The position numbers and the translations under genes were made by a program. The notes below the pieces were generated by a model that saw nothing but the letters and a program-made list of their open reading frames with translations, was not told the DNA's origin and did not search any database. A DNA stretch of 64,000 nt from Octopus vulgaris (taxonomy: Eukaryota), in contig OX597817.1 in the NCBI GenBank assembly GCA_951406725.2, positions 143,654,001-143,718,000 of the forward strand, in the 5' to 3' direction. Positions 1 to 64,000 of the stretch are shown piece after piece (the stretch's first letter is position 1; the number at the start of each line of letters is the position of its first letter).

Positions 1-2838
1 CCTTGCAAGACAAAAATGGGGCATTGGAGGAGGTGATCTTGTGTCAGATGATGAAAGGTTATAGTGAGACAGAAAGAGAGAAACAGGTTTCTTGGAGGTT
101 CAAGGTTACCTGGCCAGAGAGAGAGAGAGAGAGAGATCAAGGATGAATATGAATGTGTGTGTGTATTTCTTATTTGTGTTTGCTCTAGTGACATAACTGC
201 CCCTGCATGCATTAAGTACTCTTTTTTGTGCTTGTGTACCCAGATGTGAGTGCATGTATGTCTGTGTCCCCTCGTTCTGACACTGCTTGATAGTCGTAAA
301 TGAGTGTCACTGTCATACAAGCAGTGTCATTCATTTTCCATCTTCTGTAACCAAAAAAAAACTACATGCCTGGCTATGGAGAAATATTAGTTTTAAATTT
401 TGGCACAAGGCCAGCAATTTCAGGCAAGGGTACTAAGTCAATTACATCGAGCCCCACCCAATGCTCAACTGGTACTTAATTTATCGACCCTGAAAAAGTG
501 AAAGGGGAAGTTGACCTCAATGGAATTTGAACTCGGAACATAAAGACAAATGAAATGCCTCTAAGCATTTTGCTCAGCGTGCTGACGATTCTGCAGAATC
601 GGCAGCCCTGGGCTGCTGTGGGGAAATATTACCTCAGCTGGAAACAGATGAAGATCGGTAGCAAAAAGAGCATGAAGCTGTAGAAAATCTGCCTCAACAA
701 ATTCCGTGTGACCCATGGAAAAGTGGACATTGAATGATTATGCTGTGTGCATGTATTGACACCTATGTGTGTGTGTGTTTATCATCATGTTCCAGCATTG
801 TTTTAATATCTACATTCCCATGCTGGTGTGGGCCAGAATGGGATACATTGAGGCAAATATTTCTGCTGCTGGAAATATTTCCTTATGGCCAGACATGTTT
901 TCATGGAAGATTGGAAATAATGGATACCACTTGTGCAACAGCAATATTCATTTACAATTATCATGTGATGTGATGTCAAAACAAGTGACAGAAACATACA
1001 CCTCCATGCACACATGCACCCCCACACACATGCATACACATCATCATCGTTTAATGTCTGCTTTCCATGCTGGCATAGGTTGGATGGTTTGACAGAGTAC
1101 TCGTAAGCCGGGAGGCTGCACCTGGCTCCAATTTGATTTGACAAGGTTCCTACAGCTGGATGCCCTTCCTAATGCCAATCACTCCAAGAGTGTAGTGGGT
1201 GCTTTTTACGTGCCACCAGCATGGGAGCCAGTCAGGCGGCACTGGCATCGACCATGCTCAAATGGTGCTGTTTACGTTCCACCGACCAGGAGCCAGTCAG
1301 GGGGCACTGGCAATGACCATGCTCAAATGGTGCTTTTTATGTGCCACCTGCTCAGGAGCCAATCAGGGGGCACTGGCAATGACCATGCTTGAATGGTGCT
1401 TTTTACTGTGTGTGTGTATGATTAGCTTCTTACAGTTTCTAACTAGCAAATTAATTTACAAGGCTTTAGTTGGCTTGTGGCTATAATAGATGATGCTTGC
1501 CCAAGGTGCCATTCGGTGGGACAGAACCTGAAACTATGTGTTTGGGAGGCAAACTTCTTAACTACACAGTCATGCCTCTCTATGTGTGCTAAATATTGGT
1601 GAGTGATGATCATATCTGTGTTAACCAAAATATCTTGTGTTTAGTTCAAATTATGTCCCTTCATGCCAAAGTAGATTTAGTCACCTGACAGAGATTGGTA
1701 AAATAACGACTGGAACTGAGGTTGATATGATTAAAAAAAAAAACATAGAAGAAAATACCTCAAAGTCTGAGACCAAGCACTGATAAGCCGTGGCTGATGC
1801 TGGTGTCACATAACTGGCACCTGTGCTGGTAGCATGTAAAAAGTGCCTTTTGAGCGTTGGGCCTCATGGAGGCAAAATGGCTGAGTTCCTTTTGAGTGTT
1901 GGCTCCATGGAGGCAATGATGAATGACAGACCTTTGGCATTATGTTGTGCTTGAGAAGAAGACCCAGGAAGCCAAGTAAAATCGCAGTCGTGGAAAATAC
2001 TGGTGTCACGCAAGTGGCACGTAAAATCACCCATGCTAGTGGCATGTAAAAGCACCCATTACACTCTCGGAGTGGTTGGCGTTAGGAAGGGCATTCGGCT
2101 GTATAAATTATGCCAAATCAGACTGGAGTCTGGGGCAGCATTCCAGCTTGCCAGCCCTGGTCAAACCGTCCAACCCATGCCAGCATGAACAATGGACGCT
2201 AAATGATGATGATGAGGATTATGATTAGTGTGGATTTGTTTGACTAAATCCTTCAATGAGGTGCCCCAGCAGGGCCACAGTTCTATGACTGAAACAAGTT
2301 GAAAAATGAGAGAAAATTGAAGTATTCCACATCTGCATTTTTTACCCCTTCCTGTCTCTTTCTTCATCATTATCATCGTTTAAACGTCCGCTTTCCATGC
2401 TAGCATGGGTTGGACGATTTGACTGAGGACTGGAGAACCAGATGGCTGCACCAAGCTCCAATCTTGATCTGGCAGAGTTTCTACAGCTGGATGCCCTTCC
2501 TAACGCCAACCACTCCGAGAGTGTAGTGGGTGCTTTTATGTGCCACCAGCACAAGGGCCAGTCAGGCGGTAGTGACAACGGCCATGCTCAAATGGTGTTT
2601 TTTATGTGCCACTGGCACAGGAGCCAGTCCAGTGGCACTGGCAATGACCTCGCTTGAATGTTTTTTTCACGTGCCACTGACACAAGTGCCAGTAAGGCGA
2701 CACTTCTTGTATTTCAATTTTTTTATTTTGTTGTTTGTTTTCCTGTCATTCTTTTTTTCCCATTTTTTTTCTCTATTCCTTTTTCCCATTTTTATTCAGT
2801 TGTATGATACACAAATGTATTCCATTACTCTTTTGTAG

Positions 2839-2911
2839 AAACGCCAGAAGCCACACCAAACAATGAGAGAGCGTCATCACCGCCACCATTAGGATTCAGC
2901 ATAGGACTTGG
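2839..2911 (+). CDS. RBM17: Splicing factor 45, internal exon (xTPEATPNNERASSPPPLGFSIGLG)
   Basis: ttttgtag acceptor and G|gtaagt donor. 73 nt, open, ends in phase 2 and joins the G-patch exon in frame (GG|T). Low-complexity linker, so the call rests on splice sites and phase. Confidence 0.75.
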
Positions 2912-4142
2912 GTAAGTCTGTATTGCCACTAGTAATACCTTGTGGTTGTTGTAACAAACGATTACAGAGAGAACTGGTTGTTCTCTTTGATGGTGTGGTC
3001 ATAACAGAAGGGGATCTGTTGTAAGTGGGGCTCTAGAAAGAGTTGTGAGAAGTTTTTTTCTTTTGTTTGTTTCAGTCATAAGACTATGGCCATACTGGAG
3101 CATTGCATTGAAGAATTTTAGTTAAACTAATCAACACCAATATTTATTTTTGCTTTGAAACCTGGTGCTTATTCTGTTGGTTTTTTTGATGAACTGCTAA
3201 GTCATAGATTATAAACAAATATGTGCAGGAGTAGCTGTGTGGTAAGTAGTTTGCTTACCAACCACATGGTTCTGGGTTCAGTCCCACAGCATGGCATCTT
3301 GGGCAAAGCCTTGTGAGTGGATTTGGTAGACGGAAACTGAAAGAAGTGCGTCATATGTGTGTGCGTGTGTGTGTGTTTGTGTATCTGTGTTTGTCCTCCC
3401 AACATCGCTTGACAACCGATGCTGGTGTGTTTACATCCCCCTAACTTAGTGGTTCTGCAAAAGAGACTGATAGAACAAGTACTAGGCTTACAAAGAATAA
3501 GTCCTGGGGTCGATTTGCTCAACTAAAGGCGGTGCTCCAGCATGGCCTCAGTCAAATGACTAAAACAAATAAACAAAAAAATAAAAAACCAAAAGAGCTA
3601 CTAATAGTTTCATGCTTCAGAGATGCAATAAATTGCTAAATTTATATGAAATGCCACATATCTCTAAACAATCTTTTAGGCACAGTGCCTCTGTATATTA
3701 AATGATATTACCAGTGCCGCCTGATTGGAACCAGAGCTGCTTGACTGGTACGTAAAGAGCACCATTCAAGCATGGTTGAAGCCATTGCCACCTGACTAGC
3801 TCCTGTGCTGGTGGCACATGAAAAGCACCATTTGAGCATGGTCAATGTCAGTGCCACCTAACTGACTCCTGTGCCAGTGGCATGTAATAAGCGCCATTCA
3901 AGTGTGGTCAGTGCTAGTGTCGCCTCACTAGCTCCCATGTCAGTGGCACGTAAAAGCACCCACTACACTCTTGGAGTGGTTGGCATTAGGAAGGGCATCC
4001 AGCTGTAAAAACTCTGCCAAATCAAGATTGGAGCCTGGTACAGCCATCTGGTTCGCCAGCCTTCAGTTAAACTGTCCAACCCATGCCAGCATGGAAAGCG
4101 GACGTTAAACGATGATGATGATGAGGATAATATATATATATA

Positions 4143-4204
4143 TGTAACGGTTAGCATGGTTGCCTTCCAAGCAGTCGATTCGGGTTCGACTCCCGGCCGA
4201 TGCA
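4143..4204 (+). pseudogene. 5'-truncated tRNA-Gly(TCC)
   Basis: tgtaacggttagcatggttgccTTCCAAgcagtcgattcgggttcgactcccggccgatgca matches metazoan tRNA-Gly-TCC from about nt 11 onward. Anticodon at 4166-4168. The 5' acceptor strand is replaced by (TA)n. TTTTT at 4214-4218. Confidence 0.8.
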
Positions 4205-4441
4205 GGCATTAGCTTTTTAAAGGCAGTGCTCCAGTATGGCCACGTCAAATGACTGAAACAAGTAACAGAGTATATATATATATATATATATAAAAATATA
4301 TATATATATATAAAGGTTATTTTTCTTGATCTCCATGATCATATTCTAAATTCAGTGTTGCATAATGTCTTCTAAAAACTTGCATTTTCTGTTTTATATG
4401 TTAATCCAGTTCTAAACATTGTATGTCATAAGGAGCCCACT

Positions 4442-4511
4442 GGCATATGGGCGAATGGTTAAGAGCACGGGCTATTAACCCCAAGATTCCGAGTTCAATT
4501 CCAGGCAATGA

Positions 4512-4548
<37 letters not shown>
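4442..4548 (+). mobile_element. Short tRNA-derived element with (AAT)n tail
   Basis: A-box-like gggcgaatgg, anticodon-arm-like gggctattaaccc and B-box gagttcaattcc, followed by ctg(aat)n. Confidence 0.55.
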
Positions 4549-4627
4549 TGTATTCCATGCTACAAAATATATTTTCATGCATAACCTTTCAACTTTGTTC
4601 CTTATTGTTGTGTTTCATTGATTTTAG

Positions 4628-4779
4628 TGGTTCTGTTGCTTCCAAGATTATGGCTAAATACGGTTATAAAGAAGGACAAGGCTTAGGTAAACAAGAACAA
4701 GGTATGAGCACGGCCTTGTTTGTGGAGAAAACCAGCAAACGTGGTGGTAAAATCATTCATGAAAAGGACATGCAGAAAG
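4628..4779 (+). CDS. RBM17: Splicing factor 45, G-patch exon
   Basis: Encodes GSVASKIMAKYGYKEGQGLGKQEQGMSTALFVEKTSKRGGKII, matching the SPF45 G-patch. ttttag acceptor, G|gtaggt donor. Confidence 0.95.
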
Positions 4780-5828
4780 GTAGGTAGAAAGTTTTTATAA
4801 CAGATTTATATATGCTGGTGGCGTGTAAAAATCACCATTTGATCGTGGCCATTGCCAGTGCCACCTGACTGGCTCCCATGCCAGTAGCACATAAAAAGTA
4901 CCATTCAAGCATAGCCGATGCCAGTGCTGCATGATTGGCACATGTGCCAGTGGCATGCTAAAAACACCACTCGACCGTGGCCAATGCCAGTGCCACCTGA
5001 TTGGCACTTGTGCTAGTGGCATACTAAAAGCACTATTCAAGTGTGACTGATGCCAGTGCTGCCTGAGGAAATATTTGCGAGTGGGAGCACTAACGTTATA
5101 CCAAGGACAAGCAGAGGTATCCTGATATATATTGAGAAGATACATAGCTACCCTGCATTATATAAGGGTGGGTGAGTCACTGGGAAGAAAATAAGTTGGT
5201 AGTGATGGTAGTGTTCTGAGTTCAAATTCTGTGGAGGTCAACTTTGTTCATTCTTCTGGGGTTGATAAAAAGAGAATCAGTCAAATACTGGGAGCTTATA
5301 TAGTTAAGTTGACTAACCCTTTCTCTAAATTTCCGGAAGTGGGCTTATGATAGAAACTCTACTTTTACTCTTTTACTTGTTTCAGTCATTTGACTGTGGC
5401 TATGCTGGAGCACCGCCTTTAGTCGAAGAAATCGACCCAAAGACTTATTCTATTGGTCTAATTTACCGAACCGCTAAGTTACGGGGACATAAACACACCA
5501 GCATTGATTGTCAAGCGATGTTGGGGGTCAAACATATACACACACATACATGTATATATATATATACATATATACGACGGTCTTCTTTCAGTTTCCGTCT
5601 ATCAAATCCACTCACAAGCTATTGGTTGGCCTGAGGCTATTGTAGATAATACTTGCCCAAGGTGCCACGCAGTGGGACTGAACCCGGAACCATGTGGTTC
5701 GTAAGCAAGGTGCTTACCACACAGCCACTCCTATGCTTATTTTTAATATATAGCTGAACGATTATTTTTAATATATAGCTATTTAATGAAAAATTTCTTA
5801 AAATTTTTTTTCTGCGTTTTTCTTCAAG

Positions 5829-5899
5829 ATCCACCTCGGGATATGACAGTTACCAATTCCAACTTACTGAAACACCCATCGAAAGTGATATTGTTGCGG
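5829..5899 (+). CDS. RBM17: Splicing factor 45 exon (DPPRDMTVTNSNLLKHPSKVILLR)
   Basis: Matches human LKCPTKVVLLR at the start of the UHM. Long pyrimidine tract with an AAG acceptor, gtaagt donor, phases 1/0. Confidence 0.92.
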
Positions 5900-6049
5900 G
5901 TAAGTGAAGATTCTTTGTATTTCTGTTACTATAAAAGATAAGTATTGTTTCGAGTGATATGATGATTGTGGAGTGGAGGTATCTGTCTAACAGAGTTAGT
6001 GGCTGCTATTTCTCACTTGCAGTGTTTCCTGCATAGGTTGTTAACTCAG

Positions 6050-6850
6050 GGTGAAAGTAGACTCTATGGTGAGTGGGTGCAAACTGCCATGCTACATGGC
6101 AGTGAAACATGGGCCATGACTGCTGAGGACATGCGTAGGCTTGAAAGAAATGAAGCCAGTATGATCTGCTGGATGTGTAATGTCAGTGTGCATACACGAC
6201 AGAGTGTAAGTGCCCTGAGAGAAAAGTTGGACGTAAGAAGCATCAGATGTGATGTGCAAGAGAGACGACTGTGCAGGTATGGCCATGAATGAAGACAGCT
6301 GCGTGAGGAATTGCTACTCCCCAACTGTTGAAGGAACCTGTGGAAGAGGTAGACTCAGGAAGATTTGAGATGAGGTGGTGAAGCACGACCTTTGAGCATA
6401 GGGCCTCACAGAGGTAATGACAGGAGACCGGGACCTTTGGAGATATGCTGTGATGGAGAAAACCCGGCAACTAAAATGAGATCACAGCCATGTGTGTCCA
6501 GCCTAGTTAAGAGTACTCCTGATGCATCGTGCAATATGATATGCTTGAGAAGACCTGTTGAGTCAAGTAAAACCAATATTGTAGCTGTGGCCAGTGCCCC
6601 CTCACTGGCTCTCATGCCGGTGGCATGTAAAAAGCACCATCTGAATGTGGTTGATGCCAGGCCTGCCTGACTGGCACGTAAAAAGCACCCACTACACTCT
6701 CAGAGTGGTTGGCGTTAGGAAGGGCCTCCAGCTGTAGGAACAGTGCCAGATCAGACTGGAGCCTTGTGCAGCCTCCTGGCTTGCCAGACCTCAGTCAAAC
6801 CGTCCAACACATGCTAGCATAGAAAACGGATGTTAAACGATGATGATGTT
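6050..6850 (+). mobile_element. RTE-clade LINE 3' fragment with (GAT)n tail
   Basis: VQTAMLHGSETWAMTAEDMRRLERNEASM..W and GRGR.RK-type RTE ORF end. The 3' UTR ends ...aaacggatgttaaac(gat)n. Confidence 0.8.
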
Positions 6851-8103
6851 AACCTTGTGAAATACAACATAAACTGTGTTTTGGCATTTCTATCCAAGAG
6901 TGGCTTTGTGGTAAGAAATTTGCTTCCCAACCACATGGTTTTGAGTTCAATCCCACTGCATGGCACCTTGGGCAAATGTCTTCTATTATAGCCCTGTGCT
7001 GACCAAAGCCATGTGAGTAGATTTTGTTGGCGGAAACTGAAAGAAGCCTGTTGTATATGTGTTTGTCTTTGTGTTTATATCTGCCCCCACCACCAATTGG
7101 TGACTGGTGTTGGTTTGTTTATATTCCCATAACTGTGCAGTTTGGTAAAAGAAACTGATAGAATAGGTACCAGTTTTTAAAAATAAGTAACGGGTTCTGT
7201 TTGTTTGACTAAAGATCATTCAAAGCATGGACGCAATCCAATGACTGAAAGGCAAATGATAAAAAAGAAAAGTGTTCTCCCTTCTCAAAGGGTTATGGGA
7301 TGGCATTTGAAGAAAGTTCTATAAAGACTCCCTGAAGAGAGAGAGAGCTATTAATGTCCATAGAAGTGTATCTGTTGGCAATCATTTCCTGCTTCTCATT
7401 TCAACGAGTCATAGGTGTAGCAAAGTTATCTCCCTTCATTCAACGATTAAATAAACACACAATCACCATTGTCATCATTTAACGTCCACTTTTCTATGCT
7501 TGCATGGGTTAGGACGAATTCATTGAGGCAGATTTTGTTCAGCTGGATGCCCTCCCTGCTTCCAAGCCTCACCTGTTTCCAAGGAAGGTAATATTTCCTC
7601 ATGGCTGGATATGTTTCCATAGAACACTAGAAACAATGAACACAGCTTGCTCAATGGTGATGCTTGTTTACAACCGTCACATAATAATCAAAATATGGGG
7701 GGGGTGGTGCACGAACACACACACACACTCTTCTTTTTACAAGGTTTCAGCACCAGTGCTTTTTATATGGCACTGCTGGTGATGGTGCCACATAAAAAGC
7801 GCCCAGCACACTCTGCAAAGTGGTTGGCACTAAGAAGGGCATCCAGCCATAAAATAACCATCACAAAACAGACTTCGCCAGTGCTGGTGCCATGCGAAAA
7901 GCACCCAGGCTCCTCTGTAAAGTGACTGGTGATAGGAAGAGCGTCCAACCATAGAATCCATGCCAAAAGAGACAGTAGAGCTTGGTGCAGTCCTCTGGCT
8001 AGCCAGCTCCTGACAAACCATCCAACCCATGCCAACATGGAAGACAGATGTTAAATGATGGTGACGATGATGACATATAACATATATGTGTGTGTATATT
8101 TAC

Positions 8104-8134
<31 letters not shown>

Positions 8135-8187
8135 CATACTCTTCTATGTGTTTCAGCCCTGAGGCTGTGGCTATATCTCTCTCTCTT

Positions 8188-8236
<49 letters not shown>

Positions 8237-8664
8237 ATATATATATATATAAATCATCGAACAATTATGAACAATTGCAGCGTGGAGGGTGTTTATAAGC
8301 CATTTAAGAAACACACAAAATCTGTTAGATTTACTTCAACATTTAAATTTAATTTGGCAAAATATTTTCGTCACTTTGAGACCACGACCTGTTCACTGAC
8401 AAAACTTCGTGCTGCATCTCATATCATATATGTATATATGTATATATATATATGCTGCTTGCTTGCTTCTTTTGCTTCTGCTTTGTATTCTTGCTTGATG
8501 GTGCATGCTGGGTCCATGCCAGAACAAATAACCAGAGCCTGGTGTAGCTCTCCAGCTTGCCAGCTCCTGTCAAACCATCCAACCCATGACAGCATGGTAA
8601 ACAGACTTTAAATAATGATGATGATGATGATATGTAAATGCTAACAATGCCGATTTGTTTTCAG

Positions 8665-8763
8665 AATATGGTTGGGTCTGGTGAAGTTGACGATGATTTA
8701 GAGCCAGAAACTGCTGAGGAATGTGCCAAATATGGTAAAGTGGTCAAATGCTTGATATTTGAG
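8665..8763 (+). CDS. RBM17: Splicing factor 45, UHM exon (NMVGSGEVDDDLEPETAEECAKYGKVVKCLIFE)
   Basis: Near-identical to the SPF45 UHM. gctaac branch point, tttcag acceptor, gtaagt donor, 99 nt. Confidence 0.96.
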
Positions 8764-10869
8764 GTAAGTTTATTTGATATTTTACATCTCTTCTCTTCCT
8801 CGCTTTTCCATTCCATGCACTATGCTTACCTCCCAATCCTGTCCTCTTGGGGCCCTGTCTCATTGTATCATTGCTATCTGCTGACTCCCGGCCTGTGTGT
8901 ATAAATAAGTACCAATCACTGAAAGTGGATGGCATCTGTGGAAGAGGGAAACCCAGGAAGACATGGGATGAAGAGGTGAGGACTGAACTCAGGATGCTGG
9001 GCCTCATGGAGGAAATGACAATGAACCAAGATATCTAGTGATATGAGATTCTTGAGATCTGCCCACTTTAGCAAAACTGAGTTCTAGAAGCCCTGTGTCT
9101 TCCACCCCACCATGTAACAATAAAACTTTTTACACACCCCATTCCAACAAACCAAACTACATCTCTTCTCTTCCTCACATTTCCTCTTTCATGCACTATG
9201 CTTACCTCCACCCCCAATCTGTTAGATTTACTTCAATCCTGTCCTCTCGGTCCTGTCTCATTGTATCATTGCTATCTGCTAGCCCTTGACCTGTGTGTTG
9301 CACCCCTATGTAACAATAAAACGTTTCACACACCCCACTCCAACAAACCAATCTATACCTCTACATCTCTTCCTCACATCTCCTCCTTCATGCATTATGT
9401 CTACCTCTCACTCCCCAATCCCATCCTCACGGGCCCTGTTTCTCTGTATCATTCCTATCCGGTAGCCTCTATATATACCCAGGTTTTCACCACTCACTCC
9501 CCACTCCACATTCTTTAATCCCACTTCTTTCGCAATATCCTGCCACTTATATTATGGCGTTTGACCCTCCGGGGTATGCCCTGGCACTTGCTACCATCTA
9601 CATCTCTCTCTTCCTTTACTCAACCATCCCATTTATATTCTGATCCCCGTCCCTTGTGTGTATGCCCTGCACTTTACTGCCATCTCTATCCTGCTGTCTC
9701 CTCCTGTGCTCCCATCAGGTTGGATTACCATGTATTTCCTTTGTGACAACACACCTGTTTCTGTCTTCATTCTCTCTCTCTCTCTCTCTCTCCCCAGCAG
9801 GGTACCCTGTACCTCTTCTACAGCAAGACACCTGTTTCTGTCTCTCTGTTTCACTATAACCTTTCGTCATCTGACACAAGATCACCACCTCCAATGCCCT
9901 CTCCTCTCCCAAAAGATTTTGTTGTCTTGCAGGTTACCTGGTGACCCTGTCAGTGCAGGTGCCACTTAAAAAGCACCCAATCCACACTGTAAAGTGGTTG
10001 ATGTTTGGAAGGGCATCCAACTGTAAAAATCTTGCTAAAACTGACCTCGCCTGTGCTTGTGCCACGTAAAAAGCATTCAGTCCACTCTGCTGGGTGGGTG
10101 GTGTTAGGAAGGGCATCCAGCTGTAAGAATCCTGCCAAAACAGTCACAGAAGTCTGGTGCAAGCTTCTGCCTGGCCAGCTCCTGTCAAACCATCCCACCC
10201 ATGCCAATATGGAAGACGGACATTAAACAATTATGATGATGATGTTCTTAAATTTCATAAAATCCACCCCCATCTCCCCGTTCACTTTATTAATGTTTTT
10301 TATTTACATATACTCACTGATACTCAATGACTTGCCTGTTCTCTTTATGTTACTCTAATCCATGCTCCCTTCTTTTTCGACTGGAGTATTCATGTATCTA
10401 CTCTACAGCTGGACACATATCTCTGTCCCTCTATACTTCTAATCCCTCTTAAATGGCACAAAGCCCCCACCCACTTCACTACTACTTCCTCCTCTCAGCT
10501 GAGGGTTTTTTTGTTTTGCAAGCTATTCGGTGTCCTTGTCGTTGCTAGTACCACATGCACTGGATCTGGTGCCATATAAGAAGTACCCAGTGCATTCTGT
10601 AAAGTGGTTGGCATTAGGAAGGGCATCCAGCTGTAAAAACCATGTCAAAACAGACAATTGGAGCCTGATAAGCCCCCCCCATCCACCCCAACACGCCAGC
10701 TCCTGTCAAACCATCTGATCCATGCCAGCATGGAAAACTGATGTTAAAATGATGATCCTGTAAAATTCAATTCCCTTTTGCTTATTTCTTCCTTGTGGTA
10801 AATAAACCTGTTTCAGATTCAGTTGCAAGTATTTTAACAGCTGTCGTTGTTGTTATTTCTATTTTAAAG

Positions 10870-10942
10870 ATACCTGGGTGTGATGATGAAGAAGCAGTTC
10901 GTATATTTGTTGAATTCGAAAGAGTCGAGTCAGCCATAAAAG
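10870..10942 (+). CDS. RBM17: Splicing factor 45, UHM exon (IPGCDDEEAVRIFVEFERVESAIK)
   Basis: Matches human IPGAPDDEAVRIFLEFERVESAIK. AAG acceptor, G|gtattg donor. Confidence 0.95.
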
Positions 10943-11188
10943 GTATTGTATGTTTGTTTGATGTTAATGGGGGACATTCGAACTGTTTAAGGGTGGAGCT
11001 GATTGGATTGTGTTAGGTGTGGAATGGAATTACGGGTAAAGGTTAGTTGAATAGACACACGACCATAGCAGACATCTGTCTTTTGGTAGGGATTAACACC
11101 TTTACTTTTTGATTTATCCTGAAGACTTGTAGAATGTGAAATTGACTAGAGGTCAAAGGCCTGTTTTAACTTTTTAATGTTTGAACCA

Positions 11189-11500
11189 TCCAGATCTGGT
11201 CCACATATTCAAGATCTGGTCCAAATATTCCAGGTCTTGTCCAATATTCCAGGTCTGGTCCAAATATTTCAGATCTGATCCAAATATTCCAAGTCTGGTC
11301 CAATATTTCAGGTCTGGTCCAAATATTCCAGATCTGGTCCAAATATTCCAGATTTGCTCCAAATATTCCAGATCTGGTCTAAATATTTCAGATCTGGTCC
11401 AAATATTCCAGGTCTGGTCCAAATATTCCAGGTCTTGTCCAATATTCCAGGTCTGGTCCAAGTATTCCAGATCTGGTCCAAATATTCCAGGTCTGGTCCC
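11189..11500. repeat. 19-20-bp minisatellite, ~16 copies (TCCAGRTCTGGTCCAAATAT)
   Basis: Directly visible tandem units in the last RBM17 intron. Confidence 0.95.
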
Positions 11501-11836
11501 ATTTATGTGCAGACTGGCCAAATCTGGCCTCTCATACCTATCATACAATGTTATTTTTAAAATGAACAATCACATCATTGAAATCTCAAAAGTACAAAAT
11601 AATGCATGATTAATTCAAAACATTGTGGATAAATAAACATTACATTGGACAATAATCTGGAAGCTAAAATTTTTGGGGAGGGGCCCAGTCGATTAGATTG
11701 ACTCCAGTATGCAACTGGTACTTAATTTATTGACCCTAAAAGGATGAAAGGCAAAGTTGACTTCGGTGGAATTTGAACTCAGAATGTAAAGACAGACGAA
11801 ATTTTAGTGTTTAATATTGTTTTTCTCTGTTTTCAG

Positions 11837-11946
11837 CTGTTGTTGACTTGAATGGTCGATATTTTGGTGGACGTGTCGTCAAAGCCAGTTTTTATAACCT
11901 TGACAAATTTCGACAGTATGATCTTGCCGAAGAACAAGAGTTTTGA
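11837..11946 (+). CDS. RBM17: Splicing factor 45, last coding exon (AVVDLNGRYFGGRVVKASFYNLDKFRQYDLAEEQEF*)
   Basis: UHM RxF motif (GRYFGGR), tttcag acceptor, TGA at 11944-11946. Confidence 0.96.
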
Positions 11947-12523
11947 AGTTTGGTGAAGGATTCAATCGGTTAAGTATTCAATCCCATAACATCCGGCCTC
12001 ATTTGGAACATTGAGGAAGGCGAATAAAATGAAGAGACCACAAGAAGAACAGATGGAAAGAAAAACAAAAAAAGAAAATCCAATGAAAGACAAAAAAAAA
12101 AGGGTAATTGAAATTATAGCAAAAAAAATGGACTTGTTGGACTTAATGTGCAGTAAGGTGCATGTCTTAATGTGCAACCTGGTGCATGATTAATGCCATC
12201 TGCCTGAACAAGCCTCAAGATATAACATCAGTCTAACTGCATGTTTTTACATTATGTGCAGCTATTTTTTTTTTTTTATTATTAAAAAAACATCCTTCAT
12301 CTACATCAATAGGCAATCAATACATCAATAGGCAATCAATACTTCATATATTTATCATCTTTCATCATCCTCTCTTCCTCTCTCTCTGTCTCTCCTCCCC
12401 TCTCTATACATGTTAACCCATTACCTCAAACAAACACACACATGCGCACGCATACAGACATACACACACACACACATACACATACCCATACTCTCATTTA
12501 TTTTCTGAAATTTGAAAAACATA

Positions 12524-12529
12524 AATAAA
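12524..12529 (+). terminator. Probable RBM17 polyadenylation signal
   Basis: AATAAA ~580 nt after the stop, followed by a T-rich stretch at ~12565-12605. Confidence 0.55.
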
Positions 12530-13084
12530 ATATACTACAAAAAACAATCAAAATTTCAAGCATTTCTCTTCATTGTTTTATTCTATTTGTAATTCAGTTT
12601 TTGATTAAGAATCTCTCCTCTACTCTCCTACAAAAACATTTCCAAAGATTTGGCCTATACTCTTTTACTTGTTTCAGTCATTTGACTGTGGCCATGCTTG
12701 AGCACCGCCTTTAGTTGAGTAAATCGGCCCCAGGACTTATTCTTTGTAAGCCTAGTACTTATGCTATTGGTCTCTTATGCCAAACCACTAAGTTATGGGG
12801 ATGTAAACACACCAGCATCGGTTGTCAAGTGATGTTGGGTGGACAAACACAGACACACAAACATACACACACACACACACACGACGGGCTTCTTTCAGTT
12901 TCCGTCTACCAAATCCATTCACAAGGCTTTGGTCAGCCTGAGGCTATAGTAGAAGACATTTGTCCAAGGTGCCACGCAGTGGGACTGAACCTGGAACCAT
13001 GTGGTTTGTAAGCAAGCTACTACACGGAGTTTGGGCTAAATTTGAGTTTGCATACAAGGAAAAGAAAATACAATATCCTAACCA

Positions 13085-13560
13085 AGAATAAAAGTATTTT
13101 AAGAATTAGAAAATATCAAGATTTTGGCTGTGAGATAACAGTTTGCTCAAAGAAGTTGCCCTCAGCTTCCACCACGGCTGCAAGATGGCGCAGTTCTGGA
13201 ACATGGCCAATGCATTCTTCACTGTGTCCCTGGGAAGATCTTCAAATACCTCCTTCATCTTGGCCACCAGCTTGGCCTTGGTGTTGCAGCCAGAGCAGTT
13301 GGTGCCTTTCTTAACTGTGTCCCACACATAGTAATCCATGGGATTACAATTTGGGGAATTAGATGGTCAGGCATTGGGGCTGGTGAAGTCATAGAAGTTC
13401 TATGACAACCACTTCTGACTCTTTCCTGAGGTATGGCAAATAACTGAATCCAGGTGCCATCCATATGGCCTTCCAGTAGTCCTCTCCAGCCAAGGATTGA
13501 CCAAGTCTCCAGCAGCTTCACATAGTTCTCTGAATTGAGTTTAAGGCCCTGTTTATCAGT
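13085..13560 (-). mobile_element. Tc1/mariner (maT-like) transposase relic
   Basis: NSPNCNPMDYYVWDTVKK...NTKAKLVAKMKEVF, same type as the 46352-47163 element. Confidence 0.7.
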
Positions 13561-15464
13561 TGTTCAATGAATTCCAGTGTGCAGACACAGTCGGAATGCC
13601 TATGTCCCTTCCTGTTGCCTATGGCTTCATAGTCTCCATTGCAGCTGCCTCTGTTATATCATACAGACTTTACAATGTTCACAGAACATTGCACAAGTCA
13701 TGACAGCCCATTCAAAGTACCTTGGATCGCAGGACAGCCTGCTGTGCTTACCTTGGATTGTAGGGCGACCTGCTGTGCTTGAGGAGACCTATTGAGTCAA
13801 GTACATCAACATCAAAATAAAAATCAAATGGAAATTGTAGTTGTGATACCCGTGCTGGTGGCATATAAAAAGCACCATCTGAACGTGGCCGATACTAGCG
13901 CCACCTTGACTGGCTTCTCTGCTGGTGACACGTAAAAAGCACCAACCGATTGTGGCTGTTTGCCAGCCTCCTCTAGCCCCTGTGCCAGTGGCACGTAAAA
14001 AGCACCCACTACACTCATGGAGTGGTTGACGTTAGGAAGGGCATCCAACTGTAGAAACACTGCCAGATCATACTGGGCCTGGTGCAGCCTCCTGGCTTCC
14101 CAGACCCCAGTTGAACCGTCCAACCCATGTTAGCAAGGAAAACGGAAATTAAACGATGATGATGATGATGATGTCGGCATTTTGATACCAAGTGCAAATC
14201 CTGATACAAGTAACTCTTTTCCAATATTCAAATGGCTTCCAGTTTTTTATGTCTGCTAACTTTTTCCCAACAATAATTTTAAGCTTTATGCTCTCCAACG
14301 CTGACATTAACTGTTTATCAATCCATCAAGCTGTTTCTGAAAAAGGAGATAAAACAAATTGTCAAAATTATCCTAACACTGCAATAGGCGCAGGAGTAGC
14401 TGTGTGGTAAGTAGCTTGCTTATGAACTACATGGTTCTGGGTTCAGTCCCACTGCGTGGCACCTTGGGCAAGTGTCTTCTACTATTGCCTCAGGCCGACC
14501 AAAGCCTTGTGAGTGGATTCGGTAGACGGAAACTGAAAGAAGCCCGTCGTATATATGTATATGCTTCTGTGTCTGTATTTGTCCCCCCCCCCCCAACATC
14601 GCTTAACAACCGATGCTGGTGTGTTTATGTCCCAGTAACTTAGCAGTTCTGTAAAAGTCACCAATAGAATAAGTACTAGGCTTACAAAGAATAAGTACTG
14701 GGGTCGATTTGCTTGACTAAAGGCGTTGCTCCAGCATGGCCGTAGTCAAATGACTGAAGCCGGTAAAAGAGTAAACACTATACCCAGAACTGACAATCTT
14801 TTTAGAAAACTTACCAGAATTATCTCCCTTACGTTTTAGAAGAAGAAAGCTCTCCCCTCTTCAGTCATTTCATCAACTTTTATATATCTTTGTTTTTGTT
14901 TATTTTTCTATTCTATTATTTGGAACAGCTGTTGAACTTTCTTTTACTTGTTTCAGTCATTTGACTGCGGCCATGCTGGAGCACCGCCGTTAGTCGAACA
15001 AATTTAGCCCAGGACTTATTCTATTGGTCTCTTTTGCTGCTGAAGTGTTAAGTTATGGGGAGACGTAAATATACCAACATTAGTTGTCAAGCGATGGTGG
15101 GGGGACAAACGCAAACACACACACACGCGCACATGCATATATGACAGGCTTCTTCCAGTTTCCGTCTACCAAATCTACTCACAAGGCTTTGGTCGACCAA
15201 AGGTGTCACGCAATGAGATTGAACTTGGAACCATGTGGCTGGGAAGCAAGCCTCTTACCACACAGCCATGCTTGCCTCTATATTAATTAACAAATCCTGG
15301 TTTGTAGGCACAGAAAAGGTCGTGTGATTAAGAGATTCACTTTTTGACCACATATAGTTTCAGATTTAGTCCCACCGTGTCACGCTTTGGGAGAGTGTCT
15401 TCTGCCACAGTCCCAGGATGAGCAAAGCCTTATGAGTGGATTTGATAGATGGAAACTGTGTGGA

Positions 15465-15952
15465 AGCCTGTCGTGGAAGAGGTAGACCCAAGAAGACCTG
15501 AGATGAAGTGGTGAAGCAAGACCTTCGAACTTTAGGCCTCACCAAGGAAATGACTAGTGACTGAGACTTTTGGAAATATGCTGTGCTTGAGAAGACCCGG
15601 CAAGCCAAATGAGACCATAACCTCATGGCCTATGCCAGGGGCGTAACCAACCCACTTATGCGTACCTTTTCCTTCTTTGGACACTAAAACTCTGCTTGCG
15701 AAGACCTGTTGAGGCAAGTGAAATCAAAATCAAAATCAAATTCGATGACTGGCATCCGTGCTATCAGGGTGCAAAGAGCACCATCCGAGTGTGATCGTTG
15801 CTAGAGCGGCTACCTGACCTCCGTGCCGGTGGCATGTAAAAGGCACCATTTGAGTGGAATAGTTACCAGCATCGCCTTACTGGCACCTGTGCCGGTGGCA
15901 TGTGTAAAAGATTCAAGCGAGGTCGTTGCCAGTACCGATGACGATGATGATG
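15465..15952 (+). mobile_element. RTE LINE 3' fragment (a related piece lies at ~8915-9080)
   Basis: GRGRPKKT*DEVVKQDLR-type ORF end followed by the same 3' UTR family. Confidence 0.65.
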
Positions 15953-17463
15953 TCAAATGAAGTTTGTTGAGATGGATTTTCTGTGGCTGGATGCCCGTCT
16001 TGTCATCACCCATCAACTGTTTCTAAGCAAGGTAATATTTCCCTGTGACCGGACATGTTTTGTGGAAGAATGGAAATGAATGACACTGCTTGTATGCTGG
16101 TGACACTCGTTTTACAATTATCATCATCGTTTAACATCTGCCTTCCATGTTGGCATGGGTGGGACGGTTTGAAAGGAACTGGCCAGGCAGAAGCATACAC
16201 CAGAGTTCTGCGACTGTTTTGGCAGGACTTTTACAGCTGGATGCCCCTTCCAAACACCATCCAACCCAGCAGAGTGGACTTAGTGCTTTTTACATGGCAC
16301 ATGCACAGGCAAGGTCAGTTTTGGCAAGGTTTTTACAGCTGAATGCCATTCTGAACACCAACCACTTTACAGTGTGGACTGGGTGCTTTTTAAGTGGCAC
16401 CTACACTGGCAGGGTCACCAAGTACCTTGCAAGACAAAAAACTCTTTCGAGAAGGGTATGGGCATTGGAGGAGGTGATCTTGTGTCAGATGATGAAAGGT
16501 TATAGTGAGACAGAAACAGGTGTCTTGCTGTAGAGGAGGTACAAGGTCACCTGGCTGTCAATATCAAGACCTGGAGGCAGTAACACAAACACACACACAT
16601 GAGAAGCTTCTTCCAGTTTCCATCTATCAAATTCACTCACAAAGCCTTGGTCAGCCCCAGGTGAAGGACATATTAGATAATGCATTTAAGAGTAGATAGG
16701 ATGGTCATAGCTAGATTGTCTTTAATTATTGGACCTGCTCTGTCTGAGCAGATTTTGCAGCAAAACAAGAAACATGAAAATACCTCTAACTGCTTCAAGT
16801 GAACAAAGTCACCATTCCTGACAATGTCCTGCTGGAAATAGCTGTTAAATTCTTTTAAATCACTCATTACTGTCTTACAAAAAGGAAAGGACACAATATA
16901 GTTATGAACGAAAAGATCTTTTATTGTAAGTCTATTCTGTCAGAACTGACTTGAGATTAAACAACAACGACAATCGATAGTTACTAATTAATGGATAAAT
17001 CAGTTTATGTTGTAATGGGTTGGTTAGATCTACAATATTAAGGCATGCCTGTGTGGTTAAGAAACTTTCTTTGCAACCACATGGCTGTATCTCATACTAT
17101 AGACCCAGGCCAACTGCGTTGAGTGAATTTGGTAGATGGAAACTGGGAGGGGGAAAGCCTATTGTGTATTTGTATATATACCTATACATACGTACATATA
17201 TATATATACATATATATATACCCATGGCAGTGGAGTGCTAAGAGCACAATCCGTGTATATCATCATTATCATCATCATTGTTTAACGTCTGCTTTCCATG
17301 CTAGCGTGGGTTGGACGATTTTGACTGAGGGCTGGCGAACCAGATGGCTGCACCAGGCTCCAGTCTTGATTTGGCAGAGTTTCTACTGCTGGATGCCCTT
17401 CCTAACACCAACAACTCCAAGAGTGTAGTGGGTGCTTTTTATGTTCCACTGGCATGGGGGCCA

Positions 17464-17520
<57 letters not shown>

Positions 17521-17639
17521 TTATTTACAATTGATGGATATTTGTCCTCGTTTTGTTTGTTGTTAACACATTTCGGCTGATATACTGTCCAGCCTTCATC
17601 AGGTATTTTGGGAAAATTTTCAGATTGTCCTTGAACTCT

Positions 17640-18435
17640 GTTGTGTATACCACTAAGTTTTAACAATCTAGCTCACTTCCGCTGTTTACAGCAGTGCTTG
17701 GAAGGAAGGTGTGTAGCATGTGATCATTGCATTGACTATGACAAAGAAAGTTGTCATGGCGATACCTGCTCTGAAGCCTATGCAAAGTTGCAGAAAGTGT
17801 ACATAGAGGAGTGTATGAGCCGTGCAGAAGTGTAAGAGTGGTTCAGATGTTTCCAAGATGGCAAAAAAAAAAATGTTGATATTGACGAACATTCTGGGAG
17901 AGCCACAACTAGCAGAACTGAAAAAAAACATTGCAGGTGTGTGTGCAGCTGTGAGGGAAAACTGTTGAATCACTATCTGAGAGTTATCAGAGGATGTGCA
18001 GATTAGTTTTGGTTCAGTTCAGTCCATTATCACTGAAAATTTGGAGATGAGACACGTGTCTGCCAAGTTTGTGCCAAAACTGCTTTCAGCTGACCAAGAA
18101 GACGCTCGGGTTACACAAAATTTCCTTGATTGTGTGGAGAATGATGAAAACTTTGCGAAAACTTTGCATAGACCGCTGAGCAGGTATTGTCAAGCTTTGG
18201 GAAAAATTTGATGCAGATTCTCTGCTCAACTTTCTCTGTCATGGTCAATGTGACGATAACATGCTACACACCTTCCTTTCAAGCACTGCTGTAAACAGCA
18301 GAAGTGAGCCAGAACACTAAAACTTTATGTGCATGCACGGCAGAGTTCAAGGTCAATCTGTGCCAAGCAGCTCCATTCTACTTGCTTTAGCTTTGTTACT
18401 GTGGCAATAGTCTGGATACTTATTGATCAGACCAG
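17640..18435 (+). mobile_element. Mariner relic
   Basis: Degenerate transposase N-terminus: EECMSRAEV*EWF and FGSVQSIITENLEMRHVSAKFVPKLL. Confidence 0.75.
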
Positions 18436-19362
18436 CATCATCATCATCATCATCATCATCGTTTAACGTCTGTTTTCCATGCTAGCATGGGTTGGACGGT
18501 TTAACTGGGGTCTGGGAAGCCAAGAGGTTGCACCAGGCACCAGTCTGATCTGGCAGTGTTTCTACAGCTGGATGCCCTTCCTAACACCAACCACTTTGTG
18601 AGTGTAGTGGGTGCTTTTTACGTGCCACTGGCACAGGGGCTAGAGGATGCTGGCAAACAGCCACAATCGGTTGGTGCTTTTTATGTGTCACCGGCACAGA
18701 TGTGTATATATTATGTGATCGACCAGATTATCAGATATTGTTATACATTGCTGGTCACAATGCACTTTGCATCAGTTTAGTTTTTGAATGATGTAACCTT
18801 GCTGGATAGATAAGCAGGCCAATATTGCACCTGATCTGAAGGCTAGTCCCTTACAGGGTTAGCTATTTACAGCTGAGTTCACTGGTATGATGTGTAATGA
18901 ACAGAACATGTAGCCAGTCTGGGAATTGAAACCACTATCTCATGATGTATATATGTATGTCATTATTCAGTTTTATTTCAATATTTCTTGCCAATAGAGA
19001 AAGAGCTGGTACCTAACCTAGATCTAAGGCTCCTTCATTGGAATTTCAACAACAACAGGGTATTTTTGTTTGTGTGTATGCATGTATGTATATGTACAGA
19101 TTTATATGTTTTGTTTTATGTATGTATTCTCATGCATATACTTGCATATCTAGACATGCTCAAATACACTTGAATGGTAAACTTCTGGAAAGTTTTACAG
19201 ATTTTTATAGTTCCAGTGCTGGATTGGATCTGTAGTCTTCGAATTAGCTTTCTCCTTTCTGGTTTTGAGAAGCCTAATTTCTTAAGATTGGTATTTAGGC
19301 AGTGTGTTACATATCCCAGGGCCCCAATAATGTACGTATTTATGTATGTAAGTATATATGTA

Positions 19363-19397
<35 letters not shown>

Positions 19398-20980
19398 ACA
19401 TATACAGCTAGAAGAAGGCCATGTGAAGAGCTGTATTTCTGCTAGGCTGATGACAACAGAGGTTTCATAAATAATTCATTTTCAGTAGCTACTTCAATTA
19501 ATAGTTTCCTGATGCCTGAAGAAGTGGTTTGTTTTGACGCTGTAACGATGTATTGTAGAATAAATTGAAGACTTCACCCAACACTGCATCTGTAAATTAA
19601 ACCGAATTAAATACATGCGACAGTGTTGTATACAATCTCTCCATGGACTTAGTCTGTGCAGTTATATATTCATTATAGATTCCAAATAAAACTCAACTTA
19701 AAACGTTAACAATTTATTAATAGTGTTTTTATTGGTGCCCTAAAGAGGAATGAGTCTTAACGTAGATATTAAATGCTGGAGAATCATGAAGTAACCATGT
19801 TTCTTTATGCATTAGCTGTAGTTTATTAATGTCATACCACAAGGCAGGTTTTAACATTGTTTTTGCCCCCACATTAAGTTGAGAAACTCACTGATGTTGC
19901 TGTTGTTTTTGTTGTAGGAGGTGGTGGTGTCGGTGGTGGTGCAATCATATAAATACTTGCAAAATATTAAGAAAATAAATTTGTTTGAAATTTCTTTCGT
20001 TTTATTTTGAAATAGTTTAAAAATATGAACAATATCAACACTAACAAATGTGTTAATTGAAAACTTTTATGTTGTATAAATTTAATTTAGATGAAATTTC
20101 GTTTGACTTTATAAAATATTTGTCGACATTGAGTTTGTTCTTTGATAAATATCTTCATTTCAGAATCGATTTGGCAGAAAGTATGGAAAATGTTTATACA
20201 ATTTTTGGAAGGAAAAGCAAAAATTATTTAAAATTTTATTTCTCATCTTTGTGAAATAAAATCATTTTTAATGGTTGAACTTGAAGCAGATACAGCTATA
20301 AATAATAATGTATAAATATTGGTTTAAAAATATCCCTTTGGACTGAAAAATATTTATAGGTTTTCATTTATAGTTTTATCTACTTGGAGTTCATTAAAAA
20401 CAAATTATTTCACGTTCTTTCAATGTTTCTTAATTCTTATAATAACCTATCTTTGTACATTTTTATTATCAGCATTCTATTTTATTTCTTTACCACACAT
20501 GTATTTTTTTAAAATCACTCAAATAAGATGCAAATTGGGGGAAAAAAATGTCCCTTTTCTTACAATCAAAAAATAAAACACGTTTAGGGATTTTCCATAG
20601 CAAACTGCCGTATTTTAATTGTGATGTTTGTGATCAAATAGGTAGCTATGGTTGGATTTATTTCGATATCTTCTCAAAATGGATGAACTCGACAACATTT
20701 CGGTTTCCTGGATCAGATTGTGAAGATGAAACTCTGACTTGAAAAGCTTATTTCAATGCTTTAACCATTTTTGGTAGAATAAAAAGTAAAAATTCATCCA
20801 AGATTTAAAAGTTAAGAAATGATGATATTAAAGTAAAATCAAAGTGGAAAATAGGGAGGAGTATTGCATTGATAATAATGTCTGGAATTACTGCTGCCAT
20901 GGCAGGGCCAACGATAACATTTGTCCACTCAAACAACTTCACAATAATGAAGACACTTCACAGACAAAAAAACAATGGAT

Positions 20981-21432
20981 TTAGCCCTTTCGTTACCATA
21001 TTTCTAATGAAATATACTGCCTTTGTTCCAAATAATTTTCAAAACAGTGAAGAATTTACAAAAATAACATTGTCATTATTAAGCTGGTATTTGGAACATA
21101 TTTTAATATGAAATTTTGATGGAAGATTTTAGATTAGATCATTTAACCCCTTTATTACCATTTTCCTGCTAAAATACAATTCTTTTATTTCAATTAATTT
21201 TGAAAATAACAAAGAATTTGATAAAATAGCTTTGCTATTATTATGCTGGTGTTTGGAACTTAAATAAGGATGAAATTTCGATGGAAGGTTCTTTGATCAC
21301 TTTTAAACAAGAAGTTTGTATCATATAATCCGAGGTGATCTTGTACAACTTGGTACCAAAAGGATTGAAACAGGAAGTTTCCGTCATTAGAATCAGGTAC
21401 AGTCTCAAGCAGGTTGGCATCAAAAGGGTTTA
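20981..21432. mobile_element. Two nested or tandem copies of an AT-rich MITE-like repeat with TTAACCC/GGGTT(A)A-like ends
   Basis: Similar ~160-bp blocks start at ~20981 (ttagccctttcgttacc) and ~21142 (ttaacccctttattacc). Ends are ggtaccaaaaggattgaa and ggcatcaaaagggttta. Confidence 0.45.
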
Positions 21433-21636
21433 CCATCTTGTTCTCTTCAATATTCTTTTAGTTTCCAATAATTAACTCGTTCCTTGAGCCAAATACTATC
21501 ACAGCAGAAGAATTTGTCTTTGCAAGTTTCTTCAAAGTTTATAGGAATGTTGTGAAAGTATACAGATTCAGTTTCAAGAATATGATTGTGGCATGTTGTA
21601 AAATTACATGTTACTATATACAAATCCTTGATTTTC

Positions 21637-21642
21637 TTTATT
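21637..21642 (-). terminator. Candidate proximal polyA signal of the SLC18A-like gene
   Basis: AATAAA on the minus strand ~157 nt after the stop. More distal candidates exist in the AT-rich 19.7-20.5 kb region. Confidence 0.3.
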
Positions 21643-21798
21643 AAAGAATATTAATTAAGCAATCATCGGGAATGTTTCATTCTTTCAAATATACAAAAGA
21701 CAAAATTTGAGTCTTTGGAATAATGTCATAATTTTTTTGTTTCTGTTGCCATATAAGGTCCAAATGCTGTATTTGAAGAATTATTAGCATTCACAAGA

Positions 21799-21864
21799 TT
21801 ATGCTGAGGGATTTCCTGCTGAACTGTCGTTGTCCTTCAATAATGGAGCCTTTTCGTTGTCGAT
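21799..21864 (-). CDS. SLC18A-like last exon (IDNEKAPLLKDNDSSAGNPSA*)
   Basis: ttttcttttaaccag acceptor, phase 0. ExxxLL motif at the position of VMAT2 EEKMAIL. TAA at 21801-21799. Confidence 0.8.
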   Translation of the reverse strand: MDNEKAPLLKDNDSSAGNPSA

Positions 21865-22351
21865 CTGGTTAAAAGAAAATGACATAATCACTGAAATAAT
21901 AACAACAATAACGATGACAACAACAATGATGATGACAATGACGATGATAACAATATAACAACAATAATGATAATATTACAATAATGATAATAATAATGAT
22001 AACAATAATGATAATATGATATAACAATAATGATAACAACAATGATGACGATGATGATAGTGTTAATAGGTATCAACAGGGTGGCCACGATGTCACGCAC
22101 CAAGGGAGATATCAAGTATGCTTTATTAGCAATGAAGTAGGTAATCCATTACAAATGTTCAAAGTGTTGGCCATGGAGCTCTAAACAAGTGTTCATATGG
22201 AACATTGCTATTGAGAGAAACGGTGACAATGTTGAGAAGTTGGGATGCGATCCACAGAGGACCAGCTTCATTTTGATGCATGATACATGTTCCTGCATTG
22301 GTATATTTTACCTGTCCTAAACAAAATGGCATTACTTTTTGACTGACACTC

Positions 22352-22422
<71 letters not shown>

Positions 22423-23375
22423 GCAGTCATAGCACATAATGTTTGAGAAGTTCATTTCTCAGCCATGTGCTTTTGAGTTTAGACTCAAAGGCACATGGCT
22501 ACAACCCTCAGCCAAATAATGTCTTGTGAGTGACTTCAGTAGATAGAAAAGCAGCCCCATACATAGAAAAATACAGACATACTTTCAGAAAGAGAAATTG
22601 ATCAGCTAATTTGTACATTACAAGTGCAATCTGTGAGTGGAACAGTAAAAATATGCAAGACTTTTCTCAAGTTCCAAATGTGAATTTGTCTCCCAAAGAT
22701 GGAGCCTTGTATCTTTGTTGGAAATCAGCTCCCTCCTCAGTGGAAGATTTATAATATTAAAAAAATAGAAGTGGTTAGGGAGCTTGCTTCCTAGCTACAT
22801 GGTTTCGGGTTCAGTCCCACTGCGTGGCACTTTGGGTAAGTGTCTTCCACTATAGCCCCGAGCCGACTGGAGCTTTGTGATTGAATTCGGTAGGTGGAAG
22901 TTACTGCCGTGTGTGTATGTGTGCATATAGCTGCTCAGTGCCTCTCCGAAAGAGAGAGAGGGAGAAGTCATACATAAATACATATATACATACATATTTA
23001 TATATATATGCATATGTATATATATGTACATGTATGTATAAATGTGTGTGTGTGTATTGTTCAGTTACTGTCTACCAAATCCACTGAAAAGTTCTTGCTT
23101 GTCTCAGGTCTACATTAGCTGATATTTGCTCAAGGTGCTATGGAGTGAGACTGAACTTGAAGCCACAGGGTTGGGAAGCAAACTTCACAACCGTATGTGT
23201 GTGTGTGTGTATGTGTGTGTATGTGTGTGTGTGTGTGTGTGTGTGTATGTGGTCATGAACTGCTTATCTTGACATGTGATACCCATGTCACACACATGTA
23301 GTTGTTGTGATGCATGTGCCTGGTGTACCCTTATCAGACAGGTATATTTTACCCCAATGCACTGCTCTCTCATTC

Positions 23376-23416
<41 letters not shown>

Positions 23417-23420
23417 AATA

Positions 23421-24055
23421 TCATTAGAGCCCAGTCCTGGCTAAGAAGGAATATATTCACAGACACGACAGAGTTGGGAGCTACATACACTGGAAGCTAT
23501 GCAAACATTATGGAATAACAACAGAAAAAAGATGGTATAGATACACACCAGAAAAGGTCACAGAAAACGAGAAAGCAACCATACTCTGGGATATGCCAAT
23601 ACACACAGATAGAGAAATTAAGGCCAACAGACCAGATATAGTTGTCAGAGATCATGAAGAAAAAAAATGCTTTCTAATTGATGTATCAATACCAGCTGAT
23701 GACAACGTGTCTCTAAAAGAAATGGAGAAACTTTCAAAATACAAAGACCTGGAAATAGAGGTAACTAGAATGTGGAATCTAAAAGCAGAAACAATTCCTA
23801 TCATAGTAGGTGCATTAGGCATGATAAAAAATATCCAGACAAATACATAAACAAAACACCAGGACTTACAAACACATATAACATACAGAAAATTGCACTA
23901 CTAGGCACTGCACACATCCTACACAGAACACTTTCCATACAGTAACCATCAGAGCATCACAACAAATCACAGCACATACCCAAGGCACACAGAGCTGTGC
24001 TTGGCAGTGAAGTGAAAGCATGATATAAAAATAAAACTACTGAATGATGATGATG

Positions 24056-24110
<55 letters not shown>
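23421..24110 (+). mobile_element. 5'-truncated R4/Dong-type non-LTR retrotransposon (RLE endonuclease end)
   Basis: YIHRHDRVGSYIHWKLCK...WDMPIHTDREIKANRPDIVVRD..CFLIDVSIP..EKLSKYKDL..IPIIVGALG carries the RHD / RPD / D / KxxKY motifs of restriction-like endonucleases. Flanked by (AAT)n on both sides. Confidence 0.88.
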
Positions 24111-24111
<1 letters not shown>

Positions 24112-24380
24112 TGTGCGGGTGGCAGTAAAAGCACCCACTACACTCACGGAGTGGTTGGCGTTAGGAAGGGCATCCAGCCGTAGAAACACTGCCAGATTTG
24201 ACTGGGCCTGATGAAGCCTTCTGGCTTCACAGACCCCAGTAGAACCGTCCAACCCATGCTAGCATGGAAAACGGACGCTAAACGATGATGATGATGATGA
24301 TGATGATAATGATGAATAATAATGATAGTAACAACAACAACAACAATGTAAATAAATGAAGCAAGTCATCTTGAACTCAC

Positions 24381-24462
24381 CTTTTTCTTTCCTGGAATGT
24401 CTCTGAGAAATATGGTTATCGGTGTACACACCATATCCAGTATTGCAGCGCCATAGACCAAA
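24381..24462 (-). CDS. SLC18A-like exon, TM12 (SLVYGAAILDMVCTPITIFLRDIPGKKK)
   Basis: Like VMAT [20 protein letters not shown]. 82 nt, AAG|gtgagt donor. Confidence 0.92.
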
Positions 24463-26038
24463 CTACAAACAAAGAAAAGACAGAAATATAAACAACAGCA
24501 GTTCATAATCTTTCAAAGTGTTTGTTTATTTTTGTTGTTTAGCCCCAATCCAGGCCTGATTGAGCAGTCCTATGATCGAAGATGTTTCACCCATGACCAT
24601 CCTGCCTTGTTTTTTTTTTTTCGGGAATATTATGCAACAAACTACATTTTTATGCTTTCTTTTGTAAATGTTTTGCTTGGTAGAAACAAGTTGGACCCAT
24701 ATGGCCCATGGCTGTCATAGACCTTTCAAGAACAGTCAGATCAATACGGTTGATTTTCACCTTCAGCACTTGCGAGTTGACAACCAGCATCCAAACATGG
24801 CTCACAGCTGTCAACTTGCAATTAATGTGTTTCTAGTTTCTCAAATCAGTGAACAGGCTTGAATGATTAGAACAAAGTGGGTTCTGCTGAAAGCCCCCCG
24901 GGAACCAGATAAGGGTATTAAACTGTGAGTTCAATTTGTGGATCTGACAGTATGTTATCTTATTTCATGTTGCTTCACTCTGCTCCACTAAAGTAAGTAT
25001 CAGTCAATTGCTGGGTTAGCTTGCCCTTCTTCCTATCTTCCATCCAGCTGTCCAAGCCTGGGTGATCTGCCGATCAAAAGTGAGTGGTGGGTGCCAAGAA
25101 GGGATGTCAACATCTGCTTATAATTATTTAGGTCCCTAAAACAATTATCAAAAGCATAGTGCATGCTTCTGGGTCATACTCATTCATAAGTGATATCTAA
25201 CCGTACTGTATATTTCGTAGTACAGCATAGCATAGTTTTAACCATTTATTATTTAAACCAGTCATATTCCAAGGCATATAGGAAGTACTTATTCTAACCT
25301 AAAAATGTCGTAAACAACCTCCATGGGTCCTATATGCAAAGTTAAATTTCCTCTAGGCTTTAGTGCTTTACAAACATTTTTCCTGAATAAGTGCTGCCAA
25401 AATAAGGGTGCATCTTATATGTCCATACATCTTTTCTGTCAATGAATATGGTAAAATAACTCGTTGTCTCTACTAATGTTCTATAGAAATTATAGCCAGC
25501 ACTGTCTGTAGGAATAACCTCAACAAGTGATTTAATAGCACTGCTAACACAGTAGAACACTGGATTGACTTATAAAAATTATTAAGGGGAATATAAATGT
25601 ATTTAGGGATCGTGTTAAGGTGTGTTTTATCATTGGTGATAAACGTGAAACAGACAAGAAGAAGAAACTGAGTCAGACAGATAAAGAAGATACTCAGTGG
25701 TCATAGATAATGACTGACCCAGTTGTCTGAGAGACGGGAGGAGATGGAGATCGGCCCATAATTGTAAAATGCATATAGGAATGGTGCATGAAGGAGATGA
25801 AGAATTTCTGATCAAGGGCAATTTCTATGATTGCGTTTAGGGCTACCAAGATTAGTGGAAGGAATGGAGGAAGCGATTCTCAAATCAGAGAACTGGTTTA
25901 AATGATTAGAATAGAGTGGACTCTGCTAAACTGTGGACTCTCCTAAGAACATCACGGGGCCAGGTGTTGGTGTTAAACTGTGACGGATTAATTCTACCAT
26001 TCAAATAATTGTAATAGTATAAAAGTAAATATATTTAC

Positions 26039-26084
26039 CTCTGGAATCCATAAGCATAAACAAGTGGACCGCCAACTAACGGAC
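26039..26084 (-). CDS. SLC18A-like exon (GPLVGGPLVYAYGFQ)
   Basis: Like VMAT GPSAGGAIAKAIGF. 46 nt, tttttttccag/gtaaat sites. Confidence 0.9.
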
Positions 26085-26239
26085 CTGGAAAAAAACCAAA
26101 GTGATAACAATACTCAGTAAAACATTTGGTGCAGGCGTGTGTGAGAGAGCTTGCGTGAGTGCTTGTGTAAGTACACACAAACACACACACGACAACTATT
26201 CGCTTGTGACCGAGGAAGACTATTACTGACCATTGCCCA

Positions 26240-26391
26240 TGCAAGAGTGGCTGTGTGGTAAGTAACTTGCTTACGAACCACATGGTTCCGGGTTCAGTCC
26301 CACTGCGTGGCACCTTGGGCAAGTGTCTTCTACTATAGCCTCGGGCCGACCAAAGTGAGTGGATTTGGTAGACGGAAACTGAAAGCCCGTC

Positions 26392-26477
<86 letters not shown>

Positions 26478-26695
26478 GTGTATGTTTATGTGTCTGTTTT
26501 TGTCCCACCAACAGTGCTTGACAACCAATGCTAGTGTGTTTACGTCCCCGTAATCTAGCGGTTCGGCAAAAGCGACCGATAGAATAAGTATTAGGCTTAC
26601 AAAGGATAAGTCCTGGGGGCGATTTGCTCGACTAAAGGCGGTGCTCCAGCATGGCCACAGTCAAATGACTGAAACAAGTAAAAGAGTAAAAGAGT
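26240..26695 (+). mobile_element. tRNA-derived SINE family A (CORE-like segment, internal TA/TG microsatellite); other copies ~3226-3575 +, 5358-5735 -, 6898-7250 +, 12658-13025 -, 14387-14772 +, 14941-15277 -, 33720-34130 -, 52306-52736 -
   Basis: A box tggctgtgtggt, B box ggttcagtccc, core accttgggcaagtg, tail cagtcaaatgactgaaacaagtaaaaga. Confidence 0.85.
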
Positions 26696-27463
26696 ATCTG
26701 TATTGCACTCATAGGCAGCTTCGACCGGGTCCGTGCTCATAGCTTCCATGCTCGTCGTGGTACCTTTCTGCTTGACTGCACACTGAACAGTTGTCTTGCC
26801 AGCGATTGCGTGACCAAACATTTTAGGTCGAATAAGGCTTGGGCAACACGTCATAGTTGAAAACACTTGCCCGCGCTACGATGCAGTAAGGCTGAACCCA
26901 AAATCACATGGCTGGGAAGCAAGCTTCTCAGCTACTGAACCTATACCTGTTCCTATACACACATCACCCCCACACTCCTGTACAAACACACATATAGGAT
27001 AGTATGAAATGTGTCCATCTGTATACTTATTTCTCGTTTGTGTGTTGCTGTTCTCTATACTCCAAATGCTTTTCTTTGTCAGTCCATCACCTTACTGGTG
27101 CAACTAGAGGAGGAACACCATGGAATTTAAACTGCACCGATACTACGCGAATTCTGGACTCCATGGCTGATGAGAGGTGTTCCATGATTAATTTGTCATT
27201 TTCCATAACTGTTTCCAGGTTCTGCTTTGATTATCACTACACACACATACACGTTTGCACTCTCACACACAGACACAAAAACACATATGCATACACACAC
27301 ACATGCGCGTGCAACACACAAACACACGTATGCGTGCATGTATGTATGTATCTATGTATGTATCTATCTATATATACACACATCATTTAAATTTATGCGA
27401 AACATTTCGAAGATATATATGTATATATATATATATATGTGTGTGTGTATACATGAATACATA

Positions 27464-27515
<52 letters not shown>

Positions 27516-27930
27516 AAGCAGATGAGTGGTACAACAAGGCACCAATATTTACTGGAAAATAGCAATCGATACAAATTCGACACTATTGTAAAGCTTCACT
27601 GCATATTTACTAGCAAAGACGTGTGTGTGCAACAAACACGAAAAATTTGTCTTACCTCTCGGAAGAACATTCGATAAATAGACAACCTAGAATCGGATAA
27701 TGCAGGACCGGTTTCTGACTCTCTCAAATACGTTTGACAACGTAAGTTTGATCAGTCTTCATCAGTTGCATTTACCTAGACAATATTTCAAATGTTGCCA
27801 CATCAGTGCCAGTATACTCGCCTGAACGCCTAACCGTTAACAGAACCGAGAACAGTGAAGGAGTTTACAATGAAAAATAATTCTACCCTTATGGGGCTTT
27901 ATTTTACTGGAAAGTAATACATTTGTATTG

Positions 27931-27988
<58 letters not shown>

Positions 27989-28257
27989 ACACATACACGC
28001 AACACACAAATACAAATGAATATATGTATTCAAACACATATACATATATATTCATATATAAATACATATATAAACACACACACTTGTACACATACACACA
28101 CACTCTTATATGTATAAACAAAGAAATTTTGATTGAATTGTCTGTTAAAATCCTCAATGTAAATATTATAAGCATCAGTTTGAAAGAGAAAAGAGAAACA
28201 GAAGTAAAGTAGTGAAACAAAGGAATGCGTGGGGAGGAATGTTCCAGTGGTACTTAC

Positions 28258-28377
28258 CCAAACTCATTGATAAACACACGGCCATGTCAGATATAGCATA
28301 GACGTTACCATAAACCTCACTGTGACGCTTGTCAACCACAAGCGCAAATATTGGCTGCATGGATGTACTGATCAAAC
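28258..28377 (-). CDS. SLC18A-like exon, TM10b-TM11 (GLISTSMQPIFALVVDKRHSEVYGNVYAISDMAVCLSMSL)
   Basis: Hallmark VDxRHxxVYGxVYAIxD motif of SLC18A. 120 nt. Confidence 0.96.
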
Positions 28378-29414
28378 CTATAAAGATTTGAAATAAAACA
28401 CAACTGCAGTTATAACGTTTGTGTGTGTGTGTGTGTGTGTGTGAAACGGTAAAGTTCCATTTATCCTTTATTTTGGAGGGTTCCAAAGGGGAGATTTCAA
28501 ACAAAGATTCTTCATACTTCGTTGGTAGCTTATTGGCGTAAGATTTTTGCGAAAATGAAATTATTATATGTATAAGGTATGAGATGAGAATTTATGGAAA
28601 GGTATCCGATGAAGGAGGCGGCGAGCTGGCAGAAACGTTAGCACGCCGGACGAAATGCTTAGCGGTATTTCGTCTGCCGCTACGTTCTGAGTTCAAATTC
28701 CGCCGAGGCCGATTTTGCCTTCCATCCTTTCGGGGTCATTTAAATAAGTACCAGTTACGCACTGGGGTCGATGTAATCGGCTTAATCCGTTTGTCTGTCC
28801 TTGTTTGTCCCCTCCATGTTTAGCCCCTTGTGGGCAATAAAGAAATAAGGAAAGGTATCCCATAGAAACGCAACAGACTATTAAAGATGGAGAAGAGATG
28901 TTAAAATTTTAAAAGATGAATTTTAGTACATGCATTCGATCGTTTCGAACAGCAATATTAGCATGTAAGTGACATGGTAGATTAATTATAAATTAAATTA
29001 AATTATTTAATTACATATTACTGCTCTCCTCAGTATGACAAGGAACCAAGACATTATGTAATGAACTTCATTAGGTTACAGCAGTTTCTGATATATGATG
29101 CTATGCACTCATAGTTGAGTGCTTGTGCATCACCCTAAAGCTTCGTCTGAGCTTAAAAAATGAATTGCAATTCTATTTGAGAAGACATTTATATATATGG
29201 AAAACATCACCATCGAATAGTATAAAACAGCATAGGGGGTCATATTACAAATACTTGGCCCATCTTGTAACTAACGTTGACGGCGAGAACTAAATAAGGC
29301 ATAGTAGTGGTGGTAGCGGTGGTGGTGGTAGGATTACAAATGCAATCGTTAAAAGGGGAGGAGGAGGAGGAGGAGGAGGAGGGGACGTGGGTGAAAGTTT
29401 TTGCAATAACTTAC

Positions 29415-29478
29415 CAACTGCAAGACCGAGGAATCCTGTTACCACCAACATCATCGTAAACGTTATGGAATAGGCTAG
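29415..29478 (-). CDS. SLC18A-like exon, TM10a (LAYSITFTMMLVVTGFLGLAV)
   Basis: 64 nt, phases 0/1, ttccag/gtaagt sites, hydrophobic helix. Confidence 0.9.
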
Positions 29479-30269
29479 CTGGAAGAATTGAAAGAACAAT
29501 AATAGAATGACTACAAGAAGAAAAGAAAGAAAAAACAACAAAAATAAATCCAACAAGTCAAATAAACTGCAGCAAAGATTCGAAACCTAATCGGTCAGTC
29601 ACCATGTGTGAGCCACCGTAGTTTCACATGATTGGTCTATAAATCGACCAATCAGCCTGAGGCTGTGGCGTGATATGGTTTTCTCGAATATCCCCTGTAA
29701 AAATATTTTTGTGTTCAATTGCAGAGTGTTGAAGGCAGCTGACTGACTCAGGTACCTATACTCTTGTCATGTAGATGTCCAACGGACTGCTGATGCCACA
29801 AATTGCCTCGGAGAATTGCGCAGATGATTCCGTTTAAATTATGGACCTACCGCATGTTGTCACACAGATAGCCTTATATATTTTCAGAACAGTTTTCCTT
29901 TCCTCTCATTCAGCAATTACTTATATCATTCATTGCAATTCGCCAACACAAAATGTCTTTATGTCTGGCAATAAATATTAGTTAATGTTCGTATGTTTGC
30001 TTCAGTTATTATTCACACAGCCATTGAAATATATCTTCATTGACCAGTTCAAATCAAACGACAGCAAATTTCTCGCGACAAAACAAATACATTTGTTAAC
30101 AATTGTTATCAACATAGACAAGTCAGTGAGGTGACAGAACAGTTGGAGCGTTGGGCAAAAGATTTCGAAGGAATTCTTCGGCTGTTTACAAATTCGTGAA
30201 TAGATAGGTGAAGTAATTATTGATGGAAAAGACAGACAGAAAAGGAAGAAAAATATGAATAAAACTTAC

Positions 30270-30321
30270 CGCCATAAGACACAGGGAACTGAAGAACAAA
30301 CCAACGAGACCTTGAATCCAC
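30270..30321 (-). CDS. SLC18A-like exon, TM9 (RWIQGLVGLFFSSLCLMA)
   Basis: Like VMAT RWLCALLGMIIVG. 52 nt, tttttag/gtaagt sites. Confidence 0.9.
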
Positions 30322-30445
30322 CTAAAAATTATGAATATATAATGGATTAATTAACGAATTAATTCTACAATAAAACATGGGGAGTGATTTTGTTTGATTA
30401 AAGCAACAATACATGAGTTAAATAGTAATAATAATAATAATAATA

Positions 30446-30492
<47 letters not shown>

Positions 30493-30950
30493 AATAATAA
30501 TTTTGGTACAAAGTCATCAGTTTCGGGGTAAGGTGTAAGTCGATTACATCGATCCCAGTACTCAACTGGTACTTTCTTTATCGACCCCAATAGGATGAAA
30601 GGCAAAGTGAACCTCGACGGAATTTGAACTCAAAGCATAAAGACAAACCGAAGTGCCGCTAAGCCCGGTGTGCTAAAGATTCTACCAGCTTGACGCCGCC
30701 ATAGGTTCAAATATGAAAATATAAGTTCACTGGAAGAGGAGGTTAACTAATCAGCCTCCATTTAAGTTTCTGCTTAAATTTTAACTTTGATTTGTGGTTT
30801 CAGAAATCTTAGTAAAAATTACGGAATTCGCCCGAATGTCAAAGGCAGAATTTTACTAGGGACAACATGTTGAAGAGAAAGTTCAGAAGTATGGGGAGAG
30901 AGAGAGAATGAAAGAAAAGTTTGATGTTGGAAATGTATATATTTACATAC

Positions 30951-31029
30951 CTAGGAAACCATCTGACGAGACGAGGAAATATTAAACCAGCAGCCAAGTA
31001 TCCAACAGATGTCGGTAGAACAACGATTC
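30951..31029 (-). CDS. SLC18A-like exon, TM8 (GIVVLPTSVGYLAAGLIFPRLVRWFP)
   Basis: Like VMAT GVAFLPASISYLIG. 79 nt, phases 1/2. Confidence 0.92.
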
Positions 31030-31108
31030 CTAAAGAAAACGAATAACGAATATATATATAAGCAATAATAAATCTCTGAACGAGGTATGAACAGTAGCTG
31101 CACGACAA

Positions 31109-31419
31109 TGTGAAGTATATTTGCCACTTAAATGTGGCTAACCACTAAGGGTGGATGCTACTGTAGCTTGTAGCCCCAGGAGAACATCTTCTCCAGCTGG
31201 CTATTGACACACTTTCTGTGTCCTATCGGTATGTGCAAAGGGAAGTCATCCTTCCCATCGTCGACCTGAAGTGGGAAGGATGGCTTCCCTTTGCAAATAC
31301 TGATAGGGCACAGAAAGTGTGTCAATAGCCAGCTGGAGAAGATGTTCTCCAGGGGCTACAAGCTACAGTAGCATCCACCCTTACTGGTTAGCCACATTTA
31401 AGTGGCAAATATACTTCAC

Positions 31420-31420
<1 letters not shown>
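31109..31420. repeat. 312-bp fold-back inverted repeat (MITE-like)
   Basis: ~149-bp near-perfect arms (tgtgaagtatatttgccac.../...gtggcaaatatacttcaca) with a ~14-nt loop. Confidence 0.92.
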
Positions 31421-31474
<54 letters not shown>

Positions 31475-31520
31475 TACACACGCACACATATATGCCTACA
31501 TACATACACATACATATATA

Positions 31521-31860
31521 TACGAGGGTGAGTCAAAAAAGTAGTGCCATTTTGTTTAGGACAAGTATAATTACCAACACAGGAACATGTATCATACATC
31601 AAAATGAAGCTGGTCCTCTGTGGACCGCATCCCTACTTTTCAACATAGTCACCGTTTCTCTCAATGAGAGCATGTATCACCTTCAAATGAGAGCATGTAT
31701 CCCTGCCCCCTAAAATTCTGTTGACTGTTCTTTGAGTCATTTTTTCACTACAGTTTTCACTTCCTCTCACTGGAATAATGTTTGCCTCTCAAACTCTTTT
31801 GTGACGCTGAAGAGATGATAATCTGAAGGCGCTAAATCTGGCGAGTGTGGAGGTAGTGAA
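31521..31860 (+). mobile_element. Mariner-derived fragment; a related inverted copy lies at ~22190-22355
   Basis: TA-cgagggtgagtcaaaaa TIR-like start, with shared internal sequence (atcaaaatgaagctggtcctctgtgg). Confidence 0.6.
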
Positions 31861-32436
31861 GAAGTGGCTCATATACATACCCAACACTAATTCGCCAAAG
31901 GGAAACTCTTACAGCTCCAAAGAAAGAACCAGTACACACACACACACACACACATACGTCCAAATAATGTACACATTGGTACAACTGACACACGCATATA
32001 CACACAAACATACAAATACACCTACGAGAATCACAACGCATACACTAACACTGAAAGAAACATACAATCTTACACTTGCACACACGCAAAATATTCATAG
32101 ACCGCTCACGGTCAGTCTCTCATTTGCTCTCGTACGTATGAAACCTCTTCCCTTCTCTAATTTGTGGTCACCTTAAGGTACTTCTAACATAGCTTAACGC
32201 AGACTAAAACGTATTTCTCTCTAATTCCCGTTTATTCTTGTTTTAATAATTTCCAACTCTCTGTCTTTTTTGAAGAAGTGCTAAAGCTCGAAATATCAAG
32301 AACACTTCTTTCATATCTTTCCCAACGTGTAAATCTACATTACGCTCTTGGTTTTTACCTGGGCATTCTTGTTATCCGTTCGTCCACCCGTCTGCCTGTC
32401 TGTCTGTCTCTGTCTGTCTGTCTGTCTGTCTGTCTG

Positions 32437-32502
<66 letters not shown>

Positions 32503-32816
32503 ATAATCAATTTTGTTTTTTACTTCGTCACTTGTTATCTCCATTGATAAATTTACCGATCTGTCAGCCATCCATCCCTCTGTCTGTCCGTCTGTCAGTT
32601 CATCTGTCTGTCTGCATACTACGTGCTTCTGCTTAGTTGTCATTTACCAAGTTCCATTCAGAAGATATTTGGTTAATCCGAGACTGTTATTGAGTTATAA
32701 TTAATTACCCAAGGCGGAGAAGCAGTGAGAATCGATCCCATAGCTACGTCGTTACAAAGCAAACTCTTTAACAACATACGGTTTAAGCTGAAATGGTAAT
32801 ATTTAATCCTACTTAC

Positions 32817-32912
32817 CAAGTTGCCAAGTGGAAGCATTTATCAGTTCAAGAAGTCTTATCGGTAAGAACGCCAATACAATTGAGACATCGAGATTCAGCA
32901 AAAAAATATTTA
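32817..32912 (-). CDS. SLC18A-like exon, TM7 (LNIFLLNLDVSIVLAFLPIRLLELINASTWQL)
   Basis: Aligns without gaps to VMAT [32 protein letters not shown]. 96 nt, tttttcag/gtaagt sites. Confidence 0.9.
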
Positions 32913-34798
32913 CTGAAAAATGTAAGAAATTAGAAAATGAACAAATAATAAAAAAAAACAGATAAATAATAATAAATAAATAAATGTTCCTGTATCGAAC
33001 GGATGATGTTGTTATGTCTGTTTAGTTTTGGATCTATCCTATTTGAGAGGAACTATGATCAAAGGTGTTTTATTTGTGATGATCCCTGTCTTTTATTCCG
33101 ACTTACTGGTATAGTACTATATTATTGTAGCAGGAATTTTTTTGGCTGTCTCAAACACTTACTGCCGAGGAATCGAATGCAAATCACTGTGTTCAGTCAA
33201 AAATGTCTAAACAACAGGATTAATGACATCAGCTAAGAACTGACCACTCACATCTCTTGAAGAAACATCATGAACTTGTTTTTCTCAGTAGCTAGCTGAC
33301 CAGCAAAAAATACAATGGATCCAACAGATGCTTAACTCATTAAATCCCAGTGTTATAAACAAGCATTGTTTTGGTCGAACAAAATATGGATTGTCATTAA
33401 AACGTTTGTTTTTGGTGGCTTTTCTTTGAAATGCATTAGTTATATTTCTACTTGTATTTCTACTAACTGGCCAGTGGACATCAAAGTAACGAATGCAAGA
33501 ATTTACAGTACTTGACGACAGTTACAAAATATAGCCGCGACGAACGACGACGAACGACGACGACAAATGATAACGACGACGATGAATTCAGTCCACTCAT
33601 GGCTGTTGTCGTTGCTGACACAGACACACATCTCATACAAACTGCTGAACCGCTTCACTTGGTTTAAATATCTTTTCTGTCGTATGTCATAACGACACAT
33701 TGTTTTAATCTTTTATTCTTTTATTCTTTTATTCTTTTACTTGTTTCAGTCATTTGACTGCGGCCATGCTGGAGCACCGCCGTTAGTCGAGCAAATCGAC
33801 CCCAGGACTTATTCTTTGTAAGCCTAGTACTTATTCTATCGGTCTCTCTTGCGGAACCGCTAGGTTACGGGGATATAAACATACCAGCATCGGTTGCCAA
33901 ACGATGTTGGGGGACAAACACAGACGCACAAACATACACACACACATACATATGTATACATATATACGATGGGTTTCTTTCAGTTTCGGTCTACCAAATC
34001 CACTCACAAGGCTTTGGTCGGCCCGAGGCTATAGTAGAAGACACTTGCCCAAGGTGCCACGCAGTGGGAATGAACCCGGAACCATGTGCTTGGTAAGCAA
34101 GCTACTTACCACACAGCCACTCCTGCGCCTATTTTGTTATCGATAAATAAATAATTTGTATTTGGGATTTCAGACTTCTTGATCTTTCATCGCAACACGT
34201 TTAATAGGAGTTACATATGTTCTTTTAATAACAGTTTGACTCACGACTTAAAGTACCTGCCACTAACATCTGATGAGATGGACGTGTCCTACACACCCAC
34301 AAAACTGAAAGTCATATGGTGCTGAGTTGTACAGACACACTTGCTGAAACCAACCTGTCCAGTTACATGCAAGCATTAAAAAAACCATAAAATTAAATAT
34401 AAATTAGCTTGTTTCATAAAATTAAATATAAATTAGCGTGTTTCACCAAACTATACAAATATAACAAACTCTATTTACTTAGTACGTCCATCGCATGCAA
34501 AGCATTGCTCTCAATTTCCCCCTGTCCTAGCTGTATATTTATGAACGAATATAAACGCCAAAATATTTTAAACCATTTATAAGATAATGAAGAATATAAT
34601 CTACGAATTTGAGTGCTTTTACTCCCCACCAATTGAAAAGAATCCGTAAAATCGATATGAATTGAAATATAGAAAACAGCCATCGTTAATTATGTTGCCT
34701 AACGTTCATAGAATATTCGTTTGAAAATTTTTAGTTCTTAAAAGCATTTGGAAAGACGACTGACAAGAAAAGTAAGTGATATAAAAAGCAGCACTTAC

Positions 34799-34856
34799 AT
34801 GCGACAATGATGATGTAGGGATCTTTGAGTAATGTACAGAGGGAGCCATGTAGGTG
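34799..34856 (-). CDS. SLC18A-like exon (HLHGSLCTLLKDPYIIIVA)
   Basis: Hallmark LLKDPYI motif of SLC18A. 58 nt. Confidence 0.93.
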
Positions 34857-34935
34857 CTGTAGAAATAGATATGAAGAGGAAAGAAATCATAATACAAAAA
34901 AGAATATACATACATAATATATACATACATACATA

Positions 34936-34966
<31 letters not shown>

Positions 34967-35073
34967 CATACATACATACATAAATACATACGTATATATA
35001 AATGTATATATATATATATATTGTTATATTTCGGAATGGTCATATTGCCAGTTTAGCCAACAAATATTTAAAC

Positions 35074-35141
<68 letters not shown>

Positions 35142-35391
35142 GTACTCATAACTTAATGTTTATTTCTTCCATGAGTACAAGTAAGTATCTAATTTATTTT
35201 CTTACCGTATTTATCGCTGATGACGAGAAAATTCTAAATGAATTAACTCAGAAATCGGGACCGATTCAATAATAACGAATTTTTAAAGAAATTTCTGTCG
35301 GTTTGCTTTCAAGACGCGTGCTTATAGTGAGAAATTATATGGTTATTGACGATTAATTGTATTTTCGGCATATGTGCCCTTGTTTATAAGT

Positions 35392-35435
<44 letters not shown>

Positions 35436-36377
35436 TACGTGTATAAAAGAAGTAAATGAAGTTGAAAATGCACAGAGAGTATATATGAAGATTTATTTCA
35501 ACTAAAATTAATACATTCAACTGGTTTGAATTGGTTTGATTTTTATGACTTTTAAAACTTCCAAGTTGAAAACCAAACAAATATGAAACCAGTTAAGTGT
35601 ATTAATTTAAATTTAAATAAATCTTCATATATATCCTTTGTGCATTTTAAACTTCGTTTATTTCTTAAACATTACTATTTGCATGGATTAGTAACGACAC
35701 ACACATACACACATACACAGAGCAAATCAAATAAAAAATAAATAAGAAAGAACAACAAAAGTCAAATGAAAATTCATAGTTGATATTTTTAGGTTGATGC
35801 TCAAAAAAGGAATAAAAATTATAGAGTAAAAGTAAACGTTTCGGATTTAGTTCTTCGTCGGATTCTAAAGGAAAGTCCAGACAGAGACAAGGAATAGAAG
35901 AAAGGATATAAGAAAAGAAAGAAAAGAGTCAGGAAAAAACCCCACGTGTATTAAGTTGCCATGATCGACCTTTGACTAACCGGAAGTGTGAGAGATAGTG
36001 AAACAAGACAGTGAAAGAGGAGTGTGTGATAGTATGTGTGTGTGCGCACGTGTATGCATGAGGGTATATGTGTAAGTAACAATAAAAGAAGAATTGAATG
36101 TTACAAATTCTCTGCATGTGTTTGTTGTGTGTGTGTGCGCAATTCGTACACGAATCACAGATTAAAAGACTTGCTCTTAGAGAGAAAGCATTGAGCTTTT
36201 AGGCATTTTAGATATTCCTGATAGAATCTAGTTTTAATTTGTGACAGCAGTAGCATGTTTAGAATCTATAACTTTCGCCTACTTTCCTTTCTTTGCCTGG
36301 CGATGATGGCCCTGTATGTATTTATAATATATAGGTTGTTTATTGCAAGATAAATATTTATAAGTTGGTATAAGACT

Positions 36378-36705
36378 GAGGAGACCCCCTTCGGTCATGA
36401 ATGACCATGGGATTGCACCTAGAAAGTTACCCTCCGAGACAAGGTTATTTATGGAAGACCAGCAGTCGCCTATGCATACCAGCCTCCCCTCTCCACACCA
36501 CTGATGTTATCCAAGGGAAAGGCAAAGGCTGATATAGCTTGGCACCAGTGACGTCGCAAATCATTTCTACAGCTGAGTGAACTGGAGCAACGTGAAATAA
36601 AGTGTCTTGCTCAAGAACACACCACGCAGCCCGGTCTAGGAATCGAACTCACAACCTCACGATCTTAAGCTCGACGCTCTAACCACTGAGCCAGGCACCT
36701 TCACG
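36378..36705 (-). mobile_element. SINE family D, full length with 11-bp TSD
   Basis: Reverse complement of the 39496 element. TSD ggtataagact at 36367-36377 and 36706-36716. Confidence 0.88.
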
Positions 36706-36719
36706 GGTATAAGACTACA

Positions 36720-37196
36720 AAAGAATATATGAGACTTTACAAGACTTTAAAAAACTTTGTAAGCGGTGTTGAAAGTGTCGTCCTTCATTTTCAATACATG
36801 AATTGACTCTTCTAAACATGTTTTGAAAAACATCTTGGAGAGTCTGACGCGTCATGGACCGTGTCTTTTAGCTCATTAATGGTTTTCGGGCGATTCTTGT
36901 ATACTGATCCTTTACTTGCTCCCCAGAAGAAAAGTCTAGTGGTGTTAAATCATGTGATCTTGGTGGCCGAAGTCCCTTCGAAATAATTCGTTCATCGAAA
37001 AACTCTTGGAGTAGCGCCATGGTGATGCGCGAAGTATGTGCTGTGTAGCTCCATCTTGCTGAAAGTATGCATTATTAATTTCATTTACAGTGAGTTGGCC
37101 TACAAATGGACGGACAATATTTGAGTAATATCTCTCGGTGTTGATGGTATCCTCAAAAAAAAATTCACTGCGGAGACACTTTTTGAAAACCCTGTA
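36720..37196 (-). mobile_element. Tc1/mariner relic
   Basis: YFQQDGATQH and WPPRSHDL-like motifs, with a tacaggg terminus. Confidence 0.7.
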
Positions 37197-37249
37197 TAAC
37201 ATATTTATCATTTGCTACTTGAAACTTGAAATGTTTTATTTTTGCTTAC

Positions 37250-37290
37250 CTTCACCGAGGATTCTCTCTTCATTGTTAATAACTGAAGAA
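37250..37290 (-). CDS. SLC18A-like exon (FLQLLTMKRESSVK)
   Basis: 41 nt, ttatttcag acceptor, AAG|gtaagc donor. Phases 1/0 bridge the flanking exons. Like VMAT IQLFVLQPSRVQPE. Confidence 0.85.
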
Positions 37291-37480
37291 CTGAAATAAA
37301 ATAAAAAAAACCAGAAACATTAAATTGTTAGAAAAAACAAAAGCAAAAGCAAAAGCAAAACAGCTTTAACATGTAATAACAGAAAGAGAGGTTAGATTTG
37401 GAGTCGATTTCGAGGGTTTGTATTAGCAAAACTGTTCCGTTTCTATGCTTTCGTCACAGACATCGTCTTCATCATCACTC

Positions 37481-37520
<40 letters not shown>

Positions 37521-38857
37521 GTCTCTTCCTGTTCCAGTTTCTCGAATTTGAAACCACTACTCAATCAGGAACATGGTTTGGCAGAATCACTAGGGCATCG
37601 GACCAAATATCTCACTGTATTTTTCCTTCCAACTCAATGTTCTGGGTTCAAATTCGTCCGAGGCCAACTTTGCTTTTCATTCTTGAGGTTCGCTAAAATG
37701 ATGTACCAGTCATATACTGTGGTCGATGACATCAGTTTTTCCACTCATCTCAAAATTGTTAGCCTTGTCCTTAAATTAGAAATTAAAGGTGGTGAGCTGG
37801 CAGAAAGGTGTGTGCGTCGCACAAAATGCCTTGCGGTATTTCTTTTGAGGTTTACGCTCTGATTTAAAATCTCACTGAGGTCAGCGACGCCTTTCCTCCA
37901 CCTCCACGTTGAGGTCGATAAAATAAAGTACCAATCAATGGTTTAGTGTGGAGGCACATGGCCCAGTGGTTAGAGCAGCGGACTCGCGGTCGAGGGATCG
38001 CGGGTTCGAATCTCAGGCCGGGCGATGTGTGTGTTTATGAGCGAAACTCCTAAGCTCCACGCGGCTCCAGCAGAAGATAATGGCGAAATTCTGTTGACTT
38101 TCGCTACAATTTTCTCTCACTCTTTCCTCCTGCATCTTGCAGCTCACCTGAGACGGACCGGCATCCCGTCCAGGTGGGGAACCTATACGCGAAGGAAACC
38201 GGGAAACCGGCCCTCATGAGCCAGTCGTGACTCGAGAAGGAATAAACAAACAAACAAACAAACAAACAAACAAACAAACGATGGTTTAGTACATAAGTCG
38301 ATGGTTTAGGCTGATCCTTTCTCCTTATATGGCTGACCTTATGCCTAAAGAACAAACCAATTAGGAAGTTGAGTGGAAGAATCATGAGAGCGTCTGAAAA
38401 TGCTTTGCGGTATTTTGCCTTAACGAAAGTGCCTTTTCTGCAGACTAGTTCAATAACTAGTCTGCAGTAAAGTCTTCGTTCACAGTTCGTTTTTTTACGA
38501 GTTCTCGGCCAATGCTAATGCTCTACACGAGTCTTTAACTTCTGAGCTCAAATCCTGCCGAGGTCAGCTTTGTCTTTCATCCTTTCAGATGTCGATAAAG
38601 TAAAGAAGCAGTCAAGTACTTCGGTCGTTGGTATTGATTAACTCCGCTTAAAGTTGTTAACTCTGTGTCTAAATCTGTAACCGTCATTATCTCTGCATCT
38701 TAATGCTGTATTAATTTCACCAATATCACTCGTGTTTTAGCATTAGCAGTTCAATGGTTTAACGACAAGCCTCTGATCTTTAAAAATGTTCTCACTTGTC
38801 AGAGAAATTGAACGTAATAGCGAAATAATGATCTCCGACGTTAAACGAAATACTTAC

Positions 38858-38947
38858 ATATAGCGAAGCTCATGATACCAGATAGAAGAATGAAAGGAAA
38901 AGCAGGGTTGACAAATTCAAACAGAAGACTTCCATACACGGGACCAG
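38858..38947 (-). CDS. SLC18A-like exon, TM5-6 (AGPVYGSLLFEFVNPAFPFILLSGIMSFAI)
   Basis: Like VMAT GPPFGSVLYEFVGKTAPFL. 90 nt, cag/gtaagt sites. Confidence 0.93.
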
Positions 38948-39297
38948 CTGTAAATAGAAGAAGAACTCATAAACTGAACATAAATAATTTGAAACATCTC
39001 AGCTAGAGAAGGGGTTCATAAAGAGATTTTGCTGCTAAAATTTATCTGCAATAAATTGGTTTACATCTACAAACACAAAATATTTTAACAATACTTTAAA
39101 AAAATTCCTAATAATATTTAATTATGAAAAATGCAATAAGATTTTATTAAATATCGAATGGCTCTGAGAGTCCACCCGAATAAAATTGGTATTAAAGGGG
39201 TCCACTGGTGAAAAATGGTTGAGAACCACTGATCTAATTGAATTAGTTAAGAATGATATTGTAAAGGAATATGAATCAAAACAGCGCTAATATTTAC

Positions 39298-39390
39298 CGA
39301 TAATTCCAATGGACAATCCACTAAACGCATAGCCTATTACATTTCCCCGGCGATAATCATCTTTGAATGTTGCTGCTACAAGTCCTAGAG
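39298..39390 (-). CDS. SLC18A-like exon, TM5 (ALGLVAATFKDDYRRGNVIGYAFSGLSIGII)
   Basis: Like VMAT [24 protein letters not shown]. 93 nt. Confidence 0.93.
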
Positions 39391-39495
39391 CTGAGAACAA
39401 AAGGTAAACATGACTGAGTAACGAATACCGAATCCAAACAGACAAAGGTCAGCGCGACATTAATTTCATTTGTTTATCACTATCTATACAGGTAA

Positions 39496-39831
39496 GGCGC
39501 ATGGCTCAGTGGTTAGAGCGTCGAGCTTACGATCGTGAGGTTGTGAGCTCGAATCCCGGACCGGGCTGCGTGTTGTGTTCTTGAGCAAGGCACTTTATTT
39601 CACGCTGCTCCAGTTCACTCAGCTGTAGAAATGAGTTGCGTCACTGGTGCCAATCTGTATCGACCCCTTTGTCTTTCCCTTGGATAACATTGGTGGCATG
39701 GAGAGGGGAGGCCGGATTGAATGGGCGACTGCTGGTCTTCTATAAACAACCTTGCCCGGATTTGTGTCTAGGAGGGTAACTTTCTAGGTGCAATCCCATT
39801 GTCATTCATGACTGAAGGGGGTCTTTACTCT
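39496..39831 (+). mobile_element. SINE family D (CORE-like), full length with 11-bp TSD
   Basis: tRNA head ggcgcatggctcagtggttagagcg, core gtgttcttgagcaaggcacttt. TSD tatacaggtaa at 39485-39495 and 39832-39842. Confidence 0.88.
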
Positions 39832-40059
39832 TATACAGGTAAAACCAGATTTTCAGTGGCGTTTTTGATTAGGTATTAGACGGCGGGATAGAGGTGACTG
39901 AAAGTTGAAGGTCCACACCTCTTCTATGTGCATTGTGTTGCGATCATGTTCAAGATATTCAACCCATGGCACATTTTGCACAAATGTCGGTCTTATCTCT
40001 TTTAGTTTAAACACAAATGTATAAAACATGGTGATAGTTTACCTAACTGGTGTTCTCCA

Positions 40060-40410
40060 TTGGAGTTTAAAAGGGGCTACACAACACATACACTTCGAAT
40101 TAGTCACCTTGCGCAGCAATACACCGCTCCCAGCGTTCCAGCTACTTTTGGAATGTGTCCTGGAAGTTGTTTTTCGCAAGCGAGTCGAGGACATCCTGCA
40201 ATTTGCTCTTGATCTCGACAACGGTTGTTAAAATGATGACCTTTGAGCTGTCTTTTCATCTTAAGGAAAAAGATGGAAGTCCGCAAGTGCCAAATCTTGC
40301 AAACAGAGTGGATGTGGAAGCGATACTATGTTGTTCTTGGTGGGAAACTCACGAGTGAGGAGACCTCGGTGAAGGTATTTTGTCGTCGTGAAGAATCTAA
40401 TTCTTCACGC
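40060..40410 (-). mobile_element. Mariner relic (transposase C-terminus)
   Basis: Degenerate DLAxADFHLF.KMKRQLKGHHF segment and a WxRCIAAQGDYFE-like end. Confidence 0.65.
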
Positions 40411-40818
40411 TCCACAGATCCGTAATGTCTTGCCCTAGTGGGAGGAATGTTGATTTGATGGAGGGAATGAGCTAACGCGCAGCAGGAAAATTTAATCGAT
40501 ATAAACAAATTATTTGTGCAGGTCACTAAGCAAGAAATTGCAGAACCGTGCCTTTCTCGGACTCAAGAGATTATCATTACACACAAACACACACAGACAT
40601 ACACATGTATGTATGTATGTATGTATGTATGTATGTATGTATGTATGTATGTATGTATGTATGTATGTATGTATTGAGCGCATTTCTGGCAAGTAATACG
40701 TACATATATTAATTGCTTGTTTTATAAAAATCATCGATCGCATTGTTTACATAGAGGTATTCGTATACGAAACGTTGTAACTACACACACGCAGACACAC
40801 GCACACACACACACACAA

Positions 40819-40886
<68 letters not shown>

Positions 40887-41047
40887 GAAGAAGCGATTGT
40901 GTAACATGCTAGACGTAAGCAAGAGCAGGCAAAATGGTTGTAACCAAATACCAAGCGCATACAGCAGGTTCTGTTCCCGCAGTTATCACATTTTACCTCT
41001 AAACTATATTCAAGGTTTTGGCCAAAATATCTATAATGTTAACTCAC

Positions 41048-41131
41048 CTGTTACCGCTGTCAGCGAGGACGAGATTCCTTGTAACACTCGAGTAACTATC
41101 AGCATCCAGTAAGTTTTACTGTAGGGAAAAG
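41048..41131 (-). CDS. SLC18A-like exon, TM4 (AFPYSKTYWMLIVTRVLQGISSSLTAVT)
   Basis: MFS motif B RxLQG. 84 nt, cag/gtgagt sites. Confidence 0.93.
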
Positions 41132-42156
41132 CTGGCGAGAGAAAAATCACAAGGAATTTTCAAATATCAAATTGGTGTCACGACAGATTTATAAGGAATG
41201 GCTATGTTAAAAAGGAGCGGAGAAAATGTGTCTATTTTAACAGAGACAATGCTAAGGTAATTGATTACTTGCTACGATGGTTGAAACGCCTTAGTAGAAT
41301 GGTTTTTGGATCAATGAAGAAAACAGAATGAAGGAAACAGATGAATGAAACATCAGGAAAGAAGAAAAGTTGAAAAATATTTAGAGGTCGGAATATAACT
41401 GAAATAAGTTTAGGGTTGGTATTGTCTATCCACCTATCCATTTTTATGGTCCCAAAAGGGCACAAAAGTGATGTCAAATAAGTCAGCATCGAATCTACGA
41501 TGCCAAATAGACGGAGCCAAAACAGCTGTGTCAAACCGTCTCAGACCGTACAATAGAGCCTATATTTTCGTACCAAACTCCTTCTCCCCAAGTTCTAACT
41601 ACGAGTGTAATGTTACACTGCTGCTGATGGATATGGTGGTGCTGGTGTTGGCTGTGATGGTTGTAATTGTTGTTGACAAACACCAAGCAAGACTGCGTGA
41701 ATCAGCCAAGCTTTACCTGCTAGAAATAGCAATCCAAATGCTTTTAAATCAGAACCCAATGCTAGATGTTCAAGAACCAAATGAAGAGCAGATTTTCAAT
41801 CCCGGGATCATCCTGATTCCAAAAAGGGTATAATATGTCTATGTTGAGCAAATAAGATACAGGGTTCCCAGACGGACAGACAGAATTTCGTTTTTATTAA
41901 TATAGATTTCAAAGTCTTTGATCAGATGCTTAACATTAATCTTACGTAACACATCTGATTCTATACTTGGTAGATATAAGGCATCCGAATATTATCCCAA
42001 GTTTAAAGGGATTTCTTTTGTGCCGTAAACTATTTACCGTTTCTCTGATGCCCAATATTCCCTTGATTCTCTAAGCACGTGCGTATTTTGCTTAATATTT
42101 AATCCAGAGCTGCCTATTTGGGTACGAAATAGGGTGATTAGAAAGTATAAACATAC

Positions 42157-42215
42157 CTAATGTGGAGAGGAGAAGGACCAAGCTACCAAACAACATCGGC
42201 TTCCGATAACCAAAT
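42157..42215 (-). CDS. SLC18A-like exon, TM3 (RFGYRKPMLFGSLVLLLSTL)
   Basis: Like VMAT RIGYPIPIFAG. 59 nt, cag/gtatgt sites, phases 2/1. Confidence 0.92.
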
Positions 42216-43245
42216 CTGAAAACAAGAAAAATGGTGCAGTTGAAAAACAGCAGAAATGATATGTTCTTTTCTACTCTAGGCACAAGGCCCGAAATATTTG
42301 GGGAGTGGGGTAGTCGATTAGATCGACCCCAGTACGAAATTGACTTAATTTATAGACCCCGAAATGAAGAAAGGCAAAGTCGACCCCGGTGGCATTTGAA
42401 CTCAGAACATAAAGACAGACGAAATACTGCTAAGCATTTCACTCGGCGTGCTAACGTTTCTTATTTCTTTATTGCCCATATGGGGCTAAACATAGAGGTT
42501 ACAAACAAGGACAGACAACGGGATTAAGTCGATTATATCGACCCCAGTGCGTAACATGGTACTTAATTTATCAACCCCGAAAGGATGAAAGGCAAAATCG
42601 ACCTCGGCGGAATTTGAACACAGAATGTAGCAGCAGACGAAATACATATTTCTTTACCACCCACAACGGGCTAAAGACAGAGAGGACAAACAAGGACAGA
42701 CAAACAGATTAAGTCGATTACATCGATCCCAGTGCGTAACTGGTACTTATTTAACCGACCCGACCCCGAAAGGATGAAAGGCAAAGTTGACCTCGGCGGA
42801 ATTTGAACTCAGAACGTAGCGGCAGACGAAATACTGCTAAGCATTTCGCCCGGTGTGCTAACAATATGAATTAGGCGGCGAGCTGGCAGAATCATTAGCA
42901 CGCCGGGCGAATGCGTAACCGTATTTCGTCTGTCTTGACGTTCTGAGTTCAAATTCCGCCGAGATCGACTTTGCCTTGCATCCTTTCGGGGTCGATAAAT
43001 TAAGTACCAGTTACGCACTGGGGTCGATGTAATCGACTTAATCCCTTTGTCTGTCCTTGTTTGTCCCCCCTGTGTTTGGCCCCTTGTGGGTAATAAAGAA
43101 ACATATAAGTACAAATTCTTGCAGATCAATTATTTCCAGTCTGACAATCTCCTCTTAGTTGTGAAAAACAGACACTAAGTGAAAACATTTTTTTTCTCCG
43201 TGGTCAGAAAAAGGAGATCAGTTTGATAAGTTTCAGCGTTTCTAA

Positions 43246-43560
43246 TTGCTTTATCAGGAATCAGTAGCCGATTTTGTTTGGCCACATACAGTAAGGATGA
43301 CACTCCAATGTCTGGAGCAATTTGGATGGGAAAGGCTGCTCCACGCAGCATATTCGCCGGACATTGCCCCATCTGAGTATCATTTATTTCGCAGTCTTCA
43401 AAATCATTTGGACAGAAAAAATATGAATTCTGTAGACGAGGTCAGAACAGTACTGGAGGAGTAGTTTGAAAGAGGGGCCTTGTAAGTCTATTAGATAGAT
43501 GGAAGAGTATTTTAGAAAATGAAGGAGAGTATATTTTCGATTAAAAAAGAACTTTGTTTA
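43246..43560 (+). mobile_element. Mariner relic (transposase C-terminus)
   Basis: WERLLHAAYSPDIAPSEYHLFRSLQNHL motif. Confidence 0.8.
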
Positions 43561-43584
43561 TCTGAATTTTGAGATATATATATA

Positions 43585-43638
<54 letters not shown>

Positions 43639-43646
43639 CGCTCTCA

Positions 43647-43728
<82 letters not shown>

Positions 43729-43743
43729 ATATATATATGTATG

Positions 43744-43776
<33 letters not shown>

Positions 43777-44155
43777 GTATGTGTGTTTGTGTGTGTATAT
43801 ATTTGTACCTTTGTGCTTGTCTTCCCGCCCCCATCACTTGACAACCGGTATTAGTTTGTTGATGACTCATAACCTGGCGGTTCGGCAAAAGAGACCGACA
43901 GAATAGTACCAGAGTTAATAAAAATAAGTACTAGAGTCGATTCGTTCGACTAAAACCCCTTCAAGCGGGTGCCCCAACATGGCCACAGTCTAATGAGAGA
44001 GAGAGAGAGAGAGAGGTTGGGGAAGAGGTGGGGGTAGAAAGAAGGACAAAGCAAGAGAACAGTAAGATCAAGAGGGAAATGGAAAAGAAGAGATTCATGA
44101 GATCAGTTTGGAATTAAAAAAAAAAGGACAAAAAGCTCCTGGCAAAAGCATTTAC

Positions 44156-44363
44156 CTTGTTACAATATAACCGACGAATGGATTACATACAAACTGTGCA
44201 ATGCCCTTGGCTGCAATCAGGTAACCATAGCGACCTTGGTTATTTATGTCTTTATTCACGTCCCTGTCTTGTGACAACGATAAAGTGTCGTTCGGATTAT
44301 TGGAATCGTTTTCCGATTGCTGGGGATGTTCCAAATCGTAAAGCATTTCCGGTAAGATCGGAT
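44156..44363 (-). CDS. SLC18A-like exon, lumenal loop + TM2
   Basis: DPILPEMLY...[24 protein letters not shown], like VMAT [24 protein letters not shown]. N-glycosylation sequons NDS and NDT. Phases 1/2. Confidence 0.93.
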
Positions 44364-44435
44364 CTGAAAATACAGGAAAATAAAAACATAACTTTATATA
44401 TATATATATATATGTACATACATACATACATACAT

Positions 44436-44503
<68 letters not shown>

Positions 44504-44815
44504 CATACATACATTTATTTATATTAAGGGCATTACTATACATAAATGCGTCACGCTAGGAGGGACTCTTAAAGTAAAACTACCATAATAAATACATTTT
44601 GTAGCGAACGCGAGGGAATGCAACTTTCGAAGCGAGTATTTTTAAATCAGAATTCAGCTGCAAATCATATGATTTCATAATTAGTGCACAAAATGCACAT
44701 ATTAATCGTCAGTTCATGCATAATCAAGACACATAAAAATGAACAAAAAAATCAACATACCAGACGAACACCAAATGTATCCAGCATAATACATAGAATT
44801 GTTCATACTTATATA

Positions 44816-46107
44816 CGAGGGGCGTTCAATAAGTAATGCCCCTGACCCACTTGCACTTGTTTGATCTAGCTGAAATTTTGCATGTGCAATTATTCATATC
44901 TCTATAGATGAAGTGGCAAATTACAGCTCTGAACTAATTGTGGTTTCTGATTTACAGGTGTTTGAACTGAGTCAAGTGTGAAATGGAGCCTGTTGAGTGT
45001 CGAGCAGTGATCCGGTTTTTGTATTTGAAAGGACGCACATCACGGGAGACTTTTGATGAAATGAAAGTAACTTATGGTGATGATGCCCCATCATATGACT
45101 TTGTAAAACGCTGGCATCGTGAATTCAAACATGGTCGGAACTCTGTAGAAACAGCTCCCAGATCTGGTCGCCCCGCTTCTGCCATTGATGAGGCATCTGT
45201 CCATCAAGTTGAGGCTGCCATTTTGAAAGATCGACGCATAACTATTCGCCAAATAGCCCATGAGGTCAAGATTAGTACCGGGTCTGTGGAAACTATCATT
45301 CATGACCATTTGCATATGCAAAAGGTGTCTGCCAGATGGATTCCCAGGTTGCTCACACCTTTCCAGAAGCAAGAACGCGTCGAGTGCTCGAGGATGAATT
45401 TGGAGATGTACCAAGAAGATGAGTCAAAATGTTTCAAAAGACTGACTACACAGGATGAAACCTGAGTCCATCACTATGATCCAGAGACCAAAGCCCAGTC
45501 AATGCAGTGGAAGCACCGTGACTCACCTCCTCCAAAGAAGGCAAGAGTGCAGCCCTCCGCTGGCAAGGTCATGCTCACAGTCTTCTGGGACCAGGACGGA
45601 GTAGTGGTGACAGATTTCCTGGCAAAGGGTACCACAATTACAGGAGCTTATTATGCTTCACTTTTGAGGAAATTAAGGGAAGCTATCAAAATCAAGAGGC
45701 GGGGCAAGATCAGCAAAGGCATCCTCCTCCTGCAGGACAACGCTCCGGTCCACAACTCGCGTGTCGCCAGATCAGAAGCACAGGCGTGCGGCTATGAACT
45801 CCTCTCCCATCCCCCTACTTTCCTGACCTTGCACCCTCTGGTTTTCACCTCTTCCCAGCCATGAAGTTGTTTTTGAAAGGAAAGCATTTCCCAGATGATG
45901 CAGCCTTGATTTCTGAAGTCACGTCATGGTTGGAGGACCAAGCTGGGGTCTTCTACAAAAACGGTCTCCAGAGCTGTATCAAACGATGGGAGAAATGCGT
46001 AACTCTGGGTGGTTCCTATGTAGAAAAAGACTAATAACTGTGCCAAGTTTCGTTGCTCTACTGCTATGGGAAGTGGGTCAGGGGCATTACTTATTGAACG
46101 CCCCTCG
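44816..46107 (+). mobile_element. Full-length mariner transposon (irritans/Hsmar2-like), inactivated
   Basis: Perfect 37-bp TIRs (cgaggggcgttcaataagtaatgcccctgacccactt) at 44816-44852 and 46071-46107, TA on both sides, 1292 bp. Transposase at 44983-46034 has WIPRLL, QDET(W>stop at 45463), LQDNAPVH and HPPYxPDLAPS after a 1-bp frameshift. Confidence 0.95.
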
Positions 46108-46351
46108 TATCTATGTAAGAGGCGGGCTTTTCGAATTGCATCTCGGTACACGTGTTTATTCAGAATAAAATTCAGCACTGAATATATTCCGTTTAAATTT
46201 ACTAATTTACTAAAGAAATTTATTAATTATTTAATTATTTAAAGGGAATAATTAATACATTTTTCCCCGATGAGGTTTTTTTCACGCTAACTACTTGATA
46301 ATTTCTTATAAAGATTTTATCCTATTTTTAAATTATATATACATACAGATA

Positions 46352-47159
46352 TACAAGGTGCGATAGGTAAATTGTGACCATGCGCATTGTTTGTTTTTGA
46401 TTTTGTCGACCACAGTATAATAGAGTCATTTGGAAACCGTGAGAAAAAACAGCACCATGACGCAATTCACTCTGCCAGAAATTTGGAAACGAGATGTTGT
46501 ACTGTTTGGCATTTGTGCCGGAAGCTCCAATACGAAAATTTCAGTGTTTGGGTATCAATCTGAGGATAATGCAATCTGAGGACGTGTACCGAGAATGATA
46601 AAAATCAAACATCCAGTCAGCATCATGGTGTTTGGAGTGATCACTAGTGATGGCGACGTTATGCCTCCATTCGTCTTCCCACACGGCCTCAGATTCAACA
46701 CTGAGGCCTACATCAAATGTCTGGAGGAAGCAGTGTTGCTCTGGGTCAAGAGGGTGGCTGCTGGAAGACTCTATGTCTAACTCTATACCATACTATATAA
46801 TCAGGAGAACCCAGTCATGACTGTCAGGCAATTTCTGCTACCACATCACCCCTAACATCTGGCCACCTAACCCCCAGACTGCAACCCCCTTCGTTATTAT
46901 GTGTGGGGTGTAGTTGAATGAGAGACAAACGAAACCCCTTGTAAGACCAAAGATGAACTGAAGGCAAGGATTATGACAGCATTCAGAAGAGTTGCAGGAT
47001 TTTCCAAGTCACCTGGAGGCGGTGATTGAAGCCAATGGCGATTTTATTGAATGAATTTACTCTTTAGTATTTCAAGATATTTTTATGTAATTTTGATATC
47101 AGATGTCAGTGTTATTTTCATATTTGCGTAACTTAGACGACAGTTCATTCACCGCACCC

Positions 47160-47163
<4 letters not shown>
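46352..47163 (+). mobile_element. Internally deleted Tc1/mariner-superfamily element (maT/DD37D-like)
   Basis: KHPVSIMVFGVITSDGDVMPPFVF and WPPNPPDCNP..YVWG motifs. Degenerate TIRs (caaggtgcg.../...cgcacccgg) flanked by TA. Confidence 0.75.
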
Positions 47164-47208
<45 letters not shown>

Positions 47209-47623
47209 AAAAAAGAAGTTTGAAAACGCCAATATATTAGATTAATTTTAATTTTCTTATGAATTTTACATGTTTCGAGATATATATATATATATTCTGT
47301 TGTGTCTGGGGAGAGTCATTTTCTTTTTGTGCCTCATAATGTAACACACTCACCGGTAAAATTTCCACTTTTTTCTTATTTTTATTTTCTTAAAGTTTTC
47401 GTTGCGTCTTGCAACATTTTCAATACACACACACACACACACACACACACTTCCTCTCGGTTACAATACAATCTCACCTGAACACTATCCTCCCACATTC
47501 CTACTATCCCACGCCACTGCACTCTCATACTTGCACACGCACCCAATTCTACACCCCCACACGTACACACTTCACCATATGCTCAATTCTACTCACAGAT
47601 ACTTCCCTATACATGCACACACG

Positions 47624-47683
<60 letters not shown>

Positions 47684-48166
47684 TAGCCTGCAAGAAGCTA
47701 AGCATTCGATAGGCACGCGCACCCTTAATGAAATTCTCAGGCAGAAACACCCTGATAAAGTATATGACAAGGCTGTACATTTGAATGACAGGCACAATTC
47801 ATCCGATTCAGTACAGTTTCTTTTAACTTAATTTCATTCCCAAATATGATTTTAAAAATATAGAATACAAAAAAATGCCAGGCATTGATCGAACCTCAGA
47901 CCTAATGTTTGCGAAACAACTTTCTTTACCATACAGTCGTGCTACGCCAACACAGTAGTTATGTACACAAAGAGAAATCACACACACACATACACACACA
48001 CACACAAACAAACATACACACACACACATATTTATATATACACATACATACATACGTACGTACATATATATACATATATATATATTTACACATACATACA
48101 TACATACATACATGCATACATACATATATACATCTATGTTAGTACATATATATATATATATATATC

Positions 48167-48220
<54 letters not shown>

Positions 48221-48415
48221 CATACGTGCGTACATACGTACAATACAATTCATGCTACGCCCACACAGTAGTTATATACACAAAGAGAAATTACACTTAC
48301 AGACACACACACACACACATATATATATACACATATATACGTACGTACATACATAAACATATATATATATTACACATACATACATACATACATACATCTA
48401 TATTAGTGTGTGTAT

Positions 48416-48480
<65 letters not shown>

Positions 48481-49149
48481 CACACATATACACACATAAT
48501 TTCTTGTTATTGTATTTAGAGCTGTTGAAACTGCTACAGAATATGGAATAATCTCGAAAGATATTTGTTTACAATAACGCATTATTCTCAGTCAATGGCG
48601 TCCATTGTTTTGGTTCTGTGTTAAACAAAAGAAAGTTGTGTTGAGTTTCCATAACTTTATTGTCAAACACTTGTCACTGCCTCACATGAGTTATTCGTTA
48701 AATGAATTTATTTAATCGATTAAACAAAACTAGTGTAGGATTCTCAGATTTAAATGTTTTAAAAATCAAATTCAAAGGATTACATTTAAAAAGAGAAACC
48801 GAGACAAGACATTTATATCGGTTATTTTGTAATGATTCGTTTATATTTTAGTACATTCCACCTCAAGGAATTATCTAATTTTTTTTAATTTTTATTTTTA
48901 ATCAATAAAACTTTAATTAGAATTAAAAGAAATTCTCAAGTGTCTATCGTGAATCTTGAAGTATTTTGCCTTCTACACAGCTTCGTATCTTGTTTTCGGT
49001 ATCACTTAAACTCACAGTCACTACACATATATCAGAAAACAAACTCGTGTCGCTACTCCTTCTTTACTCGTGAATAATACGGTTAACTTTCATAAACTTG
49101 TTACAAATACTAATTTTTCCCCACTATTTCACGATCTTCCATGACGACC

Positions 49150-49408
49150 ACACACACACAAAAACACACTCACACAAATACACACAAACACTCACTCACA
49201 CACAAACACACACAAACACACACTCACACACACACAAACACACACACTCACACACACAAACACTCACACACACACTCACACACGCACACTCACACACAAA
49301 CACTCACACACACACATACACACACACAAACACACAAACACACACACACAAACACACACACAAACACTCACACTCAAACACACACACACAAACACTCACA
49401 CACACACA

Positions 49409-49462
<54 letters not shown>

Positions 49463-49646
49463 CTCACACACACACTCTCTCACACACACACTTACACACA
49501 CACAAACACTCACACTCACACACACACTCACACACACACAAAAACACACACAAAAACACACTCACACAAACACACACACACAAACACTCACACACAAACA
49601 CACACACACAAACACTCACACACACACACACACACTCACACACACA

Positions 49647-49699
<53 letters not shown>

Positions 49700-49767
49700 T
49701 CTCTCTCTCACACACACACACAAACACTCACACACACACATACACACACACAAACACACACACACAA

Positions 49768-49798
<31 letters not shown>

Positions 49799-49808
49799 GA
49801 CACACACA

Positions 49809-49869
<61 letters not shown>

Positions 49870-49872
49870 ACA
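49150..49872. repeat. Degenerate (CA)n mega-tract with CAAA/CTCA interruptions
   Basis: ~720 bp composed almost entirely of C and A. Confidence 0.95.
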
Positions 49873-51900
49873 CGTGTACAATATCGGAAAAATTGCACAA
49901 ATACTAGGCTTTATATTTTAGAGTTAGAACATACAATAGTCTTTGGTAAGTTGATTACACTGGCTGAACAAACCGCTAGGAGAATCTTGAAGTCGCAATG
50001 AACATTATTTTTCACAATAATTCTGACTCCTCTCTCAGTAAAGAGTAACACCATCAATAAATGATAAGTTTTTAATCTTGAAAGTGCTTTAAAGTTACCT
50101 CATTTTAACATTTCAGTTGATGATACTCTACTAAGCACAAATATAATTTTTATCCAGAAGACTGCTCATACGTCTGGAACAGCTGCTACTACATATACCA
50201 AAATTACAGACCACAAAATACAACTACCAATAGAGTAAAATACATCTAACTGGGGCAGAGATGCTTGTATATATATAAACACCTTCGACAACACCCAAAG
50301 ACTCGTGTTGGCGAGCTGGCAGAAACGTTAGTACGCCGGGCGAAATGCGTAGCCGTTATTCGTCTGCCATTACATTCTGAGTTCAAATTCCGCCGAGGTC
50401 GACTTTGCCTTTCATCCTTTTTGGGTCAATAAATAAAGTACCAGCTACTCACTGGGGTCGATGTAATCGACTTAATCCCTTTGTGTGTCCTTGTTTGTCC
50501 CTTCTATGTTTAACCCCTTGTGAGTAGTAAAGAAATATTTTTATATTGTCTTCGTTCACTCATACATAAATCTCTTCGTTCTCTGGAACATAGGCCATCG
50601 GCAATTTTTCTCTGCTGTTCTAGACTCTGGGCTATCTTAGGGCCACTCATTCAGTATGGATGGTTGGGAAGGGTAACCCTTATCTTGTGGGAAGATCTTT
50701 TTCTCCCAGATATTGTTGATTTTATATCGTAATTGATGCTTCTCTAACTTCGTATTTTTCTAGGTAGGGTGGTTGGCCTTACACAGGTTTATTTTTATCT
50801 TTGGGGAGAGGTGATCCATACTCGTCTCACCGCCATCATTTGACCTGTCCAGCATGTGAGACCCTACCAGGATCTTCAACTCTGCTGGCCTACGTCTCAA
50901 GGTCACTGAGGCACACAAGTCACTACATCGCAACATGTCTTTGTAAATTGATTGTCTTGTACAAATGAACGCCCATGCCCATTGGAATATGAAAATCTTA
51001 CGTTCTTTTACGTTTATGATCAAGCTGGTGGTTTGGATCTTCCACATTGTGACTCTGTGTTTTTTCAACCACCACTTAGTTCTGTGTCTGCAAGTGTTTC
51101 AGAGAGAATGAAGAAAGCTCATAAGCCATTATATTTTCGTTCGTGAGCTGATGTTCCTATTAAAGATGTATCATAGAGATAATTAAAAAGCTTTATTGGT
51201 TTTCTTGTCCTCGTAAAACTGGTTTTCAAATTGGCTCTTGTAAAACAGTCGTAGCAAGAATCCAGCTGAGATTCAAGCCGTAGTTCTTAAATTTTCCCAG
51301 TCCAGAATCGCGACCTAATATATTTCCATAAAAGGGAAAGAGTTACCAAAAAAAAAAAAAAAAAAGAAGATATTAACGCCTACACGAATGTGGTTTGACC
51401 AATCAGCAACAAGCTGACCTATTTTTGAATGAGGTGACAACATCAGGAGAATATGCAAGTTTTCACGCCATACAAATTATAGAACAGCGATTCACCACCG
51501 CAGCTCTCAGGGCCGCATGTGGCCCTCAAGCATCCTTACGGCAGCCCTCTATGGTCTTCCTTCCATAGATATAATATATATTTTTTAATTGACTTGTGTT
51601 TTACTTTTTTGATGCAGCCCCCAGGTTTGGGATTTAGCCAGGATATAAAAACGGTTGAGAACCGCTGTTCTAGAACCTTCTGAGCAAGCAGTCATTTAAA
51701 GGGGAGCTCATTCAACTTAGAGCTCTTTTAAAACTTGTACAGGTCGGTCGTTTTCTCCCATGTGGTAGTCTCTCATCTCTTTCATCTTGCTCTCCTGTTC
51801 GCAGGCCTTAATTAGTAATGTCAATCAACGATTGTTCGTTTATGCAGGGATTCCCATGCTCTGAACCACTATCATGATATTCATTTATTGGATGTAAATA

Positions 51901-52132
51901 GGACGGTGAGCTGGCAGAAACGTTAGCACGCCGGGCGAAATGCGTAGCCGTATTTCGTCTGCCGCTACGTTCTGCGTTCAAATTCCGCCGAGGTCGACTT
52001 TGCCTTTCATCCTTTCGGGGTCGATAAATTAAGCACCAGTTACGCACTGGGGTCAGTATAATCGACTTAATCCATTTGTCTGTCCTTGTTTGTCTCTTCT
52101 GTGTTTAGCCCCTTGTGGGTAGTAAAGAAATA
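51901..52132 (+). mobile_element. SINE family B (Meta-domain-like); other copies ~395-600 -, 5190-5310 +, 11655-11800 -, 28617-28850 +, 30500-30700 -, 37787-37935 +, 42270-42862 - (three copies), 42873-43100 +, 50310-50535 +, 57625-57740 +
   Basis: Head ggcggcgagctggcagaa...gagttcaaattcc, then ggtcgactttgcctttcatcctttcggggtcgataaattaagtaccag, resembling the MetaSINE central domain. Confidence 0.8.
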
Positions 52133-52529
52133 GATATTCATTTATTGGATGTAAACTGAACGGGGCGAGTGAATAAAATATTTGTCGTCTCAGACAAATC
52201 TTAAAATGGTTATTTTTAAAATGCACGACTTACTTGAGATCGAGAACAGCTGGACAAGAGAGGACAGAAAACTGCACGAAACAGAAGCGCTTCTGATTTG
52301 TACCAATTTACTCTATTACTCTTATTTGACTGTGGCCATGCTGGATCACCGCCTTTTAGTCGAGCAAATCGAGGACCTATTCCCTGTAAGCCCAGCACCT
52401 ACTCCATCGGTCTCCCCTGCCGAACCGCCAAGTTACGGGGACGCAAACACACCAGCATCGGTTGTCAAGCGATGTTGGGGGAGGGGGCAAACACAAATAC
52501 AGACACACAAACATACACACGCACGCGCG

Positions 52530-52573
<44 letters not shown>

Positions 52574-53018
52574 TATATACGACAGGCTTCTTTCCGTTTC
52601 CGTCCACCAAATCCACTCACAAGGCCCTGGTCGGCCCTCGGCTATAGTAGAAGACACTTGCCTAAGGTGCCACGAAGTGGGACAGAACCCGGAACCATGT
52701 GGTTGGTAAGCAAGCCACTTACCACACAGCCACTCCTACAAATCAGAAGCGCTTCTGTTTCGTGCAGTTTTCTGTCCTCTCTTGTCTTCTCTATATACAA
52801 TTTACAGAGAAGACAAATACACGGGAAATAATTCGTTCATTTCCCGTATGAAATGAAATTGGAGCAAGATATGAAAATTGAGAAAATTGATTATATTAAA
52901 TACAGTCCTTAGAAGAAAACGGTGCAAGGGCCTGATGCAGAGGTCAAACAACAAGACGAGGAAATAAAATTAAGGTGATAAATGACCAGAGCAATTATAC
53001 AAATTTATTTATAGATCA

Positions 53019-53410
53019 GTGGAGGCGCAATGGCCCAGTGGTTAGGGCAGCGGACTCGCGGTCATAGGATCGCGGTTTCGATTCCCAGACCGGGTGTTGT
53101 GAGTGTTTATTGAGCGAAAACACCTAAAAGCTCCACGAGGCTCCGGCAGGGGATGGTGGTGATCCCTGCTGTACTCTTTCACCACAACTTTCTCTCACTC
53201 TTACTTCCTGTTTCTGTTGTACCTATATTTCAAGGGGCCGGCCTTGTCACTCTCTGTGTCACGCTGAAAATCCCCGAGAACTACGTTAAGGGTACACGTG
53301 TCTGTGGAGTGCTCAGCCACTTACACGTTAATTTCACGAGCAGGCTGTTCCGTTGATTCGGATCAACCGGAACCCTCATCGTCGTAACCGACGGAGTGCT
53401 TCCATTCCAT
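53019..53410 (+). mobile_element. tRNA-derived SINE family C; other copies ~37947-38280 +, 53690-54004 -, 54115-54280 +, 54582-54975 +, 60976-61343 -
   Basis: tRNA-like head ggaggcgcaatggcccagtggttagggcagcggactcgcgg..ggtttcgattccc followed by a shared non-tRNA body. Confidence 0.85.
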
Positions 53411-55079
53411 TTATAGATCATAAAATGTATGCCCAGACATAATTCACTGATGAAATGTAATGAAATAGAATAATTGCTATGAATTCTGCGAATTTAATTC
53501 TTTATTCTTTAGTTTCAAAGCAGCAGATTTTATGGGCACAGTTGTTGATGTCGCAGAAATATTGCTCTTAATTTAAATTACATGGAAAACAGGTGGATGA
53601 AACGATGAAACTATGGTCTGACACATTATATGATGTAGTAGTCCAGGGTACACCGTGTGTGAGAAATAATTAATTCTTTTATTTATTTATTTATGCTCCC
53701 TTTCCAAGCCCAGCCAGGCTCATGGGCACGGTTTCCCGGTTTCTGTGGCGTATGTGCTCCCCCACCCCGCAGCTGTACGGGACGCCAGTCCATTGCAGCG
53801 TTTCTCAAGAAATAGGAAGAAAGATTGAGAAAAAGTTGGAGCGAAAGAGTACAACAGGGGTCGCCCCCTCCCCTGCCGGAGCCTCGTGGAGCTTTAGGTG
53901 TTTTCGCTCAATAAATACACACAACGTCTGGTCTGGGAATCGAAATCGCGATCCTCCGACCGCGAGTCCGCTGCCCTAACCACTGGCATATTGCGCCTCC
54001 ACTGTGAGAAATAATGCTAAAAATAATTATGATAATAAAAATACTGGACAAACATTGGATATAGGTTTTTCTCAATCAAAGCAAACCTGGGGCCAAACAA
54101 CAACAGCAGCAGCAGTGGAGGCGCAATGGCCCAGTGGTTAGGGCAGCGGACTCGCGGTTGTAAGAATGCGGTTTCGATTCCCAGACCGAGCATTGTGAGG
54201 CTCCGGCGGGGGTGGGTGGTGAACCCTGCTGTACTCTTTCACCACAACTTTCTCTCACTCTTTCTTCCTACTTCTGCCACAAAGCAGCGGAATCATGGTG
54301 TAACCCACTATGGTGTGGTAAACTTTCAGACCCTAGTCTAGATTGCGAATTCTCTGTACCCCAGGATGGTTCAGCTCTCCACCCGTTAAAAGCCACCGTT
54401 TACGGATTGAGGATAACAACGTAGCTTTCGCGCCCGTGCAGCCGCCAGTCTATCGCGTGTGATGGGTGGATCTTCAAGTTGCCACACGCATTCTTAGTAG
54501 CTTAGAGTATACTCGAATTAGAGATTATTCTTTGTGGCTAATGGCGTGAGTCCTGATTGGAAGAAGAAGACAGCAGCAGCAGTGGAAGGCGAAATGGCCC
54601 AGTGGTTAGGGCAGCGGACTCGCGGTCGGAGGATCGCGGTTTCGATTCCCAGACCGGGCGTTGTGTGTGTTTATTGAGCGAAAACACCTAAAGTTCCACG
54701 AGGCTCCGGCAGGGGGCTGTGGCGACCCCTGTTCTACTCCTTCGCTCCAACTTTCTCTCACTCTTTCGTCCTGTTTCTTGTCCCCGACTTCCTACGCAAC
54801 CGCTGAGCTTGGATGCACATTCATCCATCCGTCGATGCTCTCGGTGTCGGGGGTTGACCTGTTTTCTCTTCTGCGGGTCTTACGAATAGCAAAGGACCAT
54901 GTTTCGGACTTCTTCAACTACAGACAATCCTGAGGCGCGATCTTGCGAGCTCTGGGACGAAGACCGCTTCGCTCAACAAAAAAACAAACAAACAAAAAGC
55001 AGCAGCAGCAGCAATAACAACAACAACAACAACAAAACTATTTGTTTTCCAAAAAGAAAATAGCCAAGAATTTACTTAC

Positions 55080-55257
55080 CAACCAACGTTAGCAGCAAAC
55101 TGTCGTTGAATAATGAAAGACACACGATGATAATTACAATCTTCGTTGAATTCCGGAACCTTGACCAACAAGTTTTTTCCTCAGCGGGGCCTTCACGCAT
55201 GACTACGATACTTGAAAGCATGTGCTCACCATCCGCCGCTGGTTCGCCGATATATTC
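55080..55257 (-). CDS. SLC18A/VMAT-like transporter exon, N-terminus + TM1
   Basis: Encodes ...RNSTKIVIIIVCLSLFNDSLLLTLV, like VMAT [22 protein letters not shown]. ttttcatcctcag acceptor, G|gtaagt donor. Confidence 0.9.
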
Positions 55258-57320
55258 CTGAGGATGAAAACGATGTTGAAACAAGTTGCTTGCAATAAAA
55301 TTACTATCTTTGAAGGTTCATGGTAACATATTGTGACATATCGTAGTATCTTGCAACATCTGATAACATGTAACATTTGATAACACCTCGTAACATCTGA
55401 TAGTATATTGCAACATCTGGTTACATCTAGTAATATCTCCCGGGAAAATTCTGACCACTATACACCAACGAGTCAACGAGGGAAACTCTGATATGTTGCC
55501 GACTTGCGAGAAATAGCACTGAAATAATTTTTAAAGTACACCCTACAAACTTAAAAATAAAGACCAGTTGATCATGTAGTTCTACATACATTGTGTCTGA
55601 AAAACAAAAGTTAGGAGGGCGATCATGGCTAGACCCATTTTTGAACATAGCTTTGTTTAATCAGAGCTACTACTGAGACAACAACAACAACAATAATTAC
55701 TACAACACCATCTATTGTATTCATTTTATATATTCTCAGTATTTAAAAAAAATTTTAATCAATTATGGAATTATTTAACCATTATATAAATTCTAAATTA
55801 TTTCACATAAAATATTCACCGAAAATCCTTTACATTTATTTATTAAACCGCAAAAGCAAATTTTTGGTTTTGTATAAAAGAATATGTATGCATAATTAAA
55901 TTTAAATATAAAAGAATAAAGAACACACATCACGCGATGATAGGAATTTTAACCGCATAGTTCCTGTTTAAATGACTTAACTCCTATTAAGGAATTTACA
56001 TTAACCGAACAATAGCCATTCTACAGTCTTTCATATGACCTGAAAAGTATTCGTTTTGTGAAAGTGCATTGTAATATCTGTCTTGAGAAGTGACACGAAA
56101 TCTGCTTGTATTGAGAAGCTTTTGTAATTGAGAATATTATTGATATTTATATTTTATAGACCCTAGCGTACCACTGGTATTTATTGTGTTCTAGTCTACA
56201 CGGAATAAAATTGGTAACAAAAAGTCAGTTTCAACACAAGATGAATTAAAATTTTGTAATGCAGGGAAAACTACGTTTCTGCAAACAGTCTGCTTTTTTT
56301 TCTCTCCTTGTTTTTTTTTTCTGTGTCCCTTTCTGTAGAAGAGCGTAGGCTCGAAACACAAAAGACTTTTTCAATTCCTGAACGTTATACTAATACATAT
56401 GCTTGTTTTGTACACCACCTGTCTTCGTCTTTTGTTTTTTTCGTGAACTCCCCCCTATAAATTATTTATCTCTGACAAGGACAGAGCTTACCACACTTAC
56501 CTCCCTTTCCTTCCCGTTAACTCATTCCCCTTCTCTCCTAAACATACGACACTAATTTTTAAGGGACATATCAGAATAAAAATAACTCCCAAATGTTTGA
56601 CGAAACGTCTTGAGGTATATTAAAATCTACCTCCTCTTTCCTGCAATAACATCTTTCGCGATTAACTCCCAATGTCAATGTTAAGAGGATAAAAATGGCA
56701 TTAAACAGGATTTGTAATCAAAGCTAATGATGGATAAGGCGATGAAGGTGTGAAAATGAAATATAAATACAAATCTACTGTTTGTATCTTTTAGTTTATT
56801 TTCTGAATTTTTATTTGTAATGTTTTAAAGTTTATCCATTTATCAACGGTTTAGCATACTCCTCTATGTTGTGAGCTTTGATTGAATGACATCTGTGATC
56901 AAAGGCGTTCCAGCCATGATTATCTCGTCCATTACCCGGGCATTGTGTATGTAGGACTATCACCCGTTTTCGCATCATCACCACCTACCGCTTGAGTACC
57001 TTTCACAGGGGCAGCTCTGTTGCAAGCATTCAGGCCAGGTCACCTATTTAAATTTAACTACTGCCTTCCTTCCTACTACAGCCGCTCTTGGTGGTCCCAG
57101 AAAAAAAATAAAGGTCAACAATGCTGCCTTTACTTCCTTGACTAATGAAGGCATGGTATATTTTGAGGGACTGTTGACTGCTATTAGTAAAAAGTTGAGC
57201 AGCCTCATAGAGTCTCCTTCGTCGTCTTTCCCCCCCTTCCTTGTCATTGTTTTATAGGTGACTAAAGCAACAAATAAACATAGTTTGCGATTCAGTTGAA
57301 ACATTTTCAGGATTGCTCAC

Positions 57321-57323
57321 CAT
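57321..57323 (-). CDS. SLC18A-like transporter, tentative first exon ending in ATG
   Basis: Minus strand reads gcagcagtagATG|gtgagc. A phase-0 splice to the 55257 acceptor gives in-frame MEYIGEP. A CACGTG E-box lies ~55 nt upstream. An alternative start is ATG at 55221. Confidence 0.4.
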
Positions 57324-57960
57324 CTACTGCTGCCACAATTCAGCAACAATCAGAAGGAAACGAAACGCCAGCAAACACGTGATTTTTGCCAGAGAAACAT
57401 GGGAACTTCCAGAACTAATTTCATGAAAGATTAATTTAGTTTATTCCAATATATTTTCTTTTTTATTTCTGCATGACTAAATCAACTTATAAGCGATTGA
57501 AGCCAGTGGCATATTTTGTTAAAAATGTAAATACTTTCTTTTTTATCCATGGAAAACTTTTCAAAGCTTTTCTTCTTTCTTAAATATTTTAATTAAAAAA
57601 AATTTAAATATAAATTTACTGGAAGGCGGTGAACTGGTATAATCGTTAGCACGCCGGGCAAAATGCTTAGTGGAATTTCGTCCGTCTTTAGGTTCTGAGT
57701 TCAAATTCTGCCAAGGCTCATTTTGTCTTTCATCTTTTCACTCTTCGACAGAAAGGAACTCAGAAATAAACAGGGAGAGAAAATAAAAAAAAGGTTTAGT
57801 GGCTAGCGATCTATCATGGCTTGGAAGTTTAGTTCACAGGTGATCTAAGCGATTAGATACGCTAGGTAAGTACTGTAACGGATCACTAGGGCTCCAAGAT
57901 TATAGCCAAAATGGTAGTTATGGAGCCATTGCAGAGTTTCGATGCAGCGAATATACAATC

Positions 57961-58084
57961 GTTAAATAGGACAGCAAACATTAAGGCAAGGCAAACATCT
58001 CATGTCGAAAACAATATTCCTATAATAATACTGTATACGACTTGAGATGTTTGCCTTGCCTTAATATTTACTGTCCTATTTAAC
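57961..58084. repeat. 124-bp hairpin
   Basis: gttaaataggacagcaaacattaaggcaaggcaaacatctca pairs with tgagatgtttgccttgccttaatatttactgtcctatttaac. Confidence 0.9.
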
Positions 58085-58169
58085 AGTTATACATACATAC
58101 ATACATACTTACTTACTTACTTACTTTCATACATACATACATACATACATACATACATACATACATACA

Positions 58170-58202
<33 letters not shown>

Positions 58203-58205
<3 letters not shown>

Positions 58206-58627
58206 TATAGGAAAATGTGTTGCTGAAAATGCACTTAAATTTCAAAAATTCGTAAATGTTTACATATATACCAAACTAGTTTCAACAATATTTTTTGTTT
58301 ATCAATGGTAAAAGTGTAAAATAAGAAAAACATCGTTATAAGTTTCAATGTTGACAAATCAAAACGTTTAAAATGTTGACAAACTGAAATGTTTCAATGT
58401 TGATTTTAATTTAACAACATTGAAACATTTCAATTTGTCAATATTAAACATTTTGATTTGTCAACATTGAAACTTATAACGATGTTTTTCTTATTTTACA
58501 CTTTTACCATTGATAAACAAAAAATATTGTTGAAACTAGTTTGGTATATATGTAAGTAAATGTATTTTAAACATTTACGAATTTTTGAAATTTAAGTGCA
58601 TTTTCAGCAACACATTTTCCTATATAT
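58203..58627. repeat. ~420-bp AT-rich fold-back palindrome (MITE-like, TA-flanked)
   Basis: ggaaaatgtgttgctgaaaatgc... is mirrored by ...gcattttcagcaacacattttcc. ~200-bp arms with one small indel. Confidence 0.92.
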
Positions 58628-58662
58628 TTCCTTTCCTGTGTGGAAAACACGACGCCCTCTTT

Positions 58663-58744
<82 letters not shown>

Positions 58745-58859
58745 AAAACGCAATAGAAGGCATTAAATCGTTCGGACAGATAGACGATACAAAGGCGGAC
58801 AAGAGAAACAACAATTAGAAGGACAGGCAAAAAAAGACGGGTTATTTTGGGCTTTCATT

Positions 58860-58902
<43 letters not shown>

Positions 58903-59103
58903 ATCCAAACAAGAAAACACAGAAAAAAAGAGAAAAAAACACAGCAACGCGAGGACGTGGAACAATTAAAGTATTATTGACGCCCAGGAAAGAAGGGAAG
59001 GAGGGTTTAACGTTTCGAGCGGAGCTCTTCGTCGGAAACAAGGAGAAGGAAAGATCCCAAGAAGGGAAGACAGAGGAAAAAATATTTTTGCTGGTGGTGC
59101 TCA

Positions 59104-59225
<122 letters not shown>

Positions 59226-59294
59226 ATTACTATATAAACATAATGAGTATGCCATACTTTATATGGCAATACTCGTGTGGTCAAACTGACAAGG

Positions 59295-59395
59295 CGAAAA
59301 CAATAACAAAAACAACTACTATTGCAGCAACAACAGCAACAGCTACTGCCGCTACTGCCGCCGCCATTGCCACCACCACCACCACCACCACCACC

Positions 59396-59438
<43 letters not shown>

Positions 59439-59440
59439 GA

Positions 59441-59511
<71 letters not shown>

Positions 59512-59551
59512 CGCTGCTATTGCTGCTGCTGCTACTAGCACCACCACCACC
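59295..59551. repeat. Compound trinucleotide repeat (CAA/CAG/CCA/CTA/CTG)
   Basis: Directly visible, next to a ~110-bp (TA)n at 59106-59215. Confidence 0.95.
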
Positions 59552-60211
59552 GAATGTTACTAAAGTATATTGTAGAGTGAAGAAATAACCATAAACGAAA
59601 TTCTGCTGTGAGGGACGAAGGGGTTTGTTGCTGTTGTTGTTTTTGTTTAACACTAGGTCAACCATGTTCAAGCAGGCTTTATAAGCATATGTATTAGTTG
59701 TGCGAGTCATGAGTGAGTTGGTCCTTATTTCTAGCAGGTCAGTCAGCCACGTAGAGGCGCGTTATTGTGAGAGGTGTGACGGGGTTTGGTGACATGTCCT
59801 ATTGTGATAAAATGAAGTAGAAGAGGAGGAGTTGGAAGGGGGAGAGATGAGAAGAGGATTAGGAGGAGGAGGAGGAGAAAAGAGGGAAGACGAGAGGAAA
59901 GGAGGTTGAGAGAAAGAGAAGCGAAAGGAGAAAAGATGAGAGAAAGAAAGAGAAAGAGAGAAAGCGAGAGAGAGAGAGAAGAGCTAGAGAGGGAATAATG
60001 AATAGAAATAGAAAGCGAAAAGAAAGAGGAAAGAAGAGGAAAGAGACTGAGGAGAAAAGGGAGGATAGATGAGAGAGAGAGGGAGAGAAGGAGAGAGAAA
60101 AATATAAGGCTAGGATAAAAAAGGTGAGAAATGAGAAAGGAATAGGTGGGGCAGTGAATGAGAATGCGATTAAGGAAGAGAAAAAGGAATAGTACTAAGT
60201 AGAGAGAGAGG

Positions 60212-60255
<44 letters not shown>

Positions 60256-60478
60256 GGATTAGAGAGAAAAGGACAGAGAGATAAAGAGTAGAGAGAATGT
60301 GGGAGGAACCAAATGGCAAAATATTAAAGAAATTCCGACAGAAAAATAACAAAATAAAATGAAAGACAAGGAGACATATTTTAATCACATGACTAAGTAA
60401 TGGCGGCCAAGACTGTTGCCCGAGGCAGAATATAACATTTAGTTATAGAGTTGAGTTTTTAGTGAAATAACAGGTCAT

Positions 60479-61543
60479 AAATTATATACTGTCACCATAG
60501 TTTTGATAGAGATTGGTTAAATGACATCAGCAAAGAATGAAATCGGTCAAATTTAGTCCAGATCTTTTCTTTCTTTCCTTGTTTTTAGTCGAAATTATAC
60601 ATAACTAACCTTAATTTATCCTAATAATTGAAATTATTTAAATATATCCTCTGCTTGATGGTTTCACATGTAACACATGTCTATTTATAGTCGCCCTGTG
60701 AGAAATAGCAGCCAATTTTTTAAAATCATACCATTATGTCTTTAAAAATGAAGAAAATGCATGTAAGATAACGTAACCTTAGATATAACTTGTCTGAAAA
60801 AAAATGAAAAAAAGAAAAATACTGGATGACCACAGCTGGAGCGTCTTTAATCAAAAGATACAAGAGGCTCTCTGGATGCCGAAGCTGATGATGCACAGGT
60901 ACGAACTGAAGCTGAAATATCTACAGATATTCCTTGACGGCGAAGTCGGTGAACAGTTGCGGTCGCTGTTGCTATTGAGCGAACGGTCTTCGTCCCAGAG
61001 CTCGCAAGATGGGAGAAGTCCGAAACATGGTCCTTTGCTATTCGTAAGACCCGCAGAAGAGAAAACAGGTCAACCCCCGACACCGAGAGCATCGACGGAT
61101 GGATGAATGCGCATCCAGGCTCAGCGGTTGCGTAGGAAGTCGGGGACAAGAAACAGGAAGAAAGAGGAGAGAAAGTTGGGCCGAAAGAGTACAACAGGGC
61201 TCGCCACCACCCCCGCCGGAGCCTCGTGGAGCTTTAGGTGTTTTCGCTCAATAAACACACACAACGCTCGGTCTGGAAATCGAAACCGCGATCCTCCGAC
61301 CGCGAGTCCGTTGCCCTAACCACTGGGCCATTTCGCCTCCACTGCGGTCGCTGTTCGTTCCCTCTGCTCATCTCTTTAATTAGCTGTCGTCCGGGCTCAG
61401 GTGCAAATTATATACTGTCACCATAGTTTTGCTAGAGATTGGTTAAATGACATCAGCAAAGAATGAAATCGGTCAAATTTAGTCCAGATCTTTTCTTTCT
61501 TTCCTTGCTTTTAGTCGAAATTATACATAACTAACCTTAATTT
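60479..61543 (+). repeat. 139-bp direct repeat pair (60479-60617 and 61405-61543)
   Basis: aaattatatactgtcaccatag...ctaaccttaattt is repeated with about two mismatches. Confidence 0.92.
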
Positions 61544-61559
61544 TGGTTCTGGAATATTG

Positions 61560-62175
61560 CTAAGCGCTCACTACACTCTACCAACTAAAGTATATCGTTA
61601 GTAGAAAGTCAAGTCTCACATTGTATAGAAGTTTTAGTGGACGATATAAACGATGATGGTTTGGGAGTGAATCTGGACAATTTCCAAATGTCCATACGAG
61701 GTACTGCTGTAGTGAGGTGCAGAAGTTTGCTGCTGAGGATTATCTCTACAGGCTTAGTGGTATGGGACCGCCAGCAACAGAACCTGGTCACATGTTGACG
61801 AAGCTGCCAGGTACGCATTCGTTCGGTGTCCGTGCATTTGCTGATGTCAAACAGCTGTTATAATGCGCGGGTTGGGTTCGGTTGTCAACTGACTCTATCT
61901 TGCACGGAAGAATGGGCAGTTCTTCCTTTGTCTGGTGGCTAATGTGAAGGAAGTTGTATGGTGGATGCGGTTGAAAGATTCAAAGATCCACCTTTTCCCA
62001 TCAAGCCAAACTCTCACGAACTCTTTCCTGTATCACAGGAGAAGGAAGTTGAGACTAGAGATAAAGGTGCTACCCTATTAAATTTTATTAAGGGTGGATA
62101 AAAATGGCGAAACCGTCATGTCCAAATGGAACCACATTAAGTATGTGGTTGTATGTTGGCGGCAAGAACTAAAAG
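61560..62175 (-). mobile_element. Possible highly decayed retroelement RT-like fragment
   Basis: Higher-complexity block. The minus frame gives WFPFGHDGFAIF, which resembles the WxRYVDDxFxI RT motif. Many stops. Confidence 0.25.
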
Positions 62176-63398
62176 ACACTAACCTTCATCTTTTTTTTAG
62201 TCAGGAGAGAAGACAGTGTCCATGACCCTTTACAGGGCCTCTAAAATACCAATGGGTGGGGGTAGGGGAGGGAAAGTCACTTTAGATGAGAGATCTGATT
62301 CAAATGCATGCAACCGAGTGGAATCCACTAATGGTACCCAAGGTTGCAGATGATAGCCTTAAACAGGGTGACAAATTAAGTTGAGGGAATTCGCTGGTGT
62401 GTGTCAGTTGCTCTCATGTGTCATCCTCTGTGGTTGGTCTCCCATATTGAGGAACTTTTTCTTACCTTTCTTGTGCTCTCTACTGTTAGTTTTTTTTTCT
62501 TTATTGTTAGTTTTATTAATTATTTATCAATTAAAGTGGTTTTATTGTTACGACTGATCTCCCCATCATTCTTAACATCAATCCATTCACTCCACCCATT
62601 GATTCTTATTTTTCTGATGCATATTTGCTTTGTGTCCAATAAAAGAACGCACCACCACCACCACCACCACCACCACCACCACCACCACCACCGCCACCAC
62701 CGTCACTACTATTTATAAAAAAACTATTATATGCTAATTTTAAAAGTGCAGGGATATTATCCCGAGGTTTAGTGACGACAAGTCTCCTCAATTCTCAATA
62801 ATCTTTCACAGGATTCTTGCAGAGTACTGGATGTGGGTCGGCAATGAAAGTTTTATTTCCCAAATTTTAAGTAGCAGTTTAGACGTTGTACCAAAGCATC
62901 AATTGCCACAAGAATAATTATCACCTTTGTCTTCTACTATCTCTTCGTCTCTCTGTGTTGGAGTTGATATTTTTCATTTCCCCCCCAATTGCTTTGGCAT
63001 TCGCTCTACCATCGAATGCTTCTTCAGAGCCTTGCAATGTTTGCTTATTTTGCTCTCTATAACCAAGATGGTTGGATAACGTCCACGACCTCGGTTGGTC
63101 TTGCTTGGGGATCCAACCGGATCAACTGGAGATGGTTGCTTCTGACAGGACCCAATGGAAGGTGTGCTTGAGGAATCTGCCCCTACGATCCCACCAGGCC
63201 AGGATTAAGTGAGCGAAGAGGATGAGATGTGATAACCATGTCTGGTCTTCTTGCTTCAACAGTATGTTCAATCTTTATGGGAGTCCCATAAAATTCTGTA
63301 ATTCTTTAGGTCTTCCACAGCCTCTGGTTCTGGTTTGTCTTTAAACTACTTTGTTGATTCTTAGAAACAACACCCACGGTTAACATCCCAATGCACGA

Positions 63399-63759
63399 TC
63401 TTTTTCTTCTTCTTCTTCTTCTTCCTCCTCCTCCTCCTCCTCCTTTTTCTTCTTCCTCCTCCTCCTCCTCCTCCTCCTTTTTCTTCTTCTTCCCCTCCTC
63501 CTCCTCCTCCTTCTTCTTCCTCCTCCTCCTCCTTCTTCTTCCCCTCCTCCTCCTTCTTCTTCCCCTCCTCCTCCTTCTTCTTCCCCTCCTCCTCCTTCTT
63601 CTTCCCCTCCTCTCCTTCTTCTTCCTCCTCCTCCTCCTCTTCGTCCCCCTCCTCCCCCTCCCCCTCCTCCTCCTCCTTCTCTTTTTCTTCTTCTTCTTCT
63701 TCTTCTTCTTCTTCTTCTTCTTCTCCTCCTCCTCCTCCTCCTCCTCCTCCTCCTCCTCC
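63399..63759. repeat. 360-bp polypyrimidine (CTT/CCT)n tract; a purine-rich tract lies at ~59815-60300
   Basis: Almost no purines on the + strand. Confidence 0.95.
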
Positions 63760-64000
63760 ATATAACCTAAATTATGAATTACAGTTTGTTCTTCTCGCTC
63801 TAATTATACACTTCAATCTTAATCAGCTGCTTCTGCTTGTTCTTGTTCTTATTCTTCTGGAGGGGAAACCCGACCCCTCCCCCCACATCCTCTACTGTCC
63901 CACACTCAAATTAGCACGTTATTGGGTCGCCTATAATGCAACCACCCGGCAAGGCCATTGAGTAACTTTACTTCTCCATTTCTCTCTTCTTCTTTCTTTC

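What the first reader, a model, noticed from the sequence alone, without database searches (positions are those of the whole stretch)
21799..57323. Orphan VMAT-like vesicular transporter with a rewired substrate pocket
Seen in sequence: an intact ~472-aa, 12-TM SLC18A-like ORF with canonical, phase-consistent splice sites and no disabling lesions. I aligned it by hand to human VMAT2 (residue numbers from memory). Retained: D33, K138, Q142, R189, N305, Y341, D426 and D460. Lost: E312->Leu (TTG 32874-32872) and D399->Ser (AGT 28369-28367), the acidic residues established as central to amine binding and proton coupling; both have counterparts in VAChT. New membrane aspartates appear at G307 (GAT 32889-32887) and V41 (G|AT across the 55080/44363 junction). 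Inference: this is neither canonical VMAT nor VAChT, but a divergent paralog that may package a different transmitter or secreted metabolite. It is analogous to Drosophila portabella, which differs from VMAT at the TM1 Asp instead.
Basis: partly seen in the sequence, partly recalled or inferred. Interest (0 to 1): 0.85.

Follow-up and report, generated by a model that had tools for sequence, protein, structure and literature searches.

The report
Ancient orphan VMAT-like transporter lineage
This intact, expressed octopus gene belongs to an old, unnamed branch of the neurotransmitter-packaging transporter family, shared with chitons and annelid worms, that has lost the acidic residues its relatives use to grip amines and so probably carries a different, still unknown cargo.

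Summary
The gene is real and intact. From Met14 on it equals RefSeq XP_029634522.2 (Octopus sinensis), and transcript-like contigs from four studies match the predicted splicing. All four substitutions (V41D, G307D, E312L, D399S in human VMAT2 numbering) are confirmed.

It is not an octopus oddity. It belongs to a conserved clade (support 100/100) with cephalopod, chiton and annelid members, separate from VMAT, VAChT and the portabella-like clade. E312 is Leu in 11 of 11 members and D399 is Ser/Thr in 11 of 11, against Glu and Asp in 29 of 29 canonical relatives. The hinge network (D33, K138, Q142, R189, D426) and cytosolic gate are kept. The luminal plug is remodelled (V41D, W318R, F135I, F334V), and a tail dileucine signal is conserved.

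Best reading: an organellar carrier of a neutral or zwitterionic, non-monoamine solute (0.55; substrate unshown). Lead, orthology unverified: a squid VMAT-like gene with no fly or human ortholog marks photoreceptors and pigmented retinal cells.

Corrections: the start exon lies outside the window (about 488 aa), D460 is not informative, and the portabella-like clade differs at TM11, not TM1.

The parts
57321..57323 (-).
55080..55257 (-). Coding exon (178 nt): N-terminus, Met14 at 55221 (start of the RefSeq model), TM1 with D33 (55104-55102), N34S and the first base of V41D
44156..44363 (-). Coding exon (208 nt): V41D, luminal loop with two N-glycosylation sequons, TM2 with F135I, K138, Q142
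42157..42215 (-). Coding exon (59 nt), TM3
41048..41131 (-). Coding exon (84 nt), TM4 with R189, Q192, S200A; the acceptor at 41131 fits the contig offset of 144
39298..39390 (-). Coding exon (93 nt), cytosolic gate R217, TM5
38858..38947 (-). Coding exon (90 nt), TM5-TM6; two synonymous differences in 3 of 4 runs
37250..37290 (-). Coding exon (41 nt), end of TM6
34799..34856 (-). Coding exon (58 nt), central loop and start of TM7
32817..32912 (-). Coding exon (96 nt), TM7: S300N, N305, G307D (32889-32887), E312L (32874-32872), P313A, W318R (32856-32854)
30951..31029 (-). Coding exon (79 nt), TM8: F334V, Y341
30270..30321 (-). Coding exon (52 nt), TM9
29415..29478 (-). Coding exon (64 nt), TM10 with N388T
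28258..28377 (-). Coding exon (120 nt), TM10-TM11: D399S (28369-28367), M403Q, Y418, Y422, D426, F429V, Y433M
26039..26084 (-). Coding exon (46 nt), end of TM11
24381..24462 (-). Coding exon (82 nt), TM12 with D460 (24437-24435)
21799..21864 (-). Last coding exon (66 nt): cytosolic tail with an acidic dileucine motif (21855-21838) and stop; first AATAAA at 21642

Best explanation
An intact member of an ancient lophotrochozoan (cephalopod, chiton, annelid) SLC18A subfamily, distinct from VMAT, VAChT and the portabella-like clade. It most likely works as a rocker-switch MFS carrier in an acidic organelle (secretory vesicle, lysosome or pigment granule) and moves a neutral or zwitterionic small solute rather than a cationic amine. 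Shown: intact spliced gene, fold, clade and residue pattern. Inferred: (a) the retained D33-K138-Q142-R189-Q192-D426 network still drives the conformational cycle and may couple a proton through D33/D426; (b) without E312, D399 and the pocket aromatics the core cavity goes from net -2 (four acids, two bases) to net 0, so there is no counter-ion for an amine; (c) the hydrophobic luminal plug is replaced by a D41-R318 type charge pair; (d) the tail dileucine motif sorts it to endolysosomal or granule membranes. Amino-acid-like solutes (tyrosine, DOPA, kynurenines, other amino acids) are the first candidates; this is a guess.
For: Clade of 12 sequences at 100/100; grouping with abalone VMAT rejected, p = 0.00017. 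E312 is L in 11 of 11 and D399 is S/T in 11 of 11, against E and D in 29 of 29 VMAT, portabella-like and VAChT rows; V41 is acidic in 10 of 10; K138, Q142, R189, Q192, S196, R217, N305, Y341, Y418, Y422 and D426 are kept in 11 of 11, D33 in 10 of 10. In human VMAT2 the amine of serotonin and dopamine salt-bridges to D399 and the hydroxyl binds E312, and mutating either lowers uptake (PMC11695631, passages); E312Q brings transport to essentially zero (PMC10959523). Of that paper's three polar networks, the first is largely kept here (8 of 10 residues), the E312-N388 pair is replaced on both sides (L and T/A) and the N305-Y341-D399 group loses its acid. V41, F135, F334 and W318 form the VMAT2 luminal plug and all four change here; W318R keeps wild-type transport in VMAT2. 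A [DE]xxxL[LI] motif is in the tail of 8 of 11 members. Identity to chiton and three annelid or unnamed members is 52-58%, like the 56% between abalone and fly VMAT. Spliced contigs occur in 4 of 4 runs laid.
Against: No transport, localisation or tissue data exist for this gene in my calls. Arg at 318 is in only 8 of 11 members (N, E, Q in the rest) and Asp at 307 in 8 of 11, so the proposed ion pair is not universal. The data do not reject the clade as sister to the whole VMAT group (p = 0.10). The 29 canonical rows were chosen partly by their residue pattern; in the wider set other divergent paralogs also lack E312 and/or D399 (amphioxus P0024, Xenopus P0047, Owenia P0041 and P0119), so losing these acids is not unique. 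C. elegans VMAT is reported to package zwitterionic betaine with a canonical role in monoamine neurons, so cavity charge does not fix the substrate class.
Confidence: 0.55

Rival explanations
1. Re-wired amine carrier: it still loads a cationic amine (histamine, a trace amine, choline or a polyamine), with D41, D33/D426 or D307 taking over from E312 and D399.
For: New acids at 41 (10 of 10) and 307 (8 of 11); N305, Y341 and R189 are kept. A sister position to VMATs is not rejected.
Against: Position 307 is 134 degrees off the cavity face on a helical wheel and is N or H in 3 of 11 members. Position 41 is at the luminal plug. The aromatics at F135, F334 and F429 are replaced in 11 of 11 members and Y433 in 9 of 11 by Met. 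VMAT, VAChT and portabella-like rows all keep E312 and D399 (29 of 29).
Confidence: 0.2
2. Uncoupled or non-transporting role: a facilitative uniporter, proton or ion leak, or regulator of vesicle acidification or of a partner transporter, kept for regulation rather than for concentrating cargo.
For: Two of the residues proposed as protonation sites in VMAT2 (E312, D399) are gone. TM7 also loses the proline at 313 in 11 of 11 members.
Against: D33 and D426, also proposed protonation sites, and the cytosolic gate R217/Y418/Y422 are invariant. The clade has its own invariant polar residues in or near the pocket (N300 and T400 in 11 of 11, Q403 in 10 of 11), as expected of selection on a binding site.
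Confidence: 0.17
3. It is the ordinary mollusc VMAT ortholog or a recent cephalopod duplicate of it, as the database name 'synaptic vesicular amine transporter(-like)' implies.
For: Best solved relatives are VMAT2 and VMAT1 (E 1e-82 against 4e-50 for VAChT); database names.
Against: Only 34% identical to abalone VMAT, which is itself 56-57% identical to fly and bird VMAT. AU test p = 0.00017. Members occur in chiton and three named annelid genera. I did not retrieve an octopus canonical VMAT, but a bobtail squid 'Vmat2-2' marks dopaminergic neurons (PMC12240821).
Confidence: 0.05
4. A decaying pseudogene, or a gene whose acidic residues are restored by cephalopod A-to-I RNA editing.
For: Loss of residues that are essential in VMAT2.
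Against: Open frame and canonical splice sites; spliced contigs with 0 differing letters in every listed exon piece; the same residues are fixed across phyla; A-to-G editing of TTG gives only Leu and of AGT only Ser or Gly.
Confidence: 0.01

Closest known systems
VMAT2 / VMAT1 (SLC18A2 / SLC18A1)
   Same: 12-helix MFS fold (8jtc: Z 53.3, rmsd 2.0 A, 36% identity); D33-K138-Q142-R189-Q192-D426 network, N305, Y341, cytosolic gate R217/Y418/Y422; tail dileucine motif. Most internal exon lengths match human SLC18A2 as I recall them (not checked by a call).
   Different: E312L, D399S, N388T, F135I, F334V, W318R, F429V, Y433M, V41D, G307D, S300N, M403Q, P313A; separate clade; shorter first luminal loop.
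VAChT (SLC18A3)
   Same: Same family and hinge residues; Foldseek and VIA matches.
   Different: 26% identity to the annelid VAChT-type row. VAChT-type rows keep E and D at 312/399 and have D at 200, W/F at 334 and H at 341; this clade has none of these. D398 is needed for ligand binding in VAChT (PMC11369146).
Portabella (prt, SLC18A4) and its apparent mollusc relatives
   Same: An orphan invertebrate SLC18A branch with an altered acidic residue; shares Val at 429.
   Different: That clade keeps E312, D399 and D33 and changes D426 to Q (9 of 9); this one does the opposite. Separate clades, 100/98 and 100/100. None of my rows is named portabella; the label comes from my recall of a TM11 Asp-to-Gln change.
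SLC18B1 (VPAT, polyamine transporter)
   Same: SLC18 family member with a non-monoamine substrate.
   Different: No SLC18B1 sequence was in my trees. In the feature search an SLC18B1-like cluster ranks 18th, behind SLC18A clusters.

Membership tests
SLC18A branch | 12-TM MFS fold closest to VMAT/VAChT | tested here: met
   MFS_1 E 2e-46; PDB hits are VMAT and VAChT only at E <= 1e-10, 16 of 16; model Z 53.3 to 8jtc
SLC18A branch | D33-K138-Q142-R189-D426 hinge network | tested here: met
   N34 and S200 differ
SLC18A branch | Proton-coupled antiport | not testable with these tools
   needs an uptake assay
SLC18A branch | Location in secretory vesicles | not testable with these tools
   only a tail dileucine motif in 8 of 11 members
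VMAT (SLC18A1/2) | E312 in TM7 | tested here: not met
   L in 11 of 11 members, E in 12 of 12 VMAT rows
VMAT (SLC18A1/2) | D399 in TM10 | tested here: not met
   S/T in 11 of 11, D in 12 of 12 VMAT rows
VMAT (SLC18A1/2) | Aromatic gate residues F135, W318, F334, F429, Y433 | tested here: not met
   I, R, V, V, M in this protein
VMAT (SLC18A1/2) | Groups with the mollusc VMAT ortholog | tested here: not met
   AU p = 0.00017
VMAT (SLC18A1/2) | Sister to the whole VMAT clade (ancient duplicate) | tested here: inconclusive
   AU p = 0.10; deep branches unresolved
VMAT (SLC18A1/2) | Reserpine-sensitive monoamine uptake | not testable with these tools
   needs an assay
VAChT (SLC18A3) | E309/D398 acids, D193, His338, membership of the VAChT clade | tested here: not met
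Portabella-like (SLC18A4) | Gln in place of the TM11 Asp with E312/D399 kept; membership of that clade | tested here: not met
   D426 kept in 11 of 11; separate clade; the defining feature and the clade label are from recall
SLC18B1 (VPAT) | Membership of the SLC18B clade | not tested
   no SLC18B1 row in the trees; one search is only a weak pointer away from it

The most novel reading that the evidence does not exclude
The clade is a fourth invertebrate SLC18A class that loads a non-amine cargo into vesicles or pigment granules of lophotrochozoan eye cells. Its squid ortholog would be E. berryi 'Vmat2-4' (EB48422, a family with no fly or human ortholog), a marker of photoreceptor r1 (33.5% of cells against 3.1%) and tyrosinase-positive pigmented cells, in a retina where no acetylcholine, serotonin, dopamine or octopamine presynaptic markers were detected. 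It would then define an unrecognised photoreceptor co-transmitter or a pigment-precursor import route built on the VMAT scaffold.
Probability: 0.2. Interest if true: 0.85.

Novelty: new variant of a known kind. Interest (0 to 1): 0.62.

Why it matters
The described invertebrate SLC18A set is VMAT, VAChT and portabella; a 2026 bivalve study still reports a single VMAT in all protostomes it analysed. A further branch conserved from octopus to annelids, with both amine-binding acids fixed as Leu and Ser, would be a natural experiment on what E312 and D399 do and on how the VMAT scaffold changes cargo. It gives one defined gene to de-orphan. It is also a practical trap: databases call it 'synaptic vesicular amine transporter', so cephalopod and annelid transcriptome studies may score cells that express it as monoaminergic.

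Tried and rejected
Microexon between 42157 and 41118: none plausible; an upstream acceptor at 41131 gives the 84-nt exon and fits the contig offsets.
First exon of the orthologs: not found in the window on either strand (best match 7 of 17 residues, with a stop).
No whole genome was held, so the other octopus SLC18 genes, synteny and dN/dS could not be examined.
Run search: no holder is on record as RNA and no tissue is given. The joints table showed only repeat-derived joints (15 shown, 417 hidden), so splicing rests on the offsets of exon pieces within contigs.
O. bimaculoides 'vat1/slc18a1' in glutamatergic medulla cells (PMC9815951): no gene id in the one readable supplement (the other was too large). 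The squid paper lists 'Vat1l' in the equivalent cells, so it may be an unrelated VAT-1-like gene; not used as evidence.
Orthology of squid EB48422: tried by synteny with the neighbouring splicing-factor gene; no matching row in the marker tables, and that file was cut when stored. Ommochrome-pathway terms were absent from those tables. Idiosepius eye 'slc18a2' carries no accession.
Literature: 10 searches found no description of this clade. The passages read in Goulty et al. and the 2026 opisthokont preprint name only VMAT, VAChT and SLC18B, and the accessions were not found in Goulty's readable supplements (one scanned file unread, tree files external). The library lacks most subscription papers, and bioRxiv supplements were closed, so this is not proof of absence.
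ESM Atlas: generic SLC18 clusters only, no structure search. Earlier findings of the scan: none.
No gastropod or bivalve member was named in the searches, but they scored only 8000 and 7999 candidates and the 50% library hides close relatives; absence is not claimed.


Full report
1. The observation. I rebuilt the gene from the minus strand. Seventeen segments from 57323 to 21799 join into a 472-codon open frame with AG/GT at all 16 introns. Residues 14-472 are identical to P0001, RefSeq XP_029634522.2 of Octopus sinensis, named 'synaptic vesicular amine transporter-like'. The ATG-only first exon is doubtful. O. bimaculoides, O. vulgaris, Argonauta and unnamed P0003 share a 17-residue N-terminal segment that is absent from the window, so the protein probably has about 488 residues.

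2. Expression. Twenty of 24 listed runs hold part of the exon-3 region. I laid four of them, from four studies, on 24340-44330. Single contigs carry exon pieces at spliced distances. The 28375-to-44156 offset is 719 as predicted in X1, X5 and X6; the 198-nt offset fits in X1 and X3; the 190 and 144 offsets fit in X1. Every listed exon piece has 0 differing letters, including the TM7 and TM10 exons. Two differences in exon 38947-38858 are synonymous. The runs are only guessed to be RNA, no DNA run was laid, and tissue is not given. The junctions of the first two and last three exons were not checked by reads. A-to-I editing cannot restore either acid.

3. The family. Searches with P0001 and with a 9-sequence profile returned 9 of 8000 and 10 of 7999 scored candidates: O. 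sinensis, Argonauta hians, two Liolophura sinensis (chiton) genes, Owenia, Dimorphilus, Capitella, and three unnamed proteins. Cluster look-up added O. bimaculoides, O. vulgaris and two further Capitella fragments. A FastTree of 137 of 158 proteins (21 dropped for under 75% coverage) placed these together with support 1.0. An IQ-TREE LG+G4 tree of 48 rows that I picked from the 204 in hand gave 100/100 for the 12 clade rows, 100/100 for VAChT-type, 100/98 for portabella-like and 82/97 for a VMAT-containing group; the order among these is unresolved and there is no SLC18B1 outgroup. Holding the clade with abalone VMAT is rejected (p = 0.00017); holding it with the whole VMAT group is not (p = 0.10). 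Group labels rest on database names for some rows and on residue patterns for the rest. Identity of P0001 is 56-58% to chiton and 52-55% to four annelid or unnamed members (40% to Capitella), but 33-34% to VMATs, while abalone VMAT is 56-57% identical to fly and bird VMAT. The clade therefore predates the mollusc-annelid split and is conserved about as tightly as VMAT. dN/dS was not computed.

4. The pocket. In a 40-row alignment (11 clade, 12 VMAT, 9 portabella-like, 8 VAChT-type; fragments left out) E312 is Leu in 11 of 11 and D399 is Ser or Thr in 11 of 11, against Glu and Asp in 29 of 29 others. Kept in all members with a residue: D33, K138, Q142, R189, Q192, S196, R217, N305, Y341, Y418, Y422, D426. 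Changed in all or nearly all: V41 to D/E (10 of 10), F135 to I/V, S200A, S300N, P313A, F334 to V/I, N388 to T/A, M403Q (10 of 11), F429V. Variable: 318 (R in 8 of 11), 307 (D in 8 of 11), 460 (D in 7 of 11). Against over-reading: the canonical rows were chosen partly by these residues, and other divergent paralogs in amphioxus, Xenopus and Owenia also lack E312 and/or D399.

5. What the VMAT2 papers say (passages and two sections read, not whole texts). PMC11695631: the substrate amine salt-bridges to D399 and contacts N305, Y341 and Y433; the hydroxyl binds E312; V41, P45, F135, F334 and W318 form the luminal plug; D399, E312, D426 and possibly D33 are protonation sites. PMC10959523: three polar networks (D33/N34/K138/Q142/R189/Q192/S196/S197/S200/D426; E312/N388; N305/Y341/D399); E312Q and R189A bring transport to essentially zero; W318R keeps wild-type transport but loses tetrabenazine binding. 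PMC11369146: D398 substitutions abolish vesamicol binding in VAChT.

6. Mechanism. Shown: the fold (mean pLDDT 75.1, pTM 0.73 from a 9-row alignment; best match VMAT2 8jtc, Z 53.3, rmsd 2.0 A) and the residue pattern. Inferred: network 1 and the cytosolic gate are kept, so the protein should still cycle. Networks 2 and 3 have lost their acids and the aromatics are gone, so the core cavity is net neutral and lacks an amine counter-ion. Four of the five luminal plug residues change, and V41D with W318R suggests an ion-pair gate. On an ideal helical wheel, positions 300 and 307 lie 114 and 134 degrees from the 305/308/312 cavity stripe and on one face with each other, so D307 more likely sits in a buried polar patch than in the pocket. 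I could not measure distances. A tail [DE]xxxL[LI] motif, mostly with Pro before the leucines, is present in 8 of 11 members; from recall, that form is typical of lysosomal and melanosomal proteins. Together this favours an organellar carrier for a neutral or zwitterionic solute (0.55) over a re-wired amine carrier (0.2), an uncoupled or regulatory protein (0.17), an ordinary VMAT (0.05) or a pseudogene (0.01).

7. An expression lead, unverified. In the bobtail squid atlas (PMC12240821; passages, two sections and supplement searches) 'Vmat2-2' marks dopaminergic neurons. A different gene, 'Vmat2-4' (EB48422, family OG0011759, no fly or human ortholog listed), is a retina marker of Photoreceptor_r1 (0.335 against 0.031, p 6.8e-306) and Pigmented_Tyro1+ cells (0.36 against 0.042). 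The authors detected no acetylcholine, serotonin, dopamine or octopamine presynaptic markers in that retina. A family without fly or human orthologs fits this clade, but no sequence was available and a synteny check was blank. The numbering implies at least four VMAT-like squid genes, so it may be another paralog.

8. Comparison and novelty. It is an SLC18A-branch protein but fails the defining tests for VMAT, VAChT and the portabella-like clade. Ten literature searches found no description of the clade (listed under Tried and rejected). Goulty et al. (PMC10244343, passages) and a 2026 preprint (passages) describe only VMAT, VAChT and SLC18B, and a bivalve preprint reports a single VMAT per protostome analysed. 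Unseen supplements and tree files could contain these sequences unlabelled.

9. Verdict. A real, expressed and ancient SLC18A subfamily with a consistently rebuilt substrate site: a new variant of a known kind. It stays well above ordinary because the changes are fixed across two phyla and lead straight to an uptake screen.

Noticed in passing
window 4548-4784, about 5830-5910, 8660-8770, 10870-10950, 11840-11950 (+ strand): Exons of a G-patch protein (Pfam G-patch, E 5.7e-15) ending near 11950, tail to tail with the transporter; from recall it looks like splicing factor 45 (RBM17). Useful as a synteny marker.
   Followed up: partly
P0041 and P0119 (Owenia fusiformis, adjacent accessions CAH1798159/60) with P0114, P0132, P0147, P0152: A second divergent SLC18A-like group (FastTree support 0.999) that lacks E312, D399 and D426, with an acid at position 41 in some rows. 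Possibly another unnamed subfamily.
   Followed up: no
P0020 (Sinanodonta woodiana), P0031, P0139: A bivalve protein falls in the portabella-like clade (100/98) with Gln at D426, suggesting that branch is not limited to arthropods.
   Followed up: partly
P0024 (Branchiostoma lanceolatum), P0047 (Xenopus laevis): Long-branch VMAT-like proteins that independently lack E312 and D399 (W/S and Q/G).
   Followed up: no
P0004 and P0005 (Liolophura), P0010, P0037, P0112 (Capitella): The clade is duplicated in chiton (two genes, longest contig of equal length) and has three divergent models in Capitella.
   Followed up: partly
P0160 (O. vulgaris model), P0165 (unnamed): The O. vulgaris model lacks the TM1 exon, probably an annotation gap. 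An unnamed relative of P0003 has a different N-terminus, hinting at alternative first exons.
   Followed up: no
window introns, e.g. 26173-26696, 28616-28846, 33733-34132, 42295-43103: High-copy dispersed repeats (very high contig depth) and many microsatellites, the longest a 725-nt CA array at 49149-49873; ordinary for an octopus genome.
   Followed up: no
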